Source of the DNA: Ylistrum balloti
Taxonomy: Eukaryota
Assembly: GCF_031769215.1 (NCBI RefSeq)
Contig: NW_026782268.1
Coordinates: forward strand, 2,046,001 to 2,110,000
Direction of reading: 5' to 3'
Length of the DNA: 64,000 bases
Below, in pieces: positions 1 to 64,000 of the stretch. Within the stretch, counting starts at the first letter, position 1. Every line of letters starts with the position of its first letter. A program made the translations under genes and the position numbers. The notes under the pieces were generated by a model. The model saw only the letters and a list, made by a program, of their open reading frames with translations. It was not told where the DNA came from and made no database searches.

Positions 1-229
1 TCATTTGAGAACAAAATATTGTCTATTATTGCTATGTCTTTTCGTTTGTCTCCGAGTATTTGTCAGACAATCATTCAGTTAATTTTTTGGGAAGGGAAGG
101 CGTCTTGTGTTTCATCGACAACATCTGACACGTAAACCTTGGTCAATACAAGTAATGTAATAACCAAATGAGAACAAAGTAAATAACAACTGAGCCACCA
201 TAGTTACGACCATAAAATACGTCCTACGT

Positions 230-720
230 CGTGTCACACAGACGTTGTGACGACCGCAGGACTTCCCCATAACTTCCAGCAATCCGCATCGCTGGAAACC
301 TTGTGTTATGAATTTGTTCAGTTGCAGGCATCTTGCAAGAAAATTGTTATATCGGTAACAGACCCAATACTATCGAATTGACTGCGACAGGTAAACACCA
401 GGGGTTTTTGGATACAGGGATGCTGCAGTCCAGAAATGGAAAATTCTCATTAGATGAAATGAAATCACGCTTAACATTCAGCTTGGTGCACGTCTGTCCC
501 ATATTGGTTTCGTTGTGGGAAAAGATTGAGATAAGCGGCTGACGTAACAGTCTTTCGTCTCTTCGATTTCCAATTCTGGTGAGTATATACGATGGGCATC
601 ATCAATTTGTTATTTTCAGCCAAGATATCATCAATTTATTTGAAAATGAGAAAGAATTGGCAAGGTCTTTGTGACATGTTTTGATAAGCTATTTGATAAA
701 TTCAGCGTCGTATGAAAACT
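230..720 (-). mobile_element. Decayed Penelope-like (PLE-type) reverse transcriptase, C-terminal part
   Basis: Minus-strand translation across frameshifts gives YPELEIEET..SYLNL, NFPFLDCSIP..PGVYLSQ, KFITQGF..GRH, matching the RT thumb region seen more intact at 53718-54290. DNA 640-720 aligns with 33570-33680 and 38330-38440. Confidence 0.7.
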
Positions 721-2496
721 ATTTCAAAAAAAAAGAATAGGACCAAAGTATAGAAGCGGATTTTTTTTCAGCAATATTTCTATTGCCAAATGCCCGTCCT
801 CCATTTATGCTAACGGATAGAACTATTTAAACGTCATGTGTATTGCCGCTATTCCTTGTTAGAAAAACATAGAAAATTGCCATAGAAACACCATCAATAT
901 ACAAAGTCAATATGTGTCAAAGAAAAAACTGTGTACATGCAATGACGATCAAGTTGTTGATAACAAGCTGCCTATACATGTTCGAGTGATGATAACTCAA
1001 TCCTCTTCTTTATTGTTGGTATTTTGTTGTCAGCTTCTGATGTGTTAGAATAGCAACAGTGAATCATGTGTCTATGTCGCTCACATCATTCCAGAACCAA
1101 GGACCGGAAAACATTGATAGTGATCTGTGTGTTGGAGAATTGATTTTGATATCGTTGCTCGTCAGATCAAATAGTGTTTTAGTTATACACAGCTGACCTC
1201 ACTCTGACCAGACATTGTATTTGTCAGTATTATGATCAGTTTATCAAACCTGTTTTATCAAAGTATTCTCATCTTAACTCGATTTAACATCAGAAATTGT
1301 TTTTTCCTTGCTTGATCTCAGAGCTTATTGTGGATATCTGTAAGGGGAGACGGACATACGCATTATACAACATATGTCATATACTGGTAACATAATTTAT
1401 TAATTACACAGGACTTCCGTAATATAACAATAAAGTTTGTCATCTCGATTCACTTCTAATTCCAAAACAGATTAATTATTATTTTATCTTGCCAGGTTCG
1501 GTATGTTATTATCACCACATGTTTAGAACATGGTGAATGATTTGTCCTACAAAGTACCAGGAACGGTATATATTGGATTCGTAAAAAAAGTTGTTAAAAA
1601 AAGTCCAAAAATAATAATAATAATAAAAGAACACTCTGAATTAATTTCCTTAATTGAATGTGTATCATATATTAAAATTTGTTCTTAATATCGCTAAATT
1701 GACAAAAAAAAAATCACTTTTGTTTCCCTAATCAACAAAAAATCAGAGATAAGGGATTGTTGTTCTGCTGTTTACTAAGACGTATTCTAAAAATTTAAAT
1801 TACTTTTAAAAAGTCTAAAAAAAAAAAAAAAACCGTGAAAGTAAACGCAAAAATTAGTTAAACGTAAATAAATTATTTGTTGCCCAACCATCCCATTTCT
1901 TCGTTATTGGTCAATGTGTTTGCTTGTATTCACGAAATGAATACAATGACGTCACATTCATGACAGTTATTGATTAATGATAACAATTTCTATTTTTAAC
2001 TATGTCACAATTCGCTGAAAATAAGAAAAAATAAGTTCGAACATTGGATACGTTTATTTTCGTTAAACGATTCTGTTGTGCATTATACATTTGGTAATGT
2101 GTTAGAAATCGATAATGTTTTACGAAATGTTTCATCTCGAGATGTTGAAAGATTTTACATCAAAATTTGACAATTGCATTTTTAAAATACCTCGCCATTA
2201 AAAGGAAATAATAAAAAAAATCCCATGCACGGTTTTAGAACGACAGAACCCTTAGAAGCATCTAAAACACATGCTTGTATGAATATCTAAATAACGGAGA
2301 TAACAAGATTCATTAATAAGTCTTCATTTAATACAACATATTTGAAGAGATTGTCAATAGTGCCGATCTTCATGTACAATATCCGCTAAATGGGTACTCG
2401 TTGTCATTGTTAGCCATTAAAGGGGGATTTAGGAGGCTCTGTCAATGTCATACAGAGAAACCAAACACGACATCGGCTTCCTACCATCTCAGCAAC

Positions 2497-2653
2497 TGAC
2501 GCAGAGTGACTCGGGGCGCGGTCTTAGGGCACGGTGAACTCTCCGGAATGATGCTTTCTTGAGAAAGTATAAAACACACTGAAAATAGCCAGTCTTCCTC
2601 TGGGACAATAACAGGAAGGAACCAGGCGAGGAAACAGCTTTCAGTAGGTACGT
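2497..2653 (+). promoter_or_regulatory. Candidate promoter and non-coding first exon of the secreted peptide gene
   Basis: TGACG half-CRE and TGACTC AP-1-like sites at ~2497-2513, TATAAAA at 2568-2574, Inr-like CCAGT at 2589-2593, donor AG|GTACGT at 2647/2648. A matching acceptor (tttcag) ends at 8219, 30 nt before the ATG at 8249. The link between the two is inferred. Confidence 0.35.
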
Positions 2654-4049
2654 GCTATATAGCTAAAATATCGCGTTTTAATAGCAAATATTGATCATTA
2701 TTAATACTATTTTCTGTTTAACTAGATTTATTTGATGGTTATTTTGAATATCAAATTAGTGATATAAGCAAAAAGAATTGAAAATTTACATTCATAAAAG
2801 GTGATGCATGGATGCTATTTTCTTCATTTTGTAAGTTTGTCATTTTAAATATGTCTGTTTAAATATTCAAAAATACCTTGTTTGTCGCATATGTCGATAT
2901 ACATTGATTCAAATTCAATTCGTGAGTTTTCGTTAGTATGAAACTTCTAAGAGTCGAATATGCTTGAAGTTGAGATCTTGCATCATCCTTATTGTTATTA
3001 TTAGCGCTTGTTTATATTGAGGGCGTGTTAAGTTATAATCAGTCTTAATGTTAAAATGTATATCGGGGTGAACTCCTTAATCTATACTACAAAATTTCAT
3101 GTGTTTATGTAGATAAATGTTAAATTTTGTGCTACTGTTCATATACATTTGATTTAGAAGTTATATCACTGAATTTTACTATTTTTTGGTAAATATCAAG
3201 GCTTTGAGCTCTGATTTTTTTCAGAATTTCTGTTATCTTTTTCAAACAATTTATGTAACTTAATGGGTTACTTTTTTATTTAAATAGATATTTTGTAATT
3301 TGATGGCATCTAGTTCTTATTTTCACAAGGGGTTTTCGGTAGACGCAAAAATAAAAATGTAGTAAAATATATATAGGATACATACACTAACTTTCCTTTG
3401 TTACGCAAGCCTCTTTATAAGATATATATATATATATAAGGAGACCAGCTACAATCATGGAAAGTGATTCATAATTCACGACCAAATTATAGCTCATTAA
3501 ATTATATGGCTGGCATGCCTTAAATGAATAGTTTGAAAGTGTCATTTACAAAAGATATGGCTTTAATTTATCTACTTGGAGCTGTATTTTTTTTTATTAC
3601 GTCTGAGAAGTAGACGTTGCTTATCAGGCAAAACTTATGTCATTGAAGACAAATTTAGTGCCGATACAGAAGACCGTGGCCTTAAAAGAGGGAAGATAAG
3701 GACTATTAAGATTATTTTTTATTCTTATTCTTTGACGATTCGGTGAATTATTTCATTTCGAGGGTTAAGAAGCCAAGAATAGATTAACATGATCACTATA
3801 AGACATTGAGGTATGTTTTTATTTTAATAATTGTGGGAACCTATATAATATATAGACTGTTGACGTGTAAGGTTGAAGTATTAATATGGAATGCAATGTG
3901 TCAAACCACATGTTTTATATCGGATGGATTTAAAATAGGTGAAATAATTTGGTTTGAAATTGTCAACTCATTTTAAAAAAGCCATTAAGTTATATTGTAA
4001 TTTTTTCTGCACTCGGCCAGCTTTGGCAAGTAAGATTAAAGCATCGCCC

Positions 4050-5660
4050 ATTTGAAAGGAACCGTAGAAGGCCATGGTGCAGCCATCAGTAATCTGTGTC
4101 AGGATGTAGACTCACTAAGAACGGCACGTGACAAGATAGCACATGCTGTTTTAGGCCTTAAATGTCTGTTTATGAACTACAAACACGTTTTTACGGACTA
4201 TAAGAAGAAACCCGGAAAGAAGAGGCCATGGTATTTATCAGAAACTTTATTTATGTAGAACTCGATATAGAAAGCAAAATCGAACTCATGAAAAGCGAGG
4301 TAGAACAGTACAATGGTTGATAGATTGGTCTTCCACTAGGACCTACACCATGTCAAACATCAGTTCTCATCTGAAAGAAAGGAGCGAAAGAAAAGGTTGC
4401 ATCAAATTCTCAGACGTGGCAAAACAGTTAATGACGTAAAACTGATCTATATAGTAACCATCAGGCGTCCTAACAGAATGCTAGAAATAGATACGATAAC
4501 AATAATAAATCAACGTCTGGTATTGTGGAAAATCAGCTAGTTCCTTACACTGTCGGAGGACATCTGCAGCCACCCGATCCTTGAGGTCAGCGTGTTGTTT
4601 CTGCAGGACGGAATAGAAGAAGGACGGCTGCGAATTCAACTATTTAGAGACATACACCTCTAAGCAGGGGAAGTACACAACAGGGGTTATCGGGACCTTC
4701 GGACCCATTCACCATCCAACAGGAACCACATCACAAGTGATAAGATAGTGGGGAGAGAAATAATGTATGGATATGATATCGTTTGTTTTTCCGAGCGTTG
4801 AATATCGAATACTGACTACATTGAAGTCCTGTGCTCATATTAATCCTAGAACTACCGGTTAAGGAAGGATGTGGTAATTGCTTTTTTCAACTTGTTTAAA
4901 TCATTACCGACTGTATAGTTTGGCTAAAACCTAGTTATACATAAGAACCTTATTTTCCAATGATTCTGTTCATATTCCTGTGAAAAATTATATCTATCAT
5001 AATCATGACCAGGATCTCTTCCAAAAACATTGAAGTTTCTAATATAATACAAAACAGGAAATTCGTTTGTCATCTGTGACCTTAATGGACGAACAAGGAC
5101 GGCGTTAGATTTCGATATATATCTACCAAAATGGCAAAGCAATAGTTAAAGTCAAAAACATGGTCAAATATGTAAAACTAAAAGATGGAAATTATAGTGC
5201 ATAGTGTAAATTCACTAGCATACTTACATTTAATGGGCGTTGTCAACGCGATCAAGGACATCTTACATTTTACAGCAGTGATGGTGCAAATCTTATTGCC
5301 TATTTACTTGTAGTTTGTAAATTTAAGTGTACGAACGTCTACCTCGGGCGAGTTTGATATTTTGATCATTCACCAAGATCTTTTAACCTTAATGGTAGTT
5401 GTGTAAATGTTAATCACGTTGATCAGTCATGTACAGGGAAATCATTAACAAATGTCAGATGGAATAGAAAAAAAAATTATAAATCATGTAGTGGAAAACC
5501 TTACGGGCACTTGTGACATGTCTTTTAATACTAACGAAAAATACCCCGTATGCTTTTCTAAAGCAAACATAAAACAAACAACAAACCGTGGTTTTCGGAA
5601 CAGTGTAAACGGAAATATATGGATCACGGAAATGCAAATGCAATTTTGAACCAGAATAGT
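4050..5660 (+). mobile_element. Degenerate CR1/L2-type LINE (ORF1 remnant plus AP-endonuclease of ORF2)
   Basis: Broken frames give FYGL*EE..FIRNFIYVELDI and QFSSERKERKKRLHQIL..KLIYI (ORF1-like), then YDIVCFSE, VICDLNGRT (GDFNAR-like), TFNGR..G.LTF..G.NLIAY, FDHSP (SDH-like) and NKPWFSEQCK, in the expected order. Confidence 0.7.
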
Positions 5661-8248
5661 TGGTTATTAGAGGTCGATGGTATTGTTATTTTGTAAACTA
5701 TTAGAAACTTTTACTTTTTTGATAGAAGTACTTTATGGAGTTAGTTGAAAAAGTTGTGGAGAACAGTTAAATATTTAAGTATAATTGTCATATTCATAAT
5801 CCTTTCCCGCACAGAATCAATCTCTTGAAAGGGGAAATACCATCGCTAAATTCGTATTGCTTTATTTTGGGGGTTTTTTTTGTGAATGATTGTGAAACGA
5901 CTTTTATTACTGAAAATTGTCCATCTATTGAAACCATAAGAAAATTCCAACACGTCAACAGAATAATAATGAAATCCTCAAATTCAATAAAACTAGGACA
6001 AAAAAGAGTTCATCGACCTACTTCTCTCGAAACTCTGTGTTGTTAGTTTGTTTTAAAAGCTGTATCGCCAAGTATCTTGTAAGAAACGTTAAATGTCCTT
6101 AATGTCCAAAAATTAATAATCGTAATTTTCCTTAATGTAGGACGTCCAAAACAATGACGTTTTTTATTAACTGCAATATTACGTTGTGAAAAAAATTATA
6201 CTTTTCAATTATAATATCATAAAATATGTCTTATTTATAAATTACTCCAGTTGCTACATAAGATATATCTATTCTGCTAACATATAAGATATCTTATTCA
6301 TGTGTTAGTTAAGACACATCAATAAATGTTCTATGTAAGATTATAAATCTTATTTATCCTACAATTGGCCCTGCCATTGTCGGAATACACCTGCCCACAT
6401 GTATTTTGGTGTATTCGGCAGTGACGGAAAACGGTTGTTTCTTAGCACGTGCGTTAATTCGAAGGAATAACATTTTGAATTTTCTTTAAAATTGCGTTTT
6501 ACAATATGAATAACTGTAAATAACGATTTTATATTTTGTAAAGAACAAGTTTAGTTATAAGATTCATACAGTCGCTGTCATAACCGTTAAAGCTTGGAAC
6601 TACATTTTTGCGCGGAGCAATTACTTTGGCGCACGTCATCAGGCAAAATTCAGCTTAACGTCAACGTCAGGTTAACAGCAACAAAACCGTTGAAGTGTTG
6701 ATGGTCTGATTTTCAATTAATGTTGCAGGATATACAAAATTTGAAAATAAATACCCAAAATCCAATTTCAGGAAAGGTTATGCAATATTCGTAACTCTAT
6801 CAAATGTATCAACATTTGGTAGATTCTTTTTAACCTCCGTTTCATTACAACATATCGACCATCTGCGTAAGAAAAGTATAGCATGAATGAGCGAGTAAGA
6901 TTATCACCATATTAACTTATACATAAAGAGGAAGCTATGTGTTCCTTATGTGATAATTATGACACTGATGAGGGATTTCATTTCATTTTGAAGTATCCAT
7001 TTTTATCCGATTTGCGTACAAAATATATGATACCTTACTATTTGCCTAAACCTAGCATATTAAAACTTGTCCAGTTACCAATAGTCAATAATTACAAAAG
7101 AAATAGGTGATATTTCAAAATTCTTGCAAGTTGCAATTAAACGATGTTCAGAAGCGTTATGAAATAATTTTCTTAATGTTACTTACAATGTACAATTTGT
7201 TCAGTGTACTTGGCATACGAATGCGTGTGTATCAAATGTCACCCCAGATCTTTTTTTACCTTAATAATTGGGATAATTGAATATCTGTTATAGTACTGTG
7301 TGTTTGAATTCCTCGTTGTGTGCCAGTTATAACATGTTAATATCTATTCAGTTGTGTTGCATTTTCCTGCTCTGGCTTCACTCACATATTTTTGATATAC
7401 TTGCTTTTATTGTACTTTAGACATTCCTGTTGACTATGGCTGAATATATTTTGTATCGTCCGCAAATAGTTTCGTGATACAGACTTTAACTTCCGGTATC
7501 GACGTACATCAGAAATGGGACAGGGCTTACAACAAACCTGAAGGACTCCACTGGTAACGTCCACTGGTTAAGATGGCGATCCGATAATCACTATTTATCA
7601 CCGAGTCAAACTTCAACTTTCCAGTGAGACCGTGTTTTTCTACTAATGTATATACATATGAGTACTCGACGTGAGACCTTATCGAAAGCTTTAGAAAAGT
7701 CTAAACAGACGGTAACACATGCTGGAGGCACAATTCAGCAACGCATGTACCCTACTCCGAATGTCCCTGGTTCATTTGGCTACGACAAAGAAGAAAACAC
7801 CTTCCAAGATTTATTGCGTTGAATTCATTATTAAAGATCTACGATATATACATATCTTTGATATATACAAATATACCCGCTGTATAATTTTCACAGTCTT
7901 ATGAAAATATTTAAGACTTAACTCCATAGAAAAGTTTTCATACTCTCAGCAAGTGTTATCCCCAATTGTGAGGCAAATAGTACACAAACCCGAATGAGAA
8001 GTACCTATGCTTAGCAGTAAGGGAGTATTCCTTCGAAAGTTTGATAACGAGAGGAAGTGTGACTTGTAATTATTGAGCTTGGGTCGTTACATTACTGTAG
8101 TAATGTTTCAAAATACGGATTGAAATGATTAGCCATTGTTTAGAAAATTTACAAAAGGATTGAATTCTAAGTTGAATTTTAACTTTTCAAAACTGATTTT
8201 GATTCCATTTACGTTTCAGAAATTCCCCGTACGCAACGCAAGCCAACC

Positions 8249-8521
8249 ATGAACAACAAAGTGTCCGGATTTTTGGTCGCCTTCTGTTTCACCTTCATGG
8301 TACAGAGCACTTTCTGTAAGGTCGTTATCCAAAGTGACAATGACATGCCATGTTTCCCGTGTAATTACAGAGACATCTCCATGGACGACATCAAAATGTT
8401 GTCTCCTACCTGTATGCAGTGTGCGGATATGTTCGGACGACCTTCGTTTGCCTACTGCTGCATGTGTCATAGTGACTTCCGGTCCAATTGCGAAAGCGCT
8501 CTATCAGGCAGAATTATCTAA
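8249..8521 (+). CDS. Secreted cysteine-rich peptide precursor, 90 aa (CHH/ITP-like Cys spacing; family uncertain)
   Basis: Good ATG context (caaccATG), hydrophobic signal peptide of ~23 aa, mature C35-x2-C38-x16-C55-x2-C58-x11-C70C71-x-C73-x7-C81, C-terminal SGR (possible amidation), splice acceptor at 8219, AATAAA at 8689-8694. Confidence 0.8.
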   Translation: MNNKVSGFLVAFCFTFMVQSTFCKVVIQSDNDMPCFPCNYRDISMDDIKMLSPTCMQCADMFGRPSFAYCCMCHSDFRSNCESALSGRII

Positions 8522-9612
8522 AGAGTTGAGAAAACTTGTCACATTTGATACATATATAAACGAAAGATCTATACATATATGTATATTGATTGTGACCTAA
8601 AATATCTTAGGGATGAAAGGTGCAAAAATATTGTTCCAGATCATTTATCGTTTTGAAAAAGTGTTCAAACCCTTTGAAAAGAAAAACAAATAAATTGTTT
8701 ATAAAGCTTGAATGTTTTATGATGTTTTGACGACCATGCATACAGACTGCAAATTTCTATAATTGAGCAAACTACCCTGTAATAACACAAACATACACGG
8801 ATTGCTATCTCCTATGTTCAAGAATACATCACAGGGACGAAAAAACATAAACATAAACCTTACACTGAATTCGGCTTCTACAGTTTGACAAAATATCGTC
8901 GTTTTATAATGATATTTATTTGATTTATATTATATACTTATAATTGTTCAGTATCAAAACCGCCTTTTTCCTCCTTTGCAAATTTGAAAATCTATATGTA
9001 TTCAATATATCATCTCCATAACCCAGAAAGTAAATTCTCAGACTAGTTTCAGGTTTTTATATGAAATGGAATCTCATTCAAAATCCTCTATTTACAGCAT
9101 TACTGTAGACTCCTCACTAAAGCATTGATAAAATCCCTTGATATTTCATGTGCGTGCTTAAATAGTAGTGAGATACACCCTCCCTCCGCAGAGAAAGTGA
9201 CCTTTCGATCTCTAACCAGACATTCTACAGCTTGACCTAAACAAAATAGGAAAATTCCACTATCCGGAGTTTGTAAGGTAACATGTGCTGGGTAGCACCA
9301 AGTCCCACTCATAAGCGTAGTTTTTGGAAAGAACAGTGGCAACTGTCAAACCGTTTTGACACCCAATCCATGTTTTCTGAACTGCTACACTGCTCCCTTC
9401 TTCGACATCGAAAGCAATATCAACGCTGATTCTTTAGTTTAATAAAGGCATCTCGATCTCCTCTAGCTTCTACGCTTGGAGTGATCAACTGTCATAGGAA
9501 AGATTGATGAAAAACTCGGTTTCTTGCTGTGCAATGGCACCGCTTAACTAAAACAATGCACCGCTTGACTAAATGGATGCTCCTACTTGCCATGGCTAGG
9601 AAGGCGACCTTG

Positions 9613-9821
9613 CCCGGTTGCTCAAAGGTTAAAGTTAATCAGTGGTAAGCGATAAATTCAAAATGTTGCCGTTGAAAAAAAAACATAACAAGAGCGTTAA
9701 TGGCAAAATGGCTATGAAAACGCTATGAAATGTTGCAGAATGTTTCCAATTGTGTTTAATCTATATTTGAACATTTTTACAAAACAATGGTTAACCTAAA
9801 CAGCCTCTGGGCAATCGAAGC
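9613..9821. mobile_element. Degenerate MITE (Harbinger-like termini)
   Basis: Imperfect terminal inverted repeats: gcccggttgctcaaaggttaaagttaatc at the left versus ggttaacctaaacagcctctgggcaatc at the right. Confidence 0.35.
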
Positions 9822-9842
9822 GTGAAGTACATTCGTTTTTTA

Positions 9843-11586
9843 CACTCGCTATTTAGATTACGACAGAACGATACTCGTTGTTGAGATTACGTGAGAACGA
9901 TAGTCGCTGTTTAGATTACGTCAGAACGATACTCGCTGTTTAGATTACGCGAGAACGATACTCGTTGTTTAGATTACGTCAGAACGATACTCGTTGTTTA
10001 GATAACGTCAGAACGACACTCGTTGTTAAGGCAACTTCAAAACGATAGTTGCTGTTTAGATTGCGTCAGAACGATACTCCCTGTTTAGATTACGTCAGAA
10101 CGATACTCCCTGTTTAGATTACGTCAGAACGATACTCGCTGTTTAGATTAAGCGAGAACGATACTCGTTGTTTAGATTACGTCAGAACGATACTCCCTGT
10201 TTAGATTACGTCAGAACGATACTAGCTGTTTACATTACGTCAAAACGATACTCGTTGTTTAGGTTACGTCAGAACGATATTCGTTGTTTAGATTACGTCA
10301 GAACGACACTCGTTGTTTAGATTACGTCAGAACGATACTCGTTGTTTAGATTACGTCAGAACGATACTCGTTGTTTAGGTTACGTCAGAACGATACTCGT
10401 TGTTTAGATTACGAAAGAATTATACTCCCTGTTTAGATTACGTGAGAACGATTCTCGTTGTTTAGATTACGTCAGAACGATACTCCCTGTTGAGATTACG
10501 CGAGAACGATACTCGTTGTTTAGATTACGTCAGAACGATACTCCCTGTTTAGATTACGACAAAACGATACTCACTGTTTAGGTTACGTCAGAATGATACT
10601 CGCTGTTTACATTACGTCAGAACGATACTCGCTGTTTAGATTACGAAAGAATTATACTCCCTGTTTAGATTACGTGAGAACGATTCTCGTTGTTTAGATT
10701 ACGTCAGAACGATACTCCCTGTTTAGATTACGTGAGAACGATACTCGCTGTTTAGATTACGTCAGAACGATACTCCCTGTTTAGATTACGTCAGAACGAT
10801 ACTCCCTGTTTAGATTACGACAAAACGATACTCACTGTTTAGGTTACGTCAGAACGATACTCGCTGTTTAGATTACGTCAGAACGATACTCCCTGTTTAG
10901 ATTACGTAGATTACGTCAGAACGATATTCGCTGTGTAGATTACGACAGAACGATATTCGCTGTTTAGATTACGTCAGAACGATACTCGCATACTCCCTGT
11001 GTAGATTACGTCAGAACGATACTCGCTGTGTAGATTACGTCAGAACGATACTCGCTGTTTAGATTACGTCAGAACGATACTCGCTGTGTAGATTACGTCA
11101 GAACGATACTCGCTGTGTAGATTACGTCAGAACGATACTCCCTGTTTAGATTACGTCAGAACGATACTCCCTGTTTAGATTACGTCAGAACGATACTCGC
11201 TGTTTAGATTACGCGAGAACGATACTCCCTGTTTAGATTACGTCAGAACGATACTCGCTGTGTAGATTACGTCAGAACGATACTCGCTCTTTACACTACG
11301 TCAGAACGATACTCGCTGTGTAGATTACGTGAGAACGATACTCGCTGTGTAGATTACGTCAGAACGATACTCGCTGTTTAGATTACGTCAGAACGATACT
11401 CCCTGTTTAGATTACGTCAGAACGATACTCCCTGTTTAGATTACGTCAGAACGATACTCCCTGTTTAGATTACGTCAGAACGATACTCCCTGTTTAGATT
11501 ACGTCAGAACGATACTCCCTGTTTAGATTACGTCAGAACGATACTCCCTGTTAAGATTACGTGAGAACGATACTCCCTGTTAAGAT
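9843..11586 (+). repeat. 29-bp minisatellite, ~60 copies (consensus TACTCGCTGTTTAGATTACGTCAGAACGA)
   Basis: Directly visible head-to-tail array with no unique spacers; variant units are interspersed. Confidence 0.98.
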
Positions 11587-11751
11587 GTTGCTGTATCCAG
11601 AAATGTATCCAAAGTATAGCATTTTCTTATTAAATTTTAAACTCTTAACTACAGTTGATTAAAAAAAGCAAAAGAAAATAAATTCCTTCGAAACTAAAAC
11701 CACGAACTAGAAACTGTGCAGTAATCGCAGGTATATATCGGTTCATTATTG

Positions 11752-11885
11752 CCAGATAAGGACGTTCCTGGTTCGGATGGTTGAGAAAAACCACCGATCT
11801 TCGGCCAGTACCTGGTGACTGCCTCACGTTCCCAAGCCCGCGACCCACAGGTGGAGGGCTAGTGATAAAGACGGTCAGCGACCGA
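11752..11885 (-). mobile_element. Truncated tRNA-derived SINE, same family as 27649-27861
   Basis: Shares aaaaccaccga..cagtacctgg..gcgaccca.aggtggaggg with the complete copy at 27.7 kb. Confidence 0.7.
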
Positions 11886-13654
11886 CAATCTTTCATGGAA
11901 ATCTGGTTTATGGATCAAGTCGTTTAGATATCGAGTCAACCAGAAAACGTCGTAAACTTGGGAAAAAGGATTGTCACTATGTAGGAAGGGACCCGTGTCT
12001 TAGAAAAACCGAAATCAACATACTGCATAGTTATCTATTTTTGATTGCATGCAGCAAAATGATTGATTAAGGCATACGGCTGATGTGGAAAACTGAAACT
12101 GATCATAGACAACAAAATATACGTCCATTTTATGTCAATATACTTCAGTATCAAATTCAATACAAATATAATTTAAGAAGTCGATTACAAGGCTTTAACA
12201 TTGTCCAAACTTACTTGTGAGTTTGACCATTGGAAACTAGCCGTGACAAGACCATGGTCAGATTACCGCAATGAGCTTAGAGGGAGGATTGAAAATCTAC
12301 ATTGTTTTAAGGCACGCCTATAAATCACTGTAAGCTGTTTGTTAAAGGAAAATCTATAAATGTCCCTATTCAAAAATTAAAAAGATATTAACAAATTGTG
12401 AAAATGCAGTTATGTGCAATAGTTCCAATGATTCAAACGATCAAAGTAAGGATTTCCATCTTTTTCTGAATTAAATAAACACCATTATATATTTAAACTA
12501 GAAATTGTTGCTAATAATTATGCGGGCTTTTCACTCCTTTGGCGACAATCTTGGATATCGGATAGACTCCCCGAAAAACAAAACACTAAATTTATCGGAA
12601 GGACGTTCTGCATCGATCTGAAGAAGAAAATTTCAAGAAAATTCAAAATTGAAAAAAAAAAAAGAGAAAAAAATTGTTAAATTTTGAAAACTTTACCCCA
12701 CAGTGAGCTTTTTTACTTGACATACTTTGTATTAATATGGCATGAGAAAAAGTTAGATAGGGAAAATTCTCTACAAATATTATTGCACAAACTCTGTACA
12801 ATCAATGGTTTTCCTGATATTGCCGTTTTTAAGTTTTGAACTTATGACGTCATGGCGGCCATATTGGATTTTTGACCTACTTATAAAATCGGCATCGACA
12901 ACTTCATATACGTATCTACAAATAGAAGAATAGACTGTGTGTCTAGCTTTTACAATTTAAAAGATTACGAGCCCACAATATTGGAAGAAGAATAATAAGA
13001 ATAAGAAACAACAAAAACAACAGGTCTTTTTACCAACTGGTGAAAAGCCCTTATAACAGAAGAAATGAGGAACATGATACTGGAGTCTTTTATCCGATTT
13101 ATTGTAACCATATATACATCTAGGTTTATAAACATATAATGAATTCATGGAAACATTTTAAAAACAATATTTCTCTTGTGTCAGTTTCTTAAACTACTAC
13201 AATACAAAGATTAAGAGATATGAATGTATCTTATATGTTAGTCTATAATTAATCATAAAATTTGGTCTAAATATATACACATCACGAGGTATATGTTTCA
13301 TCTCCAATAAGACGCCATACCAAGAAGGCATAATCCTACACTTTGTAGCATTCACAGTCTAAAATAACCCATACCCCAAATAACATACAATGTAGTACGA
13401 CTAAAAAACATAGACATCAAATGTATCACTAACAAGAAGCACCTAGTCATTAATGGTGAAATGATTGTAACAACATATGGTATCAGTATGTATCGGAAAA
13501 TGTGATAAAATGAAAAACATTTCTTAATTTTAGCAATAAACGTAACAGAAACGACATCAATTCCTACATTTTAGATTCTCAATATTCCAATGAATTTTCA
13601 GATCAACTGCACTAGTGTAACTGAAGAGGAAACTTGAAAATTTATTTTTCAAAA

Positions 13655-13820
13655 TGGCAAAAATGGTTGCCATATTGGATTTTGAACAGACCTGAAAATA
13701 GCAACACTTGGTTAGGAGCATCTTAGAATCATTTCAGTTAAGTTTGGGCTCAATCTCTCCTGTGGAATTTAAGAATAAATTTTAAAATATGAAAAGTTTA
13801 TGCAGGACGGATGGTGCCAA
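13655..13820. repeat. Satellite-like core repeat of Helentron-associated (HINE-type) elements
   Basis: aaaatggc..gccatattggatttt motif and adjacent sequence recur at ~12860-12880, 22130-22580 and 23570-23700. Confidence 0.5.
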
Positions 13821-14890
13821 ATGATATTGGAATCACGATGGTCACTCATTGGTGACTATAGATCATCCTGTCTGTTTGAGTCAGATGTCTGGAATATGGT
13901 AAAATTTAAAATATTTCAGTTTCATGTACATGTACATCATAAAAATATTTAATCTTATTTTAACATAGAATATGCATAGTAATAATAAATCAAAATGTAA
14001 AATAAAAAGTAATTTCAAAAATAGGAGAGGTAGTGATGTGCATTAGCATTCCATTCCAAAGCTTCTTGTCAAATCCATCACCCTGTAAATTAAAATAAAT
14101 GTAAAATTATTATGAAACGAACGATATATGTTCTATGTATATTCTGTACCTGGTACATGAAATCAGAATCATTAAATTGAGGTCATTTATCATTTATAGA
14201 TGTTGTGGAGTGGATATCTGCAAAATATGGTGGACAGCTGCATTCGGTCATAAAAACTTTGAAATTAAGCTTAAATCTACTTTGGACCAAAGCTTAAAGA
14301 TTTAAATATTGAAGCTTAATGGAAAACATTTCCTTCCTTTGGTGATATCAGGGGTTTTGCAGTTAAAACAAGTACACATAATAAAACGCATAGCATCTGT
14401 AATACATATTTCAATCAGGGATTTTAAACTGCAAACCAAAGGGAAACTCTGCACTGTCACAGGAAATAAACAAGAAAATGGCCTTGCTTGATACATACAT
14501 GTACATATGTACATACTATTATCTCAGAGAATTACTTTAATTGAAATGAAAAACATTAAATACATGAATTATACAGCGGAATCAACACGCTACTAATGCT
14601 CAAAGTGTCTTTTTGTTTCCCGTTGTTTCAGAGTTATCCATGAAAATTTTATCATCATCAGATTTTTTCATCGATGTTTCAGTAGACTTCTCATCATATA
14701 AAATATATTTGTAAACATCTAATAATATTTAATAAATCTTTATATAAATTGTCCCCTGAGATACTTTGCAAAGAATGATATTGACATAGAATTCATTATT
14801 AGATACCAATGTATTGCTAAGCATAGTTATCACCCAAGGCCTATCGGTAACATGATAAGCTCTTACCTTTCATGGTACACGTATACCTAT

Positions 14891-17800
14891 TTATTTGCTA
14901 GGTACTTCTAATGATAAAAATTCTTCTTTCCGTCTGAAGTATTCATCAAATCTTATCACAGCATACCTGAAAAAGCATGGTGCAATGTATAAGAAAGAAA
15001 TTGAAAGAAAAATTTAAAAAAAAAAAGAAAAAAAGAGTTAACAAAAAAATTATATTTACACTACGTAGATACAAAAATGAAATATTTTTCAAGGCCATAA
15101 GAATTTTGAAATGAAATTATGAATCATTTTGAAAATACTTATACATCATGTCACCGCATAGGTTTAGTCCTGATTCAATGAAACAGAATCTGAATGTATA
15201 TTTTAAACCATTTGTTCTGTTAATTTTTATCATCTAATATCTTCAAAGCTTGCTGAATAAATTTCTAAACAATAAAGCAAAAATACATTTTCATTTCTGC
15301 ATGTAAAATCACATGTATATCCACAAAGTGCCCATTCATTAAGCTTTAGGACAGTAAAGTCAATAATATGATTCCATACAAAGTTTTGACTTACTCAAGA
15401 TAATCAAAATCAATGGTAGAGTACTTGGCTTGTATAATGGCCCAAACACCCCAGAAAAAATGGGCAGTCTGAAATTCAAACGTCAAGTTGTCAGTAAAAC
15501 AAAAAAATTCTGCATCATTGTAAACTTCAGACATGATGTTCTAACTTTTTAGCATCTTACATATCAATATATGTGTTATATGATAACAGAACAGTTCCCA
15601 TATAGCATTCTACCATTCAGATGAAATCAATTTTTTGCTAAATACATATCATATATTGTTCTATTTTGATTAAATTTTTTATGACTCAAAGCCTTGTGAC
15701 TCATAAGTAATACAGATATATTTATAATGTGTAAACATTGGACAAAACCTTCACACACACACACGTGTTGGGATATATTCAAGGCAGATTTTTGTAACAC
15801 TGCAAGGAAGGAATCCAAATCCTTTAAGATGAGAGAATATATATCTACTGTTTCAGCAAATCATACATGAATTCTCAGATTCTAGACCAGCAATGCTCTT
15901 TTGCATTATTACAGTATCATAAAAACATCATATATGTCATTTCCATGGACTGTCATGGTTCTCCCATCTGGAAATGATATTGTGAATTTTCTGACAGCTG
16001 AAATGTCATTCCTTAATTGTGTTCAATAAAACTGGGAAAAAAATGCTGAACAGTACACAGTATAATATGAAACAATAAGAATTATTATTATTATTACATT
16101 CTTAACAGCCCATCAACACATAAAAGGTCATTAGGGTCATCAAACAATAAGAAACCAAAAAATGAACCATAACACACATATGACCTTGGTAGGACATAGT
16201 TCTTGACAATTTCTCCAACAGGAGGTTATATAAATATCCAGACTTCTAAACGGTGTTATGATATTTGATCATAAGTATTCAAGAACATTAACTCTTGTTA
16301 TTTTCTGTGTCCTTTCAATTAAATTAAAAAATTCTGGAAAAGAAAATAACAAACAAGGAATATTTTACATATTCAGTATTTACGTGTACTTACCAAGGCA
16401 CATTTGTTGACATAAACATAAAATCTTTCTAGCTCTGTCTGTGATATATCATCTGAGTTGTCATGTGCTAGATTCCAGGCCTGTAGATAGGAGTGAAGCC
16501 ATCCCATCTGGAATTCCTTGTCTGGGTACAGATTGTAGTCCACTTCTTGCACTCCTTTAAACAAAACATTCCCCTGACCCATAAACAATTGTAAATTCCA
16601 TATTTAATCTAATAAGCACACTTGGTCCTACAAAGGCATCTATGCTTTTTTGGGGTGAAAGAAGAGATCACTGAGCTGTAAAAGTTTTAGCATCTTACTT
16701 CACTGATCTACAAATATATCTACAATATTCACATTCTTTTTAACTCTTTGCATGTGTCCCATATACAGCCAGTGTATTTTCCTTAGTTTTTTTGTCTTTT
16801 TTTTAATTCTTCAAATTCAAATCTAGGTCTTTTTTCTTAAATTTAGATTCAGGTGATTTTGTTTGTTTGTTTTTTCTTCAAATCTAAAATAATCTTTTCT
16901 TCTATTTTTTTTTCAATGCCTGATTATATTTAACCATGAGACATTTTCCTGTAAAAAGATTTATTTATCCTGCAACATCTCTTAAATTTAATGTAAGCCT
17001 ATAGAGTATTGCATATGGTGTAATATTACTTGTAAAAGATCAATTTTGAATGTTACTTTTAACATACAGCATACTACTTCTACACTATTGTTGGGGAAAA
17101 AGTCTGATCTAGAGACAAATATTTCACAACCTAATATCAAATTCTATTTATATTCTCAATATCTACAAACGAAGTAAACCCTTCATAACAAACAGTTTTA
17201 TTCAAACAGTTAAAGAAATTAGCAGAGGCCAAAGGGCCTAAACAGTCACCTGAATCGATTTTGTCAAAAAAGGTAATAAACTTAAACTATATTGTACACA
17301 TAATGCAAATCCAAATTGTGTATACATTAACTGCTGTTCTATACTAAGGTTTTTATCCAAGTTTAAGTCAAAAGAAATTACAATCAAGATTTCAGTTTTC
17401 CTATATAAAATCTTCCATCTAGGAATAGTAGAGCATTTTTCAAATTTCAGTCAATTTGACCTGTTTTTGGCCCTGCCCATCAGCCCCTGGGGTCAGTCAA
17501 GGTCAATATGTGCATCTCATCAAACTGTCTGCTTATATTAATATAAAAAAAATTCTATCCAAATTTGAACTATTTCTGAAAGAAAACAAATTATGCTTAA
17601 AAGATATTTTCCTATATAAAATATAATAAATTTTACCCCCTCCCGAAGGGGAATTGTGAGGCCCTGATATCATGAAATTTATAATTTTTATAAAGCACTG
17701 TAAGACACATATAAGGTCCTACATTATCTGGGTACTGAGATGAAGATTTTTGAAATTTTTAGTTGATTTGACCCATTTTTGGCTCCACCAAAGAGCCACT

Positions 17801-20800
17801 TGGGTCAGTCAAGGTCAATATGTGCACCTCCTAAAACTGTCATCTTAAACTAATAATTTTACCCAGGTCTATTTCCAACAGAAAATAAACAAATAACATT
17901 CAAAAACGTGATTTTCCTATATAAATTAACATAAATTTTACCCCCTACACAGGGGGAAATGTGAGACAATGGGGTCATGAAATTTACAATCTTGGTAAAG
18001 CATCTGAAGGCCTTTCTGTCCTTGAAGAGTACTTGATTCTATTATACCTGGGATTTGAGAAGAAGATTTTTGAAATTTCAACCAATTTGACCCTGTTTTT
18101 TTGCCCCATCCCTCAAGACCCTTGGGGTTGGGGACCATATAAATTGCAGTTTTGGTGTGCCTTTAGCCATGAAACATATTTTGTAAAATTTCATTGAGAT
18201 TGGTTCTGGAGTTTTCCAGAAAAAGTTGAAAATATTAAAAGTTCAAGACGCCGGACAAAAAGGAACCACAATAAAGGTCACCCAGAGACTTTGTCTCAGG
18301 TAACCTAAAAATACATGTACATATTGCACGCACTTACCAGCAAATTCACAGAAGTGATTTCCAATGTCATAAGGCTGGTAGTTGAACATTCCATATTCAT
18401 GGTCAATAAAAGTCACTTTGTCTGTATAAAAGAGATATTACCGTTTTGATATAGATTACTAGCTACAGTCAAATGGTATTCAGATATATCTTATGCTAAA
18501 ACTGAGAAAAGTCACGAAGCCTCAGTGATGCCAAAATGACAAGGTGGAAATGGTGCATTACATATAGAACCAACTACACATTCAAGGATAAGTAGCAATT
18601 AAGTTTTGAGAAAATAAAAACTTTCCTGCATGAGTAAGTGAATGTAAGCCTTGGTGCAGAAGACATTATTAACTGATAGCAGGTGTTGGAAAGCCAAGTT
18701 TGTTTTGTCTTCAGAATGAAAATTTCAGAACAATGAATGACATAAGCAGCTCATCATTACTTTTTTGAACAGAAATACTAAAGGCAATTTACAAGTACCT
18801 AAACATTAGGATGTAAAACAAAGTACCTGACTTTTTGTTGTAGATTACATTACCCACTAGAAGGTCATTGTGGGCATAAACAATGGGACACTCCATAGCC
18901 ATCAGGTGCTCCTTAAGGGTGACCATTTCACTCTTAAGTACTGATCGAGGCTGTACATGTTTGGAAAATCTGAAATGGAAGATATCCTTATGATGAATTT
19001 ACTCATATCCAAAAAGCTTCAAGGGAAACTCCAAAGTTGCACACTAATGCATGATCCTGATTGTACTAACATGAACTGCACATGATTGACCACTAATATG
19101 ACCTTAAATGACCGATGACTTGACCTTTCTGATCTATTGTGACCTTTCTGACTTGACCTTTCTGACCTATTGTAACCTTTCTGATCTATTGTTATATTTC
19201 TGACCTATTGTGACCTTTCTGCCCTATTGTGACCTGACCTATTGTGACCTTTCTGACCTATTGTAACCTTTCTGACCTATTGTGACCTTTCTGACCTATT
19301 GTTATCTTTCTGAACTATTGTTATCTTTCTGAACTATTGTGACCTGACCTAATGTGACCTTTCTGACCTATTGTGACCTTTCAACCAATAAAATCCTTTA
19401 TGGTAAGTCTCATGACTTAATATATGACCCTGTATGATCCTTAGGCCTGTATGACCTTGTGATATATGATCTTTTGATAAAGAATTTGATTGTGTCCCTA
19501 AATATAGCCTTGCTTTGTACAAGTGGTCAGTATTAAGTGGTTTGTGGGACATATGTCATACAGGTTTTTGTTGGTTGTTTCATTGATTGGTGAGGTAAGA
19601 TTTCAGTCGGTGTGGTCATTTTCAGACATTCCAACTTTACTAACCGAAAGTCGAACCTCACAAAGATAATATATATTTTTCATTTACCTGTACACCAGGT
19701 AGATATGTATCATGCACTGGTGTGTTCCTTCATATGTATTCGTTTGTATGTGTACGTGACTCATAACCACACTTAGGTTCAACATTTGTCACGTTTTGAT
19801 TGGGATTACTAAATCGGAGTAACACAGTACATGTATAGTTTATGTTATATCTCAGTCTCCTGTCATCAATAACATAATGGTTGACAGCCTGTGTTTACAC
19901 CAAATAACCTAACTCACTGATACTGACAACAATAAAGTCAAACATGCATGCAGGATAAACATTTCATCAACAGTGTACCTAAAATATGTTTCACTGGTAA
20001 GCTACTTAAATACCTTACAATCATGTAACACAAGGAGTATTAATTCATTTCTCAAAGAAATTTTTTTTCACAGTGAAAAATTTTTTTTTTCCAATATAAT
20101 ACTAACAATATGCCAAGTGAAAGAGATTGGGATCAAACTGTGTTACTCATACCACTGTAAGTGTATAGGGTGACAGCTTGCTGTTAGTCAATTGATATCA
20201 CATGAAAACTGTTCAGTAATGTATTTTCCTATTAAAAAGCACAACAGTGCTCTCAACCGTATAATTAAGGACTGCCCAAACACTCACTGCTATATCATAA
20301 TTTGGAGGATGAACGATACGTTTGTCCTTCTTCAACAGTACATCTCCTTACCAATGATTAAGATAAAATTTATTGTTTTTTGTAACTAATTAATCTACTC
20401 AACCATTTAACCTGCATATCATTAGACACTGAGTGTGATATAGTTGTGTGACTTGGTGTAAAATGCATCAACCACACACATATCATTTCTTTACAATACT
20501 GGCAGAAATATTGGTTTATAATCTTGTTTCCATTAAATGAAAAGAAAAAATGACATGTGATATCTCTTTAAAAAGTTTTTAAATCACCAAATTCTCGAAA
20601 CAGAAGCCATGATATTCATGCATGAAATGAATTTTCAACTTGGAGAGAAAATACAGAAATAAAATGCTTTGAATGAAGATTTGTTTTAAACAGCTGTAAT
20701 AGAGAAAAAATCACATGGCTAGGATCAGGTGAACTTATCAACTTGTATGGAAAGTTGACTCAGGGCTCCCGATCTGCCAGATTTGGGGCCGAATCCCAAT

Positions 20801-23800
20801 GCAAAATAGTATCTTTTTCTCCCAATTTAGACCCCAAGTTTTCCCAATTCTAAGGAAAACACCATTATTTTTACCAATTCAAAGGGCCCCCGGCACCAAT
20901 CCCAAAATGGGGTGTGAGAGCCCTGTGACTTTTAATTCTAATTGTAAAAAAGTTGGCTCTGATGCATGAATTAAATGGATTAGGTTCGACATATCTCAAA
21001 TCACCAATTGTGGACAACTTACTTCTCTTGTTTCACTGGATCATCAAACTTTTCTGGCATCTTGCTAAGCCAATCATCCAGTTTATCAAACAGTTCACAC
21101 TGGGGCTTTGATCCATCAGTTCCCTGGGATTTCACCAACTGAAGTTTCACTAGTTCTTTTGCAACTAGTCTGAGAATGAAAACACTCATTTAAAACGTAT
21201 AAAATTGAAGAGAATTTAGTGAGAAAGCAATCTTCGGCAATTAATTGAATACTTTGTGTTACGAATGCAGAGAATTTGAACAGTTAAGATTACAAATGAA
21301 GTCTTCGTAAAATGAAAAGAGAAATGAAAATCTTATCATGATGATTTAAATAAGAATAGATCTTGTAACACTAGATTTATGTAACAACCAGAATAAAAAT
21401 CAAGTTATAGAGAGAGGATAAGATGATGCAATTAGCCATTACATCATGTATTATATCTAGTGGGCAGAAAGCTTGTGTCTGTTAATAAGCCCACACATAT
21501 CTAAATGTTGCTACCTGAAAACATAAGCATAAGATTGGCTACATATAACCTACTGCATTGGCCTTCTGCATGATAAATACAGTATAAGCATGCGTGTGAA
21601 TTTGTAACACAACCAACTCACTTTCCTATATGTTGGTCTCTCACTGTCTTCTCATCCAGCTCTACACCGGAAGCAAATCCATACATGAGAGCGTTTCTGA
21701 AGACCGCATATAATGGTGGACATATATCTTTCTTTGATAAGACTATCATGTTTTTCATTTCTGCATCTCGGTCAATAATTAAATCAGTTTTTTGTCCGAA
21801 CACTCTGATAACAATGGAGTCTTCACCAAATTTTCCATCTTCATAAAAACATACCAATTTGTTTGTTATTCCTCCACTTAAAATCTGAAAAAAAATCCAC
21901 AATCACATAGTCATTGGAGCAGGCAAGCATGCATAAAAATGTACACTAAGGTGCAAGTTCAAGATATATGAAGTGGTTTCATCAAGAGACTTGTGGGCTT
22001 TAATGGTCAGTTGACTATAAAGACATACATGTACCAGATATATGTGATTAGCAGTAGAAAAAAATTAAACCAGTTTGCATTCCACAAATCGATTTCTCCA
22101 AATTCCAACTTTATAGAGTGCTTTTCTATCTAAAATGGCAGTCATATTAAATTTTGGATTGACCTGAAAAATAACAGCATTTGGTCAGGACCATTTCTGG
22201 CTGAATCCAGCTGGAATACTTGGTAAGAAGCTTAAAATAGACATTGCTTGGGGAAACCATGATTGCACAATCATGTTACAAAATGGCAACAGTAGCTGCC
22301 AGAATTAACTTTCAACAAGACCCTACTTAAAAAAATAAATAAATAAATAAAACCACTTTTTCAGCATTCTTTCCTTAACATTCCAACCAATTTTCAGCTG
22401 AATGTCACAAGTGGAATTTGAGAAAAACAAATATGATATTCAAGACGGCAGTCACAGTGGCCATATTGGATTTTGAATTGACCCCGAAATAACAAAACTG
22501 GGTTAGGACCACCTCAGGATCATTTCTGACAAGTTTCAGCTAAATCCCACTGTCGGAACATGAGAAGTTGAAAATTATAAAAGGATTAAGGTTTAATTAA
22601 GGTTTAAGGAGAACATATGATGAATTTGTAACAACACAGCAAAAATTAATTCATCTGAGACATACTCAAGACAATGTTGTACGTTGATATTTATATAAAA
22701 GTTGTTGTTTCCCTTTGTAATTGTGCCTCTATTTACGAACTTTACCGAACCGAAGTCATAACATCTTTTTAACATTTCCGTAAGAGGTTGGTATTTACTA
22801 TAAACATGTATAGGCACTATTCAAACTACACAATAAGCCCTCAAATGACCATACGCCTACATGCTACCTGCGATATGGCATCATGAAATGAGTGCAACAT
22901 CGCAATTGACCCATAAGTGTGCTTATTACATCTGTTCATTTGAGTATGCAGGTTGGTCTGGAGTTTTTTTCGTGATGGCCTTCTGAACTTTGTATAATAG
23001 CAATTTGTATTTTCAGTTGCACCCAATTTTCATTTATTTTGATACCCTCAAAAAGTTTTTCATAGTAGATACTACATAGCTTAAGTATGTCTCAAATCTT
23101 ATCTCTGCATAATTATCAAGTGAAAGTTTTTTTCAGAAATTGTTTTAATCTCGTAAATTTCCAAATTATGTATTTAATGAGGCTTTAAGCATGGCGGCGA
23201 TCAAAACATGTTGGCATTGGCAACGATCAAAACATTTTGGCTTTGGGTCATAAATGACAGTATCAAAAGAATTATTCTTGAATCCAGCTTGAAACTGAAA
23301 CAAGAAATTCTTTGAATTTGCTTAAAAAATCTATGAACCAAGTCATTTCAAAATAATTAAGAAGAGGATAAGAAGAAGACCATAGGCCTTACAACAGTAG
23401 GCCAACTATAAAAACCTGTACAATTGCATATAGTGTAACAGCAATCGAAGTAATAATGATTTAAACAGTTCGGAACATCTCAGCAGCAAATGAGAAAAAA
23501 AAACTCCCCATTTCAGTTTCTCAATGCACTATTGGGACATTGAGAAGTTTTCAATGCGTTTTTTTAAAAATGTCAACCATAATGGATTTTGGACCAATGT
23601 GAACAATTTGGTCAGGAACATCTCAGTATCATTTCAAGCAAGTATCAGCTGAATCACATCATAGAATATGAGAAGAAATTTTGAAACAGATGTTTAAGAA
23701 CATTCTCTTCAGGTTGGTCATGTCAAAGGAAATAAATTGAAGTCCTTACAACACAACCAGCAGAATATTTAAGCATGACTACACTGTCACCTTCACCTAA

Positions 23801-25052
23801 TTAATGACAAGTGACCAGTATGAAGCATACTATCAGTTGTATGTAGGAACTGACCAACATTTTTGCTTGTACTTTAATCCTATGTACATGTACACTAATT
23901 CTAAGATAGAAAGTAATGAGATTAGATGGTGAAAAGGTCAAAGAAAAAAGTACACAAGGCGGTAAGAATGTACTGCAGACGCTTTGGCTGTACTTTGCTG
24001 ATATGTAAGACCGTCTCTATGGTTTGTACACGGAGACCTTGCCAAAGCTTTTTTGAGAGTGTGACATTACTTATTTGCATTGACCAACATTTAAATGGTG
24101 GTCATGCGTGTCGTCCTTGAAATAGCGAATAGACGCTTATCTGAGCTGGAACACCTGTTTTGACCTTGTCCCTTGTAAATCTTTCATTTGTTCCCATTTT
24201 ACAACGGTTCACTTCACCATCATGATATTTTGACCCTGGTTCACTACACCATGCATGCTATACAATAACATGTTACGTTGATATTTTTTGTTGTTGTTGT
24301 TTTATATGTAATTTAATCTTAACATACAAGATCTCTGTCGATATCGCTCTATTTTCAACTGACAGAGCCTTCCACAAAATTTTAAAGTGAAGGCTCCAGC
24401 TCAGAGACACCTGACAGGTTCTATCACAAAGAGAGATTCTGATTCAAATCCTGTCAGGAGAAGGTATGTCGTTTTCCTTGTTCTAATTATACTCCAAAGA
24501 ATAAATAGGTATGATTCACACATGAGTGTGCATGGGCCTTTACAGGGAAATTCGGGCGATCTCAAAGTCTGAAATTGAATTGATATACAATCTTCGTCTA
24601 ATTTCTCACTAAGATATGCACAAGTGGTATGCTTTAACACAAAATAATAGCACAAACAAAAAAGCAAGTATATATATTTAAGCTTAAGCACCATAACTTC
24701 TAGCACGTATTTAAGTTTATGGTGTGTGATTTGCTCCACATATAAGCAAAGATATACGAATTGAAACCATTTGTCGATCACTGTAAAATATTGTCCATCA
24801 CCTGGTATGGCCTACCCTACCGGCTTTATATTATCCGACTACGTGATACAGCAGGCCGGTATGTGTATCGGCCCATTCAATGCCACATTATTGAGTTGCA
24901 GGACACACTGATAATCCATCTACCTTAGATTTCACACTGCTTTGGTCCCACTGTGGTTTGACTTTTTTCAACGCCTCAAATCCAGCTGATTCAATTTCAC
25001 TCTCTTCAATACTTAGGTCGAAGTACACCGGCTCCATAGTAGATGCAGCCAT
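14891..25052 (-). CDS. ETNK1: Ethanolamine kinase (choline/ethanolamine kinase family), 8 coding exons, 358 aa
   Basis: Exons on the minus strand: 25052-24924, 21884-21622, 21169-21023, 18969-18827, 18421-18338, 16554-16394, 15468-15395, 14966-14891. All introns are GT-AG, phases are consistent and the total is 1077 nt. Motifs: GGITNKL, IRVFGQKTDLIIDRDAE, Brenner HNDLL, FIDHEY, YDIGNHFCEFAG, HFFWGVWAIIQAKYSTIDFDYL. The symbol denotes the closest vertebrate paralogue. Confidence 0.95.
17221..18310 (+). mobile_element. Non-autonomous Helentron-associated element (HINE-like) with internal tandem repeats, in a kinase intron
   Basis: Subterminal inverted repeats gtcacctga (17245-17253) and tcaggtaac (18296-18304), 3' hairpin gagac-ttt-gtctc (18285-18297), and internal repeats such as ggtcagtcaaggtcaatatgtgca x2 and gaagatttttgaaattt x2. 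Confidence 0.65.
19099..19382. repeat. 19-bp minisatellite (TGACCTTTCTGACCTATTG)n in kinase intron 3
   Basis: Directly visible; about 19 perfect TGACCT hexamers by hand count. Confidence 0.9.
20761..20925. mobile_element. 165-bp MITE
   Basis: Perfect 8-bp TIR CAGGGCTC/GAGCCCTG flanked on both sides by TGACT (20756-20760, 20926-20930). Confidence 0.6.
22130..22580. repeat. Tandem HINE-type core repeats
   Basis: Two to three diverged units with aaaatggc / gccatattggatttt / ggtcaggaccat / tcagctgaat, homologous to 13655-13820 and 23570-23700. Confidence 0.5.
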
Positions 25053-27648
25053 GTTGGATAATGTCACAACAACAATTGAGAGTTATTCCCCTTCGTATAT
25101 GAAAAATCAATCAGATTTGTCAGCTTGAAAAAAAAATCTTATTTGTAATGAAATCGAAGATACAGCTTGGATATCAAGATCAACAAGATGTACAGGCAAA
25201 TTTAAAACAAAATATTTGTTAATCTTAAAAAAGTCTCTGGTCAGATATACCTGAACGGAAATCATGATTTCCGAATAACGACACGATCAAAATTCGACAC
25301 AAAATCTTATTGTCATTGTGAAATGTTCCCGATAAAGTTTAATCATTAAGATTTTTAGAAACAAAGACTTGCTGGCATATTTTATCATATGACTAAACGT
25401 ACATGTGTACATGTACAAACAGCACTTATCTGAACCCGGGAAACATGGGTATAACATCATAACTTATATAACAACGTCCGTGCTAAGATCACCACAATGT
25501 GCATATGGACACATTAAGCCGACTGAGTTGATATACCGACAATAAAAATAACGCATTATCATTTTTTCTTCATTCTCAACTAGAGGTGTATTAAAAACAT
25601 ATTCTATCTCAATGCACCAGCGAGTCTTTTGATTTTTCCCATATAAAAATTAACATTGGGTAAAACATGTACAGGCACCAGTTTTATCTGTCAATACACT
25701 CATATAGATACATTAGCATTATTTTTGTATGGACAGACAAGTTTGGTACCTTTGGGTCGTATCGTTATCAGTTTATTTTGAGTTGTTGATCTCAAAACAA
25801 GACAATACGTATATGCATCTTTACATATTTTAACCACGAAATCGAATTTAAAGGCACATTATTACTTTTAATTAAATAGTATTCTGAGAGCAGCCGAGTT
25901 TGATGTTTTGGATTTTTTTCATGTACCACACACTTCATTGATATTTTTTTCCAATATTTTGTTTTATGTTCAAGAGATTTTCAAACCAACATAAGTTATC
26001 TAAAAAAAATATGTGTAGCTTTGTGTCACAATTTTTTTATTCACAATACCTCTCAAACCAGACTGTTCATAAGTGTGCACTTTCTCTATAAAATTGCATG
26101 GAGATATGTCCAGCCTTTTTGAAAGTGAACTGTATCGATACATTGTGAACTGAAGAATGAGGAAAGTACTATTCTTTCATCGAGATTAGAATGTATGGGT
26201 ACATATGTACCAAAGGATATGGAAAGAAATGAAAGACATGAAAAAGAAAGGGGGAAAGTCATGGGGAAAATAACTCGACAGGAAAAATAGTGTTTTAAAA
26301 GAGAAAAATAGAAGAATTATGTTAAGGAAGGAAATGAGCTGAATAAATTAGATTTAGTGTTAAGATTTCATATTTGTTGTGTTTTCAGGCTAGTTGAGGT
26401 AAGGTTTTAGGTAATTTCAATTCCATTCACCCATTTCCCCCGATAATTAAGAAAATGTTGTAACCAAGAATCACATTTGCCATTATATCGGACCAGAATA
26501 TCAAAGCTAAGTAGATACATATTTAAAATCTTATTACCATAGAAACACCTTTTTCCGATACATAGCCGATGTCCATTTTTTTTATCTCTTATCTATGAGT
26601 AATGGTTTTATCGTTAACACGGAATTCGTTCGAAAAGTTATCAGTTTGTAGTGCACTTTGACACACGGCACGTCGCCAAGGGAAGGTCAGTACTTGGATT
26701 GTAATGCATAGCTGCATTTACGTAAACAACTCAGATTTTGCATGAAGTATAAAAACATGTGTTTTATTCCTTCCTATTCTGGTATTAGTCACAAAATTTC
26801 CCTTGTGACATTTGTCTGTTTGTTTACATACACGATGTAAATGGTCATTAATTCATTCCGATATCTTAAGCATTTGTATTGATTTTTCTTCACTCAATTT
26901 ATTCATTTATCAACGATATTTGAAGAATAGAAATTAATGAAAATGGCTTTGTTTGAATCGGTATCAAAGAGAGCGTTCACTGTGAAAGTAATGGAGGAAG
27001 TTACATGTTAATGTATTGTAAAATATTCACGATAATATCTACTACTAGAGCAAATGTTTCTGAAGTTGTGAATTTATACAGATATATATACTTGATAAAT
27101 ATTAATAAAACATATATGATACATATCAGAAACGATTTCCGGATTACATTTATTACAATACATGAAATCAATGATATGAAGGGAAGTCTCACCAACTAAT
27201 TCTGATTTCCAAGAGTTACTTCCCTTGAACAATAATAATGCATTAACTCTGGTTAGCTTACGTTAAAAGTTTTCATCAAATGTGCGATAGGAATATAGCT
27301 GAATATACATGTGATATATGCTCTACTTATATTTTCTGGTTAAAAAATGTACCCATGGTTTGTATCGGTAAAATAAAATGGTTAAAGTATGGATTTTTTT
27401 AAAAAATTTCCCTCTCTCGCCAGGTAGAGGGGAATTAAAAAGTTCCATGTTTATCAAGCTTATACGTAAACTGTCTATGTTATCTGTGAGATATAAATGT
27501 TGATAAATCTTATGGTTAATACAATTTTTCTTAAAGGTGGATTAACAAAATATAAGTTGATGTAAGTAAGATGTCTAATGAAGATGATAAAAAATAGGCG
27601 AGATAGGATATGATGAACAAAAATGGAGGAGAGAGAACGATGATTGAG

Positions 27649-27861
27649 TTTATTGTTGTTTTACGTCCTATCGACAACTAAGGTCATTTAAGGACGTGTC
27701 AGGTTTAGATGGTGTAGGAAGCCGGAGTACCTGGTGAAAACCACCGACCTGCGCTCAGTACCTGGCAACTGCCCCACGTGAGCCTCGAACACGCGACCCA
27801 GAGGTGGAGGGATATAGTAATTAATTACATTACGCCTTAGCCACTTGGCCACCGCGGCCCC
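27649..27861 (-). mobile_element. Full-length tRNA-derived SINE with 12-bp target-site duplication
   Basis: On the minus strand: A box TGGCCAAGTGG, B box GTTCGAGGC, central GGTTTTCACCAGGTACTCCGGCTTCC (V/Meta-domain-like). TSD ACGATGATTGAG at 27637-27648 and 27862-27873. Confidence 0.88.
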
Positions 27862-28623
27862 ACGATGATTGAGAGTAGATAAATAAAAAGTAACAAAATA
27901 CCTACATGCCCAAAGGATCTTTATTCAAGCTCAAATGCTAAACTAAGGCAAAACATGAACAAAAGAAAGAGTTACACGGAGACTCGCGAAAAAGTACAAC
28001 GATAGAGTAAGCGTCTTCTGCTTCAACAACACCTGCAATGTAAATATTAGTCCATCCAAGTAAGTCCTGTCACGTTCCCAAATGAGATAATGGTATACAA
28101 TAACGGAAATAACACGTTTTTGTTTATCTATTAACGAGATGCTTAGTGCCAACATTAGTATTTCATTTCTTTGTAGGGATCTCAAGCAATGTGTGCAATG
28201 TTATTAGAGTTTTAAGATGTATGCATTGTTAAGTATGGCGAACGCTCAGGCCAACTGGAAAGCTCAGAAGGCTCCAGAGCTCCATGTCATCAGTGCCTAA
28301 CCGAAGCAGCGGTTGGGTTATCATTAGCAGAGAAATCTGTAAGTTCACATTCCAATTGCAATATCGACCTTGTATTTCAACAATAAATATAAAAGATCTT
28401 ATATATTTAATTAGATATCTTATATATCTAAATGGTATACATTCATCTAGTATACTAAATAAATATCTTATAGAAAAGAAATAAACTATTGGCCAGTATT
28501 GCTCCCTAAATAAGTGGTAAGATGGCTTGCTACAATTATTTTCCGGTAATTTCTGATACATTGTATCTTTATGTGTATATTATATATTACAAAGTTGAAC
28601 TTACGATTTTAGAATTTGATTAT

Positions 28624-29658
28624 GTAGTATGTATATTCTTAACATGTACGTAAGTAAATATTGTTAATGTGATATGTATATTCTATACATGTATATAAGT
28701 AAATATTGATAACGTAGTATGTATATTCATATACATGTATATAAGTAAATATTGTTAATGTGATATGTATATTCTTTACATGTATATAAGTAAATATTGA
28801 TAATGTAGTATGTATATTCTTAACATGTACGTAAGTAAATATTGTTAATGTGATATGTATATTCTATACATGTATATAAGTAAATATTGATAATGTAGTA
28901 TGTATATTCTTAACATGTACGTAAGTAAATATTGTTAATGTGATATGTATATTCTATACATGTATATAAGTAAATATTGATAACGTAGTATGTATATTCA
29001 TATACATGTATATAAGTAAATATTGTTAATGTGATATGTATATTCTTTACATGTATATAAGTAAATATTGATAATGTAGTATGTATATTCTTAACATGTA
29101 CGTAAGTAAATATTGTTAATGTGATATGTATATTCTATACATGTATATAAGTAAATATTGATAATGTAGTATGTATATTCTTAACATGTACGTAAGTAAA
29201 TATTGATAATGTGATATGTATATTCTTTACATGTATATAAGTAAATATTGATAATGTAGTATATATATTCTTTACATGTACGTAAGTAAATATTGTTAAT
29301 GTGATATGTATATTCTTTACATGTATATAAGTAAATATTGATAATGTAATATGTATATTCTTAACATGTACGTAAGTAAATATTGATAATGTGATATGTA
29401 TATTCCTAACATGTATATAAGTAAATATTGATAATGTAGTATATATATTCTTTACATGTACGTAAGTAAATATTGTTAATGTGATATGTATATTCTTTAC
29501 ATGTATATAAGTAAATATTGATAATGTAGTATGTATATTCTTAACATGTACGTAAGTAAATATTGTTAATGTGATATGTATATTCTTTACATGTATATAA
29601 GTAAATATTGATAATGTAGTATATATATTCTTTACATGTACATAAGTAAATATTGATA
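28624..29658. repeat. 45-bp AT-rich minisatellite, ~23 copies, with higher-order structure
   Basis: Alternating gtagt- and gtgat-type monomers starting at 28624, 28669, 28714, 28760, 28805, 28850, 28895 and onward. Confidence 0.97.
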
Positions 29659-29819
29659 AAAGTTAAAAGAAGAAATATATTACCCAACACATTTGCCTCC
29701 TTTTATCGTATAATTCTCAAACCTACTTTCCTTTTGAAATTGTTTGACTAAAATATTTGCCTTTTCACCATTAGATTTGCACTCTGCATCTCTTCCAAAA
29801 ATAGGCATTTAACCTAGGG

Positions 29820-30720
29820 AGAGCCTTGTGTGACCATAGTTTTGTTCCATACAGTGCTTTGTAATGAGTTACAGAATTCGCTCCAATGGTCTTGTTTAGT
29901 ATTCTTGCTCTATTGAATCTAATTTTGGCTATTCTATGACATTCTGAATAATTTTCTGAGGGACTTTTCTTGCGTTTACCCTCCCACCTACATTTAATGT
30001 GTTTTGTTATGGTGCGGGCTTCATTCCACCAAGGGTTATGTTTTCTAATTTCAGTTTTTCTTAATGCACTTGGATGAAGTATAAACCAAAGTTTGTGTGA
30101 AGTTTTCTGTGTATTTGTCTATGTCAATGTCTTTTATCTTGCTTGACAGTGTGTGAAGTTGTATTTGCACGTGAAAGAGAGGATGGATGATGATGTTTGT
30201 GTCTCAAAGGGAATGTAGTAACAGCAATGATTTCCAAGGGACATTTTTCATTATTCATTGTTATATAACTCCATCTCTATATATAAGTGTACACTAATGA
30301 TTGTAACTGTTAATCATAAAAAATATAGCAAGCATCATTTAGACAGGACGATTCTATTGATGGACAGGATGATTCTATTGATGAATGACATCAACAGAGA
30401 ATCTTACAGGAATTTCTATTTCATTTTGAATTTTTTAGGAAACGAGTCTAGACATTGTTTGTACCGAGTTGAGAGCCTTCGGTGAGGGAACAATGAAAGT
30501 TTAGATACGAGTTTTAAAAAAATCTCATATGAAATGAAATTAAGATGCTTTTTATCCCTTAATTTATATATTAAGATTTCTGTCTTAACATCGATCAAAC
30601 AGTTGTGTTTGTTGACATTCACCGCATCACAAAATTCCGATGGGTTAAAGTATGCGTCCGCCATTCCAAGGGAGTGCCTGCTCTGCAGGTTGCAGAAAAA
30701 ACAAAACAAAATACGAGTTT
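29820..30720 (-). mobile_element. Degraded non-LTR retrotransposon fragment (endonuclease-RT linker)
   Basis: Minus strand reads KTEIRKHNPWWNEAR.., then after a frameshift KQDHWSEFCNSL..VWNK, the typical PWW..W..FC.SL..VW linker of APE-type LINE ORF2. Assignment of 30130-30720 is weaker. Confidence 0.55.
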
Positions 30721-31670
30721 GACTTAATTTTGTTTAATAGCTTGCAGATAAATATGAAATTAATTGCATCATAACATTAAACATGTTGAAAATGAAATAA
30801 ATTTGATATCTCTGTACTTCGATCAAAACTTTGACCCAGTTTGTGACGTCATAACGTGCGTCATTCAGTGTTGTGACCGTGACCTAGGCTACAGTCGTTC
30901 GATCTCGAAACCAGTTTCCTGAAATAGAACTCTATACAGAGGTACTGCAGTTGATTGGATTAACTTTATCACCTTTCCTTCACACTTGTCGTCAGTTTTA
31001 ACGGGTGTGCCCACCGGAAACAATATGCTGTCGTCCCGTTTTACTACCAAACGTGTAGTAGTACTTCGGTGCGTAGTGATTTAAAAAAAAAAACAGCGGA
31101 AAATATGATAAGGCTGACCAATCAAATTAAGTTTAAATTATATGCAACTTGTTACATTCACTGGATAACATTCCAATTATGCGATAAACGTACATTTGTA
31201 TTTAAATACAGGTTTCATACAAATACTTTGCCTTCAAATAATGATATGAGTACATCACAATATTGTCTTTGAAAAGTCAGGCAACCAATATTTGCATTAG
31301 AATATTACTATAGAGCCATACAGCGGTTATTATATGGTCACTAAAACATATACATTGTTTGAATATTACATGTTTTCCTTTAGGATTAGTCATTTATGAT
31401 GAACATTTATTGATGTTTTTGATGTACCGATATGTTCTGTGTTAAAAGCACACGTTAGAAAGACCTGTTTATACTATTTCATTTTCATTGATTACATTTG
31501 CCTTCCCTAATTTCAAATAAGTCTGTATGTTACTGGTCATGGTCACAAGCCTTTTTTAATTGAAAGTTCACCAGTTCAAATTAATCAGATCAAGGATTCG
31601 GTATAACATATTCCTTCGTAATTAATGTTATTTGCCAAATTTTAATAATCTAGATTGTAGTCATTATTTG

Positions 31671-31715
31671 CCAAGGTTTTAGCCAATGAGGTCAAACAAA
31701 CGTGTGCATATATAA
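31671..31715 (+). promoter_or_regulatory. CCAAT-box element shared with receptor gene 5, followed by a TATA-like sequence
   Basis: GTTTTAGCCAATGAG at 31676-31690 is identical to 51767-51781; TATATAA at ~31709-31715. Confidence 0.6.
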
Positions 31716-31792
31716 TGTTGAAAAATGTTTTATTGATCTGTACTGACCTTTTAAGTCAGCTGTATCATGTTGACATTATATACACACAAAAC

Positions 31793-33079
31793 ATGGCCTC
31801 CTTGTTACTTCTACTCTCTATGTCATTGACAACCATTTGCGGAGCTACTCATGTAGATTTGAAAAAACTTCACCGAGATTTGATGGAAAATTATAACAAA
31901 AACTTACGTCCGACGTTTAACCTCTCACAGCCGACAGAAGTGGATATTCAGTTTTATCTGCTCTCGATAAAAGAATTCGACGAAAAGACCAGCAGATTTG
32001 CTATTGTTGGCGTATTTGTACTAAATTGGAACGACTTTCAGTTGGCATGGGATCCTGATGATTATGGTGGCATTGTAAGTACTGTTTTTCCACAGAACAC
32101 TTTATGGAAACCAGATCTTATACTTATGAATCCATATGAGAAAGTTGAATCTGCCGGCTTTGAGGATCTGAAAATTGTTGTGATTAATAATGGATCTGTT
32201 TTTTGGGCTCCGGTTGACGTTTATGAAGTCACGTGTCCAGCAGATGTAACGTACTATCCGTTTGATCAGCAAACGTGTTCGTTGTTTTTTAGTGTCTATA
32301 TGTATACAGTGTTTGATGTTACTTTGAAACCATCATCAACTCACATATTCACCGATGATTATTCGCCAAACAGTCTTTGGTACTTGAAAGACACAAGCTT
32401 TACAATCATTGAATCACATAACTCACAAACACTGTTGATGAAGACAATGCTTCAGAGAGGACCATTGTTTCAAGTCATAAACACTATAGTACCATTCAAT
32501 ATGTTGGGACTATTGAACATCATGGTGTTCCTTCTTCCTGCCGAATCTGGTGAACGTGTTGGTTTTTCCGTGACGATTCTGTTAGCTATTGCTGTGTTTA
32601 TGACAATTGTGGCGGACACTTTGCCTGGAACCAGCGAACCTTCTTTCCCTCGACTATGTTATTTATTGATAGCACAGTTAGGTGTCAATATGCTTGTGAC
32701 AGTTTTCACTATCTTAATATCAAGACTGCATCATAAACCAAAACAGCAAAATATTCCTTCATGGCTACAAAAAATCATAGGCAAATGTGTTTGTTTCCAT
32801 CCAAAATTCAAATTAATAAATTCAAATGAAAACATCAACAACCAAGATCTTAATAACCCGAACATCGATAGTTTAGAAACTGTTGTATCAATTGTTCAGG
32901 AAGCAAAGAATGTTGATTTAGGAGATGAGGTAAATCACAGACCTCGAAAAGGAGTAAAACACACGTGTAGTAAAATGTCATGGCAGACAGTGGTGAGCTT
33001 TCTCGATGTCTTTTCTTTTCTTTTCTTTCTTGTCATTTATGTATCAAGCATGATAGCCACTTACTTTGTGTTCTGTTAA
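31793..33079 (+). CDS. Intronless divergent nicotinic-type Cys-loop channel subunit, gene 1 (non-alpha)
   Basis: Signal peptide starts MASLLLLLSM (ATG 31793 in aaacATGG; the ORF-track start at 31715 is an upstream extension). WKPD, Cys-loop CPADVTYYPFDQQTC (C-x13-C), M1-M3, M2 GERVGFSVTILLAIAVFMTIVAD, C-terminal M4; no vicinal CC. Confidence 0.93.
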   Translation: MASLLLLLSMSLTTICGATHVDLKKLHRDLMENYNKNLRPTFNLSQPTEVDIQFYLLSIKEFDEKTSRFAIVGVFVLNWNDFQLAWDPDDYGGIVSTVFPQNTLWKPDLILMNPYEKVESAGFEDLKIVVINNGSVFWAPVDVYEVTCPADVTYYPFDQQTCSLFFSVYMYTVFDVTLKPSSTHIFTDDYSPNSLWYLKDTSFTIIESHNSQTLLMKTMLQRGPLFQVINTIVPFNMLGLLNIMVFLLPAESGERVGFSVTILLAIAVFMTIVADTLPGTSEPSFPRLCYLLIAQLGVNMLVTVFTILISRLHHKPKQQNIPSWLQKIIGKCVCFHPKFKLINSNENINNQDLNNPNIDSLETVVSIVQEAKNVDLGDEVNHRPRKGVKHTCSKMSWQTVVSFLDVFSFLFFLVIYVSSMIATYFVFC

Positions 33080-33299
33080 ATTACACTGCACATGTGTATA
33101 TCTTTTCGAAAACATATTTTTGTTTCATCAATTGACATGAGGCTAAATGATGCCAAATGGATGGTAATTGTGAAGTGAATCAATTTCAAAATTTGATGTT
33201 GATCATTCCTAAATTTTTTGACACCAAAATGTTCATTGATGAATTTCGTGTTAAGTGTAAGTTGATATTTTAAGATATGTCATTCAGTTTACCCGAACA

Positions 33300-33960
33300 A
33301 ATCACGAACCTTTGCTAAACAGAGAATTTCACAAAAATTTAGACTTCGGTCAACGCAGGGACGTTGCTACCCAGGAAATGGAAAATCGCATTAAGGATAT
33401 TGAAATCATAACGCTTATCATACAGCCATACTAAAAGCTGCCGTGTTGGTATTGGTATAGGAAAAGATCGAGATAAGCAGCTGATGTAGAAGATAAAAAA
33501 TCTGGTGGATATAAATGTACATGTATAGGATGGACGTGCTCAATAAATGCTAATTTTTTTTAACTATTTAAAGACAAGATGTCTTCGATATATCTGAAAG
33601 TGAAATCAAAGGACCTTTCAAGGTCTTAATGGCCTGTTTTGATAGGCTCTTCGATATATTCAGCGTCGTATGAAAAAAAAAAAAAACCAAGGGTACAGTT
33701 AGTTCCTATATGTATGCCGATAGTCTGTAGAGAGATCTTGTCACTAAAATATTTATAATTCTCAAATTGATTGTGATAACGTTTGTGAGAAATAATATCT
33801 GTGTTAATTTTGAAATTTTAAAAACAAAATGCAGGTTTAATTTATTTACAACTGCAATGCCTCGTATACTTTATATTACTTTCAGTCCGAAATATAAGAA
33901 AATCATCTTTAAAAAAATTGGCATTAAAACAGAGTGGAGGCATGTAAGTTTGTGATACAT
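33300..33960 (-). mobile_element. Decayed Penelope-like RT fragment
   Basis: Minus strand reads QTIGIHIGTNC (QxxGIPMGTNC-like), SFDFTFRYIEDILSL (YxDD region), SSTSAAYLDL and DKRYDF. Confidence 0.7.
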
Positions 33961-34754
33961 GTATGTCAGTTTAATTCATTGGTATTGGATTTGTTACGAA
34001 AATTAAAAAAAAAAAAAAAAAAAAAACTACAACTTTCCGTACGAACGGGTTAGGATAGTTTTTATTCTTTTATGATAAATGTATTACATGTATTTTATAA
34101 ACCACCTCAAAAGTGGATGGATGTAGAAAAAGATGCTATACAACAGGGGAATAGAACAGAACAATACATACGTAATGGAGGGCGATTCTGATTTCAGTAG
34201 TTTGTCTGGATATGCCATTATGACAATAAAATAAATTTTTCAAGACTGTTTTGTCTATAATGACAAACAGCAAGCCATCCCAACCAATCTATTCATATAA
34301 TGGATGGACTGTACAAATAAAACTCTTGGGATTTAAAAAAATTCTTGATGAAAAAGGTTACCTTGTGAAATCAATATGGTGTTTAGAACAGTTCACCGTC
34401 ACTTAATATCACCTGCTTTGATGTTAAAGCCACAACAGGTTGATATTTTATTGAATAGTTGTAGTTTACAACCCAGGATAACCATTCAAATAAGAAATGA
34501 TTGACTCACTCACTCACCTACCCACTCAATCATCGGACCTTTATTCCGTTTCCTATGGGGATATCAGTTTATCAGTTTTAATGAGCGGTTATTGTTTCCT
34601 CCAAATCGATATTTTGCAATAAATCTTTATCCTATTTTTAACGTCATTTGAGCTTTAAGTGTATTGTTCCAGTTAATGCACTCAGTATTATTGCGTGGAA
34701 ATTCATTGATCAATCTTATTCTATCTAAGCCAGTTGATAGTAACACACGAAAAA

Positions 34755-36062
34755 ATGACGTTCTTTCTATTTCTTCTCTCAGCGTATTTGACAACCATTT
34801 ACGGAGCAACTCATGTAGATCTGAAAAGACTTAACCAAAACTTGATGTCAAATTACAGCAAACATTTGCGCCCGACATTTAACCTCTCTCAACCAACAGA
34901 ATTAGATGTCATTTTTCATGTTTCTTCAATAAAGGAATTTGAAGAAAAGACCAGCAGATTTTCTATGTTTGGAGTATTTATGATTTATTGGCATGACTTT
35001 CAGTTAGAATGGAATCCGGACGATTACGGTGGCATTGTAAGTACAGTTTTCCCACAGAGCTCTTTGTGGAAACCAGACCTATTACTTTTAAACCCATATG
35101 AGAAAGTTGAACCTGCTGGCTTCGACGATCTCAAGATCATTGTAAATTACAACGGATCTGTGTACTGGTCTCCAGCTAATGTTTATGAGGTCACGTGTCC
35201 AGCAGATGTAACATATTATCCGTTTGATCAGCAAACATGTCCGTTGTATTTTGGTGTCTACATGTATACCATTTTTGATGTGACTTTGAAACCATTATCT
35301 TCTGGTATAACAACTATTTATTATTTCCCAAACAGTGTCTGGCACTTGGTAAATGTAAGCTCTAGTATTCATCCATCACTTGACACGGAAATACTCATCC
35401 TGACAATAGTACTTCAACGACGATCAATGTTTCAAGTCATAAACACTATAGTACCATTCAGTATGTTGGGACTGTTGAACATCATGGTGTTCCTTCTTCC
35501 TGCCGAATCTGGTGAACGTGTTGGTTTTTCCGTGACGATTCTGTTAGCTATTGCTGTGTTTATGACAATTGTGGCGGACACTTTGCCTGGAACCAGCGAA
35601 CCTTCTTTCCCTCGACTATGTTATTTATTGATAGCCGAACTCTTTATCAATACGTTGGTTACGATTTCTACCATTTTGTTACTAAGACTACATCACAAAC
35701 CCAAGCAACAGACCATTCCAACTTGGTTGCAATATCTCATATGTTTTTGTTTTAAAACTAAAAACAAGACCCAACCTATAGAGGAAGACATCCAAGGTAT
35801 TAGCAATGAAGATAACTTCATAATTAAAACCATTGTACCCAAGGTTCAGGAAACAAAGACAGATAAAGGAGTAAGGAAGGATTCTGATTTGAACGGAGAT
35901 GACACAATTAACGGGAAATGCCCTATCTGTAGAGGAAAAAAATATGTTTGTAATGAGTCGTCATGGCAGACTTTGGCGAGCTTTCTCGATATCTTTTTCT
36001 TTCTGTTGTTTCTTGTCTTCTTTGTTTCATGTAAGGTTGTAGCTTATTTTGTATATATTTAA
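34755..36062 (+). CDS. Intronless divergent nicotinic-type Cys-loop channel subunit, gene 2
   Basis: First ATG at 34755 (MTFFLFLLSAYLTTIYG signal peptide); Cys-loop CPADVTYYPFDQQTC; four TM segments; M2 identical to gene 1. Confidence 0.93.
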   Translation: MTFFLFLLSAYLTTIYGATHVDLKRLNQNLMSNYSKHLRPTFNLSQPTELDVIFHVSSIKEFEEKTSRFSMFGVFMIYWHDFQLEWNPDDYGGIVSTVFPQSSLWKPDLLLLNPYEKVEPAGFDDLKIIVNYNGSVYWSPANVYEVTCPADVTYYPFDQQTCPLYFGVYMYTIFDVTLKPLSSGITTIYYFPNSVWHLVNVSSSIHPSLDTEILILTIVLQRRSMFQVINTIVPFSMLGLLNIMVFLLPAESGERVGFSVTILLAIAVFMTIVADTLPGTSEPSFPRLCYLLIAELFINTLVTISTILLLRLHHKPKQQTIPTWLQYLICFCFKTKNKTQPIEEDIQGISNEDNFIIKTIVPKVQETKTDKGVRKDSDLNGDDTINGKCPICRGKKYVCNESSWQTLASFLDIFFFLLFLVFFVSCKVVAYFVYI

Positions 36063-36319
36063 GATATTCTAGGCGTATTAATATTTTGTATGGAAAAGAT
36101 TGTTTTATCCTATGTAGACGTCAGGTTATTCATACTGACTATGAAGATCAATAGTATTCTCGCTTTTCACACTAGATACTAAGCACCTCAATATGTTTTA
36201 TATTATTTGAGTATAAATCATTTGACACTGGTAAAACAGATGTTACGAATATGAAGTCTGTCATAGAAAACTGTGGGGAACAATTGAAATGAATGGAAAA
36301 ATATTCCAGAAAAAATGAT

Positions 36320-36321
<2 letters not shown>

Positions 36322-36364
<43 letters not shown>
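36322..36364. repeat. (AC)n microsatellite, ~21 units
   Basis: Directly visible. Confidence 0.98.
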
Positions 36365-36367
<3 letters not shown>

Positions 36368-38149
36368 GTCAAATTATAAGAACCGGATGAACCGGTAAGG
36401 AGCAAAACATTTCTTTTTTTTGGAAATACATGAAGCAAAACAAAGAGTACACTGTTATGTGCCTATATTTAAAAAGAATACTACAAAAAAAGCGAATATT
36501 TTGGGATATATGTTGATTATTAATTGTTGTGCTAAATACCGATATGAAGGACAACATCAATATTATAATGATCATTAAAACTGCCTCGTTTAGCTATGAC
36601 TCGTAATAGTTCGGTCAAATGATACCTCTTCTATCATCTATCAGTATTCCGATTGACTTCATCAATATATAGTAACGAGGTATTGATTCAAATCATATAC
36701 ATTTTTCAAATGGCGCTTGACTACTATGATTGCCAATATCGCAGTCGTGTGGCGTACTTTATGCTTCATCTTTTTGGCTGTATTAGAATTATGATATTGT
36801 TTATGTTGTTTGTACATCCTGGTTGACATTGTTGTTACCATGTCTGTCATGTTATTCGTCATTTAATAAAATTACATTACTGGCTGTATGTTTTTCTTGG
36901 TTGTTATTGATAAATAACATACCCAAAACAGCTGAAGTCGTGACTCAATTATCGCGAGGGAAATTATAACATAAATACCTTTTATGTAACAATGATATCA
37001 CATTTTACATTTGCAGACAATGTACATTAGTAGAAAACTTTTTAATTTGCTTTGCAATACACATGTTGCCGATAATAATATAAATGATTGATGATACCAA
37101 TGAAATAAATTACTCGAAACATTAACGTCTACTGATCGTATCAATACTTATGATATCTAAACACATCGAACAGTGCCAGTAATTTCAACACAATGAAAAT
37201 ATGTCAATAAGGTGTAGAATATCACATTAACACAAACGCAATTGGTTTTGTTTCGATATTTGAAAGTTCACGTGGCAATTATTTAGATATTAGATCCAAA
37301 TGGAAGGCAAACATTATGAGTACATTTATTACAAGCCAGACTTCTCTATTAGATAGACTATTAAACAATCTAAACTATTACCTAGTGTTTGGATTCTCCT
37401 TTTGTGTCCCAAAATTACAAATACTTAGAAAAGTTTGACGTAATGTTTACATACACGAATAATGATAAATAGGACACAACACAAATAATACCTTAAGGTA
37501 TAATTCTAATTGTATATGACACTATTACGTGTGCCATTGTTGACCAGAAAAAGAACTTGACGCGTAGATCGAATTAAAAAAGAGATATTGTTGAAATACT
37601 ATATTGTTTCCTTGTCTTGGAAAAAAGACACATATAAACAAATCTAAGAAATTATCGATTTTGCTTGTAACAAACATTTACTCATTTTTCGATTTTTCAA
37701 AAATATTTTGTTTTCATATTGTGAACGTTAATACTGATATTGTTTCACTTAATGTCGCTTAAAATTGAAAATTATTGATCGACGATTTATCTGTTTTTAT
37801 TTTCTAAGGAGATTATAAAATATGTACATTGTGTATAGCAATGCTGCAGAATAATATTGTGTATGTAGATAAATGACGTGTGTTTGGTAGCAGGACGCCA
37901 AACATCCAGTCTTTGTTATAGTAATGTATTGAAAAGAAGGTTCCATGATAAGTGACCTTATTCATTTTTCAATAGGAAAAAATCCTTTGTTCTTTAAGAT
38001 TTACCATTGACGATGGTATGATGACGGCAGTTACATGAAGTTACAGCATGGCACTTTCACAAAATTAAGTCAGGATGCAGGATTACAATTGCTTTTTTCC
38101 GGGTGGAAAAACTAACTAAACATTATGTGTGACGCATTTTTTTCCTGAA

Positions 38150-38480
38150 GCTAGAGATGGAAAAATGCGTGGTAAACCTGATATTCAAGACACGCTTTCG
38201 ATTGCTTATCAAACAGCTATATTGGAAAGTTGTCCATGTTTGTTTCGTTGTATTTAGAAGCGTCTGTCATGTTCTTGATTACCAATTCTGGTGGATATAT
38301 ACAATGAACATTGTCAATAATTCGCCTGTTATTTAGAGACAAGACGTCATTAGTCCATCTGAAAGTGAAATTAAACGACTTTGCAAGGTCATTTTGTGAC
38401 CTTTCCGAATATGCTCTTTTATAAATTCAGACATGTATGAAAACAAAATAGGACAGCCAACAGAGGGACCTTGTTAGCAT
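38150..38480 (-). mobile_element. Decayed Penelope-like RT fragment
   Basis: atctgaaagtgaaattaaacgactttgcaag is the reverse complement of the sequence encoding AKSFNFTFR at ~53900; VPLLAVLF corresponds to the APLLADLF motif. Confidence 0.65.
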
Positions 38481-39160
38481 CGCTGTAGAAAAAATTGCAC
38501 AAAGATTTGTTTGAACAGTTTGAGTTGGCAATCTACATGATTGTAATAATTTATAAGTATAAGTATTTCATGCTTTTGATTTTTCTCTGTCATGCTAGAC
38601 AGTTTGTTACAGTAAAGTTGTTATTAAGCGTTTCCACTATAAATATACATGGCAATGAGTGATAGAGCCACACATGACGTATTATGTAATAATGATATAT
38701 TTTAGCTGGTGAGATTTTTATGTCATTTTATAATTATTATTTAATGAAGTGACAATTGTAAAATAAATTTAAGGTAAAATGCACTTAATATACAATACAA
38801 ATGCTACCAGCAATGACCAAATTAATTATTTACACGATTGTAATTAAGTAAAGAAAACAAAGGCAAACAAATGCTGCTACATATGGGAATTATCGTTAGG
38901 CAGATACGAGTTTCGCATCGATCAGAGCAGGTGACTTCAATACAAGTTAATGTGACGTACATCACATTCACAGCAATGGTTTCTGCCGGGTGTTTATGTT
39001 TTTGATAATTTAGTGTTAGAGATAAATGACAGGCAAACACTGTGTGGATCTGACAAACTGATTCTCTAAGAAAAGCATTTTTCAGTAAACGCAAGTTATT
39101 CTACTACAGGAACGCGATAAATATGTCTGGAAATCAGGAGGTATCAATGTAATAAGGAAA

Positions 39161-40462
39161 ATGGCATCCGTGTTATTTCTTCTCTGTATGTCATTGACAA
39201 CCATTTACGGAGCCACTCATGTAGATCTGAAAAGACTTCACCAAAACTTGATGTCAAATTACAGCAAACATTTGCGCCCGACATTTAACCTCTCTCAACC
39301 AACAGAATTAAATGTCATTTTTCATGTTACTTCAATAAAGGAATTTGAAGAAAAGACCAGCAGATTTTCTATGTTTGGAGTATTTATGATTTATTGGCAT
39401 GACTTTCAGTTGGAATGGAATCCGGACGATTACGGTGGCATTGTAAGTACAGTTTTCCCACAGAGCTCTTTGTGGAAACCAGACCTATTACTTTTAAACC
39501 CATATGAGAAAGTTGAACCTGCTGGCTTCGACGATCTCAAGATCATTGTAAATTACAACGGATCTGTGTACTGGTCTCCAGCTAATGTTTATGAGGTCAC
39601 GTGTCCAGCAGATGTTACATATTATCCGTTTGATCAGCAAACTTGTGCGTTGTATTTTGGTGTCTACATGTATACCATTTTTGATGTGACGTTGAAACCA
39701 TTATCCTCTGGTATAACAACTATTTATTATTTCCCAAACAGTGTCTGGCACTTGGTAAATGTAAGCTCTAGTATTCATCCATCACTTGACACGGAAATAC
39801 TCATCCTGACAATAGTACTTCAACGACGATCAATGTTTCAAGTCATAAACACTATAGTACCATTCAGTATGTTGGGACTGTTGAACATCATGGTGTTCCT
39901 TCTTCCTGCCGAATCTGGTGAACGTGTTGGTTTTTCCGTGACGATTCTGTTAGCTATTGCTGTGTTTATGACAATTGTGGCGGACACTTTGCCTGGAACC
40001 AGCGAACCTTCTTTCCCTCGACTATGTTATTTATTGATAGCCGAACTCTTCATCAATATGTTGGTTACGATTTCTACCATTTTGTTACTAAGACTACATC
40101 ACAAACCCAAGCAACAGACCATTCCATCTTGGTTACAATATCTAATGAGTAATTGTGTTTGTTTTAAAACCAAAACCGAAATAGAAAATGTAGAGGAAAA
40201 TCCAAAATACACCAATGATGTTACCAATGTAAACAACATTGTTATTGAAACAGAGGAAATAGACATCAGATTGGAGAACGATTATGATTTAAAGGGAGAC
40301 GACACAAAAACCGGATACTGCCTTGCTTGTAGAAAAAGGAAATATGTTTGTAATGAGCCGTCATGGCAGACTTTGGCGAGCTTTCTCGATGGCTTTTTCT
40401 TTCTGTTTTTTCTTGTTTTATTCGTTGCATGTAATATTGCAGCTTATTTTGTTTACGTTTAG
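39161..40462 (+). CDS. Intronless divergent nicotinic-type Cys-loop channel subunit, gene 3
   Basis: 433-aa ORF with signal peptide, Cys-loop and four TM segments; 933 nt are colinear with gene 2 at offset 4406. Confidence 0.94.
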   Translation: MASVLFLLCMSLTTIYGATHVDLKRLHQNLMSNYSKHLRPTFNLSQPTELNVIFHVTSIKEFEEKTSRFSMFGVFMIYWHDFQLEWNPDDYGGIVSTVFPQSSLWKPDLLLLNPYEKVEPAGFDDLKIIVNYNGSVYWSPANVYEVTCPADVTYYPFDQQTCALYFGVYMYTIFDVTLKPLSSGITTIYYFPNSVWHLVNVSSSIHPSLDTEILILTIVLQRRSMFQVINTIVPFSMLGLLNIMVFLLPAESGERVGFSVTILLAIAVFMTIVADTLPGTSEPSFPRLCYLLIAELFINMLVTISTILLLRLHHKPKQQTIPSWLQYLMSNCVCFKTKTEIENVEENPKYTNDVTNVNNIVIETEEIDIRLENDYDLKGDDTKTGYCLACRKRKYVCNEPSWQTLASFLDGFFFLFFLVLFVACNIAAYFVYV

Positions 40463-43400
40463 AATATTTTTTGTGTATAAATTGTTAAGCTTGTGTGATA
40501 TATAGACGTCAGGGTAAGAATTCACACAAATACCACCAGTGTTAAATTATAGCTCAATTTGCTCATTTGAATATTACTTATTTGACACTGATGAGATCGA
40601 AATGTTTTGACATGGAGATTGGATCGAAAATAATAGGGCATTTGATTTTTCTACAGAATGAATTCGATTTAATAATTAGGCGAATTGATCATCGTACAAT
40701 TATCTACAACTTATCACATTCTGTAGTAGAGCTGGAAATACTACTTCCTGATCTTTCTTGGTTAAGATAAGGAACACATGCGTTTGCATTTCACATCTGT
40801 GATATTTTTTAAAGTTGTTATTTGTAAATAATTGTAGAACTCTACATCACGCGATCCACTTGTGATTCATCATACGATGCTATGCAATGTGCGTAATTTC
40901 TCCACGTAGAGCCAATCAATACAAAAGCAAATAGCATCTGAAAATCTAATCAGTGAAGAATATTTGAAGTATATATCTATTAATGGAATCTGTGTATATT
41001 TTGAAGAATTAACGTTTAGAATAAAATGACAACATTTTCTTGATGTAAAAAGTCTTCGTTTGATACGATTCATCTGTAATCATTTATTGATTAAATCAAC
41101 CCGGATGTGACATAAGAATAAATTCAATACCACCAAAGCATTTAGCCACCGTCTTTCAATGATACTCTACTTAATAAGACACAAAATCGAAAAAAAAAAT
41201 CTAAAAATTTATTATTTATCATTAGTTTAAGATGAAAAAACAAGAAAATCTAACCTCAAATTCTATAAAACAAGGGCAAAATATTTGAACGAAATAAAGA
41301 ATAACGTGGAGTCTCCAATAAAAGTACAATGATAATAAGACCAAGTGTTCCAAAACAGTATGCGTCTTCTTCGAAAACATGACATACATCAACGGAATCA
41401 ATTATCAAAATAACGAACATCAAACACGTTTAGTTTTATATCCCACAAAGAAATAGAATATTTCTTAACGAGACCACTATGACGACTATACAACTTCCCC
41501 ATAATTTTTTGATGAATTTGAAATCTTGTGTTACTAATTTGTCTTTCTACTATATTATGCAAGTATTAAGAAAATAGGCGGAGGATAGGGGTAAGTCAGA
41601 TGAGAGTACACGCGTTCCCGTGAGTCTGGTTTATTGCGGGTAAACGGTTTATCTAGGTATTCAAGAGAGACCGGTTCATAGCAAGTATACGATTTATCTA
41701 TGCGTCTATGCGGTCCCGTGAGTCCGGTATATTGCGGGTATACGGTTTATCTGAAAATCTGTTTGGCTATAAACTGATGGCTTGGCTTCTTTTATTGATT
41801 TATTGAGCGGATAATCTTGTCCCAATGTTCCCGTCACAGCCCACTCATAGTTAATCTTTTTTTTTTCTCTTCTGAGTTTTAGAGGTAGTTCGTCGACTAA
41901 CTGACAGATACAAAGTGGTCAATTTGACAGTGGGTCACGATATACAGGTAATCACGTGAATTCATGACTGCATTGAGTTTTTAAATTTATTTCTCTTTTT
42001 GTTCAACATCCGGAATTCTTTCTTAGATTTATTACATTTACAAGTACTGTCTACATCTCAACAAGACAGTATGAAACCTGTTCAGTTTGTCAGTAGTTCA
42101 AGAACAACGGAAATAATCACACGATAGAAAAATGTAATCCTTGAAAATCCTTTTGACAGGCTTTCGCTTTTCTGATAATTGAATTTCTACTTTTGTCTGC
42201 TTTATGAAACAACACATGGTTTTGTGGTTGATACTTGTTGATGGAAACCATTGTAAAGTATATTTACACATATTTTGCACTAAGATCTGTTACATAACAA
42301 ACCATGGATTGTGATACATTAAAAACTCCAAAACAGTTCTCAAAGTGAATGTAGTAAATGCCCCCTTGGAAGGCTGTAATTTCGATTCAAAGGTCCTACA
42401 TTTAAACTGTCAACGGCAATTCGCTGGACGTGGACTATAGATGCCAACTGAGGTATATTTCATATATAATAGGTAGAAAGGATACTCCAAAGTAATAGAT
42501 TAATACAATATCTCACTCCATTTGACTATTAGGTGAGGTTGTTTATCTTATCTTGAGAGAAAGGCTGCTTTAGTCAGCGAACACCACGAGGTTTGATGAT
42601 TGTTTAAAATTTTATCATCTCCCCTTCTCCCTTCCACTTCGTCATCTTACCCCCTCCCTCCCCCTCCATCCCCCATTCAACCACACATCCCCCACCACAC
42701 ACAAGTTTGTTAAACATTGACTAGTTTCTGAGCGTCAGAATTTATAATTATTATCTGAATTCAAAATATGGCAATAAAAATGATACAATAAAATTGAGGT
42801 TATGATACAGTTAAGATAAACATTTGGAAGTCAAAGATAAACCATCCAGATAATAACAGAACATAATCTCATTTCACCATGCCCAAATAAGGTATCTTTA
42901 CAGAACATTTCAAACGATACATACTTATAATGTATGCTATTTTTTAAATCAATATTTGCTTTATTCAAAGTAACCATAGCATACAAATATATTGCAAATA
43001 AAACATTTGATGTATTTGTTTTGCAGTAAGCACTCGATCTAAAATGACATAAATAAAGAAACCTTTGTATTTTATTGCACTAACAGATCTTATTTTTTGT
43101 TTCGTAGATACGAGACCCACATTGATCAATGTCAGTGACCTCGTTACGAATCAATGATATCACCTATGTGTAATACATCCATTAGTAGTATTTGTTCCTT
43201 TGATTTGTGACCGTTTTGAATAACAAACATGTATAATGCTAAAGCTATTTCGAAGGTAAATAATGGATGTATTACCAACTAGAATTCTTTTTCGTTATAG
43301 ACAATCGACTAAAGTAATCAATGAAATGTCTTTTCATAGTTAATAGCGTGTATGAGTAAACATCAATTATTCTCCTAAAGGTGTCTGATGGCACTAAACT

Positions 43401-45320
43401 AAACCCATTAAAACTGCTTGTCATGCCCATTATCTATGTCTGGAAATAGCGATCTAAAATTGATTAATAAACTCAGCGTTGTTACCCCCGGAGACCTTTC
43501 ACATCTTTATTTAATGAAGTTGTGTTTTTGTTCAGTAAATACAACATCATTTTTAGAGACTTTACTTCATTTTGAACCCGAATGTTTTTTTCTGGAGATA
43601 ACACTATTTGACATGGTGTTAATTTACCTTTGTTGATTTTCAATCATAATTTAGATTTGAAAAAAATACATGATTTGACGTCATTCAGTTTTATATACCG
43701 ATACTATGAGACAAGTTCCCTTCAACTCTTGCATAACGTGTAGTGACAGGCCTATCTCATTGTTAATACATCACGTTATGCAGTTACTAAATGTCACGAA
43801 TATATACAACTAAGGACATGTTTAAATAAACACCTGTCATAATCAGGTTTAATCAGGTTCAACGTGATAGTGATACACTTAATAACAATAGGTATCGTTG
43901 TCTTATTGTTTATTTTGTTTATACAATATTTCTATTGAACAAATAAACATGATACTTATGGAATGGGAAACAAGCTTAGAACTTATATGAATTATTTTTC
44001 TTTGTTTATTTGATCAACATTATTTTTACCGTTTTGATTAATATAAGTCTGATAATAATACCTTTTATACGTTATTTTTGAAATATAACTTATATGCCAA
44101 AGTTACTGGAATAAAAATTTTAAAAAGTATGTGAATCACTTCTATAGCTTTTATTTCTATAGCCTATCCAACGCCTTGTGAATATGGGGTACAATTCATT
44201 TAGATGTAGAAACAATTTTATTTGCTAATTCATGTGATTTTTAAGTACTTGCAGTGAATATCGTTATGTTAGGTACATTTTCTTCAAAAATATTTTTCCA
44301 ATGGTATGAATGGTATTAATGTCAGAAATATATTTAACAAAGGCGATAAAAATACTGTTGGTCAAATAAATAATAAGGGAAGTAATTGATACAAGCTCGA
44401 AGCCTGTTTTCCCATCCCATATGTATCATGTGCACGTGTATGCGTTAAAATTGCTGAATATTGAATACAAATATTGTTTAAACTACATAAACAATAAGAC
44501 AACGATGGATAATGATACAAAATCACAGAAAAATAATGATCATACGAAAATCAAAATCATTCTAAATGATTATATTACGTTTCAATTTTCAATTTAAACA
44601 TATCAGTCTATGATATGGGCCTACTGTACCTTTTTGAAATATTCTACAAGTCGGTATACTAAAATCAGCTATCATTACTATTTAAGAGTAGACGTGATCA
44701 CAATAATTCAAAACTACACACAATGATTACATGGAACATGTTCATGATTATCCACAAGGTGTACTGCTCGAAATCATTCTGAGAAAAGGAACACACGGTG
44801 TCGTAATACAAGTGTGTTCGAACACAATGCGGCTAAACAATGTACTTGAACGAATCATTCTTGGACTTGGAATATCAATCAATCCGTCAACCTTAAATCT
44901 TCCATTTTTGAAAATATACCTTAAAGGAAAAGGCAGACGTAACATTGATAAAGACATATTAATATAATGTATGCTTGCTTAGCGAATTAATGACAAAATG
45001 CACGATTATGCTTGTACTTAAAAAACATGAGGAAATGAAATGTCATTGCTTTGATAATTTATTTCATGTATAAGTGTTTTGAAATAAAACGTAATCTCTG
45101 TAAACTTTCATATAAAAAGATCTCTCCAACAAAACGGATATTACTTTGCAAGTGACGCTCTTTATATATAAGACACCACATGTCTATTCTGGTCCAATGC
45201 CATTGAAACGTATAAAAAAAATACAGTGACAATTTGGAACTAACAAATGTAATATTTGTGCTTACTGGATAGTGATATGTGCCAAAGGATATATTACATC
45301 AAACACTCATCTTTACCAGG

Positions 45321-46670
45321 TCAAATAGAATCAGATATCGAGTTGTTAGCTTGAGAAAATACAAAATAGGCGACTATCTTGAGTGAACCAAAACAGATGA
45401 AGAACATCACAAATAAAAAGACATCGAGGAATTTTGCAAAACTCCGCCATGATGTTTTATCACAAAACTGTTTTCTTTTTGTTTCAGTCATCTGGTTATC
45501 TTGTACCGTAATATTGTTCCATTTATGGTCGTTTTCACTTTTTGTAATACTCCTCTCTGCATCATGATTCTTTGACGTAATGTTATCAATAGAAATGATG
45601 GCTTGATTGTTCAAATCTTTCTTCATGTTTATTTCCGTGGCATTTTCAATTTTCCGATTGCGATGGGAGCAAATACATTTGCATATGGCATAATTCAGCC
45701 ATAGAGGAACTGTCTGGTGATCGGGTTTATAATGCAATCTTAGGACTAAGATGGTAGAAATTGTCACAAGAGCATTGACGCAGAGTTCAGTTGTCAGTAT
45801 ATAAAACAGTCGAGGAAAAGAAGGCTCGCTTGTTACTGGTAGAGTGTCTGCTACAATTGTCATAAACACAGCTACAGCTAGCAAGACAGTGACAGAAAAT
45901 CCAACTCGTTCACCAGATTCAAATGGCAAAAGAAAAACCATGATGTTTAAAAGTCCAAGAATGCTAAAAGGTACTATGGTATTTATTATTTGAAACATCG
46001 GTCGACGTTGTAAAAACATTGTTACCACAAATGTTTGGCTTTCCAATTCAGTAACAACAGACATATTAGCATTTGTTACGTCCCAAAGGCTGTTTGGATA
46101 ATAATAGTCTAAAATCATGTTCGTTGGCATTGATTCAAGGAATACATCAGATACAGTCATCATGAACGCAGAGAAATATAAGGAACACATTTGTCGATCA
46201 AATGGATAAAACTTAACATCAGCTGGACATGTGACCTCAAATACATCGGGGGGTACCCAAAGCATAGTCCCATAATAATTCACTGTGATTCTTAGGCTGT
46301 CGTATCCTGGAGGCTCAATTTTATCGTATGGGTTTAATAATATCATGTCAGGTGTCCAAAGAAGACTCTGGCGGATAAATATTTGTTCAATACCACCAAA
46401 TTCATCTGGATTCCACTTCATTCGGAAATCAATCCAGGAAAATATAAACATTCCAACAATGGCAAACTTACTTGTCTTTTCGTCGAATTCTTTCAAAGAC
46501 AAAATCTGAAAGCCGACATACACTCTTGTTGGCTGTGAGAGATCTGACGTGGGACGTAACTCCTTATTATAGTTTGACGTCAACGTTTGGTAAAGTCTGG
46601 TCAAGTTTTCATGTGTTGTCCCATATGTCGTTGTAGTGGAAACGGCGAGAAGCAAAAGTAGCCACATCAT
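45321..46670 (-). CDS. Intronless divergent nicotinic-type Cys-loop channel subunit, gene 4 (inverted)
   Basis: 449 aa; signal peptide MMWLLLLLAVS, WTPD, Cys-loop CPADVKFYPFDRQMC, M2 GERVGFSVTVLLAVAVFMTIVAD. Confidence 0.94.
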   Translation of the reverse strand: MMWLLLLLAVSTTTTYGTTHENLTRLYQTLTSNYNKELRPTSDLSQPTRVYVGFQILSLKEFDEKTSKFAIVGMFIFSWIDFRMKWNPDEFGGIEQIFIRQSLLWTPDMILLNPYDKIEPPGYDSLRITVNYYGTMLWVPPDVFEVTCPADVKFYPFDRQMCSLYFSAFMMTVSDVFLESMPTNMILDYYYPNSLWDVTNANMSVVTELESQTFVVTMFLQRRPMFQIINTIVPFSILGLLNIMVFLLPFESGERVGFSVTVLLAVAVFMTIVADTLPVTSEPSFPRLFYILTTELCVNALVTISTILVLRLHYKPDHQTVPLWLNYAICKCICSHRNRKIENATEINMKKDLNNQAIISIDNITSKNHDAERSITKSENDHKWNNITVQDNQMTETKRKQFCDKTSWRSFAKFLDVFLFVMFFICFGSLKIVAYFVFSQANNSISDSI

Positions 46671-47069
46671 GATTGCCCGTATATTGTAGTCATGAAATAA
46701 TAATTGCCATTTGTACCCTTAAAGGGGAATATACTTATGGCTCATTCAGAAAATCTCTAATCATAATTAGTTATGAAAAAGGTCTTATCTGATTGGTTTG
46801 AAGAGTTGGTATTGATTTTTTTTGCAGATGATTGACATTGCACTGTGATTTTGATTGATTTTGGAAAGTGTTACTCGATGGAGTAGATGATTTGAAACGG
46901 CCGGTGTAGTGAGCGATTAAACAAACTGATATTTCCCTGGAGTGTTAAATAAATTACACATATTCAAGCAAATTATATTTCTGATTCATTACTTCGATGA
47001 AGTAGAGTTAACAATGAGTGATGAGGAAAGAAGATCGATTTCAGGCAAACAAAGTAATATTGATAAACA

Positions 47070-47285
47070 GAGGCCGGGTGGAGCAATAGTGACACAGTCG
47101 CCTTTGACCTGTGTGATCGGGACTCTATTCTCCAATCTCATGTAAAAAGGTATGGGGAGACCCACCTGGCCATATGGCTTTTACATGGGTACGCCTGCCA
47201 TAGCAAGATCCTCGCGTGCCTCTGTCCGGACCAACACGAGTCATTAACATAAGCGATCAGCTGGTTTTGTAATTGCTTTTATACT
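47070..47285 (+). mobile_element. Degenerate tRNA-derived SINE (second family)
   Basis: gaggccgggtggagcaatag (A-box-like start), degenerate B box, then aaaaggtatgggg..ggcttttacatgggtac central domain and an AT-rich tail. Confidence 0.5.
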
Positions 47286-47780
47286 GATATCGTTCAAATC
47301 GTTGAGAAGTTGAAAGCTTTGAAGAATACTGTATACGTAAAACTTGGCTAACTAAGTACGAATTAAAACGGAATAAATCTGATCATAATGTTTCATAACT
47401 CATATAACTGTCGTGTCTTGACCCAAAACGGTTTTTCACAGATTATATCACACATCATACTACTTTTTCATTATTGAGCTGGGCGGGACTATTTTCAGGA
47501 GCCGGACAAGGAAATTCCGGATTTACATGCATGATATAGTAAAATACATCACAATAACATGAATAATTAACATCATCTGATTACTGCCAAAGCAAGCTAA
47601 TGGATACTCCACCAAAATTTCCTTTTATCTTAATTCTTAAAATCTTAAACATAAGCGTCTGAATTGAACATCCTTTAAAGCTATATCAATTTGTGTCGTC
47701 ATTAGTTTTGGCAGCATAATAATATCTACGGAAAGCATGAAAATGTCCTCTTATACAAAGACATACGTCATAGGAACATT

Positions 47781-48680
47781 TTGTTATCTTCACTGAGCGA
47801 CGTATGAAACAAAAATGTTGTAGCTACAATTACTTGCGTATATTTCAGTGACAAACGAAGTTACACCACGGTTCTGTGGCTTCAATCCCAAACAAAAGTG
47901 GACAATGGGTTTTAACCTTCTTTCATTAAAGGCGCTTATATGAAATTCAAGCAAATTTTCTTTAGTTGGAGCATTTTCATTGAACTGGCATGATTTTCGA
48001 TTGTTATGGGATACTGATAATAAGATTTTGAATTGAGTATGTGTTTTTTCAGAGCATTTATAATGTCACATGATAAACACCTTACCAGGAACCAGTGAGC
48101 ATCATTCCTTCGGTTGTGTGACCTATTGACAGTAGGGCTCTGTGTCAATATGTTTGAAAAACTGTGCCATTTTGGTATAAAACTACATCATTAACCAAAA
48201 CATCATACCATTCCGTCATGTCTGCTAAACATGATATGCAAATGCAGCTGTTGTAAAAACTCAAAACCGAAATAAGAAGCATTAAGGAATATCACATGAA
48301 CAAAGACAATCTAGGTTTCGTTTGTTTGGAAGCCTTGGCAATCAAGCCTCAGGAAGCTGAGAAAACTGACATGGAACAATGATATTATCGTCAATTTAAA
48401 CAGTATGACTCAAACAAGCAGAACATGCTATACAAGCAAAACATCATGGCATAATGTGGCAAAGTTTCTCGATATCTTCCTCCTTGTTTTCTTCCAGGTG
48501 ATAATCGGATGTAACAAAACAATGGCTTATTTCGTATTTACTTCAAATAATCAAATATGTGTGAAGTGAATCTTGTAGATTGAGTCTTTCCTATTTCAGA
48601 AAGATACCTTATGATTAATGTTTAGATAATAATAAAGACGCTGGTAAAACCAAGCATTGCCGTTATGATATGTTTTTGCA
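47781..48680 (+). pseudogene. Internally deleted receptor pseudogene, paralogue of gene 5
   Basis: Aligns to gene 5 from the 5' end (gaaacaaaaATGTTGTAG versus ATGTTGTGG, a nonsense change at codon 3) through ECD start, M3, loop and M4 (tatttacttcaaataa) to the 3' UTR aataaagacgctggtaaa. It carries frameshifts and two large deletions. Confidence 0.88.
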
Positions 48681-49729
48681 TTACACTAAGCTAAGGTTAA
48701 ATTTATTAGATGCATTAAATCCCCATTTTGTTAAGTCATGACATTAATATTGTATTGGTTGTGAACTAAATGGAGAAAATAACTTTTTCACTTTTGATAT
48801 CTTCATAGGTAGTTCATCAATATATATATATATGATCAGATGGGATAATGTAGTATTTTTATTTTAATGTCATAATAATGAAGCGTCGTCGATGAAGCAG
48901 AAGACGCTTACTCCTTATATTTTTTCAGGATCTCCTTTGATTTTTTTTCTTTGTTCATACGTTACCGTAGTTTCATTGAATTGGAGTTTAGATTACCATC
49001 ATGTAGATCTGTTGGTATTTTCTTGTTTTTTTATGTATTAAAAGTCAAATTATACAACGAAATTGCATTCAAACGGCCTGCTTGATGGGAATAGCTGAAG
49101 GTGTAAAGATGTATATGCAAAATGTATAGCACGATTGAAAAGATACAAAACTGCACTCATTCATGTTCGTATCAATCTTATTCCCTTTTCCATGCAGCTC
49201 TTAACTGCGTCGACACTGAAGATTTTCAAAATATTAAATGATGCATTAATCAAGAGACCGTATATAGAGACGGCGTATCCCTATCATCAATATAAACAAT
49301 AAATTTAACATTTGTATCAGATTACTATATCAGAATATAAAGAACAGTAGCATATTTCTATAATATTGGGATTGTATAGAAAATAAAGCAATATGTCTGA
49401 AACTGGCCATGACAGAGGTGGTGGGACGATACGTTTGCAAAGTGAAACATTTTGATCAATTTTATTACCTGTTACTGATCAACTATTTAAACATCCATGC
49501 ACGTCAACTCATCACTAAAAGAAGGATATTTTAAATTGGTTTGATGTGCGTCGGATTTATACCGAAGTGGGTAAACTAATGGTATACATCGTCGAGTCAC
49601 ATGACTACATTATGTAACTATAACTCGGACAATACTACTGAACGGAAAGACATACCAATTAAAATGTATTAACGAAAAATAATGTAAAACCAAATTTAAG
49701 GTGGTAATCATTTTATATTTTTACTTTAA

Positions 49730-51172
49730 AGAGCCAGACCAACTGCGTTATAGATATGTTTTCATATTTCCTTGACTGGAAATGTTGTTGTATACTAATA
49801 GATAATATATAAATAAAGACTTGTATAAAGTTTCGAACTTGAGATTGAAAGGGTACCTTATTGATCAACTGCAGGATATGAATATTGATAAGGAAAACTC
49901 ACGTGATACGTTCAGACGCGGTGAGAACCAAAACAAAAATGGAGGAAGAGGTGACTAGTACGCCCATGTGACATCACTTGTAAAGAGATTTTACCGGTAA
50001 ATGCAATCACTACTCTATATTTCCATTCTACTATCATTTCCCCCTGTAACTCTATGTTAACCAGATGGGAGTATATCAGGCTATACACGCCCATCTGGTC
50101 AAGCGTATGAATACACATTCTTAGTCAAGGTGAGGTGTCACCAAAAGTAAACAAACATGGCTGCATCGCCTCGTGGTTTGACGCATCACTACTGTTTACG
50201 ACAATATTAGTTCGCATAGCTACTCGTCTGGTTTTTTTTATAGTTGTGTTTTATTACTTTAAATTAATTTAAATATAACAATAACATTCCAGATAAAAGT
50301 CGTCATCACAAAAGTTCTGTTTGTATGTGGTTTTTTTTCTTACTCCATATGGAACTATATTTTAAGGAACTATATCATTGCTCCTTCCGTTAACTGATCT
50401 GATGAATCAACCCTACGATAAGCGGGAAATTCAAACGTTGTATTCCGTGTTTTCATTTTATTGATCGAAATACATGTCTAAAAATGGAAATATAAACAAT
50501 AAATATTTATCTCCCAACCGGATGGGATTCATATCCACTGTATATCCCATCTGGTAACAGTTTATTGTTTATATATATCCTGTATGGAAATCATCTAACG
50601 TATGTATTGATCACATCTTTAAATGCTAAGATACGACACAAAAACGTGCAGATTACGAGCGAGAAAAACTACGATTAATTGCAAAGAAGAGGCCCTCAAA
50701 TGGGATCTACGATACGGTAACGAACATATAGAACATAGAGAAATGGAAATGTCTAAAGCGAATATTCGATGATGAGAGTATTTATGAATATGATTTTAGA
50801 TTGCTACTACACGAGAAAGCAAAACAGAGCGATACAGAGTATGAACCAGCCATCTTCCTTCTTTTCACCTCCGTCAAAACACCCTTTCTTCCCCGCTTCC
50901 CACGCACGCTTTCTGCCATGTTGGAAGACGGCAGATTTATTTACAGGTCTTTGCGCATGTGTCAGAGGATAGGACTTCCCACATAATTATGAATTAGCAC
51001 CGAGTCGTTTCGAATTATTTTTTAAAATTATTTATTACGTTAGATTGATAGCGATTTACTTTAAAATTGTGGTATTACAGGGTAAGTAAGAATTTTTGCT
51101 ACCCGAGAAAAATTGAAAATCATGATTTTTTTTAACATAAAATAATATCGGTCGAGGAGTGGGTCTGGCTCT
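49730..51172. mobile_element. Kolobok-type non-autonomous DNA transposon
   Basis: TIR AGAGCCAGACC/GGTCTGGCTCT with TTAA on both sides (49726-49729, 51173-51176). Internal minus-strand ORF stub from ATG 50919, MAESVRGKRGRKGVLTEVKRRK, is basic and NLS-like. Confidence 0.75.
50490..50574. mobile_element. 85-bp palindromic mini-MITE nested in the Kolobok-type element
   Basis: 14-bp TIR atataaacaataaa/tttattgtttatat plus an inner inverted repeat gatgggat/atcccatc. Confidence 0.5.
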
Positions 51173-51758
51173 TTAAAGAAAGTAGGGAAAGCATTAACCG
51201 CGTTTCGTAGTTTAAATCAAACATATATTTACTAAAATATCTCAATTGATGAAATGTCAAAATGTTTTTGTTAATATCCTGAAAACCCTTCATTTAGTTA
51301 CATTTATTTGTAATAGGGTTTTGTCATTACTGCAGTATCCTATATAGGCATATCGCTATTCTTGAGTCGATTTAGCAATAAGAATTGAGATAAACAGAAT
51401 TCAAACTAAAACAGAATTATATCAAGAAAATTATCACCAACGAAATATCTTTATGTTTAAACATGAACATTAACAATAAAACATTTTTTAGACATTTTTG
51501 TTTAAGAAATGTAAATGTTACAATCATATACAAATAACGTATGAAAATACCAGATATTTTTTGTTCTAAAGTGTCATGTCAAATAGATTTATGAAAAATA
51601 TCAACTTCGATAATAAGCTAGCTAGTTTATGTGTATCATATCGAGATTACACATCCATTTGACAAACAACGAACTACATTTAATTCATTCCCTATCAAAC
51701 CACAGGCATCTCTACATATTGATTTGTTAAAGCAATGCCAATCTTCTGCGATCAGGCA

Positions 51759-51786
51759 TTTGTCATGTTTTAGCCAATGAGATCAT
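51759..51786 (+). promoter_or_regulatory. CCAAT-box element shared with receptor gene 1
   Basis: atttgtcatgttttagccaatgagatca versus gene 1 atttgccaaggttttagccaatgaggtca; the core ends 102 nt before ATG 51883. Confidence 0.6.
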
Positions 51787-51882
51787 AGGTATCATTTATA
51801 AATTTGATTATATCTATATAGAAATACATCGATAGGACAGGTTTACATAGGCAAGCGTTGGAAACAGTGTTATGTCATCTAC

Positions 51883-53217
51883 ATGACATCCGAAACAAAA
51901 ATGTTGTGGTTACTAGTGCTTGCGTATATTTCTGTGTCAAACGCAGCTACACATGAGGATTACAGATTGCTTCACCAAACATTGATGACAAACTATACCA
52001 AAGTACTGCGTCCGACGTTTAACTCGTCCATTCCAACGACAGTGGACATTGGATTTTATCTTCTCTCGTTAAAGGAATTTGAAGAGAAGTCAAGCAAATT
52101 TTCTGTTGTTGGAGCGTTTTCAATGACCTGGCATGATTTTCAATTGGTATGGAATCCTGATAATTATGGTGGAATTGAATATACATTTTTTCCGCAGAGC
52201 TCTTTGTGGAAACCTGACATCCTTCTTGTGAATCCTTATGAGAAACTTCAATCTCCCGGTTTTGACGATCTAAAGATCTTAGTTCGGAAAGATGGAATCG
52301 TGAATTGGTCTCCACCTGACATTTATGATGTCACATGTCCATCAGATGTAACATATTATCCTTTTGATCAGCAAATATGTTCATTGCATTTCGCAGTATA
52401 TATGCATACCACATATGAAGTCTTTTTAGAGCCAAGGTCTCCTTACATTAATTTAGACTATTATTCACCCAACAGTCTTTGGGATGTGAAAAACGCCAAT
52501 TTGATTGTTGATCCTGTCTTCACAACACAAACGCTGATACTGGAAACCGTACTGCAGAGAAGACCAATGTTTCAAGTTATAAATACGATAGTACCGTTCA
52601 GTATTTTAGGATTGTTGAATATAATGGTGTTCCTTCTTCCTGCCGAGTCTGGGGAACGTGTTGGCTTTTCCGTGACTGTTCTTTTGGCTGTTGCCGTGTT
52701 TATGACCATTGTGGCCGACACTTTGCCGGGAACCAGCGAACCTTCTTTCCCTCGGTTGTGTTATCTATTGACAGCAGAGCTCTGTGTCAATACCTTTGTG
52801 ACAATTTGTACCATTTTGGTCTCGAGACTGCATCATAAACCAAAGCACCATACCATTCCATCATGGCTGCAAAACATGATATGTAAAGGTGGCTGTTTTA
52901 AAACTAAAACAGACCTAAGTAGTATCGATAAAAAACACACTGAACAGGATCTGAACAATGGAGACATCGTTTGTTTGGGTGACTCTTCGACAAAAACTCG
53001 GAAAGCTGAGAAAACTGACACAGGATATGAAAAGGATTATGAATGGAACAGTGATAGTATTGTCAATGGAAACAGTGTCACTCAAAAATGTTTTAAAAGC
53101 AACACGTCATGGCATACTGTGGCAAATTTTCTCGATATTTTCTTCTTTGTTACATTTCTAGTAATTTCCGCATGTAACAAAATAGTGGCTTATTTTGTAT
53201 TTACTTCAAATAAATAA
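51883..53217 (+). CDS. Intronless divergent nicotinic-type Cys-loop channel subunit, gene 5
   Basis: 444 aa (alternative start 51901); signal peptide, Cys-loop CPSDVTYYPFDQQIC, four TM segments; AATAAA at 53267-53272. Confidence 0.94.
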   Translation: MTSETKMLWLLVLAYISVSNAATHEDYRLLHQTLMTNYTKVLRPTFNSSIPTTVDIGFYLLSLKEFEEKSSKFSVVGAFSMTWHDFQLVWNPDNYGGIEYTFFPQSSLWKPDILLVNPYEKLQSPGFDDLKILVRKDGIVNWSPPDIYDVTCPSDVTYYPFDQQICSLHFAVYMHTTYEVFLEPRSPYINLDYYSPNSLWDVKNANLIVDPVFTTQTLILETVLQRRPMFQVINTIVPFSILGLLNIMVFLLPAESGERVGFSVTVLLAVAVFMTIVADTLPGTSEPSFPRLCYLLTAELCVNTFVTICTILVSRLHHKPKHHTIPSWLQNMICKGGCFKTKTDLSSIDKKHTEQDLNNGDIVCLGDSSTKTRKAEKTDTGYEKDYEWNSDSIVNGNSVTQKCFKSNTSWHTVANFLDIFFFVTFLVISACNKIVAYFVFTSNK

Positions 53218-53449
53218 TATGTAGATTAAGTCGAACTACTAAAAACATGTAATATAATATTATCATAATAAAGACGCTGGTAAAAACAAATATTGAAGTT
53301 GTTATATGTTTTTACATGATATTTCATGTTTTTTAATACATTTAACGCATTTACGAATAAGAATGAAAGAAAGAAAAAAAAAGAAAGAAAGAAAAAAGGG
53401 AAACAATAAGTATATCATGAAATCACGAAGACGTTGGTTTTAGTTGTCA

Positions 53450-54722
53450 TTTTGTTATACAATCAAGTTTCGGAAATGAATGGTAACTCATGTACCTGCA
53501 TAATTTCAGATTGTTTGGCGTTCCAATAAGCTGTGATTTCTTTTCATACGGGATATTGTTTCTTCGAAGCTGAAAGAAAGCCTTCGTTTTCTTGTTATCG
53601 GAGCTTTCTTTCCGAAGAAAGTTGAACGGTGGTACAAAAAAAATGGTTGTGAACTTACTACTGGAGTGTATTTCGTTAAAGATAAAGTTAAAGTAGAAAT
53701 ATAGGGATTACGAAATAATGAAAATGATCAAGTTTCTTGTTGACAACATCTTCGTCGAGTTTCTTGGTAAGATCTTCCAACAGACTCTTTGTATACCTAT
53801 GGGGATTAGAGCCCTCTCTGCTCGCAGACCTGTTTCCTTTTTTTCATTAGAGGCTGAATTGATGGAAGAGCTTACCAGAACAGACCACAAACATCTTGCA
53901 AAGTCGTTTAATTTCACTTTCAGATATAATGATGACGTCTTAACTTTAAACAACAAGGAATGTATTGACCACGCCCGTTATATAACCAACCAGAATCGGA
54001 AATCAAAGACAGGCTCTTCTACATCAGCCACTTATCCCGATATATTTCTACAACGAAACCAACCACGACAGTTTTCCACCAAGCTGTAAGATAAGCGTGT
54101 TGATTTCAATTAACGTACTGTTGTATTTTCCATTTCCGGATGGCAACATACCTGAATCCCCAACCTATGGTGTTCACATGTCGCAGCTGATTCAATATTC
54201 AAGGGGCTTTTCCCATTATTACGATTTATCTTGCAGGAAGACATCAAATGACGGATACAGGGGACACAAGGACCTTTTGATGACTATATAATTCAATGTA
54301 TAAAGGATATTATAAAAATGTTGTATCTGTATCAATGTATATATACATAGTATAGTGTGTATAATGTGTGAGAGTTATCGCCTTTATTTTCTATATTAAT
54401 TATTTTGTGTTATTTTCATTTCAATATTGTGGAGAAAATGTCTATAGGCTTTGCCTGTTATTCAATCCACACTGACATTAACATTTTTTGTCAATAAAGT
54501 TTGTTGAAATGAAATGAAGTAAAATGAATTGACGGACACACTCAGAGTTTCAAATGATGCAGGATGATGAAAATTATAATGATCACATTTATAAATCTAC
54601 CATTTCTTTGTGCGAAATGAAGCTGGACGTGTTTGATTCTCGTTAGAAGCGCCAGACGTTTACTCTTCTGGAACAATTGGTTGTCGATGAAGCAGAAGAC
54701 GCTTACTCTTCCGGGAACACTT
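53450..54722 (+). mobile_element. Penelope-like retroelement relic: RT core, thumb and 3' tail
   Basis: KMIKFLVDNIFVEF..FQQTLCIPMG, SFNFTFRYNDDVLTLNN (YxDD), FPFPDGNIPESPTYGVHMSQLIQYSR; tail motif tandemly duplicated at ~54646-54675 and 54683-54720. Confidence 0.8.
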
Positions 54723-54989
54723 AGTTTTATTCTGCTTGTTTATATTTTAATAGTTCTCTTCTTCTTACCAAATCAGGTGGATATACTAACGTTTAATATC
54801 TGCTCTCTTTCCACTCATTAGTTGTATGAAGAAATCGATCTGATATGGGTTATTCAGATGAAAATGTTCTTATGGGATTTTAAATAATGGCTACAAAATA
54901 AGTAATACTGATCAGTAACGGTACGACCTAGTGATTCGTCGGACGTATTATAGTAGTAAATTTATAACTAAATGAGAATCGACACAAAA

Positions 54990-55240
54990 ATGATGTGGCT
55001 ACTGTTTCTTAGTTCTATTTCCCAAACTGCACACGTAGCAACACGAGAGGACTTGACAAAAATTTTGATGGAAAAGTATACCATGGATTTTCATTCAACA
55101 TTCAACTTCTTACAGTCAACAATAGTTTTGGTTTTCAGCTCCTCTCATTGAAGAAATAAGCAGGCAAATTGCAGTTGTATGATGTATATTCATATTGGCA
55201 TGACTTTAAAATGTAAAGGATTCCTGGAAAATTATGAAAT
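54990..55240 (+). pseudogene. 5' remnant of a receptor pseudogene
   Basis: ATG 54990 reads MMWLLFLSSISQTAHVATREDLTK (compare gene 4 MMWLLL..TTHENLTR); shifted frames then give GFQLLSLKK and WHDFKM. Weaker homology may extend to ~55510. Confidence 0.7.
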
Positions 55241-57649
55241 CACTCATTCATGACTAGGTATAATACACAAATAAGAATTGATGACATCATAGCTGTGGTG
55301 TATACAGTGTAATTTCAAGGAAATAGAAAGTAAGAAAGTGTGTGCCATGACGTACAAACCTTTTAGTTTGAGTGAGGTTGATATTAGTAACTACTATATC
55401 TCTGTTCATTCACAATTCCTCCCCATCCCTATTCCCTTTGAGTTCCGATTCTTATTAACAATAAACACAATACAACCAGATCGTTCAATGTATAGGCTAT
55501 TATTACATCTCTTATACTGCTTTGGGTGTAAGAAGAATAACACGTGCATTTAATACATGCAACCAAATTGTAATGTATTCGTGCTAGGATTTGTGATTCC
55601 GTTCTTAGTTCTAAAATGGTAAAAATTGTTACAAGTACATTAACACAAAAGTTCCGCTACCAACAGGCAATTTATTCAAGTGATTCGACATCTTAGTTTA
55701 CTTCATAGTTGTTATCAAGTGAAATGATTTTTTGAAATCAGTACTACACACAATAAACATTTCAAAGCTATATATGGATGTATATCGGGTATTGTTGTGC
55801 TATGTTCCATCAATCTATACATTCTCAAAATTTCACCTGTAGCCAATTAGCAAGTTCACACATAAGTAACGGTTTTGAGTACATACTAATTAAATTTTTT
55901 CTGTCAATTTTCCTCAGTCACACGTCATTGATTTATCCTAAATTCAATCATAAACTCATTATCTGAACAACGTGTTCTAATGTTGTAATATCTGTTTATT
56001 TATATCGTATTATATAATTGCAAATTTGCGAGGTTGTTACAAAGATAAGAAAGAAATGCATTATATCATATAAAGAGTTTTTACATCTAGATATTTCTTA
56101 AATATCCGGAGTTCCATTGGTACAGTCGAATAGGAAGGATTTTTTCATTGATTAATATGTTAAATTTCATGCCAATGAACAGTAACAGTATATTGATCAA
56201 ATCTATTTACATAGTTAAGTCAAGCGTTTGGATTTTCTCTTTGTATGCCTATGTTCCAAAGTTAATCGATAATGACTTACTGTTCAAACAGATATGACGT
56301 GAAATCGATATTTCAATAGCGAATCACAGCTATAGTGTTTTCTGACACCTGACACGTTTCAAGCTATATTTGCCTTTTAGCGTAATTACCTTTCCAATAT
56401 CTACCAGATTCTACAGAAACATTAAAAAAAACCCATCCATTCATGATATTGACATATGCTTAGACTGCTTTGCTTTCTTTCCTTCTTCCGCTCAGGATAA
56501 CAACACTAAAGTATCATTTAAGTGCTATGTATGGTTAAAACACCTACAAAATTCAAAACTGTTTTTGAAGGTACAATGTACTTGTTCTTGGGTTTTAAAG
56601 ATTTTCTTAGAGGTGCCTGGCAGATCATTCCATTATTTCAAAATGATTATTGACCAACGTGTTGACTGAAGAATAAGGTTAGTCAGCTGATAACATTAAT
56701 AAGTGTTACATAGATAAACAGTATTAATGTTATCATTACTGATCTCCGTAGTCTTCACTGGTGCATGTTGCTTCATTATCAATAACTAATGACATAGCGA
56801 ATAAATCGATTTTTTAAATTGATGAATATCATCTTTAATTTAATTCTCTTTAAATAAAAACAGAGCTGGCCATTTTGATTTTGATATCACCTCATCATAC
56901 ATCGACTTCATCACTGCATTTTTATTTTTAAGACATATCGAAAAAATGGTGTAGCTATCGCACTTACTATTCGTTTCAATTTTTGCCATAATGCTCCACG
57001 AATATATAGTTTAAAGAATAAATATTGTTTATAAGATATGACTGCCATGTTTATTCATATATCAACATGGACAAGGATTTAACGACATATCAATAAAAAT
57101 TACTTTAATAGAAGTCATAAAAGGACAAAAACAGCTGCATGATGCGGTCTTACTCATTGTTTGGCTCTAATGTATCCAACTCAAAATTGTCTTAAAAGTG
57201 CTGTTTATTCGTGTGTCCTTTGTATAATAATCTAAAACTAAAAAAAAAACATTCATACAGTTTACAAACATTTTTTTCATACCCCTATGAAACTAAAAAA
57301 ATGACATCAATGCTTAAATGAAAATGTCACTATAAGGTATTGCCAGCATGCTTCTTGCACAATTCTTATGCCGTCGTCTCATACCATTGAAAGGAAATTT
57401 GTCAAGTCTCAGAGGCAGTAACACTTACGTGAAGACAAGGTAAGAAACACTGCGTCAGACTCCGTGGCACTGCTGCACCACATGGCTGCAATGGCCATGT
57501 TGATTCTGTTTGACATTTTGCAAGTCCTCAATAAAGTATTTCTGACGTTATGGCTATTTTCACTCCTCAAATTAGAAGTAACAATTACAATAAATCTAGC
57601 ACATATATAGCCACATTTGAAGAGAAACCATTTGATGTCCATCCTTTAC

Positions 57650-58140
57650 GCTTCCTCTTCCTTTGTAACAAAACTTTCAAGTAGATTCAGCTAATACTGT
57701 TTCGGATGACGCAAACTATCTTGGAGACTTAGGGATAGTTGCATCTCGCCAATTTAAGTAAGTTGAGTTTTGAAATAAGCCAAAGGGGATGCTATTAACA
57801 TCGGCAATATTTTACACCAGAAATCAGTTCAGGCTAATATCGAACCATATTTTCAAGAAAGGAACACCCCTAATTTCCTACAGTTACTTTCAGCACATTG
57901 CAGCCAAACTTTTCAACTACAAACAAACACTGCAACAACTGAATGTAGATGACCTCAGGACTACCCCTCCGTCAGTTTGTTCTTGTTCTACATCTACTTA
58001 AAGCGAAGGTGTAACCTCTGACATAGCACCTGGCGATTTAAGCATTATCCAAAATGATAAGCTGTGAAAACTTTTCATGATGGGGCCTAATATTGCGAAA
58101 ATCCCGTATAGAAAACTAAACAAAATGGAAGTTTTGGTCA
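57650..58140 (+). mobile_element. Penelope-like element, N-terminal ORF remnant
   Basis: PLISYSY..IAAKLFNYKQTLQ..CSCSTS..GDLSIIQNDKL..GP matches the pre-RT region I recognise from this mollusc RT-element type; assignment is from memory. Confidence 0.55.
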
Positions 58141-59604
58141 AGTTGATTCTGAAATTAAACATACGAAAATTGTGTTTACATGTGTGAAAGGATGCACAAA
58201 TTCGTAGATGTGTAAAATGTTTGCATGCCTGTGTGTGTATATGTGAACAAGTATACATATTTGTATGAGAATGATAAAAGTAATATCATGATACTTTTTC
58301 CAATTCTTTACCTGATGCCAGCAGGTTCATGGAGCTTTGATGCATGAAATCAAAGTTCGTTTATCTGTAAAATGTATTTTGTACAGGTGTGTTTCATTGT
58401 CTTAATGTATTTGTTTATTGCATATTGCTGCCGTTGTTTTACTGTACAATGTGCAAATATTTAATGTATAGGGTCTCAATTGGTGAATAAAATGTTTAAT
58501 TTACAATCATATGCACACTTTCTCCTCATAATATTGAAATAATGATATTTATAGTGTGAAGAAATGAAAATGAATTTACGAACGAAAAGAAAGAGACCTA
58601 CTGCGTGAGATACCATGATGTAAGGAAGGGAAGATAAACTAAGGGTCCCGACCTTGGCATCCCTCAAAATAGTTCTTGAAGAGAAATTAAGAAAAAGATA
58701 TTTGAATACCACTATATTTTGTAGAAGGATAGTCGTCTTTTGCTTCACAGACGATGTCACGTTATCATAATGAGAGCCAAGTAATTAACAATAACTAGGA
58801 ATGCTAACTAATACAGAGAAACGCTTAATTGCATGTCGTATACGCAAAATAATATTTTCTGACGAGATTTGAAAAACAGTGATTATCTTGTGATTGTAGA
58901 GGTAAGGCATGAACTCCCCTTACTTAATAAGGGACATGCGTAATGTACGAAGAGAAGAATATCATATAATGTAATGGTTATTACGACTAGTATACAAAAG
59001 AACCTTTGAATGATTTTAGATATTCGGTAAATGGAAGAATATTAATGTTGTTGAAAGAAAAAGCTATTGATAGTTCCTGTTTTAAAGATAAGTTATCTAA
59101 ACGGTGAACTGAATGATCATCGCATAATTCATAATTCCTGAAGACCTCGCAATACGTAACGCAAAATGAACGCCTTGTCAGAGCTATGTGTGATGTTTAT
59201 ATTGTAATATAAAGTCTCAGGAACATGGGGACACTAACACTATCAAAGAACGAACAATCAATTAACTTCAATATGGTACAATTAAATGTATCTGGTGGTC
59301 CGGATGTTTCCAGTGTACACAACAATTCCATAAAGATGTATAGATGTCCAATGTGTCACTACATCTACTGATCTGCATACAGAGAAATAAAGCTGGTAAA
59401 TACAAATGTTACATATAATCACTAGACAACGACTTAATAGAGTGTTATTCAACTTTGGATAGGCATTGATTTAGCTTGATTACAGTCAAGTCAAACACAC
59501 CTCGATTTCATTGGGCATCGGTAAATATCGATTTAATCTATCTGGTTTTATAACAAACCATAAAAGCATAAGCAGTGACAACAATTTCACTGCTATATCC
59601 AGAG

Positions 59605-60951
59605 ATGAAGGAAGCTACATGTATATCGACTCTCACGTTGATGTTCCTTTTGACGGGTTCTGGCGATGCAGCAACGCACACAGATATGGTCAAACTCCAT
59701 GAGAACTTGACGAAACATTACAACAAGTATGTCAGGCCAACTTTTAATCAGTCAGAGCCAACAATTGTTAATGTCAATTTCAACCTTCTTTCTATCAAAG
59801 AACTGGATGAAAAGACCAATAAATTGGCTATAGTAGGAATTTTTACATACTCATGGAATGACTTTCAACTCCAGTGGAATTACACGGATTTTGGCAACAG
59901 TATTACAACATTTCTGCCTCAGACGGCAGTGTGGAAACCCGACGTTATACAAGTTAACCCATATGATGAAATTGAACCTCTCGGTTATGACAGACAAACA
60001 ATTCGGGTCGTATACAACGGAGATATGTACTGGGCCCCAGCAAATGTCTACCAGTCTAGTTGTGCTATTGATGTGACGTTTTATCCCTTTGATGTCCAAT
60101 CTTGTTTCATAATGTTTAGCTCTTTGATGTACGATATATCGGAGTTACGTTTCGAAAGCAATAATACTATGCTAGACCTTTCATACTTCTACTCAAATGG
60201 CTTGTGGGAGGTCAAGGCAACAGGAATACATTGTGACAAGTCATCACCGCTTATTATTTTAATATTGCAACTAAAAAGGCGATCAATATTCCATGTTCTT
60301 AACACGTTGATACCTATCAGTGTCATAGGACTTTTGAATGTCTTGGTATTCTTGCTCCCTGCAGAGTCAGGAGAGCGTGTCAGCTTCTCGATTACTGTAT
60401 TATTAGCAATGGCTGTGTTTATCAGTATTGTGACGGACAGTCTACCCAGTAACAGTGAGCCGAATGTCCCGTTTCTGTGTTACCTTCTTGCAATCGATCT
60501 AGGCGCGAATGCTTTAGTAACCGTTTGCGCCATTCTTGGATTGCGTCTCCATCACAAACCAGACTCTCAGAAGGTCCCCAAATGGCTGAAGAGACTAATG
60601 TCCTGCCGTCCAAGCATTAAAAAGAAGAGCAGGTGTACCGATACACGCTTAGAATCTGACAATAGCATGGAGAGTTGGAATAATTCTTCTCCAGAACAGA
60701 TTAAACACATTTACTTTAATGAATCTGCAATTTCCCGGCCAAGTGAAAAAACATTCAAATACGAGCAACAAGATGTCAATGACACTGATCAAAAGACTGT
60801 GTTATCTACTCAGGAACCCTCTAAAAACATTACATGGAAAAATGTCGCAGTGGTCTTGGACATTGTTTTCTTCGTGTTATTTTTAATGGTTTTACTTGCT
60901 AAAGATGTTGTGGCAGTAATTATATTTTTGCAATCACAAAACTATTCTTAA
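59605..60951 (+). CDS. Intronless divergent nicotinic-type Cys-loop channel subunit, gene 6 (most divergent)
   Basis: First ATG 59605 (the track start 59575 is GTG); signal peptide ends GDA|ATH; WKPD; Cys-loop CAIDVTFYPFDVQSC; M2 GERVSFSITVLLAMAVFISIVTD; M4 present. Confidence 0.93.
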   Translation: MKEATCISTLTLMFLLTGSGDAATHTDMVKLHENLTKHYNKYVRPTFNQSEPTIVNVNFNLLSIKELDEKTNKLAIVGIFTYSWNDFQLQWNYTDFGNSITTFLPQTAVWKPDVIQVNPYDEIEPLGYDRQTIRVVYNGDMYWAPANVYQSSCAIDVTFYPFDVQSCFIMFSSLMYDISELRFESNNTMLDLSYFYSNGLWEVKATGIHCDKSSPLIILILQLKRRSIFHVLNTLIPISVIGLLNVLVFLLPAESGERVSFSITVLLAMAVFISIVTDSLPSNSEPNVPFLCYLLAIDLGANALVTVCAILGLRLHHKPDSQKVPKWLKRLMSCRPSIKKKSRCTDTRLESDNSMESWNNSSPEQIKHIYFNESAISRPSEKTFKYEQQDVNDTDQKTVLSTQEPSKNITWKNVAVVLDIVFFVLFLMVLLAKDVVAVIIFLQSQNYS

Positions 60952-61821
60952 TTTTTTCTCTCATTAAAACATGATTGTTTCCCCTAGAATATATTTTAAA
61001 GTATCATATAGCGTCTATTAAAAAGACTAACTTTTTTAAACATTAAATAACAAATATATAGGACCAGACAACAGTCGTAGGAAGAATTTAAACCATTTGA
61101 TATTTGCCTATATTACTGAATCTACCAGACCGGATGTTGGATCTCGTTTTCTTTGTATTGTGTACCTTTTAAACATTGTTAACGAATATTTTTTTCTATA
61201 TTATTACTAGTATTTTGATAGACAGAACTTTTTAGCAACACGCATTTTAATTCCAGTAGAATAGATAAATAGATATGATCCAGCTAAAAAATATGTTTCT
61301 ATTAATGTATGTTTCGAAACACACTTTTTGTGGGAACTTTCTATCACATATATAATACTGTAAAGATGTGTTTGCTGTTCTTAGACTCTGACATGTTGCA
61401 TATCCAATCACACTTCATGAAACTATATACAGTATTTAGTTATTATATATAATGTGTTTAATACTCATGTTCTATTGAATTGTTATATTCTTCATGGAAC
61501 CGTTTGTAACCAGTCATAGACGAAATATTTATTACTTCAAATGTACAATATGCTTTCAGTAAGTGATAACAAAGTTTTCATGTATAAACAGTTTAAATTA
61601 CTTTATATTTGTATCACAATTGTAAGTGTATTTCTGAGTTAATAATCGTGATGGTTTATATATCGAGCATTTAGAATTTAACCCTAAGTATGAAATATGT
61701 GTTCGTCAATAATTTCCAGTAGAAAATCACAATTTTTAATTTTGTACATACAAATGAAAAGTAGATATCAAAGGTTCTCGATTTAAAACGTGGCATGCTC
61801 CGATTGACAATGCCCTTTTTC

Positions 61822-61850
61822 GTCGATGAAGCAGAAGACGCTTTCTCTTC
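61822..61850 (+). repeat. Dispersed retroelement tail motif GTCGATGAAGCAGAAGACGCTTACTC
   Basis: Copies at 28005-28025 (-), 48888-48913, 54683-54708, 61822-61850 and 62992-63012. Confidence 0.75.
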
Positions 61851-64000
61851 AGAACCATCTGGTCTGATTCTCCATGTAAATCTTTCTTTTGTTAAAACTG
61901 TTCCATAGTCTTATTGAATTTGTGTTTTTATTATGATTATATCCTTGTGTTGGTATTTTCATATTGCTTTAGATGTTCATTGTTGCTTTATACATGTAAC
62001 ACTTTGTCATGGTTAGAATATGATATTTTGTATGTGCGGGTTATTTTTAAATAAACGCACGTTTACCGTTTGACACTAGTTTTTTTCCTTTTCACACCTT
62101 GTGTAAAATGTCAAATAAGGAGCATACGTGTCCTTCAAAGTCCTTCAAAAGAAATTACATATTGCGAAATATTTATGACGTGTCTGTATGAGGTGATAGA
62201 TGATAGAGTAACAATGTATGAAACCCCCACGCCAGGACAATAGACATTAATATTGCACAAATATTGAGATTCTAAACCAAATACAATACTTTTTCCATAT
62301 TCTCACTTCAGACGCATTGGTATAATTACTTAACATTGTCATTCACATTGATATATGAATTCCTTTGATTAGGATAATGTAATACACATGATGAATGCCT
62401 AATGGTTCGCAAACAAACTGTCGTGAAGATCAAACGTGTCATTATTAGGTAATGCGTGCCATATTTGAGTAGTTAAATGTAAACACTCCTCAACAAATCG
62501 ACAAGAATCCATTCAATATTTATCTTGCAATATATGACGTAAATTTAGATATAGTTTGATTAGTTTGTCAATGGATATCGACATGTTCAACAGTCATTAG
62601 TGAAACAAATAGTTATCCAAGAAATAATATTACTTAGGTTAAAAGACAATAGGAAGCAAGCCTTTGTACGACATGGATTTATCGGTATCTGAAAGCGATA
62701 CTGCTTTTGCTTCCAATTTCTGGTGCATTTTGGTGGGGTTCCGATCATGCAGATGTGTATTCCAGCGTTTCACATGTGCTTACCAGGTGATTTTGACTTG
62801 TGCAAGTCTTTTAATTTGTTTATACCTCGTAAATATAACTTGTACTTCCGTTGTTGTTTATATTAAGCTGGGCGTGTTTTAGGCTCGTTCGTTTGCTTTT
62901 TGGTTCCGTTTTTGTATACCGTATTTTTTTGTTTATTTTTTTGAGAACGTGACATTACATGTTTGGATTTACCTGGGTTTGTATAGAGACTGTCGTCAAT
63001 GAAGCAGAAGACTTTTTCGGGGATAGCCATGTCAATATGTCCTTTCTTCATATTTTGCCTTAATTCATCAAATTTGGGTTTTAATCTGTTAAGATTGTTA
63101 CCACGTCTTCGTTTCTTTGTTCTTTAGAATAAATGCAGTCACAAGTGATCTAAAAAAAAACTCGCTGTCAGACTAGATACATGTTTTTAAACTTCTAAAC
63201 ACCCCTCTTGCTAATTTAAAAAAAAAAATCAAAATTGTGTACATTTAGTAAAGGGATGCCATAATTTGATTTGATTTGATTTTTAGCTATAATATTTAAC
63301 ATAAGTATTCCATCGTTAAAACGGTAGCAACTTTGAAGTTTTTCTTTCATTGATACCATTTCAAATTTGTCAATGTCTATATGTGTGCTCTTTTAATCAT
63401 TACTCCGTCGAATGTTTTACATCGAAGTAACAAGCCGAGCAAAAGTGTATGATGAAGTAAACACATGCAAAACACACATTCATCAATCGCAGATCTATAA
63501 TCTATATTTGTGATGACATATGTATATAAATGAAAATAAATTAAATAAATGCAGTTTTTTTTTCTAATAAGCCGTTTAAAAGTTGTCTCCCTTACACCAG
63601 TGACTCGCGAAATTGTTATGAGTCTATTTTTAATATTCTTTGACATTGACCGGGTAACTCATTCTAAGGCAAAATCGGCACACATTCTAGAAAGTGGGAA
63701 GATTGCTAAACTAGCCATTGTCGAAACCGACTCTGACTTTATGCTTGAAGTCATATATCTTATTCGTGTCCATATGACACGTGTTGCTGCACAAGAGACA
63801 TCGATAGGTTTTTAAAACATTTCCAAAACGTAACTGGCCAAACCTGCCAACAATTAAATGTCACCATCGTAATTAATTTTTGTTTTACATTTTACCAAAA
63901 ACACGTCTGACAATGAATCTATACATTTTATCATAATGTACCAATAACATTTCAGGACAAAAATACGGCATGTGATTAAAAAATCAAATTTTAAAGACCA

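What the first reader, a model, noticed from the sequence alone, without database searches (positions are those of the whole stretch)
31793..60951. Tandem array of intronless, acetylcholine-blind nicotinic-type channels: candidate bivalve chemoreceptor family
Seen: six intact single-exon Cys-loop genes and two pseudogenes within 29 kb, with conserved pores and divergent ligand-binding faces. Established: nAChR-like genes are greatly expanded in bivalves, partly as intronless tandem copies, and cephalopod chemotactile receptors are intronless, clustered nAChR derivatives that lost ACh-binding residues and detect environmental compounds. Inference: this locus is a parallel or related sensory repertoire undergoing birth-and-death evolution, and these subunits are probably uncharacterised.
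Basis: partly seen in the sequence, partly recalled or inferred. Interest (0 to 1): 0.85.

Follow-up and report, generated by a model that had tools for sequence, protein, structure and literature searches.

The report
Scallop orphan nicotinic-like channel gene array
Six intact single-exon scallop genes and two dead fragments encode nicotinic-receptor-like ion channel subunits that lack the usual acetylcholine pocket, but this kind of array is already described in bivalves and a taste or smell role remains untested.

Summary
The only six ORFs of 150 aa or more in the 64-kb window are single-exon Cys-loop genes (Pfam LBD plus TM domains), with two decayed fragments between them.

All six keep a cation-type pore (-1' Glu, 9' Leu). 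All have lost the acetylcholine aromatic box and the loop C Cys pair, and loop C is six residues shorter than in alpha7.

The genome is a scallop, probably Ylistrum balloti. The array is syntenic with single-exon arrays beside a choline kinase gene in Pecten maximus and on one chromosome of Argopecten irradians, so it is old.

Selection is purifying throughout: omega is 0.28 in pocket loops, 0.20 in the rest of the LBD and 0.09 in M1-M3. Gene conversion homogenises the pore of g1-g3 and nearly all of g2/g3, whose pocket loops are identical.

No RNA data were available, and cephalopod chemotactile receptors could not be put in a tree. They do not rank among the best solved-structure matches.

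Jiao et al. 2019 already described intronless tandem nAChR arrays with degenerate binding sites in bivalves. Earlier follow-ups in this scan reached the same verdict on other arrays of this genome.

Verdict: a new member of a known kind. The chemoreceptor idea is possible but unsupported.

The parts
31793..33079 (+). g1, single-exon Cys-loop subunit, 428 aa
   Evidence: ORF. Pfam PF02931 and PF02932. Identical to database protein P0003.
34755..36062 (+). g2, single-exon Cys-loop subunit, 435 aa
   Evidence: 97-100% nucleotide identity to g3 from aa ~25 to ~325, then 58-75% in the cytoplasmic loop.
39161..40462 (+). g3, single-exon Cys-loop subunit, 433 aa
   Evidence: Best PDB match is human alpha7, 172 bits. 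AlphaFold model pLDDT 88.3. Foldseek top hits are nAChR chains.
45321..46670 (-). g4, single-exon Cys-loop subunit, 449 aa, the only copy on the minus strand
   Evidence: Groups with Pecten P0004 and Argopecten P0011/P0012 in the tree, SH-aLRT 99.
47800..48560 (+). psi1, decayed g5-like copy with an internal deletion (about aa 95-283), stops and frameshifts
   Evidence: tblastn, profile search of six-frame pieces, three-frame reading.
51883..53217 (+). g5, single-exon Cys-loop subunit, 444 aa (438 aa from the ATG at 51901)
   Evidence: The database call P0006 uses the later start.
54972..55148 (+). psi2, N-terminal remnant of about 50 codons ending in a stop
55519..55653 (-). possible inverted M3-like remnant belonging to psi2 (weak)
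   Evidence: Profile hit, E 0.005, to model positions 295-341. Contains a stop.
59605..60951 (+). g6, single-exon Cys-loop subunit, 448 aa, the most divergent (41% identity to g1)
   Evidence: Sister to Argopecten P0017, SH-aLRT 99. P0017 lies next to the g4-type gene P0011 in Argopecten.
32513..32674 (+). gene-conversion tract: a 161-nt run identical in g1, g2 and g3, covering the end of M1, M2 and the start of M3 (g1 aa 241-294; nucleotide coordinates approximate)
   Evidence: Sliding-window identity and longest identical runs. dS in M1-M3 is 0.21-0.23 against 0.84-0.87 in the LBD.
15394..25082 (-). neighbouring multi-exon choline/ethanolamine kinase gene, used as a synteny anchor; not part of the family
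   Evidence: Pfam Choline_kinase on the exon at 21618-21902, E 2.7e-17. Further exon-like frames. The exon 1 peptide matches the Pecten locus L004 beside its array at 61% identity.

Best explanation
This locus is part of a larger, old, syntenic tandem cluster of single-exon nicotinic-receptor-like genes. They belong to the bivalve-wide expansion of this family.

Each gene encodes a complete subunit of a pentameric cation channel: signal peptide, Cys-loop, four transmembrane helices, -1' Glu, 9' Leu gate and 20' Asp. These features are shown.

No subunit can supply either face of a classical acetylcholine site. The equivalents of W55, Y93, Y188, C190/C191 and Y195 are gone, W149 is replaced by Y, F or L, and loop C is six residues shorter. 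This is also shown.

The proteins are in use, because every domain, including the pocket loops, is under purifying selection.

Inferred: the subunits assemble into channels gated at a remodelled pocket, more open and largely hydrophobic or aromatic, by something other than acetylcholine acting in the canonical way. Whether that ligand is endogenous or environmental is unresolved.

The array evolves by occasional duplication and decay combined with gene conversion. Conversion keeps the pore of g1-g3, and nearly all of g2/g3, identical.
For: - Six intact ORFs with both Pfam domains.
- Alignment to human alpha7, with fixed spacing from invariant landmarks, gives the pocket substitutions and the preserved pore residues.
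- Confident nAChR-fold model.
- Pairwise omega is 0.11-0.25 in the LBD and 0.04-0.38 in M1-M3.
- ML codon omega over 17 genes of three scallops is 0.28 in pocket loops, 0.20 in the rest of the LBD and 0.09 in M1-M3.
- g1-g5 fall in a pectinid-only clade of 15 sequences (SH-aLRT 100). g4 and g6 have Pecten and/or Argopecten partners.
- Pecten maximus and Argopecten irradians hold single-exon arrays of close relatives, and the Pecten array lies beside choline kinase as in the window.
- Gene-conversion tracts.
- Pseudogene fragments occur here and in Argopecten.
- The published description of such arrays in bivalves is PMC6896357.
Against: - No expression evidence of any kind. No RNA run holds the locus, and the only holder is a DNA run.
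- Whether the subunits form channels alone or together, and whether they respond to ACh through a non-canonical site or through partner subunits, cannot be read from sequence.
- Tyr at the W149 position could still give a cation-pi contact.
- Average omega values do not exclude a few positively selected pocket sites.
Confidence: 0.6

Rival explanations
1. Environmental ionotropic chemoreceptors. The subunits are expressed in exposed sensory tissue such as mantle tentacles, gill or palps, and detect external, perhaps poorly soluble, compounds. This would be a parallel to cephalopod chemotactile receptors.
For: - They share the gross features of chemotactile receptors: nAChR-derived, intronless, clustered, ACh-site residues lost (PMC9068888; PMC11526382).
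- Pocket loops, especially C, D and F, vary more than the rest of the LBD.
- In bivalves many expanded nAChR genes are highest in gill (PMC6896357).
- No bivalve chemoreceptor repertoire is established, so the niche is open (PMC11682238).
Against: - No expression data.
- Pocket-loop omega is 0.28, not above 1, and 0.25 in pairwise comparison.
- g2 and g3 have identical pocket loops, and gene conversion homogenises LBDs.
- The array is an old syntenic block with orthologues across genera.
- Chemotactile receptor chains are not among the best 60 PDB sequence matches.
- Every named hit down to E about 1e-40 is a bivalve protein.
- The short loop C without the Cys pair is shared by the whole bivalve set retrieved, 56 sequences, so it is not a special feature of this locus.
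Confidence: 0.15
2. Non-binding accessory or structural subunits. They co-assemble with canonical alpha-type subunits encoded elsewhere and tune the conductance, trafficking or desensitisation of receptors that are still gated by acetylcholine. Vertebrate muscle beta1 and neuronal alpha5/beta3 do this in the non-binding positions.
For: - Both faces of the ACh site are lost, while the Cys-loop, pre-M1 Arg, M2 and the M2-M3 linker are strongly conserved.
- The pore is held identical among g1-g3 by gene conversion.
- Purifying selection acts across the LBD, as expected for assembly interfaces.
- g2 and g3 differ mainly in the cytoplasmic loop, the part that governs trafficking and regulation.
Against: - Dozens to hundreds of such subunits per bivalve genome (PMC6896357) is far more than accessory roles usually need.
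- No partner is identified.
- Pocket loops still evolve faster than the rest of the LBD.
Confidence: 0.2
3. Largely silent retrogene-derived copies on their way to pseudogenisation, with no current function.
For: - Two decayed copies lie in the array.
- Jiao et al. report that more intron-poor than intron-rich nAChR genes have low or no expression.
- The close Pecten and Argopecten relatives are each recorded on a single genome contig, with no transcript-sized contigs in the protein collection. This evidence is weak.
Against: - Six full-length ORFs of about 440 codons are intact in DNA of about 34% G+C.
- Omega is 0.09-0.28.
- Orthologous intact copies exist in other genera.
Confidence: 0.05

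Closest known systems
Bivalve intronless, tandemly arrayed nAChR expansion (Jiao et al. 2019, BMC Genomics, PMC6896357)
   Same: - Bivalve host.
- Single-exon coding sequences in tandem arrays of 2-12 genes.
- Lineage-specific duplication with degenerate members.
- Most members are non-alpha, with incomplete ACh-binding residues.
   Different: That study covered oysters, a pearl oyster, mussels and the scallop Mizuhopecten. This locus, its Ylistrum/Pecten/Argopecten synteny beside choline kinase, and its gene-conversion tracts were not described there.
Cephalopod chemotactile receptors (CRT1, CRB1; van Giesen 2020, Allard 2023, Kang 2023, as summarised in PMC11526382 and PMC9068888)
   Same: - Derived from nAChR-like ancestors.
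- Cation channels.
- Clustered genes.
- ACh-binding residues lost.
   Different: - Chemotactile receptors are a predominantly cephalopod clade (PMC13174522), expressed in suckers, with diversifying selection in the pocket and known hydrophobic agonists.
- Here the nearest relatives are all bivalve, pocket loops are under purifying selection, and expression and ligands are unknown.
- Chemotactile receptor chains do not rank among the best 60 PDB matches.
'CR-like' and other divergent molluscan nAChR clades with pocket substitutions (MolluscaGenes preprint, PMC13174522)
   Same: Molluscan nAChR-superfamily clades, bivalves included, with substitutions at ACh-coordinating positions.
   Different: Whether the window's clade falls in their 'CR-like' clade or in another, such as AChRB or Cys-less, could not be tested.
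Alpo4, an orphan lophotrochozoan nAChR-like receptor of Alvinella pompejana (eLife 2023, PMC10338036)
   Same: - Lophotrochozoan nAChR-like subunit.
- No loop C Cys pair.
- No response to known transmitters, so an orphan.
   Different: Alpo4 keeps the aromatic residues (F103, W159, Y199, Y205, W65). The scallop subunits have lost them and have a shorter loop C.
Vertebrate alpha7 nAChR
   Same: - Best solved-structure sequence match, 172 bits and about 30% identity.
- Same fold, Cys-loop and cation-selective M2.
   Different: All alpha7 agonist-contact aromatics and the C190/C191 pair are absent. The cytoplasmic loop is much shorter, and the gene has no introns in its coding sequence.

Membership tests
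Cys-loop pentameric ligand-gated ion channel superfamily | Neur_chan_LBD plus Neur_chan_memb domains | tested here: met
   All six: PF02931 at E 1e-41 to 1e-43, and PF02932 above the gathering score.
Cys-loop pentameric ligand-gated ion channel superfamily | Cys-loop of two cysteines 13 residues apart with the FPFD-type core; four transmembrane helices | tested here: met
   C148 and C162 are invariant, with YPFD between them. The model shows helices M1-M4.
Cation-selective nAChR/5-HT3 branch | M2 with -1' Glu, 9' Leu and an outer ring of charge; best matches to nAChR | tested here: met
   The M2 region reads PAESGER...LLA...VAD in alignment with alpha7. The best PDB sequences and folds are nAChR subunits.
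Alpha-type (agonist-binding principal) nAChR subunit | Vicinal Cys pair in loop C, plus Y93, W149, Y188 and Y195 | tested here: not met
   There is no Cys pair. Loop C is 6 residues shorter. Y93 is L, M or V, W149 is Y, F or L, and Y188 and Y195 are absent.
Canonical non-alpha (complementary-face) nAChR subunit | Loop D Trp (W55) and loop E residues that complete the ACh site | tested here: not met
   W55 is V, M, A or I in all six. The equivalents of L109, Q117 and L119 are variable.
Bivalve intronless tandem nAChR expansion (Jiao et al. 2019) | Bivalve genome; coding sequence without introns; tandem array; relatives in lineage-specific clades | tested here: met
   - Scallop origin.
- Uninterrupted ORFs.
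- Six genes in 29 kb.
- Pectinid-only clade.
- Single-exon arrays in Pecten and Argopecten, where gene length equals 3 x aa + 3.
Cephalopod chemotactile receptors | Membership of the chemotactile receptor clade in a phylogeny | not testable with these tools
   No chemotactile receptor sequence could be obtained. Indirect evidence: every named relative down to E about 1e-40 is a bivalve protein, and chemotactile receptor chains are not among the best 60 PDB matches.
Cephalopod chemotactile receptors | Expression in contact-chemosensory epithelium | not testable with these tools
   No RNA run holds the locus. The only run found is DNA.
Cephalopod chemotactile receptors | Diversifying selection in the ligand pocket | tested here: inconclusive
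   Pocket-loop omega is 0.28 by ML and 0.25 pairwise, so there is no domain-level signal. Site-level tests could not be run.
Cephalopod chemotactile receptors | Insensitive to ACh; gated by hydrophobic environmental compounds | not testable with these tools
   This needs electrophysiology.

The most novel reading that the evidence does not exclude
The pectinid clade that also lost the loop B tryptophan (g1-g6 and their Pecten and Argopecten relatives) is an ionotropic chemoreceptor family of scallop sensory epithelia. It would have arisen independently of cephalopod chemotactile receptors from the same nAChR stock, which would be a second recruitment of nicotinic receptors for external chemosensation within molluscs.
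Probability: 0.12. Interest if true: 0.7.

Novelty: new member of a known kind. Interest (0 to 1): 0.3.

Why it matters
Bivalves carry 100-200 nicotinic-like genes, and the function of most is unknown. If arrays like this one proved to be chemoreceptors, they would supply the missing bivalve chemosensory repertoire and a second case of transmitter receptors turned into environmental sensors.

As it stands, the locus adds a well-delimited, syntenic and experimentally tractable example: 17 or more intact orthologues and paralogues across three scallop genera. It also gives a clear case of gene conversion limited to the pore. It does not change what is known about the family.

Tried and rejected
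- **RNA evidence.** The one run found (X1) covers intergenic DNA with SNPs, so it is genomic.
- **Phylogeny with cephalopod chemotactile receptors.** No tool could bring a chemotactile receptor sequence into the session.
  - The word-indexed protein search returned only bivalve relatives and a few alpha7-like outgroups.
  - The exhaustive search returns unnamed representatives. Of ten sampled, the only two with names were bivalve proteins.
  - PDB searches show only the best 60 sequences, all vertebrate nAChR or 5-HT3A.
  - The van Giesen 2020 paper is not held.
- **Fold and feature searches.** Foldseek against the PDB confirms the nAChR fold but does not discriminate subfamilies. The ESM Atlas feature search gave only the family.
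- **Site-wise selection test.** PAML and HyPhy are not installed. Only partition-level omega was obtained.
- **Retroposition hallmarks.** Paralogue homology ends within about 10-20 bp of the coding sequence. Given a dS of 0.7 or more outside the conversion tracts, this is uninformative.
- **Rejected: assembly duplication of g2/g3.** Independent contigs of run X1 cover g2, the spacer and parts of g3, and the two genes differ strongly in the cytoplasmic loop.


Full report
**What is there**

A six-frame ORF scan finds only six ORFs of 150 aa or more in the 64-kb window, all 433-458 aa. With the likely ATG starts they are:

| Gene | Coordinates | Strand |
|---|---|---|
| g1 | 31793-33079 | + |
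| g2 | 34755-36062 | + |
| g3 | 39161-40462 | + |
| g4 | 45321-46670 | - |
| g5 | 51883-53217 | + |
| g6 | 59605-60951 | + |

- Each has a Neur_chan_LBD domain (E 1e-41 to 1e-43) and a Neur_chan_memb domain.
- Each runs uninterrupted from signal peptide through the Cys-loop and M1-M4 to the stop, so the coding sequence is a single exon.
- In DNA of about 34% G+C, six open frames of about 1.3 kb cannot arise by chance.

tblastn, a profile search of six-frame pieces and direct reading show two decayed copies:

- psi1 (47800-48560, +) is g5-like. It has a stop in the signal peptide, an internal deletion of about residues 95-283, and further stops and frameshifts.
- psi2 (54972-55148, +) keeps about 50 N-terminal codons. 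A weak inverted M3-like piece may lie at 55519-55653.

**Organism and relatives**

- The window's proteins sit on a 2.17-Mb contig that also carries two proteins named Ylistrum balloti, so the genome is a scallop, probably that species.
- The closest relatives are Pecten maximus (56-59%) and Argopecten irradians (52-63%) proteins. All other named hits down to E about 1e-40 are bivalve proteins at 43% identity or less. The first non-molluscs are alpha7-like proteins of fish and a hydroid.
- An exhaustive profile search finds 18,313 relatives at E of 0.001 or less and 2,649 at 1e-30 or less.
- In a maximum-likelihood tree of 59 proteins:
  - g1-g5 fall in a pectinid-only clade of 15 (SH-aLRT 100).
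  - g4 groups with Pecten and Argopecten sequences (99).
  - g1-g3 form a Ylistrum-only group.
  - g6 pairs with Argopecten P0017 (99).
  - A wider pectinid-only clade of 23 has support 99.

**Synteny**

- On Pecten maximus chromosome LR736847.1, at 29.159-29.203 Mb, five called Cys-loop genes lie in mixed orientation and are followed by a choline kinase gene. One of the five (the 369-aa P0015) shows a frameshift at its N-terminus. Another, more distant (a 447-aa call, 41% identical to g4), has a gene span that does not fit one exon.
- The window has a multi-exon choline kinase gene at about 15.4-25.1 kb (minus strand), reading away from the array. Its exon 1 peptide matches the Pecten locus at 61% identity.
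- On Argopecten irradians chromosome CM084271.1, at 34.37-34.42 Mb, there are at least seven single-exon copies and one N-terminal fragment. The g6 orthologue lies directly beside a g4-type gene.
- The array is therefore an old block shared by three genera, with lineage-specific additions and losses.
- Earlier notes of this scan say that a further six-gene array begins 2.1 kb beyond the window's end. I did not verify that.

**Binding site and pore**

The alignment to human alpha7 needs no gaps between invariant landmarks and the key positions.

| alpha7 residue | Landmark spacing | Residue in the array |
|---|---|---|
| Y93 | W86 + 7 | L, M or V |
| W149 | second Cys-loop Cys + 7 | Y (g1, g2, g3, g5), F (g4) or L (g6) |
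| W55 | W60 - 5 | V, M, A or I |
| Y188, C190, C191, Y195 | loop C | absent; loop C is six residues shorter |

- The pore keeps -1' Glu, 6' Thr, 9' Leu, 13' Val and 20' Asp.
- The AlphaFold model of g3 is confident (pLDDT 88.3), and its best structural matches are nAChR chains.
- Across the 56 bivalve sequences retrieved, none has the loop C Cys pair or a long loop C, and few have W55 or Y93. The loop B Trp is lost mainly in the 15-member clade and in g6 with its Argopecten partner, though a few other bivalve sequences also lack it.
- 'Acetylcholine-blind' is therefore a fair description at the level of the canonical site. It is a family-wide trait, not a peculiarity of this locus.

**Selection and mode of evolution**

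- Pairwise Nei-Gojobori omega is 0.11-0.25 for the LBD and 0.04-0.38 for M1-M3.
- Pocket loops A-F vary more than the rest of the LBD (entropy 1.44 against 1.05, p = 0.002). Their omega is still only 0.25, against 0.22 for the rest, in g1 versus g2/g3.
- A maximum-likelihood codon model over 17 genes from the three species gives omega of 0.279 (loops), 0.199 (rest of the LBD) and 0.093 (M1-M3).
- This is purifying selection with mild relaxation in the loops. It is not the diversifying pattern reported for octopus receptors. Site-level tests could not be run.
- Gene conversion is evident:
  - g1 shares a 161-nt perfectly identical run with g2 and g3 across M1-M3. dS there is 0.21-0.23, against 0.84-0.87 in the LBD.
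  - g2 and g3 are 97-100% identical from residue about 25 to about 325 (dS 0.015-0.05), but differ strongly in the signal peptide (dS 0.51), the cytoplasmic loop (0.67) and M4 (0.21).
  - Their pocket loops are identical.
- 'Birth and death' is therefore only half the story. Concerted evolution also shapes the array, and some of the pore conservation is due to it.

**Expression**

The only holder is a genomic run, whose contigs also cover the spacers. The sensory hypothesis could not be tested.

**Comparison with what is known**

- Jiao et al. 2019 (PMC6896357) reported the following:
  - Five bivalves, including a scallop, carry 99-217 nAChR genes.
  - Many are intronless and lie in tandem arrays of up to 12 genes.
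  - In C. gigas only 33 of 132 are alpha-type, and only 13 of those keep a complete principal site.
- A 2026 preprint (PMC13174522) places chemotactile receptors in a predominantly cephalopod clade. It reports a broader 'CR-like' clade that includes bivalves.
- A 2024 paper states that chemotactile receptors are known only from cephalopods and that no bivalve sensory repertoire has been characterised (PMC11682238).
- Solved chemotactile receptor and Alpo4 chains do not appear among the best 60 PDB sequence matches, for g3 or for a profile of the bivalve family. Both lists reach down to 5-HT3A.

**Verdict**

- The locus is real and well delimited, and it is a new member of a known kind.
- Most likely mechanism: functional cation-channel subunits with a remodelled pocket that canonical ACh binding cannot use. 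The ligand is unknown.
- An accessory role in ACh-gated heteromers and an environmental chemoreceptor role both remain open. The latter has no positive evidence here, and the selection pattern and age of the array mildly disfavour it.
- Earlier follow-ups of this scan on other arrays of the same genome came to the same conclusion.

Noticed in passing
window 15394-25082 (-): A multi-exon choline/ethanolamine kinase gene lies directly upstream of the array and reads away from it. Pecten maximus has the same neighbour. A choline-metabolism gene beside nicotinic-like genes is probably coincidence, but it makes a useful synteny anchor.
   Followed up: partly
window 9844-11586: A 29-bp satellite, about 60 copies, 88% matches.
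   Followed up: no
window 28616-29659: A 90-bp (45-bp sub-period) AT-rich satellite, about 11.6 copies, 94% matches. It lies 2 kb upstream of g1.
   Followed up: no
window 318-718, 33356-33679, 38252-38465, 53816-54251: Copies of an interspersed repeat at about 70% identity. The copy at 38300-38499 has word depth of about 443 in the genomic run against about 10 around it, so it is a high-copy element, probably a SINE or MITE. Several contigs break there.
   Followed up: partly
window 34752-36082 vs 39158-40482: g2/g3 homology starts 3 bp before the ATG and ends about 20 bp after the stop. The flanks are unalignable although the LBD-M3 part is nearly identical. This is a mosaic produced by gene conversion on old duplicates.
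   Followed up: yes
L004 983-2261 (Pecten maximus): The 369-aa annotated gene (P0015) has its N-terminal 54 codons in another frame just upstream. It is either a frameshifted pseudogene or a truncated annotation.
   Followed up: no
L006/L008 (Argopecten irradians chr CM084271.1, 34371268-34372575 and 34378673-34379980): Two 435-aa copies are nearly identical (branch lengths 0.05 and 0.07 in the codon tree). They are a very recent duplication or conversion within the Argopecten array.
   Followed up: no

What the first reader, a model, noticed from the sequence alone, without database searches (positions are those of the whole stretch)
31980..32465. Aromatic box dismantled and loop C shortened and hypervariable in all six subunits
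By-eye alignment to vertebrate alpha7: loop D W55 becomes V/V/V/M/A/I; loop A Y93 (WKPDILLYN) becomes M/L/L/L/V/V; loop B W149 (FGSWTY) becomes Y/Y/Y/F/Y/L; loop C has no Y-x-CC..Y. The stretch from the beta9 Trp to the pre-M1 basic motif is 28 aa (26 in gene 6) versus 34 in alpha7, and is almost unalignable between paralogues (IIESHNSQT, IHPSLDTEI, VVTELESQT, VDPVFTTQT, HCDKSSP). This suggests open, more hydrophobic pockets tuned to different non-cationic ligands.
Basis: partly seen in the sequence, partly recalled or inferred. Interest (0 to 1): 0.75.

Follow-up and report, generated by a model that had tools for sequence, protein, structure and literature searches.

The report
Scallop nicotinic-like channels without acetylcholine pocket
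Six intact single-exon genes in a row in a scallop genome encode nicotinic-receptor-like cation channel subunits that lack the usual acetylcholine-binding residues and have a short, fast-evolving loop C; this is real, but it is a trait of a bivalve-wide gene expansion already described, and what the channels sense is unknown.

Summary

The window is from a scallop, apparently Ylistrum balloti. The six genes are intronless tandem members of the bivalve nAChR expansion (Jiao 2019). The scan has already reported a similar array elsewhere in this genome.

Most of the "dismantling" is family-wide. None of 117 homologues has the loop D Trp or a CC pair, and 61 have the same loop C length. Only the loop B Trp-to-Tyr change is specific to the scallop clade. 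Torpedo beta1, a non-binding structural subunit, carries nearly the same residues (F/M/Y).

Loop C is the fastest-evolving part of the ectodomain: omega about 0.6, against 0.16 for the scaffold and 0.1 for the pore. That is no faster than the cytoplasmic loop. It stays below 1, and no site tests as positively selected.

The pocket positions are more hydrophobic than in alpha7. "Tuned to different non-cationic ligands" remains untested. There is no special kinship to octopus or squid chemotactile receptors. Verdict: a new member of a known kind, of modest interest.

The parts
31715..33079 (+). Gene 1, an intronless Cys-loop (nAChR-like, non-alpha) subunit. The ORF is 454 aa; the likely start is Met27 at 31793 (428 aa, = P0001).
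   Evidence: ORF list. Pfam Neur_chan_LBD 1e-43 plus Neur_chan_memb. AF2 pLDDT 87.7.
31980..32465 (+). The finding's stretch: gene 1 residues 89-250, from loop D to pre-M1. Loop D V100 is at 32012-32014, loop A M138 at 32126-32128 and loop B Y195 at 32297-32299.
   Evidence: HMMER alignment to alpha7. Coordinates.
32378..32458 (+). Gene 1 loop C hairpin, from the beta9 Trp222 to the pre-M1 Arg248. It is 27 aa with no vicinal Cys.
34734..36062 (+). Gene 2 (likely start Met8 at 34755). Its loop C lies at 35340-35420 and is identical to that of gene 3.
39161..40462 (+). Gene 3. Its loop C lies at 39746-39826.
45321..46670 (-). Gene 4. Its loop C lies at 46005-46085. It is orthologous to Pecten maximus P0004 and Argopecten P0008 and P0012.
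51883..53217 (+). Gene 5 (likely start Met7 at 51901). Its loop C lies at 52480-52560.
59575..60951 (+). Gene 6 (likely start Met11 at 59605). Its loop C lies at 60205-60279 and is 25 aa long. It belongs to a separate subclade with Ylistrum P0018, and the protein alignment groups an Argopecten cluster member with them.
47800..48560 (+). Dead copy. It has N-terminal (about aa 2-94) and C-terminal (about aa 287-443) similarity to gene 5, carries several stop codons, and lacks the middle of the gene.
   Evidence: tblastn.

Best explanation
The six genes encode working, cation-selective subunits of the nicotinic branch of the Cys-loop family. They cannot bind acetylcholine in the canonical way on either face of the subunit.

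They arose by retroposition and tandem duplication, as part of the bivalve nAChR expansion. The short CC-less loop C and the loss of the loop D Trp and loop A Tyr are old traits of this non-alpha family. The loop B Trp-to-Tyr/Phe change arose on the stem of a scallop-specific clade.

The gating and pore module is almost frozen. The loops around the former agonist site (C most, then F, E, D and B) are the least constrained part of the ectodomain and have drifted towards smaller, aliphatic residues.

My committed reading, which is inferred and not shown: these are orphan ligand-gated channels. A non-acetylcholine ligand sits in a shallower, more hydrophobic interface groove anchored by the conserved loop B Tyr. 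It opens the conserved cation pore through the retained Cys-loop, beta1-beta2 and pre-M1 coupling elements, with paralogues differing in what they accept.
For: Shown:
- Pfam LBD and TM domains in all six genes. nAChR fold, with alpha7 at Z 31.5 and 28% identity.
- A 13-residue Cys-loop, four TM helices, -1' Glu and 9' Leu in M2, and the pre-M1 Arg and M2-M3 Pro kept.
- Purifying selection: ECD omega 0.235, scaffold 0.16-0.17, M1-M3 0.095.
- Orthologous intronless tandem arrays in Pecten maximus and Argopecten irradians, with a shared choline-kinase flank.
- A scallop-specific clade with 100/100 support.
- Aromatic-box substitutions that are family-wide.
- Pocket-homologous positions more variable than the rest of the ECD (p = 0.007), while the loop B Tyr is conserved in 13 of 14.
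- All 10 sites with a point estimate of omega above 1 lie in loops D, E, F or C.
- A hydrophobic shift relative to alpha7 and Torpedo beta1.
- A dead copy in the array, indicating birth-and-death turnover.

Literature:
- Bivalve nAChR expansion, intronless and tandem, with most members lacking conserved binding sites (PMC6896357).
- Divergent molluscan clades with substituted binding residues (PMC13174522).
- Cephalopod CRs as a precedent for nAChR-derived sensors of hydrophobic ligands (PMC11526382; bioRxiv 10.1101/2025.03.03.641191).
Against: - No ligand, expression or assembly data exist. No RNA run holds the gene.
- Loop C and pocket omegas are below 1 and equal to the cytoplasmic loop, so relaxed constraint alone suffices.
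- No site is significantly above 1.
- Torpedo beta1, a non-binding structural subunit, shows the same F/M/Y pattern.
- Gene 5's pocket positions are not hydrophobic.
- Orphan lophotrochozoan relatives such as Alpo4 have resisted deorphanisation (PMC10338036).
Confidence: 0.45

Rival explanations
1. They are accessory (structural) subunits, like vertebrate beta1, beta3 or alpha5. They bind no agonist themselves and co-assemble with acetylcholine-binding alpha-type subunits encoded elsewhere. The former pocket is vestigial and drifts, and paralogue diversity tunes assembly, kinetics or localisation rather than ligand choice.
For: - Torpedo beta1 has F/M/Y at the W55/Y93/W149 positions and also a short CC-less loop C, almost the scallop pattern.
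- Loop C omega of 0.6 is about that of the cytoplasmic loop and below 1, with no positively selected site.
- M1-M3 is nearly identical among paralogues and species, as expected if they must fit common partners.
- NCBI names the orthologues 'beta-like'.
Against: - The pocket positions are markedly more hydrophobic than in beta1.
- The loop B Tyr and the loop C length are conserved, which is unexpected for a dead site.
- Lineage-specific tandem birth-and-death with dozens of such genes per genome is unusual for purely structural subunits (PMC6896357).
Confidence: 0.33
2. They are still gated by acetylcholine, choline or another small amine, through a non-canonical site that uses the conserved loop B Tyr (Phe in gene 4) for a cation-pi contact.
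For: - The loop B aromatic is the best-conserved pocket residue (Tyr in 13 of 14 sequences, entropy 0.37 bits).
- The loop E position after Q117 is an invariant Trp.
- From my own knowledge, loop B Tyr or Phe carry the cation-pi contact in GABA-C and glycine receptors.
Against: - Four of the five box aromatics are gone, including the complementary-face Trp.
- Gene 6 has Leu at loop B.
- No acidic or other obvious cation-coordinating residue was found at the eight mapped pocket positions.
Confidence: 0.15
3. They are retrocopies on the way to becoming pseudogenes, and the variable loops simply reflect decay.
For: - One dead copy and one fragment lie in the array.
- Jiao 2019 reports that more intron-poor than intron-rich copies have low or no expression (PMC6896357).
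Against: - All six ORFs are intact, with signal peptide, Cys-loop and four TM helices.
- Omega is 0.16 in the scaffold and 0.095 in M1-M3.
- Orthologous arrays are kept in three scallop genera.
Confidence: 0.03

Closest known systems
Expanded intronless, tandem nAChR genes of bivalves (Jiao et al. 2019, PMC6896357; molluscan clades in MolluscaGenes, PMC13174522)
   Same: These are single-exon genes in a tandem array with lineage-specific duplication. They are non-alpha, with canonical binding residues not conserved. Orthologous arrays occur in Pecten and Argopecten.
   Different: Those papers do not describe this Ylistrum array, the loop-by-loop substitution pattern, the scallop-specific loop B Trp-to-Tyr step, or the regional omega values.
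Cephalopod chemotactile receptors CRT1 and CRB1
   Same: They are nAChR-derived, intronless, tandemly expanded and cation-selective. The canonical acetylcholine box is lost and the orthosteric site is more hydrophobic, with variation concentrated in pocket loops.
   Different: There is no close kinship: 22-24% identity and Z 22.8-24.0, against 28% and Z 31.5 for human alpha7. Neither is among the 60 best PDB matches of the family profile, where even 5-HT3A ranks. CR pocket residues (Y58, W122, F124, F192) are aromatic and under demonstrated positive selection (bioRxiv 10.1101/2025.03.03.641191). Here they are mostly aliphatic and omega is below 1. No ligand or sensory expression is known.
Vertebrate or Torpedo muscle beta1 subunit (structural, non-binding)
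   Same: It has F/M/Y at the W55/Y93/W149 positions, no vicinal Cys, a shorter loop C, and conserved pore and gating elements.
   Different: The scallop loop C is about 3 residues shorter still, and the pocket positions are far more hydrophobic. The scallop genes form multi-copy, lineage-specific arrays rather than a single conserved gene.
Alpo4, an orphan nAChR-like receptor of Alvinella pompejana (PMC10338036)
   Same: It is a lophotrochozoan nAChR-like orphan without the CC tip that does not respond to acetylcholine. A hydrophobic sterol derivative binds at its orthosteric site.
   Different: Alpo4 keeps the aromatic cage (F103, W159, Y199, Y205, W65). The scallop genes do not. Identity is 23% and Z is 25.8.

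Membership tests
Cys-loop pentameric ligand-gated ion channels | Neur_chan_LBD plus Neur_chan_memb domains, a Cys-loop with 13 residues between the cysteines, and four TM helices | tested here: met
   Pfam E-values of 1e-41 to 1e-43 for all six genes. C-x13-C is present in all six. The AF2 model has the beta-sandwich and helices at 224-247, 254-276, 287-313 and 397-427. Fold matches reach Z 32.7.
Cation-selective nicotinic-type pore | A -1' Glu, 9' Leu and an acidic 20' ring in M2, with no anionic Pro-Ala-Arg motif | tested here: met
   M2 aligns to alpha7 M2 with G-E-R at -2' to 0', Leu at 9' and Asp at 20'. Selectivity itself was not measured.
Alpha-type nAChR subunit | Vicinal Cys-Cys at the tip of loop C | tested here: not met
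   No CC in any of the six genes or in any of 117 homologues.
Canonical acetylcholine-binding site | Principal-face aromatics Y93, W149, Y188 and Y195 | tested here: not met
   Y93 becomes M/L/L/L/V/V and W149 becomes Y/Y/Y/F/Y/L. Loop C is 6-8 residues shorter, with no Tyr pair.
Canonical acetylcholine-binding site | Complementary-face loop D Trp (W55) | tested here: not met
   W55 becomes V/V/V/M/A/I. No Trp at this column in 117 homologues.
Bivalve expanded intronless nAChR genes (Jiao 2019) | Intronless genes, a tandem array and lineage-specific duplication | tested here: met
   Six uninterrupted ORFs lie within about 29 kb. The genes fall in a Pectinidae-specific clade with 100/100 support, and genes 1-3 form a Ylistrum-only subclade. 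Pecten and Argopecten arrays are also single-exon.
Cephalopod chemotactile receptors | Membership of the CR clade | tested here: not met
   CRB1 gives 22% identity and Z 24.0; CRT1 gives 24% and Z 22.8. Both are lower than alpha7 at 28% and Z 31.5. Neither is in the top 60 PDB profile hits. No cephalopod is among the 120 listed protein hits. No joint tree with CR sequences was built.
Cephalopod chemotactile receptors | Diversifying selection on pocket residues | tested here: inconclusive
   The pocket and loop C are the fastest-evolving ECD parts, but omega is 0.49-0.63 and no site is significantly above 1. Power is low: 15 genes and a tree length of 11 substitutions per codon.
Cephalopod chemotactile receptors | Activation by poorly soluble hydrophobic ligands and expression in sensory epithelium | not testable with these tools
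   No RNA run holds the gene, and no functional data exist.
Structural (beta1-like) nAChR subunit | Obligate co-assembly with agonist-binding alpha subunits | not testable with these tools
   The residue pattern matches Torpedo beta1. Assembly cannot be tested here.

The most novel reading that the evidence does not exclude
Scallops independently turned a branch of non-alpha nicotinic subunits into an ionotropic chemoreceptor repertoire for hydrophobic or otherwise non-cholinergic cues. This would be convergent with, not homologous to, the cephalopod chemotactile receptors. A conserved loop B Tyr would serve as anchor, with paralogue-specific loops C, E and F setting specificity.
Probability: 0.2. 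Interest if true: 0.65.

Novelty: new member of a known kind. Interest (0 to 1): 0.3.

Why it matters
Bivalves carry 100-200 nicotinic-like genes, and the function of nearly all of them is unknown. This array gives a compact set of candidates for deorphanisation: five distinct ectodomains on an almost invariant pore. Because the pore is shared, differences in response could be assigned to loops C, E and F. If the channels prove to be sensors, neurotransmitter receptors would have been recruited as chemoreceptors at least twice within molluscs. If they prove to be accessory subunits, that would show that an acetylcholine-site-deficient sequence is not evidence of a new ligand.

Tried and rejected
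- Laying that run gave no usable allele data. Gene 1 showed four differences (one synonymous; T209A, T244A, G413R). Several of the gene 2 differences (D58N, S64T, T307M) match gene 3 residues, so that contig probably includes cross-mapped gene 3 sequence.
- Pairwise Nei-Gojobori dN/dS among the six paralogues: dS is saturated (above 1 or undefined) in all pairs except gene 1 vs genes 2/3 and gene 2 vs gene 3. I therefore fetched Pecten and Argopecten CDS and used a tree-based codon model instead.
- A direct residue-level alignment to CRT1 could not be made. CR chains never reached the top matches of the PDB sequence searches, and the Allard 2023 and van Giesen 2020 papers are not held. Only structure-level Z scores and identity were obtained.
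- I considered a conserved loop E Arg plus loop B Trp pair as a family-wide ligand motif lost in the scallop clade. It is present in only 26 of 102 other homologues, so I dropped it.
- Pentamer modelling and pocket volume are not possible with the tools.
- HyPhy and codeml are not installed. The site test was my own FEL-like likelihood with synonymous branch lengths fixed from an IQ-TREE GY model.

Full report
**What is there.** The window carries six uninterrupted ORFs of 433-458 aa: 31715-33079 +, 34734-36062 +, 39161-40462 +, 45321-46670 -, 51883-53217 + and 59575-60951 +. All six have the Cys-loop receptor ligand-binding and transmembrane Pfam domains, with E-values of 1e-41 to 1e-43 for the LBD. 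The finding's coordinates, 31980-32465, are residues 89-250 of gene 1, from loop D to the pre-M1 arginine. A dead copy with stop codons and a missing middle lies at 47800-48560. A short N-terminal fragment lies at 54972-55106.

**Origin.** The window's own proteins sit on a 2,168,601-bp contig that also carries NCBI proteins named for Ylistrum balloti. A paralogue of gene 6 was fetched from the Ylistrum assembly GCA_031769215.1. The best relatives are from Pecten maximus and Argopecten irradians at 52-60% identity, then other bivalves. No cephalopod appears among the 120 listed hits.

| alpha7 position | genes 1 / 2 / 3 / 4 / 5 / 6 |
|---|---|
| loop D W55 | V / V / V / M / A / I |
| loop A Y93 | M / L / L / L / V / V |
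| loop B W149 | Y / Y / Y / F / Y / L |

- There is no vicinal Cys pair. HMMER places gaps totalling six residues in loop C.
- From the beta9 Trp to the aligned pre-M1 Arg there are 27 residues in genes 1-5, 25 in gene 6 and 33 in alpha7.
- AlphaFold2, with a 104-sequence alignment (mean pLDDT 87.7), models loop C as a regular hairpin. In P0001 numbering the strands are 196-208 and 211-222, joined by a two-residue turn, at pLDDT above 95.
  - Genes 2 and 3 share an identical loop C.
  - Genes 1-5 align without gaps.
  - An aromatic residue survives at loop B in five of the six genes.

**How special is it?** Not very, within the family.
- In a MAFFT alignment of 117 homologues, none has Trp at the loop D column, two have Tyr at the loop A column, and none has CC. 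Loop C has the same 27-residue length in 61.
- Only the loop B Trp is widely kept, in 67 of 117. It is replaced by Tyr or Phe in all 15 members of the clade that holds genes 1-5, and by Leu or Ser in gene 6 and its paralogue.
- On the ML tree, genes 1-5 fall in a Pectinidae-only clade with 100/100 support. Genes 1-3 form a Ylistrum-specific subclade. Gene 4 is orthologous to Pecten and Argopecten genes.
- The Pecten and Argopecten genes also form intronless tandem arrays. The choline-kinase exon that flanks the Pecten array matches window 24921-25061 on the minus strand, so the locus is syntenic.
- Torpedo beta1, which takes no part in agonist binding, has F, M and Y at the three key positions.
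- This is the bivalve nAChR expansion described by Jiao et al. 2019: 99-217 genes, often intronless and tandem. In oyster only 13 of 33 alpha-type subunits keep the principal binding site (PMC6896357).
- A 2026 preprint likewise reports divergent molluscan clades with substituted binding residues, and a 'CR-like' clade that reaches bivalves (PMC13174522).

**Selection.**
- Among the six paralogues, synonymous divergence is saturated except for gene 1 vs genes 2/3 (dS about 0.83) and gene 2 vs gene 3.
- In the gene 1-gene 2 pair, loop C dN is 0.66-0.67, the same as the cytoplasmic loop (0.69). Loop C omega is about 0.8 (bootstrap 0.4-1.4, or up to 1.7 for the tip), against 0.14 for the ECD scaffold.
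- I then took the coding sequences of nine Pecten and Argopecten genes of the clade. With genes 1-5 this gave 15 genes, to which I fitted an IQ-TREE GY+F3X4 model. Global ECD omega is 0.235.

| Region | omega, ECD branch lengths fixed | omega, free branch lengths |
|---|---|---|
| ECD scaffold | 0.16 | 0.17 |
| Cys-loop | 0.07 | |
| loop A | 0.15 | |
| loops D / E / B / F | 0.31 / 0.34 / 0.31 / 0.36 | |
| loop C | 0.59 (tip) | 0.63 (whole loop) |
| eight pocket-homologous positions | 0.49 | |
| cytoplasmic loop | 0.59 | 0.46 |
| M1-M3 | | 0.095 |

- Loop C against omega fixed at 1 (kappa also fixed, at 1.8) gives 2dlnL = 5.8.
- A per-site FEL-like test finds no site significantly above 1. All ten sites with a point estimate above 1 lie in loops D, E, F or C, and none lies in the 117 scaffold codons.
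- At protein level, the loop C tip has entropy 1.99 bits against 0.95 for the scaffold (p = 3.5e-5). It is indistinguishable from the cytoplasmic loop (2.08). The eight pocket positions are more variable than the rest of the ECD (p = 0.007). The loop B Tyr is conserved in 13 of 14 sequences.
- Conclusion: the agonist-site loops are the least constrained part of an otherwise strongly constrained protein. Their rate is near-neutral, not demonstrably adaptive. The second half of that criterion, absence of a pocket, could not be tested.

**Pocket character.** At the eight mapped positions the Kyte-Doolittle sums are -3.8 for alpha7 and -1.6 for Torpedo beta1. The six genes score +16.5, +9.7, +9.7, +22.2, +0.2 and +6.5. 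Summed side-chain volumes are 11-29% below alpha7. 'More hydrophobic' therefore holds for five of six genes. 'Open' is an inference from the short hairpin.

**Relation to chemotactile receptors.**
- Structure comparison over PDB representatives gives alpha7 Z 31.5 (28% identity), Alpo4 Z 25.8 (23%), squid CRB1 Z 24.0 (22%) and octopus CRT1 Z 22.8 (24%).
- The family profile's 60 best PDB matches are vertebrate and Torpedo nAChR subunits and 5-HT3A, not CRs.
- So there is no special kinship. Any functional resemblance would be convergent.
- CR pocket residues are aromatic and reported to be under positive selection (bioRxiv 10.1101/2025.03.03.641191; PMC11526382), unlike here.

**Mechanism.**
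- Shown: the genes are intact, conserved and selected. The pore looks cation-type (-1' Glu, 9' Leu, 20' Asp). The coupling elements are kept: the Cys-loop YPFD motif, the beta1-beta2 Glu, the pre-M1 Arg and the M2-M3 Pro.
- Inferred:
  - The canonical acetylcholine site is non-functional on both faces.
  - Gating, if ligand-driven, uses a remodelled hydrophobic groove.
- I put about 0.45 on orphan non-cholinergic ligand-gated channels, 0.33 on beta1-like accessory subunits, 0.15 on a non-canonical amine site using the loop B Tyr, and 0.03 on decay.
- No expression data could be obtained.

**Verdict.** It is a new member of a known kind.

Noticed in passing
window 47800-48560 (+) and 54972-55106 (+): There is a dead copy of the receptor gene. 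It is 46-47% identical to gene 5 over the N-terminal ~94 aa and C-terminal ~155 aa, carries several in-frame stops, and lacks the middle of the gene. A separate ~47-aa N-terminal fragment lies further on. Both point to birth-and-death turnover in the array.
   Followed up: partly
window 24921-25061 (-), also ~27658-27800 (-): An exon-like match, 74% amino-acid identity over 47 aa, to the choline-kinase gene that flanks the Pecten maximus receptor array (L003 from 20612). The array's flank is therefore syntenic between the two scallops.
   Followed up: partly
window, M1-M3 of genes 1-3 (about 32460-32720 in gene 1): Synonymous divergence between gene 1 and genes 2/3 drops from about 0.83 in the ectodomain to 0.20-0.22 in M1-M3.
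   Followed up: partly
window 34734-36062 vs 39161-40462: Genes 2 and 3 are mosaics. The ECD and M1-M3 are almost identical (dS 0.02-0.05), but the cytoplasmic loop is as diverged as between old paralogues (dS 0.79, dN 0.33). This suggests either conversion of the 5' two-thirds of the gene or a swapped 3' part.
   Followed up: partly
window 33270-33670 and 36820-37015: These intergenic stretches have very high contig depth (up to about 1700 against about 10) and many alternative joints in the one DNA run. They are probably dispersed repeats or mobile-element fragments between the receptor genes.
   Followed up: no
L007:12866-14188 (+) (Argopecten irradians): In the protein alignment an Argopecten gene with gene-6-type motifs sits inside the Argopecten array, right next to a gene-4-type copy. 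The gene 6 lineage may therefore be an old member of the same array. No tree with this gene was built.
   Followed up: partly

What the first reader, a model, noticed from the sequence alone, without database searches (positions are those of the whole stretch)
32466..32673. Pore-specific gene conversion: M1-M2-M3 tract nearly identical at DNA level in genes 1, 2 and 3
32466-32673, 35428-35635 and 39834-40041 match at 206 of 208 nt (gene 1 versus genes 2/3), including a perfect 161-nt run. The flanking ECD of gene 1 differs from genes 2/3 at many synonymous and non-synonymous sites, with about four silent changes in ~57 nt of the Cys-loop alone. Internal control: gene 5 encodes almost the same peptide here but has many silent differences, so protein constraint alone does not explain the identity. 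Inference: ectopic conversion homogenises the channel module while the sensor module diverges.
Basis: partly seen in the sequence, partly recalled or inferred. Interest (0 to 1): 0.75.

Follow-up and report, generated by a model that had tools for sequence, protein, structure and literature searches.

The report
Pore-segment gene conversion in scallop receptors
Three neighbouring acetylcholine-receptor-like channel genes of the saucer scallop share an almost identical 208-base pore-coding stretch, because that stretch was recently copied from one gene into another (gene conversion), a well-known process seen here in a gene family where it seems not to have been described.

Summary
Tract 32466-32673 (gene 1) matches 35428-35635 and 39834-40041 (genes 2 and 3) at 206/208, with a 161-nt perfect run and sharp edges. 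Silent divergence between gene 1 and gene 2 is 0.04 in the tract, against 0.79 upstream and 1.6 downstream. Gene 5 encodes nearly the same peptide with 23 silent differences.

Contigs built from reads of four other individuals (two studies) contain both gene-1/tract junctions and a 208-nt contig at about three times single-copy depth. It is therefore not an assembly or polishing artefact.

The best reading is recent interlocus gene conversion among tandem, intronless nAChR-like genes of Ylistrum balloti.

Two qualifications apply:
- Genes 2 and 3 are identical here because of a separate, larger 933-nt tract (34788-35720) that also covers the whole mature ligand-binding domain. Conversion is therefore not intrinsically pore-specific.
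- The 208-nt tract coincides with the only block of the family that is at least 80% identical at the DNA level. Its placement is probably limited by homology rather than selected.

The orthologous Pecten maximus cluster shows older concerted evolution limited to the same segment (AU tests).

This scan has noted similar pore-limited tracts on other pieces of this genome. Overall this is a new member of a known kind, of moderate interest.

The parts
32466..32673 (+). Conversion tract in gene 1 (M1, M2, M2-M3 loop, start of M3). 206/208 to genes 2/3, with differences at 32499 and 32512.
35428..35635 (+). The same tract in gene 2. It equals a 208-nt read-derived contig at about 3x single-copy depth.
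39834..40041 (+). The same tract in gene 3, 208/208 to gene 2.
34788..35720 (+). Larger g2/g3 conversion tract, gene-2 side: 933 nt with 12 differences. It covers the mature ECD plus M1 to the start of M3. The gene-1 tract is nested inside it.
39194..40126 (+). Larger g2/g3 conversion tract, gene-3 side.
31793..33079 (+). Gene 1: intronless Cys-loop receptor subunit, 428 aa from the likely ATG (the ORF opens at 31715).
34755..36062 (+). Gene 2: intronless Cys-loop receptor subunit, 435 aa.
39161..40462 (+). Gene 3: intronless Cys-loop receptor subunit, 433 aa.
52568..52775 (+). Homologous segment of gene 5 (CDS 51883-53217). It is the unconverted control: 182/208 nt and nearly the same peptide.
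45790..45997 (-). Homologous segment of gene 4 (CDS 45321-46670, minus strand). Unconverted, 162/208.
60287..60494 (+). Homologous segment of gene 6 (CDS 59605-60951). Unconverted, 134/208.

Best explanation
This is recent interlocus (non-allelic) gene conversion among adjacent, same-strand, intronless nAChR-like genes of Ylistrum balloti. During repair of a break, or during recombination, one paralogue was used as template for another. A short patch of at most 208 nt was copied between gene 1 and gene 2 or gene 3. A separate, longer patch of 933 nt was copied between genes 2 and 3. The direction and order of the two events are unresolved. Both tracts are about 1% diverged, which is in the range of allelic variation, so they are young or still ongoing. 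The short tract sits on M1-M2-M3 because that is the only stretch where these roughly 76%-identical genes were similar enough (about 85-90%) for strand invasion and heteroduplex extension. In the flanks, about 40% mismatch would stop extension. This mechanistic step is inferred from general knowledge of homology dependence in recombination. Because the peptide there is already almost invariant, such patches are nearly neutral and are not purged. Once homogenised, the segment remains a good substrate, so concerted evolution can persist there while the rest of the gene diverges. My odds are about 0.93 that conversion is the cause, and about 0.65 that homology limitation, rather than selection for a shared pore, is the main reason for its placement.
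For: Shown:
- 206/208 identity with edges sharp to the base.
- dS 0.04 in the tract, against 0.79 upstream and 1.6 downstream.
- Third-position run tests are significant only for g1-g2/g3 and g2-g3, out of 15 pairs.
- Fisher tests give p=3e-10 and p=1e-6.
- Gene 5 and the cross-species orthologues keep the peptide but differ at 32-60% of silent sites.
- In four read sets from two studies, all differing from the reference by SNPs, the g1 flank contigs end exactly 30 nt (k-1) inside the tract, at 32495 and 32644, at depth ~15. A contig equal to the 208-nt tract has depth ~45, and the g2/g3-shared contig 34788-35457 has depth ~29.
- The g2/g3 933-nt tract has unalignable flanks.
- The tract coincides with the only block of at least 0.8 cross-species nt identity.
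- In A. irradians the silent-site runs fall mostly in the second most conserved block, the Cys-loop.
- In P. maximus the ECD and post-tract alignments reject paralogue monophyly (AU p=1.5e-6 and 5.5e-4), while the tract rejects the orthology topology (p=0.017).
- No RNA-structure signal (z=-0.52), no Rfam hit, and no rise in GC3.
Against: - Donor, recipient and the order of the two events cannot be inferred, because g1 and g2/3 are sister lineages in every partition.
- The read evidence consists of k=31 contigs. These break at the repeat, so no single molecule was seen spanning a whole gene.
- The homology-limited reading is correlational. Selection for a common pore would place tracts on the same conserved block and is not excluded.
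- The P. maximus tract test rests on 207 nt, with p=0.017.
- No expression data were available for these genes.
Confidence: 0.85

Rival explanations
1. Selection-maintained modular homogenisation. Conversion events occur more widely, but only those confined to the pore survive. Subunits that co-assemble would need a common pore while their ligand-binding domains specialise.
For: Tract-limited concerted evolution recurs in P. maximus. Earlier notes of this scan describe similar pore tracts in other clusters of the same genome (not tested here). Tract edges lie close to the ECD/M1 border.
Against: Genes 2 and 3 share a converted ECD as well. The pore peptide is kept nearly invariant across three genera without DNA identity, so ordinary purifying selection already does that job. 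The tract ends inside M3, not at a domain border. The tract equals the high-identity block. ECD dN/dS is about 0.25, so there is no sign of diversifying selection. Co-assembly of these subunits is unknown.
Confidence: 0.2
2. Assembly or polishing artefact: reads from genes 2/3 overwrote a truly diverged segment of gene 1 in the reference.
For: Short-read polishing can homogenise paralogous segments. The window is from a single assembly.
Against: Contigs built only from reads of four other individuals contain both junctions of the g1 flank with the tract. The tract contig has three-copy depth. No alternative g1 continuation appears among the records and loose ends that the tool listed; many more were not shown.
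Confidence: 0.02
3. Nucleotide-level constraint: an embedded RNA or DNA element, or codon constraint, keeps the DNA identical without any copying.
For: Silent divergence in the tract is somewhat lower than in the ECD for most pairs, even between species (tract/ECD pS ratio about 0.65-1.0).
Against: Gene 5 has 23 silent differences, and cross-species orthologues show pS 0.32-0.60 for the same peptide. Folding energy is ordinary and there is no Rfam match. The edges are sharp rather than graded.
Confidence: 0.03
4. Chimeric genes formed by unequal crossing-over, or a very recent duplication whose flanks then diverged unusually fast.
For: Tandem arrays undergo unequal crossing-over. Genes 2 and 3 look like young duplicates over 933 nt.
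Against: Both tracts are bounded by diverged sequence on both sides, whereas a single crossover leaves one-sided similarity. Flank divergence is as high at silent sites (dS 0.8-1.6 for g1, 0.39 for g2-g3 downstream). The intergenic flanks of g2 and g3 are unalignable.
Confidence: 0.03

Closest known systems
Interlocus (non-allelic) gene conversion with mosaic divergence in tandem paralogues, e.g. the three Arabidopsis halleri HMA4 copies (bioRxiv 10.1101/2025.10.29.685298)
   Same: Tandem paralogues. Short tracts with near-zero divergence are embedded in diverged sequence. The effective conversion rate varies along the gene, giving a mosaic (abstract; here).
   Different: A different gene family and kingdom. 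Here the genes are intronless, and the persistent tract is a ~200-nt transmembrane-coding block between genes only ~76% identical elsewhere.
Domain-limited concerted evolution in receptor families, e.g. paired CEACAM receptors (PMC2832619, PMC2110893)
   Same: One part of a receptor is kept alike between paralogues while other parts diverge. I did not read these papers: their titles and abstract openings came up in the search, and the comparison rests on my own knowledge of that literature.
   Different: By my own knowledge, in CEACAMs the ligand-binding domain is the homogenised part and signalling parts differ. Here it is the channel part, and a neutral homology-limited cause suffices.
Retroposition-plus-tandem-duplication expansion of intronless nAChR genes in bivalves (Jiao et al. 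2019, PMC6896357)
   Same: Intronless nAChR-like genes in tandem arrays in a bivalve.
   Different: That paper does not mention gene conversion or concerted evolution (0 occurrences). It reads species-wise clustering of paralogues as post-speciation expansion. Conversion of the most conserved block could add to that signal.

Membership tests
Interlocus gene conversion tract | A segment between paralogues with divergence significantly below that of the rest of the gene, including at silent sites | tested here: met
   dS 0.04 against 0.79 and 1.6. Permutation of third positions reached the observed run in 0 of 5000 shuffles. Fisher p=3e-10.
Interlocus gene conversion tract | Bounded by diverged sequence on both sides (distinguishes it from a single unequal crossover or a young duplication) | tested here: met
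   Differences at 32465 and 32674. Flanking 60 nt are 58% and 62% identical. The g2/g3 tract is likewise bounded.
Interlocus gene conversion tract | Identity not explained by protein or nucleotide constraint (control lineages keep the peptide but not the DNA) | tested here: met
   Gene 5 has 23 silent differences. Cross-species pS is 0.32-0.60. No RNA signal.
Interlocus gene conversion tract | Phylogenetic conflict between the tract and its flanks | tested here: inconclusive
   In Y. balloti the topology is the same in all partitions and only the branch length collapses. In the orthologous P. maximus cluster the conflict is significant (AU tests).
Interlocus gene conversion tract | Present in independent sequence data (not an assembly product) | tested here: met
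   Four read-derived contig sets from two studies contain both junctions, and the tract is at 3x depth. No spanning long reads were available.
Interlocus gene conversion tract | Identifiable donor and recipient | tested here: inconclusive
   g1 and g2/3 are sisters in every partition. Shared derived states fit either direction.
Cys-loop pentameric ligand-gated channel, nAChR-like subunit | Neur_chan_LBD plus Neur_chan_memb domains | tested here: met
   All six genes, E 1e-41 to 1e-43 and 1e-13 to 1e-20. The best solved relatives are alpha-7 nAChR chains, E 2e-46.
Cys-loop pentameric ligand-gated channel, nAChR-like subunit | Cys-loop C-x13-C and the hydrophobic segments M1-M3 and M4 | tested here: met
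   CPADVTYYPFDQQTC in g1-g4, and variants with the same C-x13-C spacing in g5 and g6. M1-M3 align to alpha-7. There is a hydrophobic C-terminal segment.
Cys-loop pentameric ligand-gated channel, nAChR-like subunit | Alpha-type vicinal Cys pair in loop C | tested here: not met
   There is no CC in the loop-C region of any of the six proteins. They are non-alpha-type subunits and their ligand is unknown.
Bivalve intronless tandem nAChR expansion (Jiao 2019) | Single-exon genes in a tandem array in a bivalve | tested here: met
   Six uninterrupted ORFs within 30 kb.

The most novel reading that the evidence does not exclude
The M1-M3 segment behaves as a family-wide conversion cassette. Recurrent conversion across many nAChR-like clusters and several scallop genera would be retained by selection so that co-assembling subunits keep one pore while their sensors diverge. 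As a side effect, it would inflate the apparent lineage-specific expansions reported for molluscan nAChRs.
Probability: 0.15. Interest if true: 0.6.

Novelty: new member of a known kind. Interest (0 to 1): 0.42.

Why it matters
Bivalves hold by far the largest nAChR-like repertoires known. Their history has been read from whole-protein trees as retroposition followed by recent, species-specific tandem duplication (PMC6896357).

If the most conserved block of these genes, which carries much of the alignable signal, is repeatedly overwritten between neighbours, three things follow:
- Paralogues will look younger and more species-specific than they are.
- Trees and dating for this family should then be built on separate partitions.
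- Pore residues cannot be treated as independent observations across paralogues.

The locus is also a clean natural example of how conversion can persist in one ~200-nt block long after the rest of two genes has diverged beyond the reach of recombination. It does not reveal a new mechanism.

Tried and rejected
- GC-biased conversion: GC3 of the tract in genes 1-3 (0.38-0.41) is not higher than in unconverted gene 5 (0.43).
- Embedded RNA element: folding z-score is -0.52 and there is no Rfam family in 31000-41000.
- Extra copies of the tract: a 26-nt core with up to 3 mismatches occurs only in genes 1, 2, 3 and 5 in the window. The three-copy depth of the tract contig argues against further identical copies in the genome.
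- Seventh copy: 47800-48548 is a decayed gene-5-like fragment with stops, frameshifts and an internal deletion. That deletion removes most of the tract, and the fragment is not converted.
- Donor direction from shared derived sites: uninformative.
- RNA evidence: no RNA run holds the stretch.
- Literature: no paper in the searched library links gene conversion with Cys-loop receptor paralogues. The two co-occurrence hits look incidental: I checked one, where the phrase stands only in the reference list, and judged the other from its title and counts.
- Ongoing g2/g3 conversion: the four read sets carry gene-3 letters at several reference gene-2 sites in a contig of about 2x depth. This hints at polymorphisms shared between genes 2 and 3, but contig depth ratios (1.3-2.1x) are too noisy to claim it.

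Full report
**What is in the window**

The window carries six uninterrupted ORFs of 428-449 codons:
- g1 31793-33079 (+)
- g2 34755-36062 (+)
- g3 39161-40462 (+)
- g4 45321-46670 (-)
- g5 51883-53217 (+)
- g6 59605-60951 (+)

. All six have Neur_chan_LBD and Neur_chan_memb domains. Their best solved relatives are alpha-7 nicotinic receptor chains (E 2e-46). They have a C-x13-C Cys-loop and a GER-type M2 start, but no vicinal Cys pair in loop C, so they are non-alpha-type subunits.

This fits the intronless, tandemly arrayed nAChR expansion of bivalves described by Jiao et al. 2019 (PMC6896357).

- The three 208-nt stretches align without gaps. g2 equals g3, and g1 differs at two positions: 32499 (Asn/Ser) and 32512 (silent).
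- The perfect run is 161 nt.
- The bases just outside the tract (32465 and 32674) differ. The neighbouring 60 nt are only 58% and 62% identical.
- Nei-Gojobori dS between g1 and g2 is 0.79 in the extracellular domain, 0.04 in the tract and 1.6 downstream.
- Gene 5 differs from genes 1-3 by only 4-6 residues over these 70 codons, yet has 23 silent differences (dS 0.66).
- Fisher tests on silent differences give p=3e-10 (g1-g2, tract versus ECD) and p=1e-6 (tract, g1-g2 versus g1-g5).
- A GENECONV-style permutation of third positions singles out only g1-g2/g3 and g2-g3 among the 15 pairs.

**Not an artefact**

I laid Logan contigs (k=31) of four runs from two studies on 31500-36200. All four differ from the reference by SNPs.
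- In every run a contig of single-copy depth (about 11-16) runs from the g1 upstream flank to 32495. Another starts at 32644. These points are exactly k-1 = 30 nt inside the tract from each edge, which is the behaviour expected where a unique path enters a repeat.
- In the three runs whose tract contig is listed (X1, X2, X4), a contig equal to the 208-nt tract has depth of about 40-45, roughly three copies.
- The stretch 34788-35457 forms one contig of about two-copy depth.

So both junctions of g1 with the tract exist in reads of other individuals, and the tract is present about three times per genome. A limitation is that such contigs break at the repeat, so no single molecule spanning a gene was seen.

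**A second, larger tract**

Aligning the g2 and g3 loci with their flanks shows 933 nt (34788-35720 = 39194-40126) with only 12 differences. The surroundings are quite different:
- Upstream, the signal-peptide region has 11 differences in 28 nt.
- Downstream lies a cytoplasmic loop diverged by substitutions and indels.
- The M4 region is 81-90% identical.
- The intergenic DNA is unalignable.

Silent divergence is 0.077 in the ECD and 0.39 downstream. Genes 2 and 3 are therefore themselves mosaics, and their tract includes the whole mature ligand-binding domain. The g1 tract is nested inside it.

**Why the short tract sits on the pore**

The mean nucleotide identity between unconverted family members of different species is 0.79-0.85 only across codon columns 230-310. 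That block is the same as the tract (columns 235-303). Identity falls to 0.48 just upstream and about 0.66-0.69 downstream. The second most conserved block is the Cys-loop, at 0.77.

Recombination needs homology. This is established knowledge and was not tested here. So a patch between genes that are about 76% identical elsewhere can only form and extend in this block. Genes 2 and 3, being closer to each other, could exchange a much longer patch.

The tract ends about 7 residues into M3 rather than at a domain border. There is no GC3 rise, no unusual RNA folding and no Rfam match.

**Relatives**

I fetched the orthologous clusters of Pecten maximus (L001, L003) and Argopecten irradians (L002, L004, L005). 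The tract peptide is nearly invariant across the three genera, but silent-site differences between species are 32-60%.

Within P. maximus:
- Tract pS is 0.15-0.36, against 0.45-0.73 in the ECD.
- Three paralogue pairs have significant runs of identical third positions inside the tract (p 0.001-0.006). Eight cross-species pairs have none.
- AU tests show that the ECD and post-tract alignments reject monophyly of the P. maximus paralogues (p=1.5e-6 and 5.5e-4). The tract alignment rejects the orthology topology (p=0.017).

In A. irradians the runs lie mostly in the Cys-loop block.

Older conversion limited to the conserved blocks thus recurs in other scallops. This is what a homology-limited process predicts, but a selective filter is not excluded.

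**Interpretation and limits**

I conclude that there were two recent interlocus conversion events, or an ongoing exchange, among three adjacent same-strand genes. The donor, the recipient and the order of events are unresolved, because g1 and g2/3 are sisters in all partitions.

The adaptive reading, a shared pore for co-assembling subunits, remains possible. It is unnecessary, because purifying selection alone keeps the peptide constant across genera. ECD dN/dS of about 0.25 shows constraint, not diversification. No expression data were found.

**Context**

Mosaic interlocus conversion in tandem paralogues is well known (for example). I found no paper in the searched library describing it for Cys-loop receptors.

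Earlier notes of this scan report similar pore-limited tracts in other nAChR-like clusters of this genome. I did not test those loci, and they are not counted as evidence here.

My verdict is a real, clean, moderately interesting new instance of a known process. It has a practical consequence for how molluscan nAChR phylogenies are read.

Noticed in passing
window 47800-48548 and 54972-55106: A decayed gene-5-like receptor pseudogene. Its N-terminal piece and its M3-to-C-terminal piece are joined, so residues ~95-286 are missing, and it has several stops and frameshifts. A further ~45-codon N-terminal fragment lies downstream of gene 5.
   Followed up: partly
window 33384-33540: A short stretch between genes 1 and 2 has contig depth of about 1800-2800 in all four read sets, with many loose ends at 33458-33494. 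It is probably a fragment of a highly repeated dispersed element.
   Followed up: no
window 9728-11400 and 28643-29749: Two long minisatellite arrays, one with a 29-nt unit (over 50 copies) and one with a 45-nt unit (about 18 or more copies). A smaller 19-nt array lies at 19137-19394.
   Followed up: no
window 34788-35457: In four other individuals this g2/g3-shared stretch forms one contig of roughly two-copy depth. That contig carries gene-3 letters at reference gene-2 sites 34923, 35285 and 35300, and at 34833 in two of the runs. This hints at polymorphisms shared between genes 2 and 3, i.e. ongoing conversion. Contig depths are too noisy to be sure.
   Followed up: partly
window 33932-34219: In all four read sets a contig of single-copy depth skips 286 nt of the g1-g2 intergenic region, alongside read-through contigs. 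It may be an indel polymorphism or a repeat.
   Followed up: no
window 31980-32465 and homologous parts of genes 2-6: All six subunits lack the loop-C vicinal cysteines. Loop C and the region just before M1 are the most variable coding parts, with cross-species nt identity of 0.48-0.55.
   Followed up: partly
L003 20612-21296 (Pecten maximus): A choline-kinase gene lies next to the orthologous receptor cluster in P. maximus. Synteny with the Y. balloti window was not checked.
   Followed up: no
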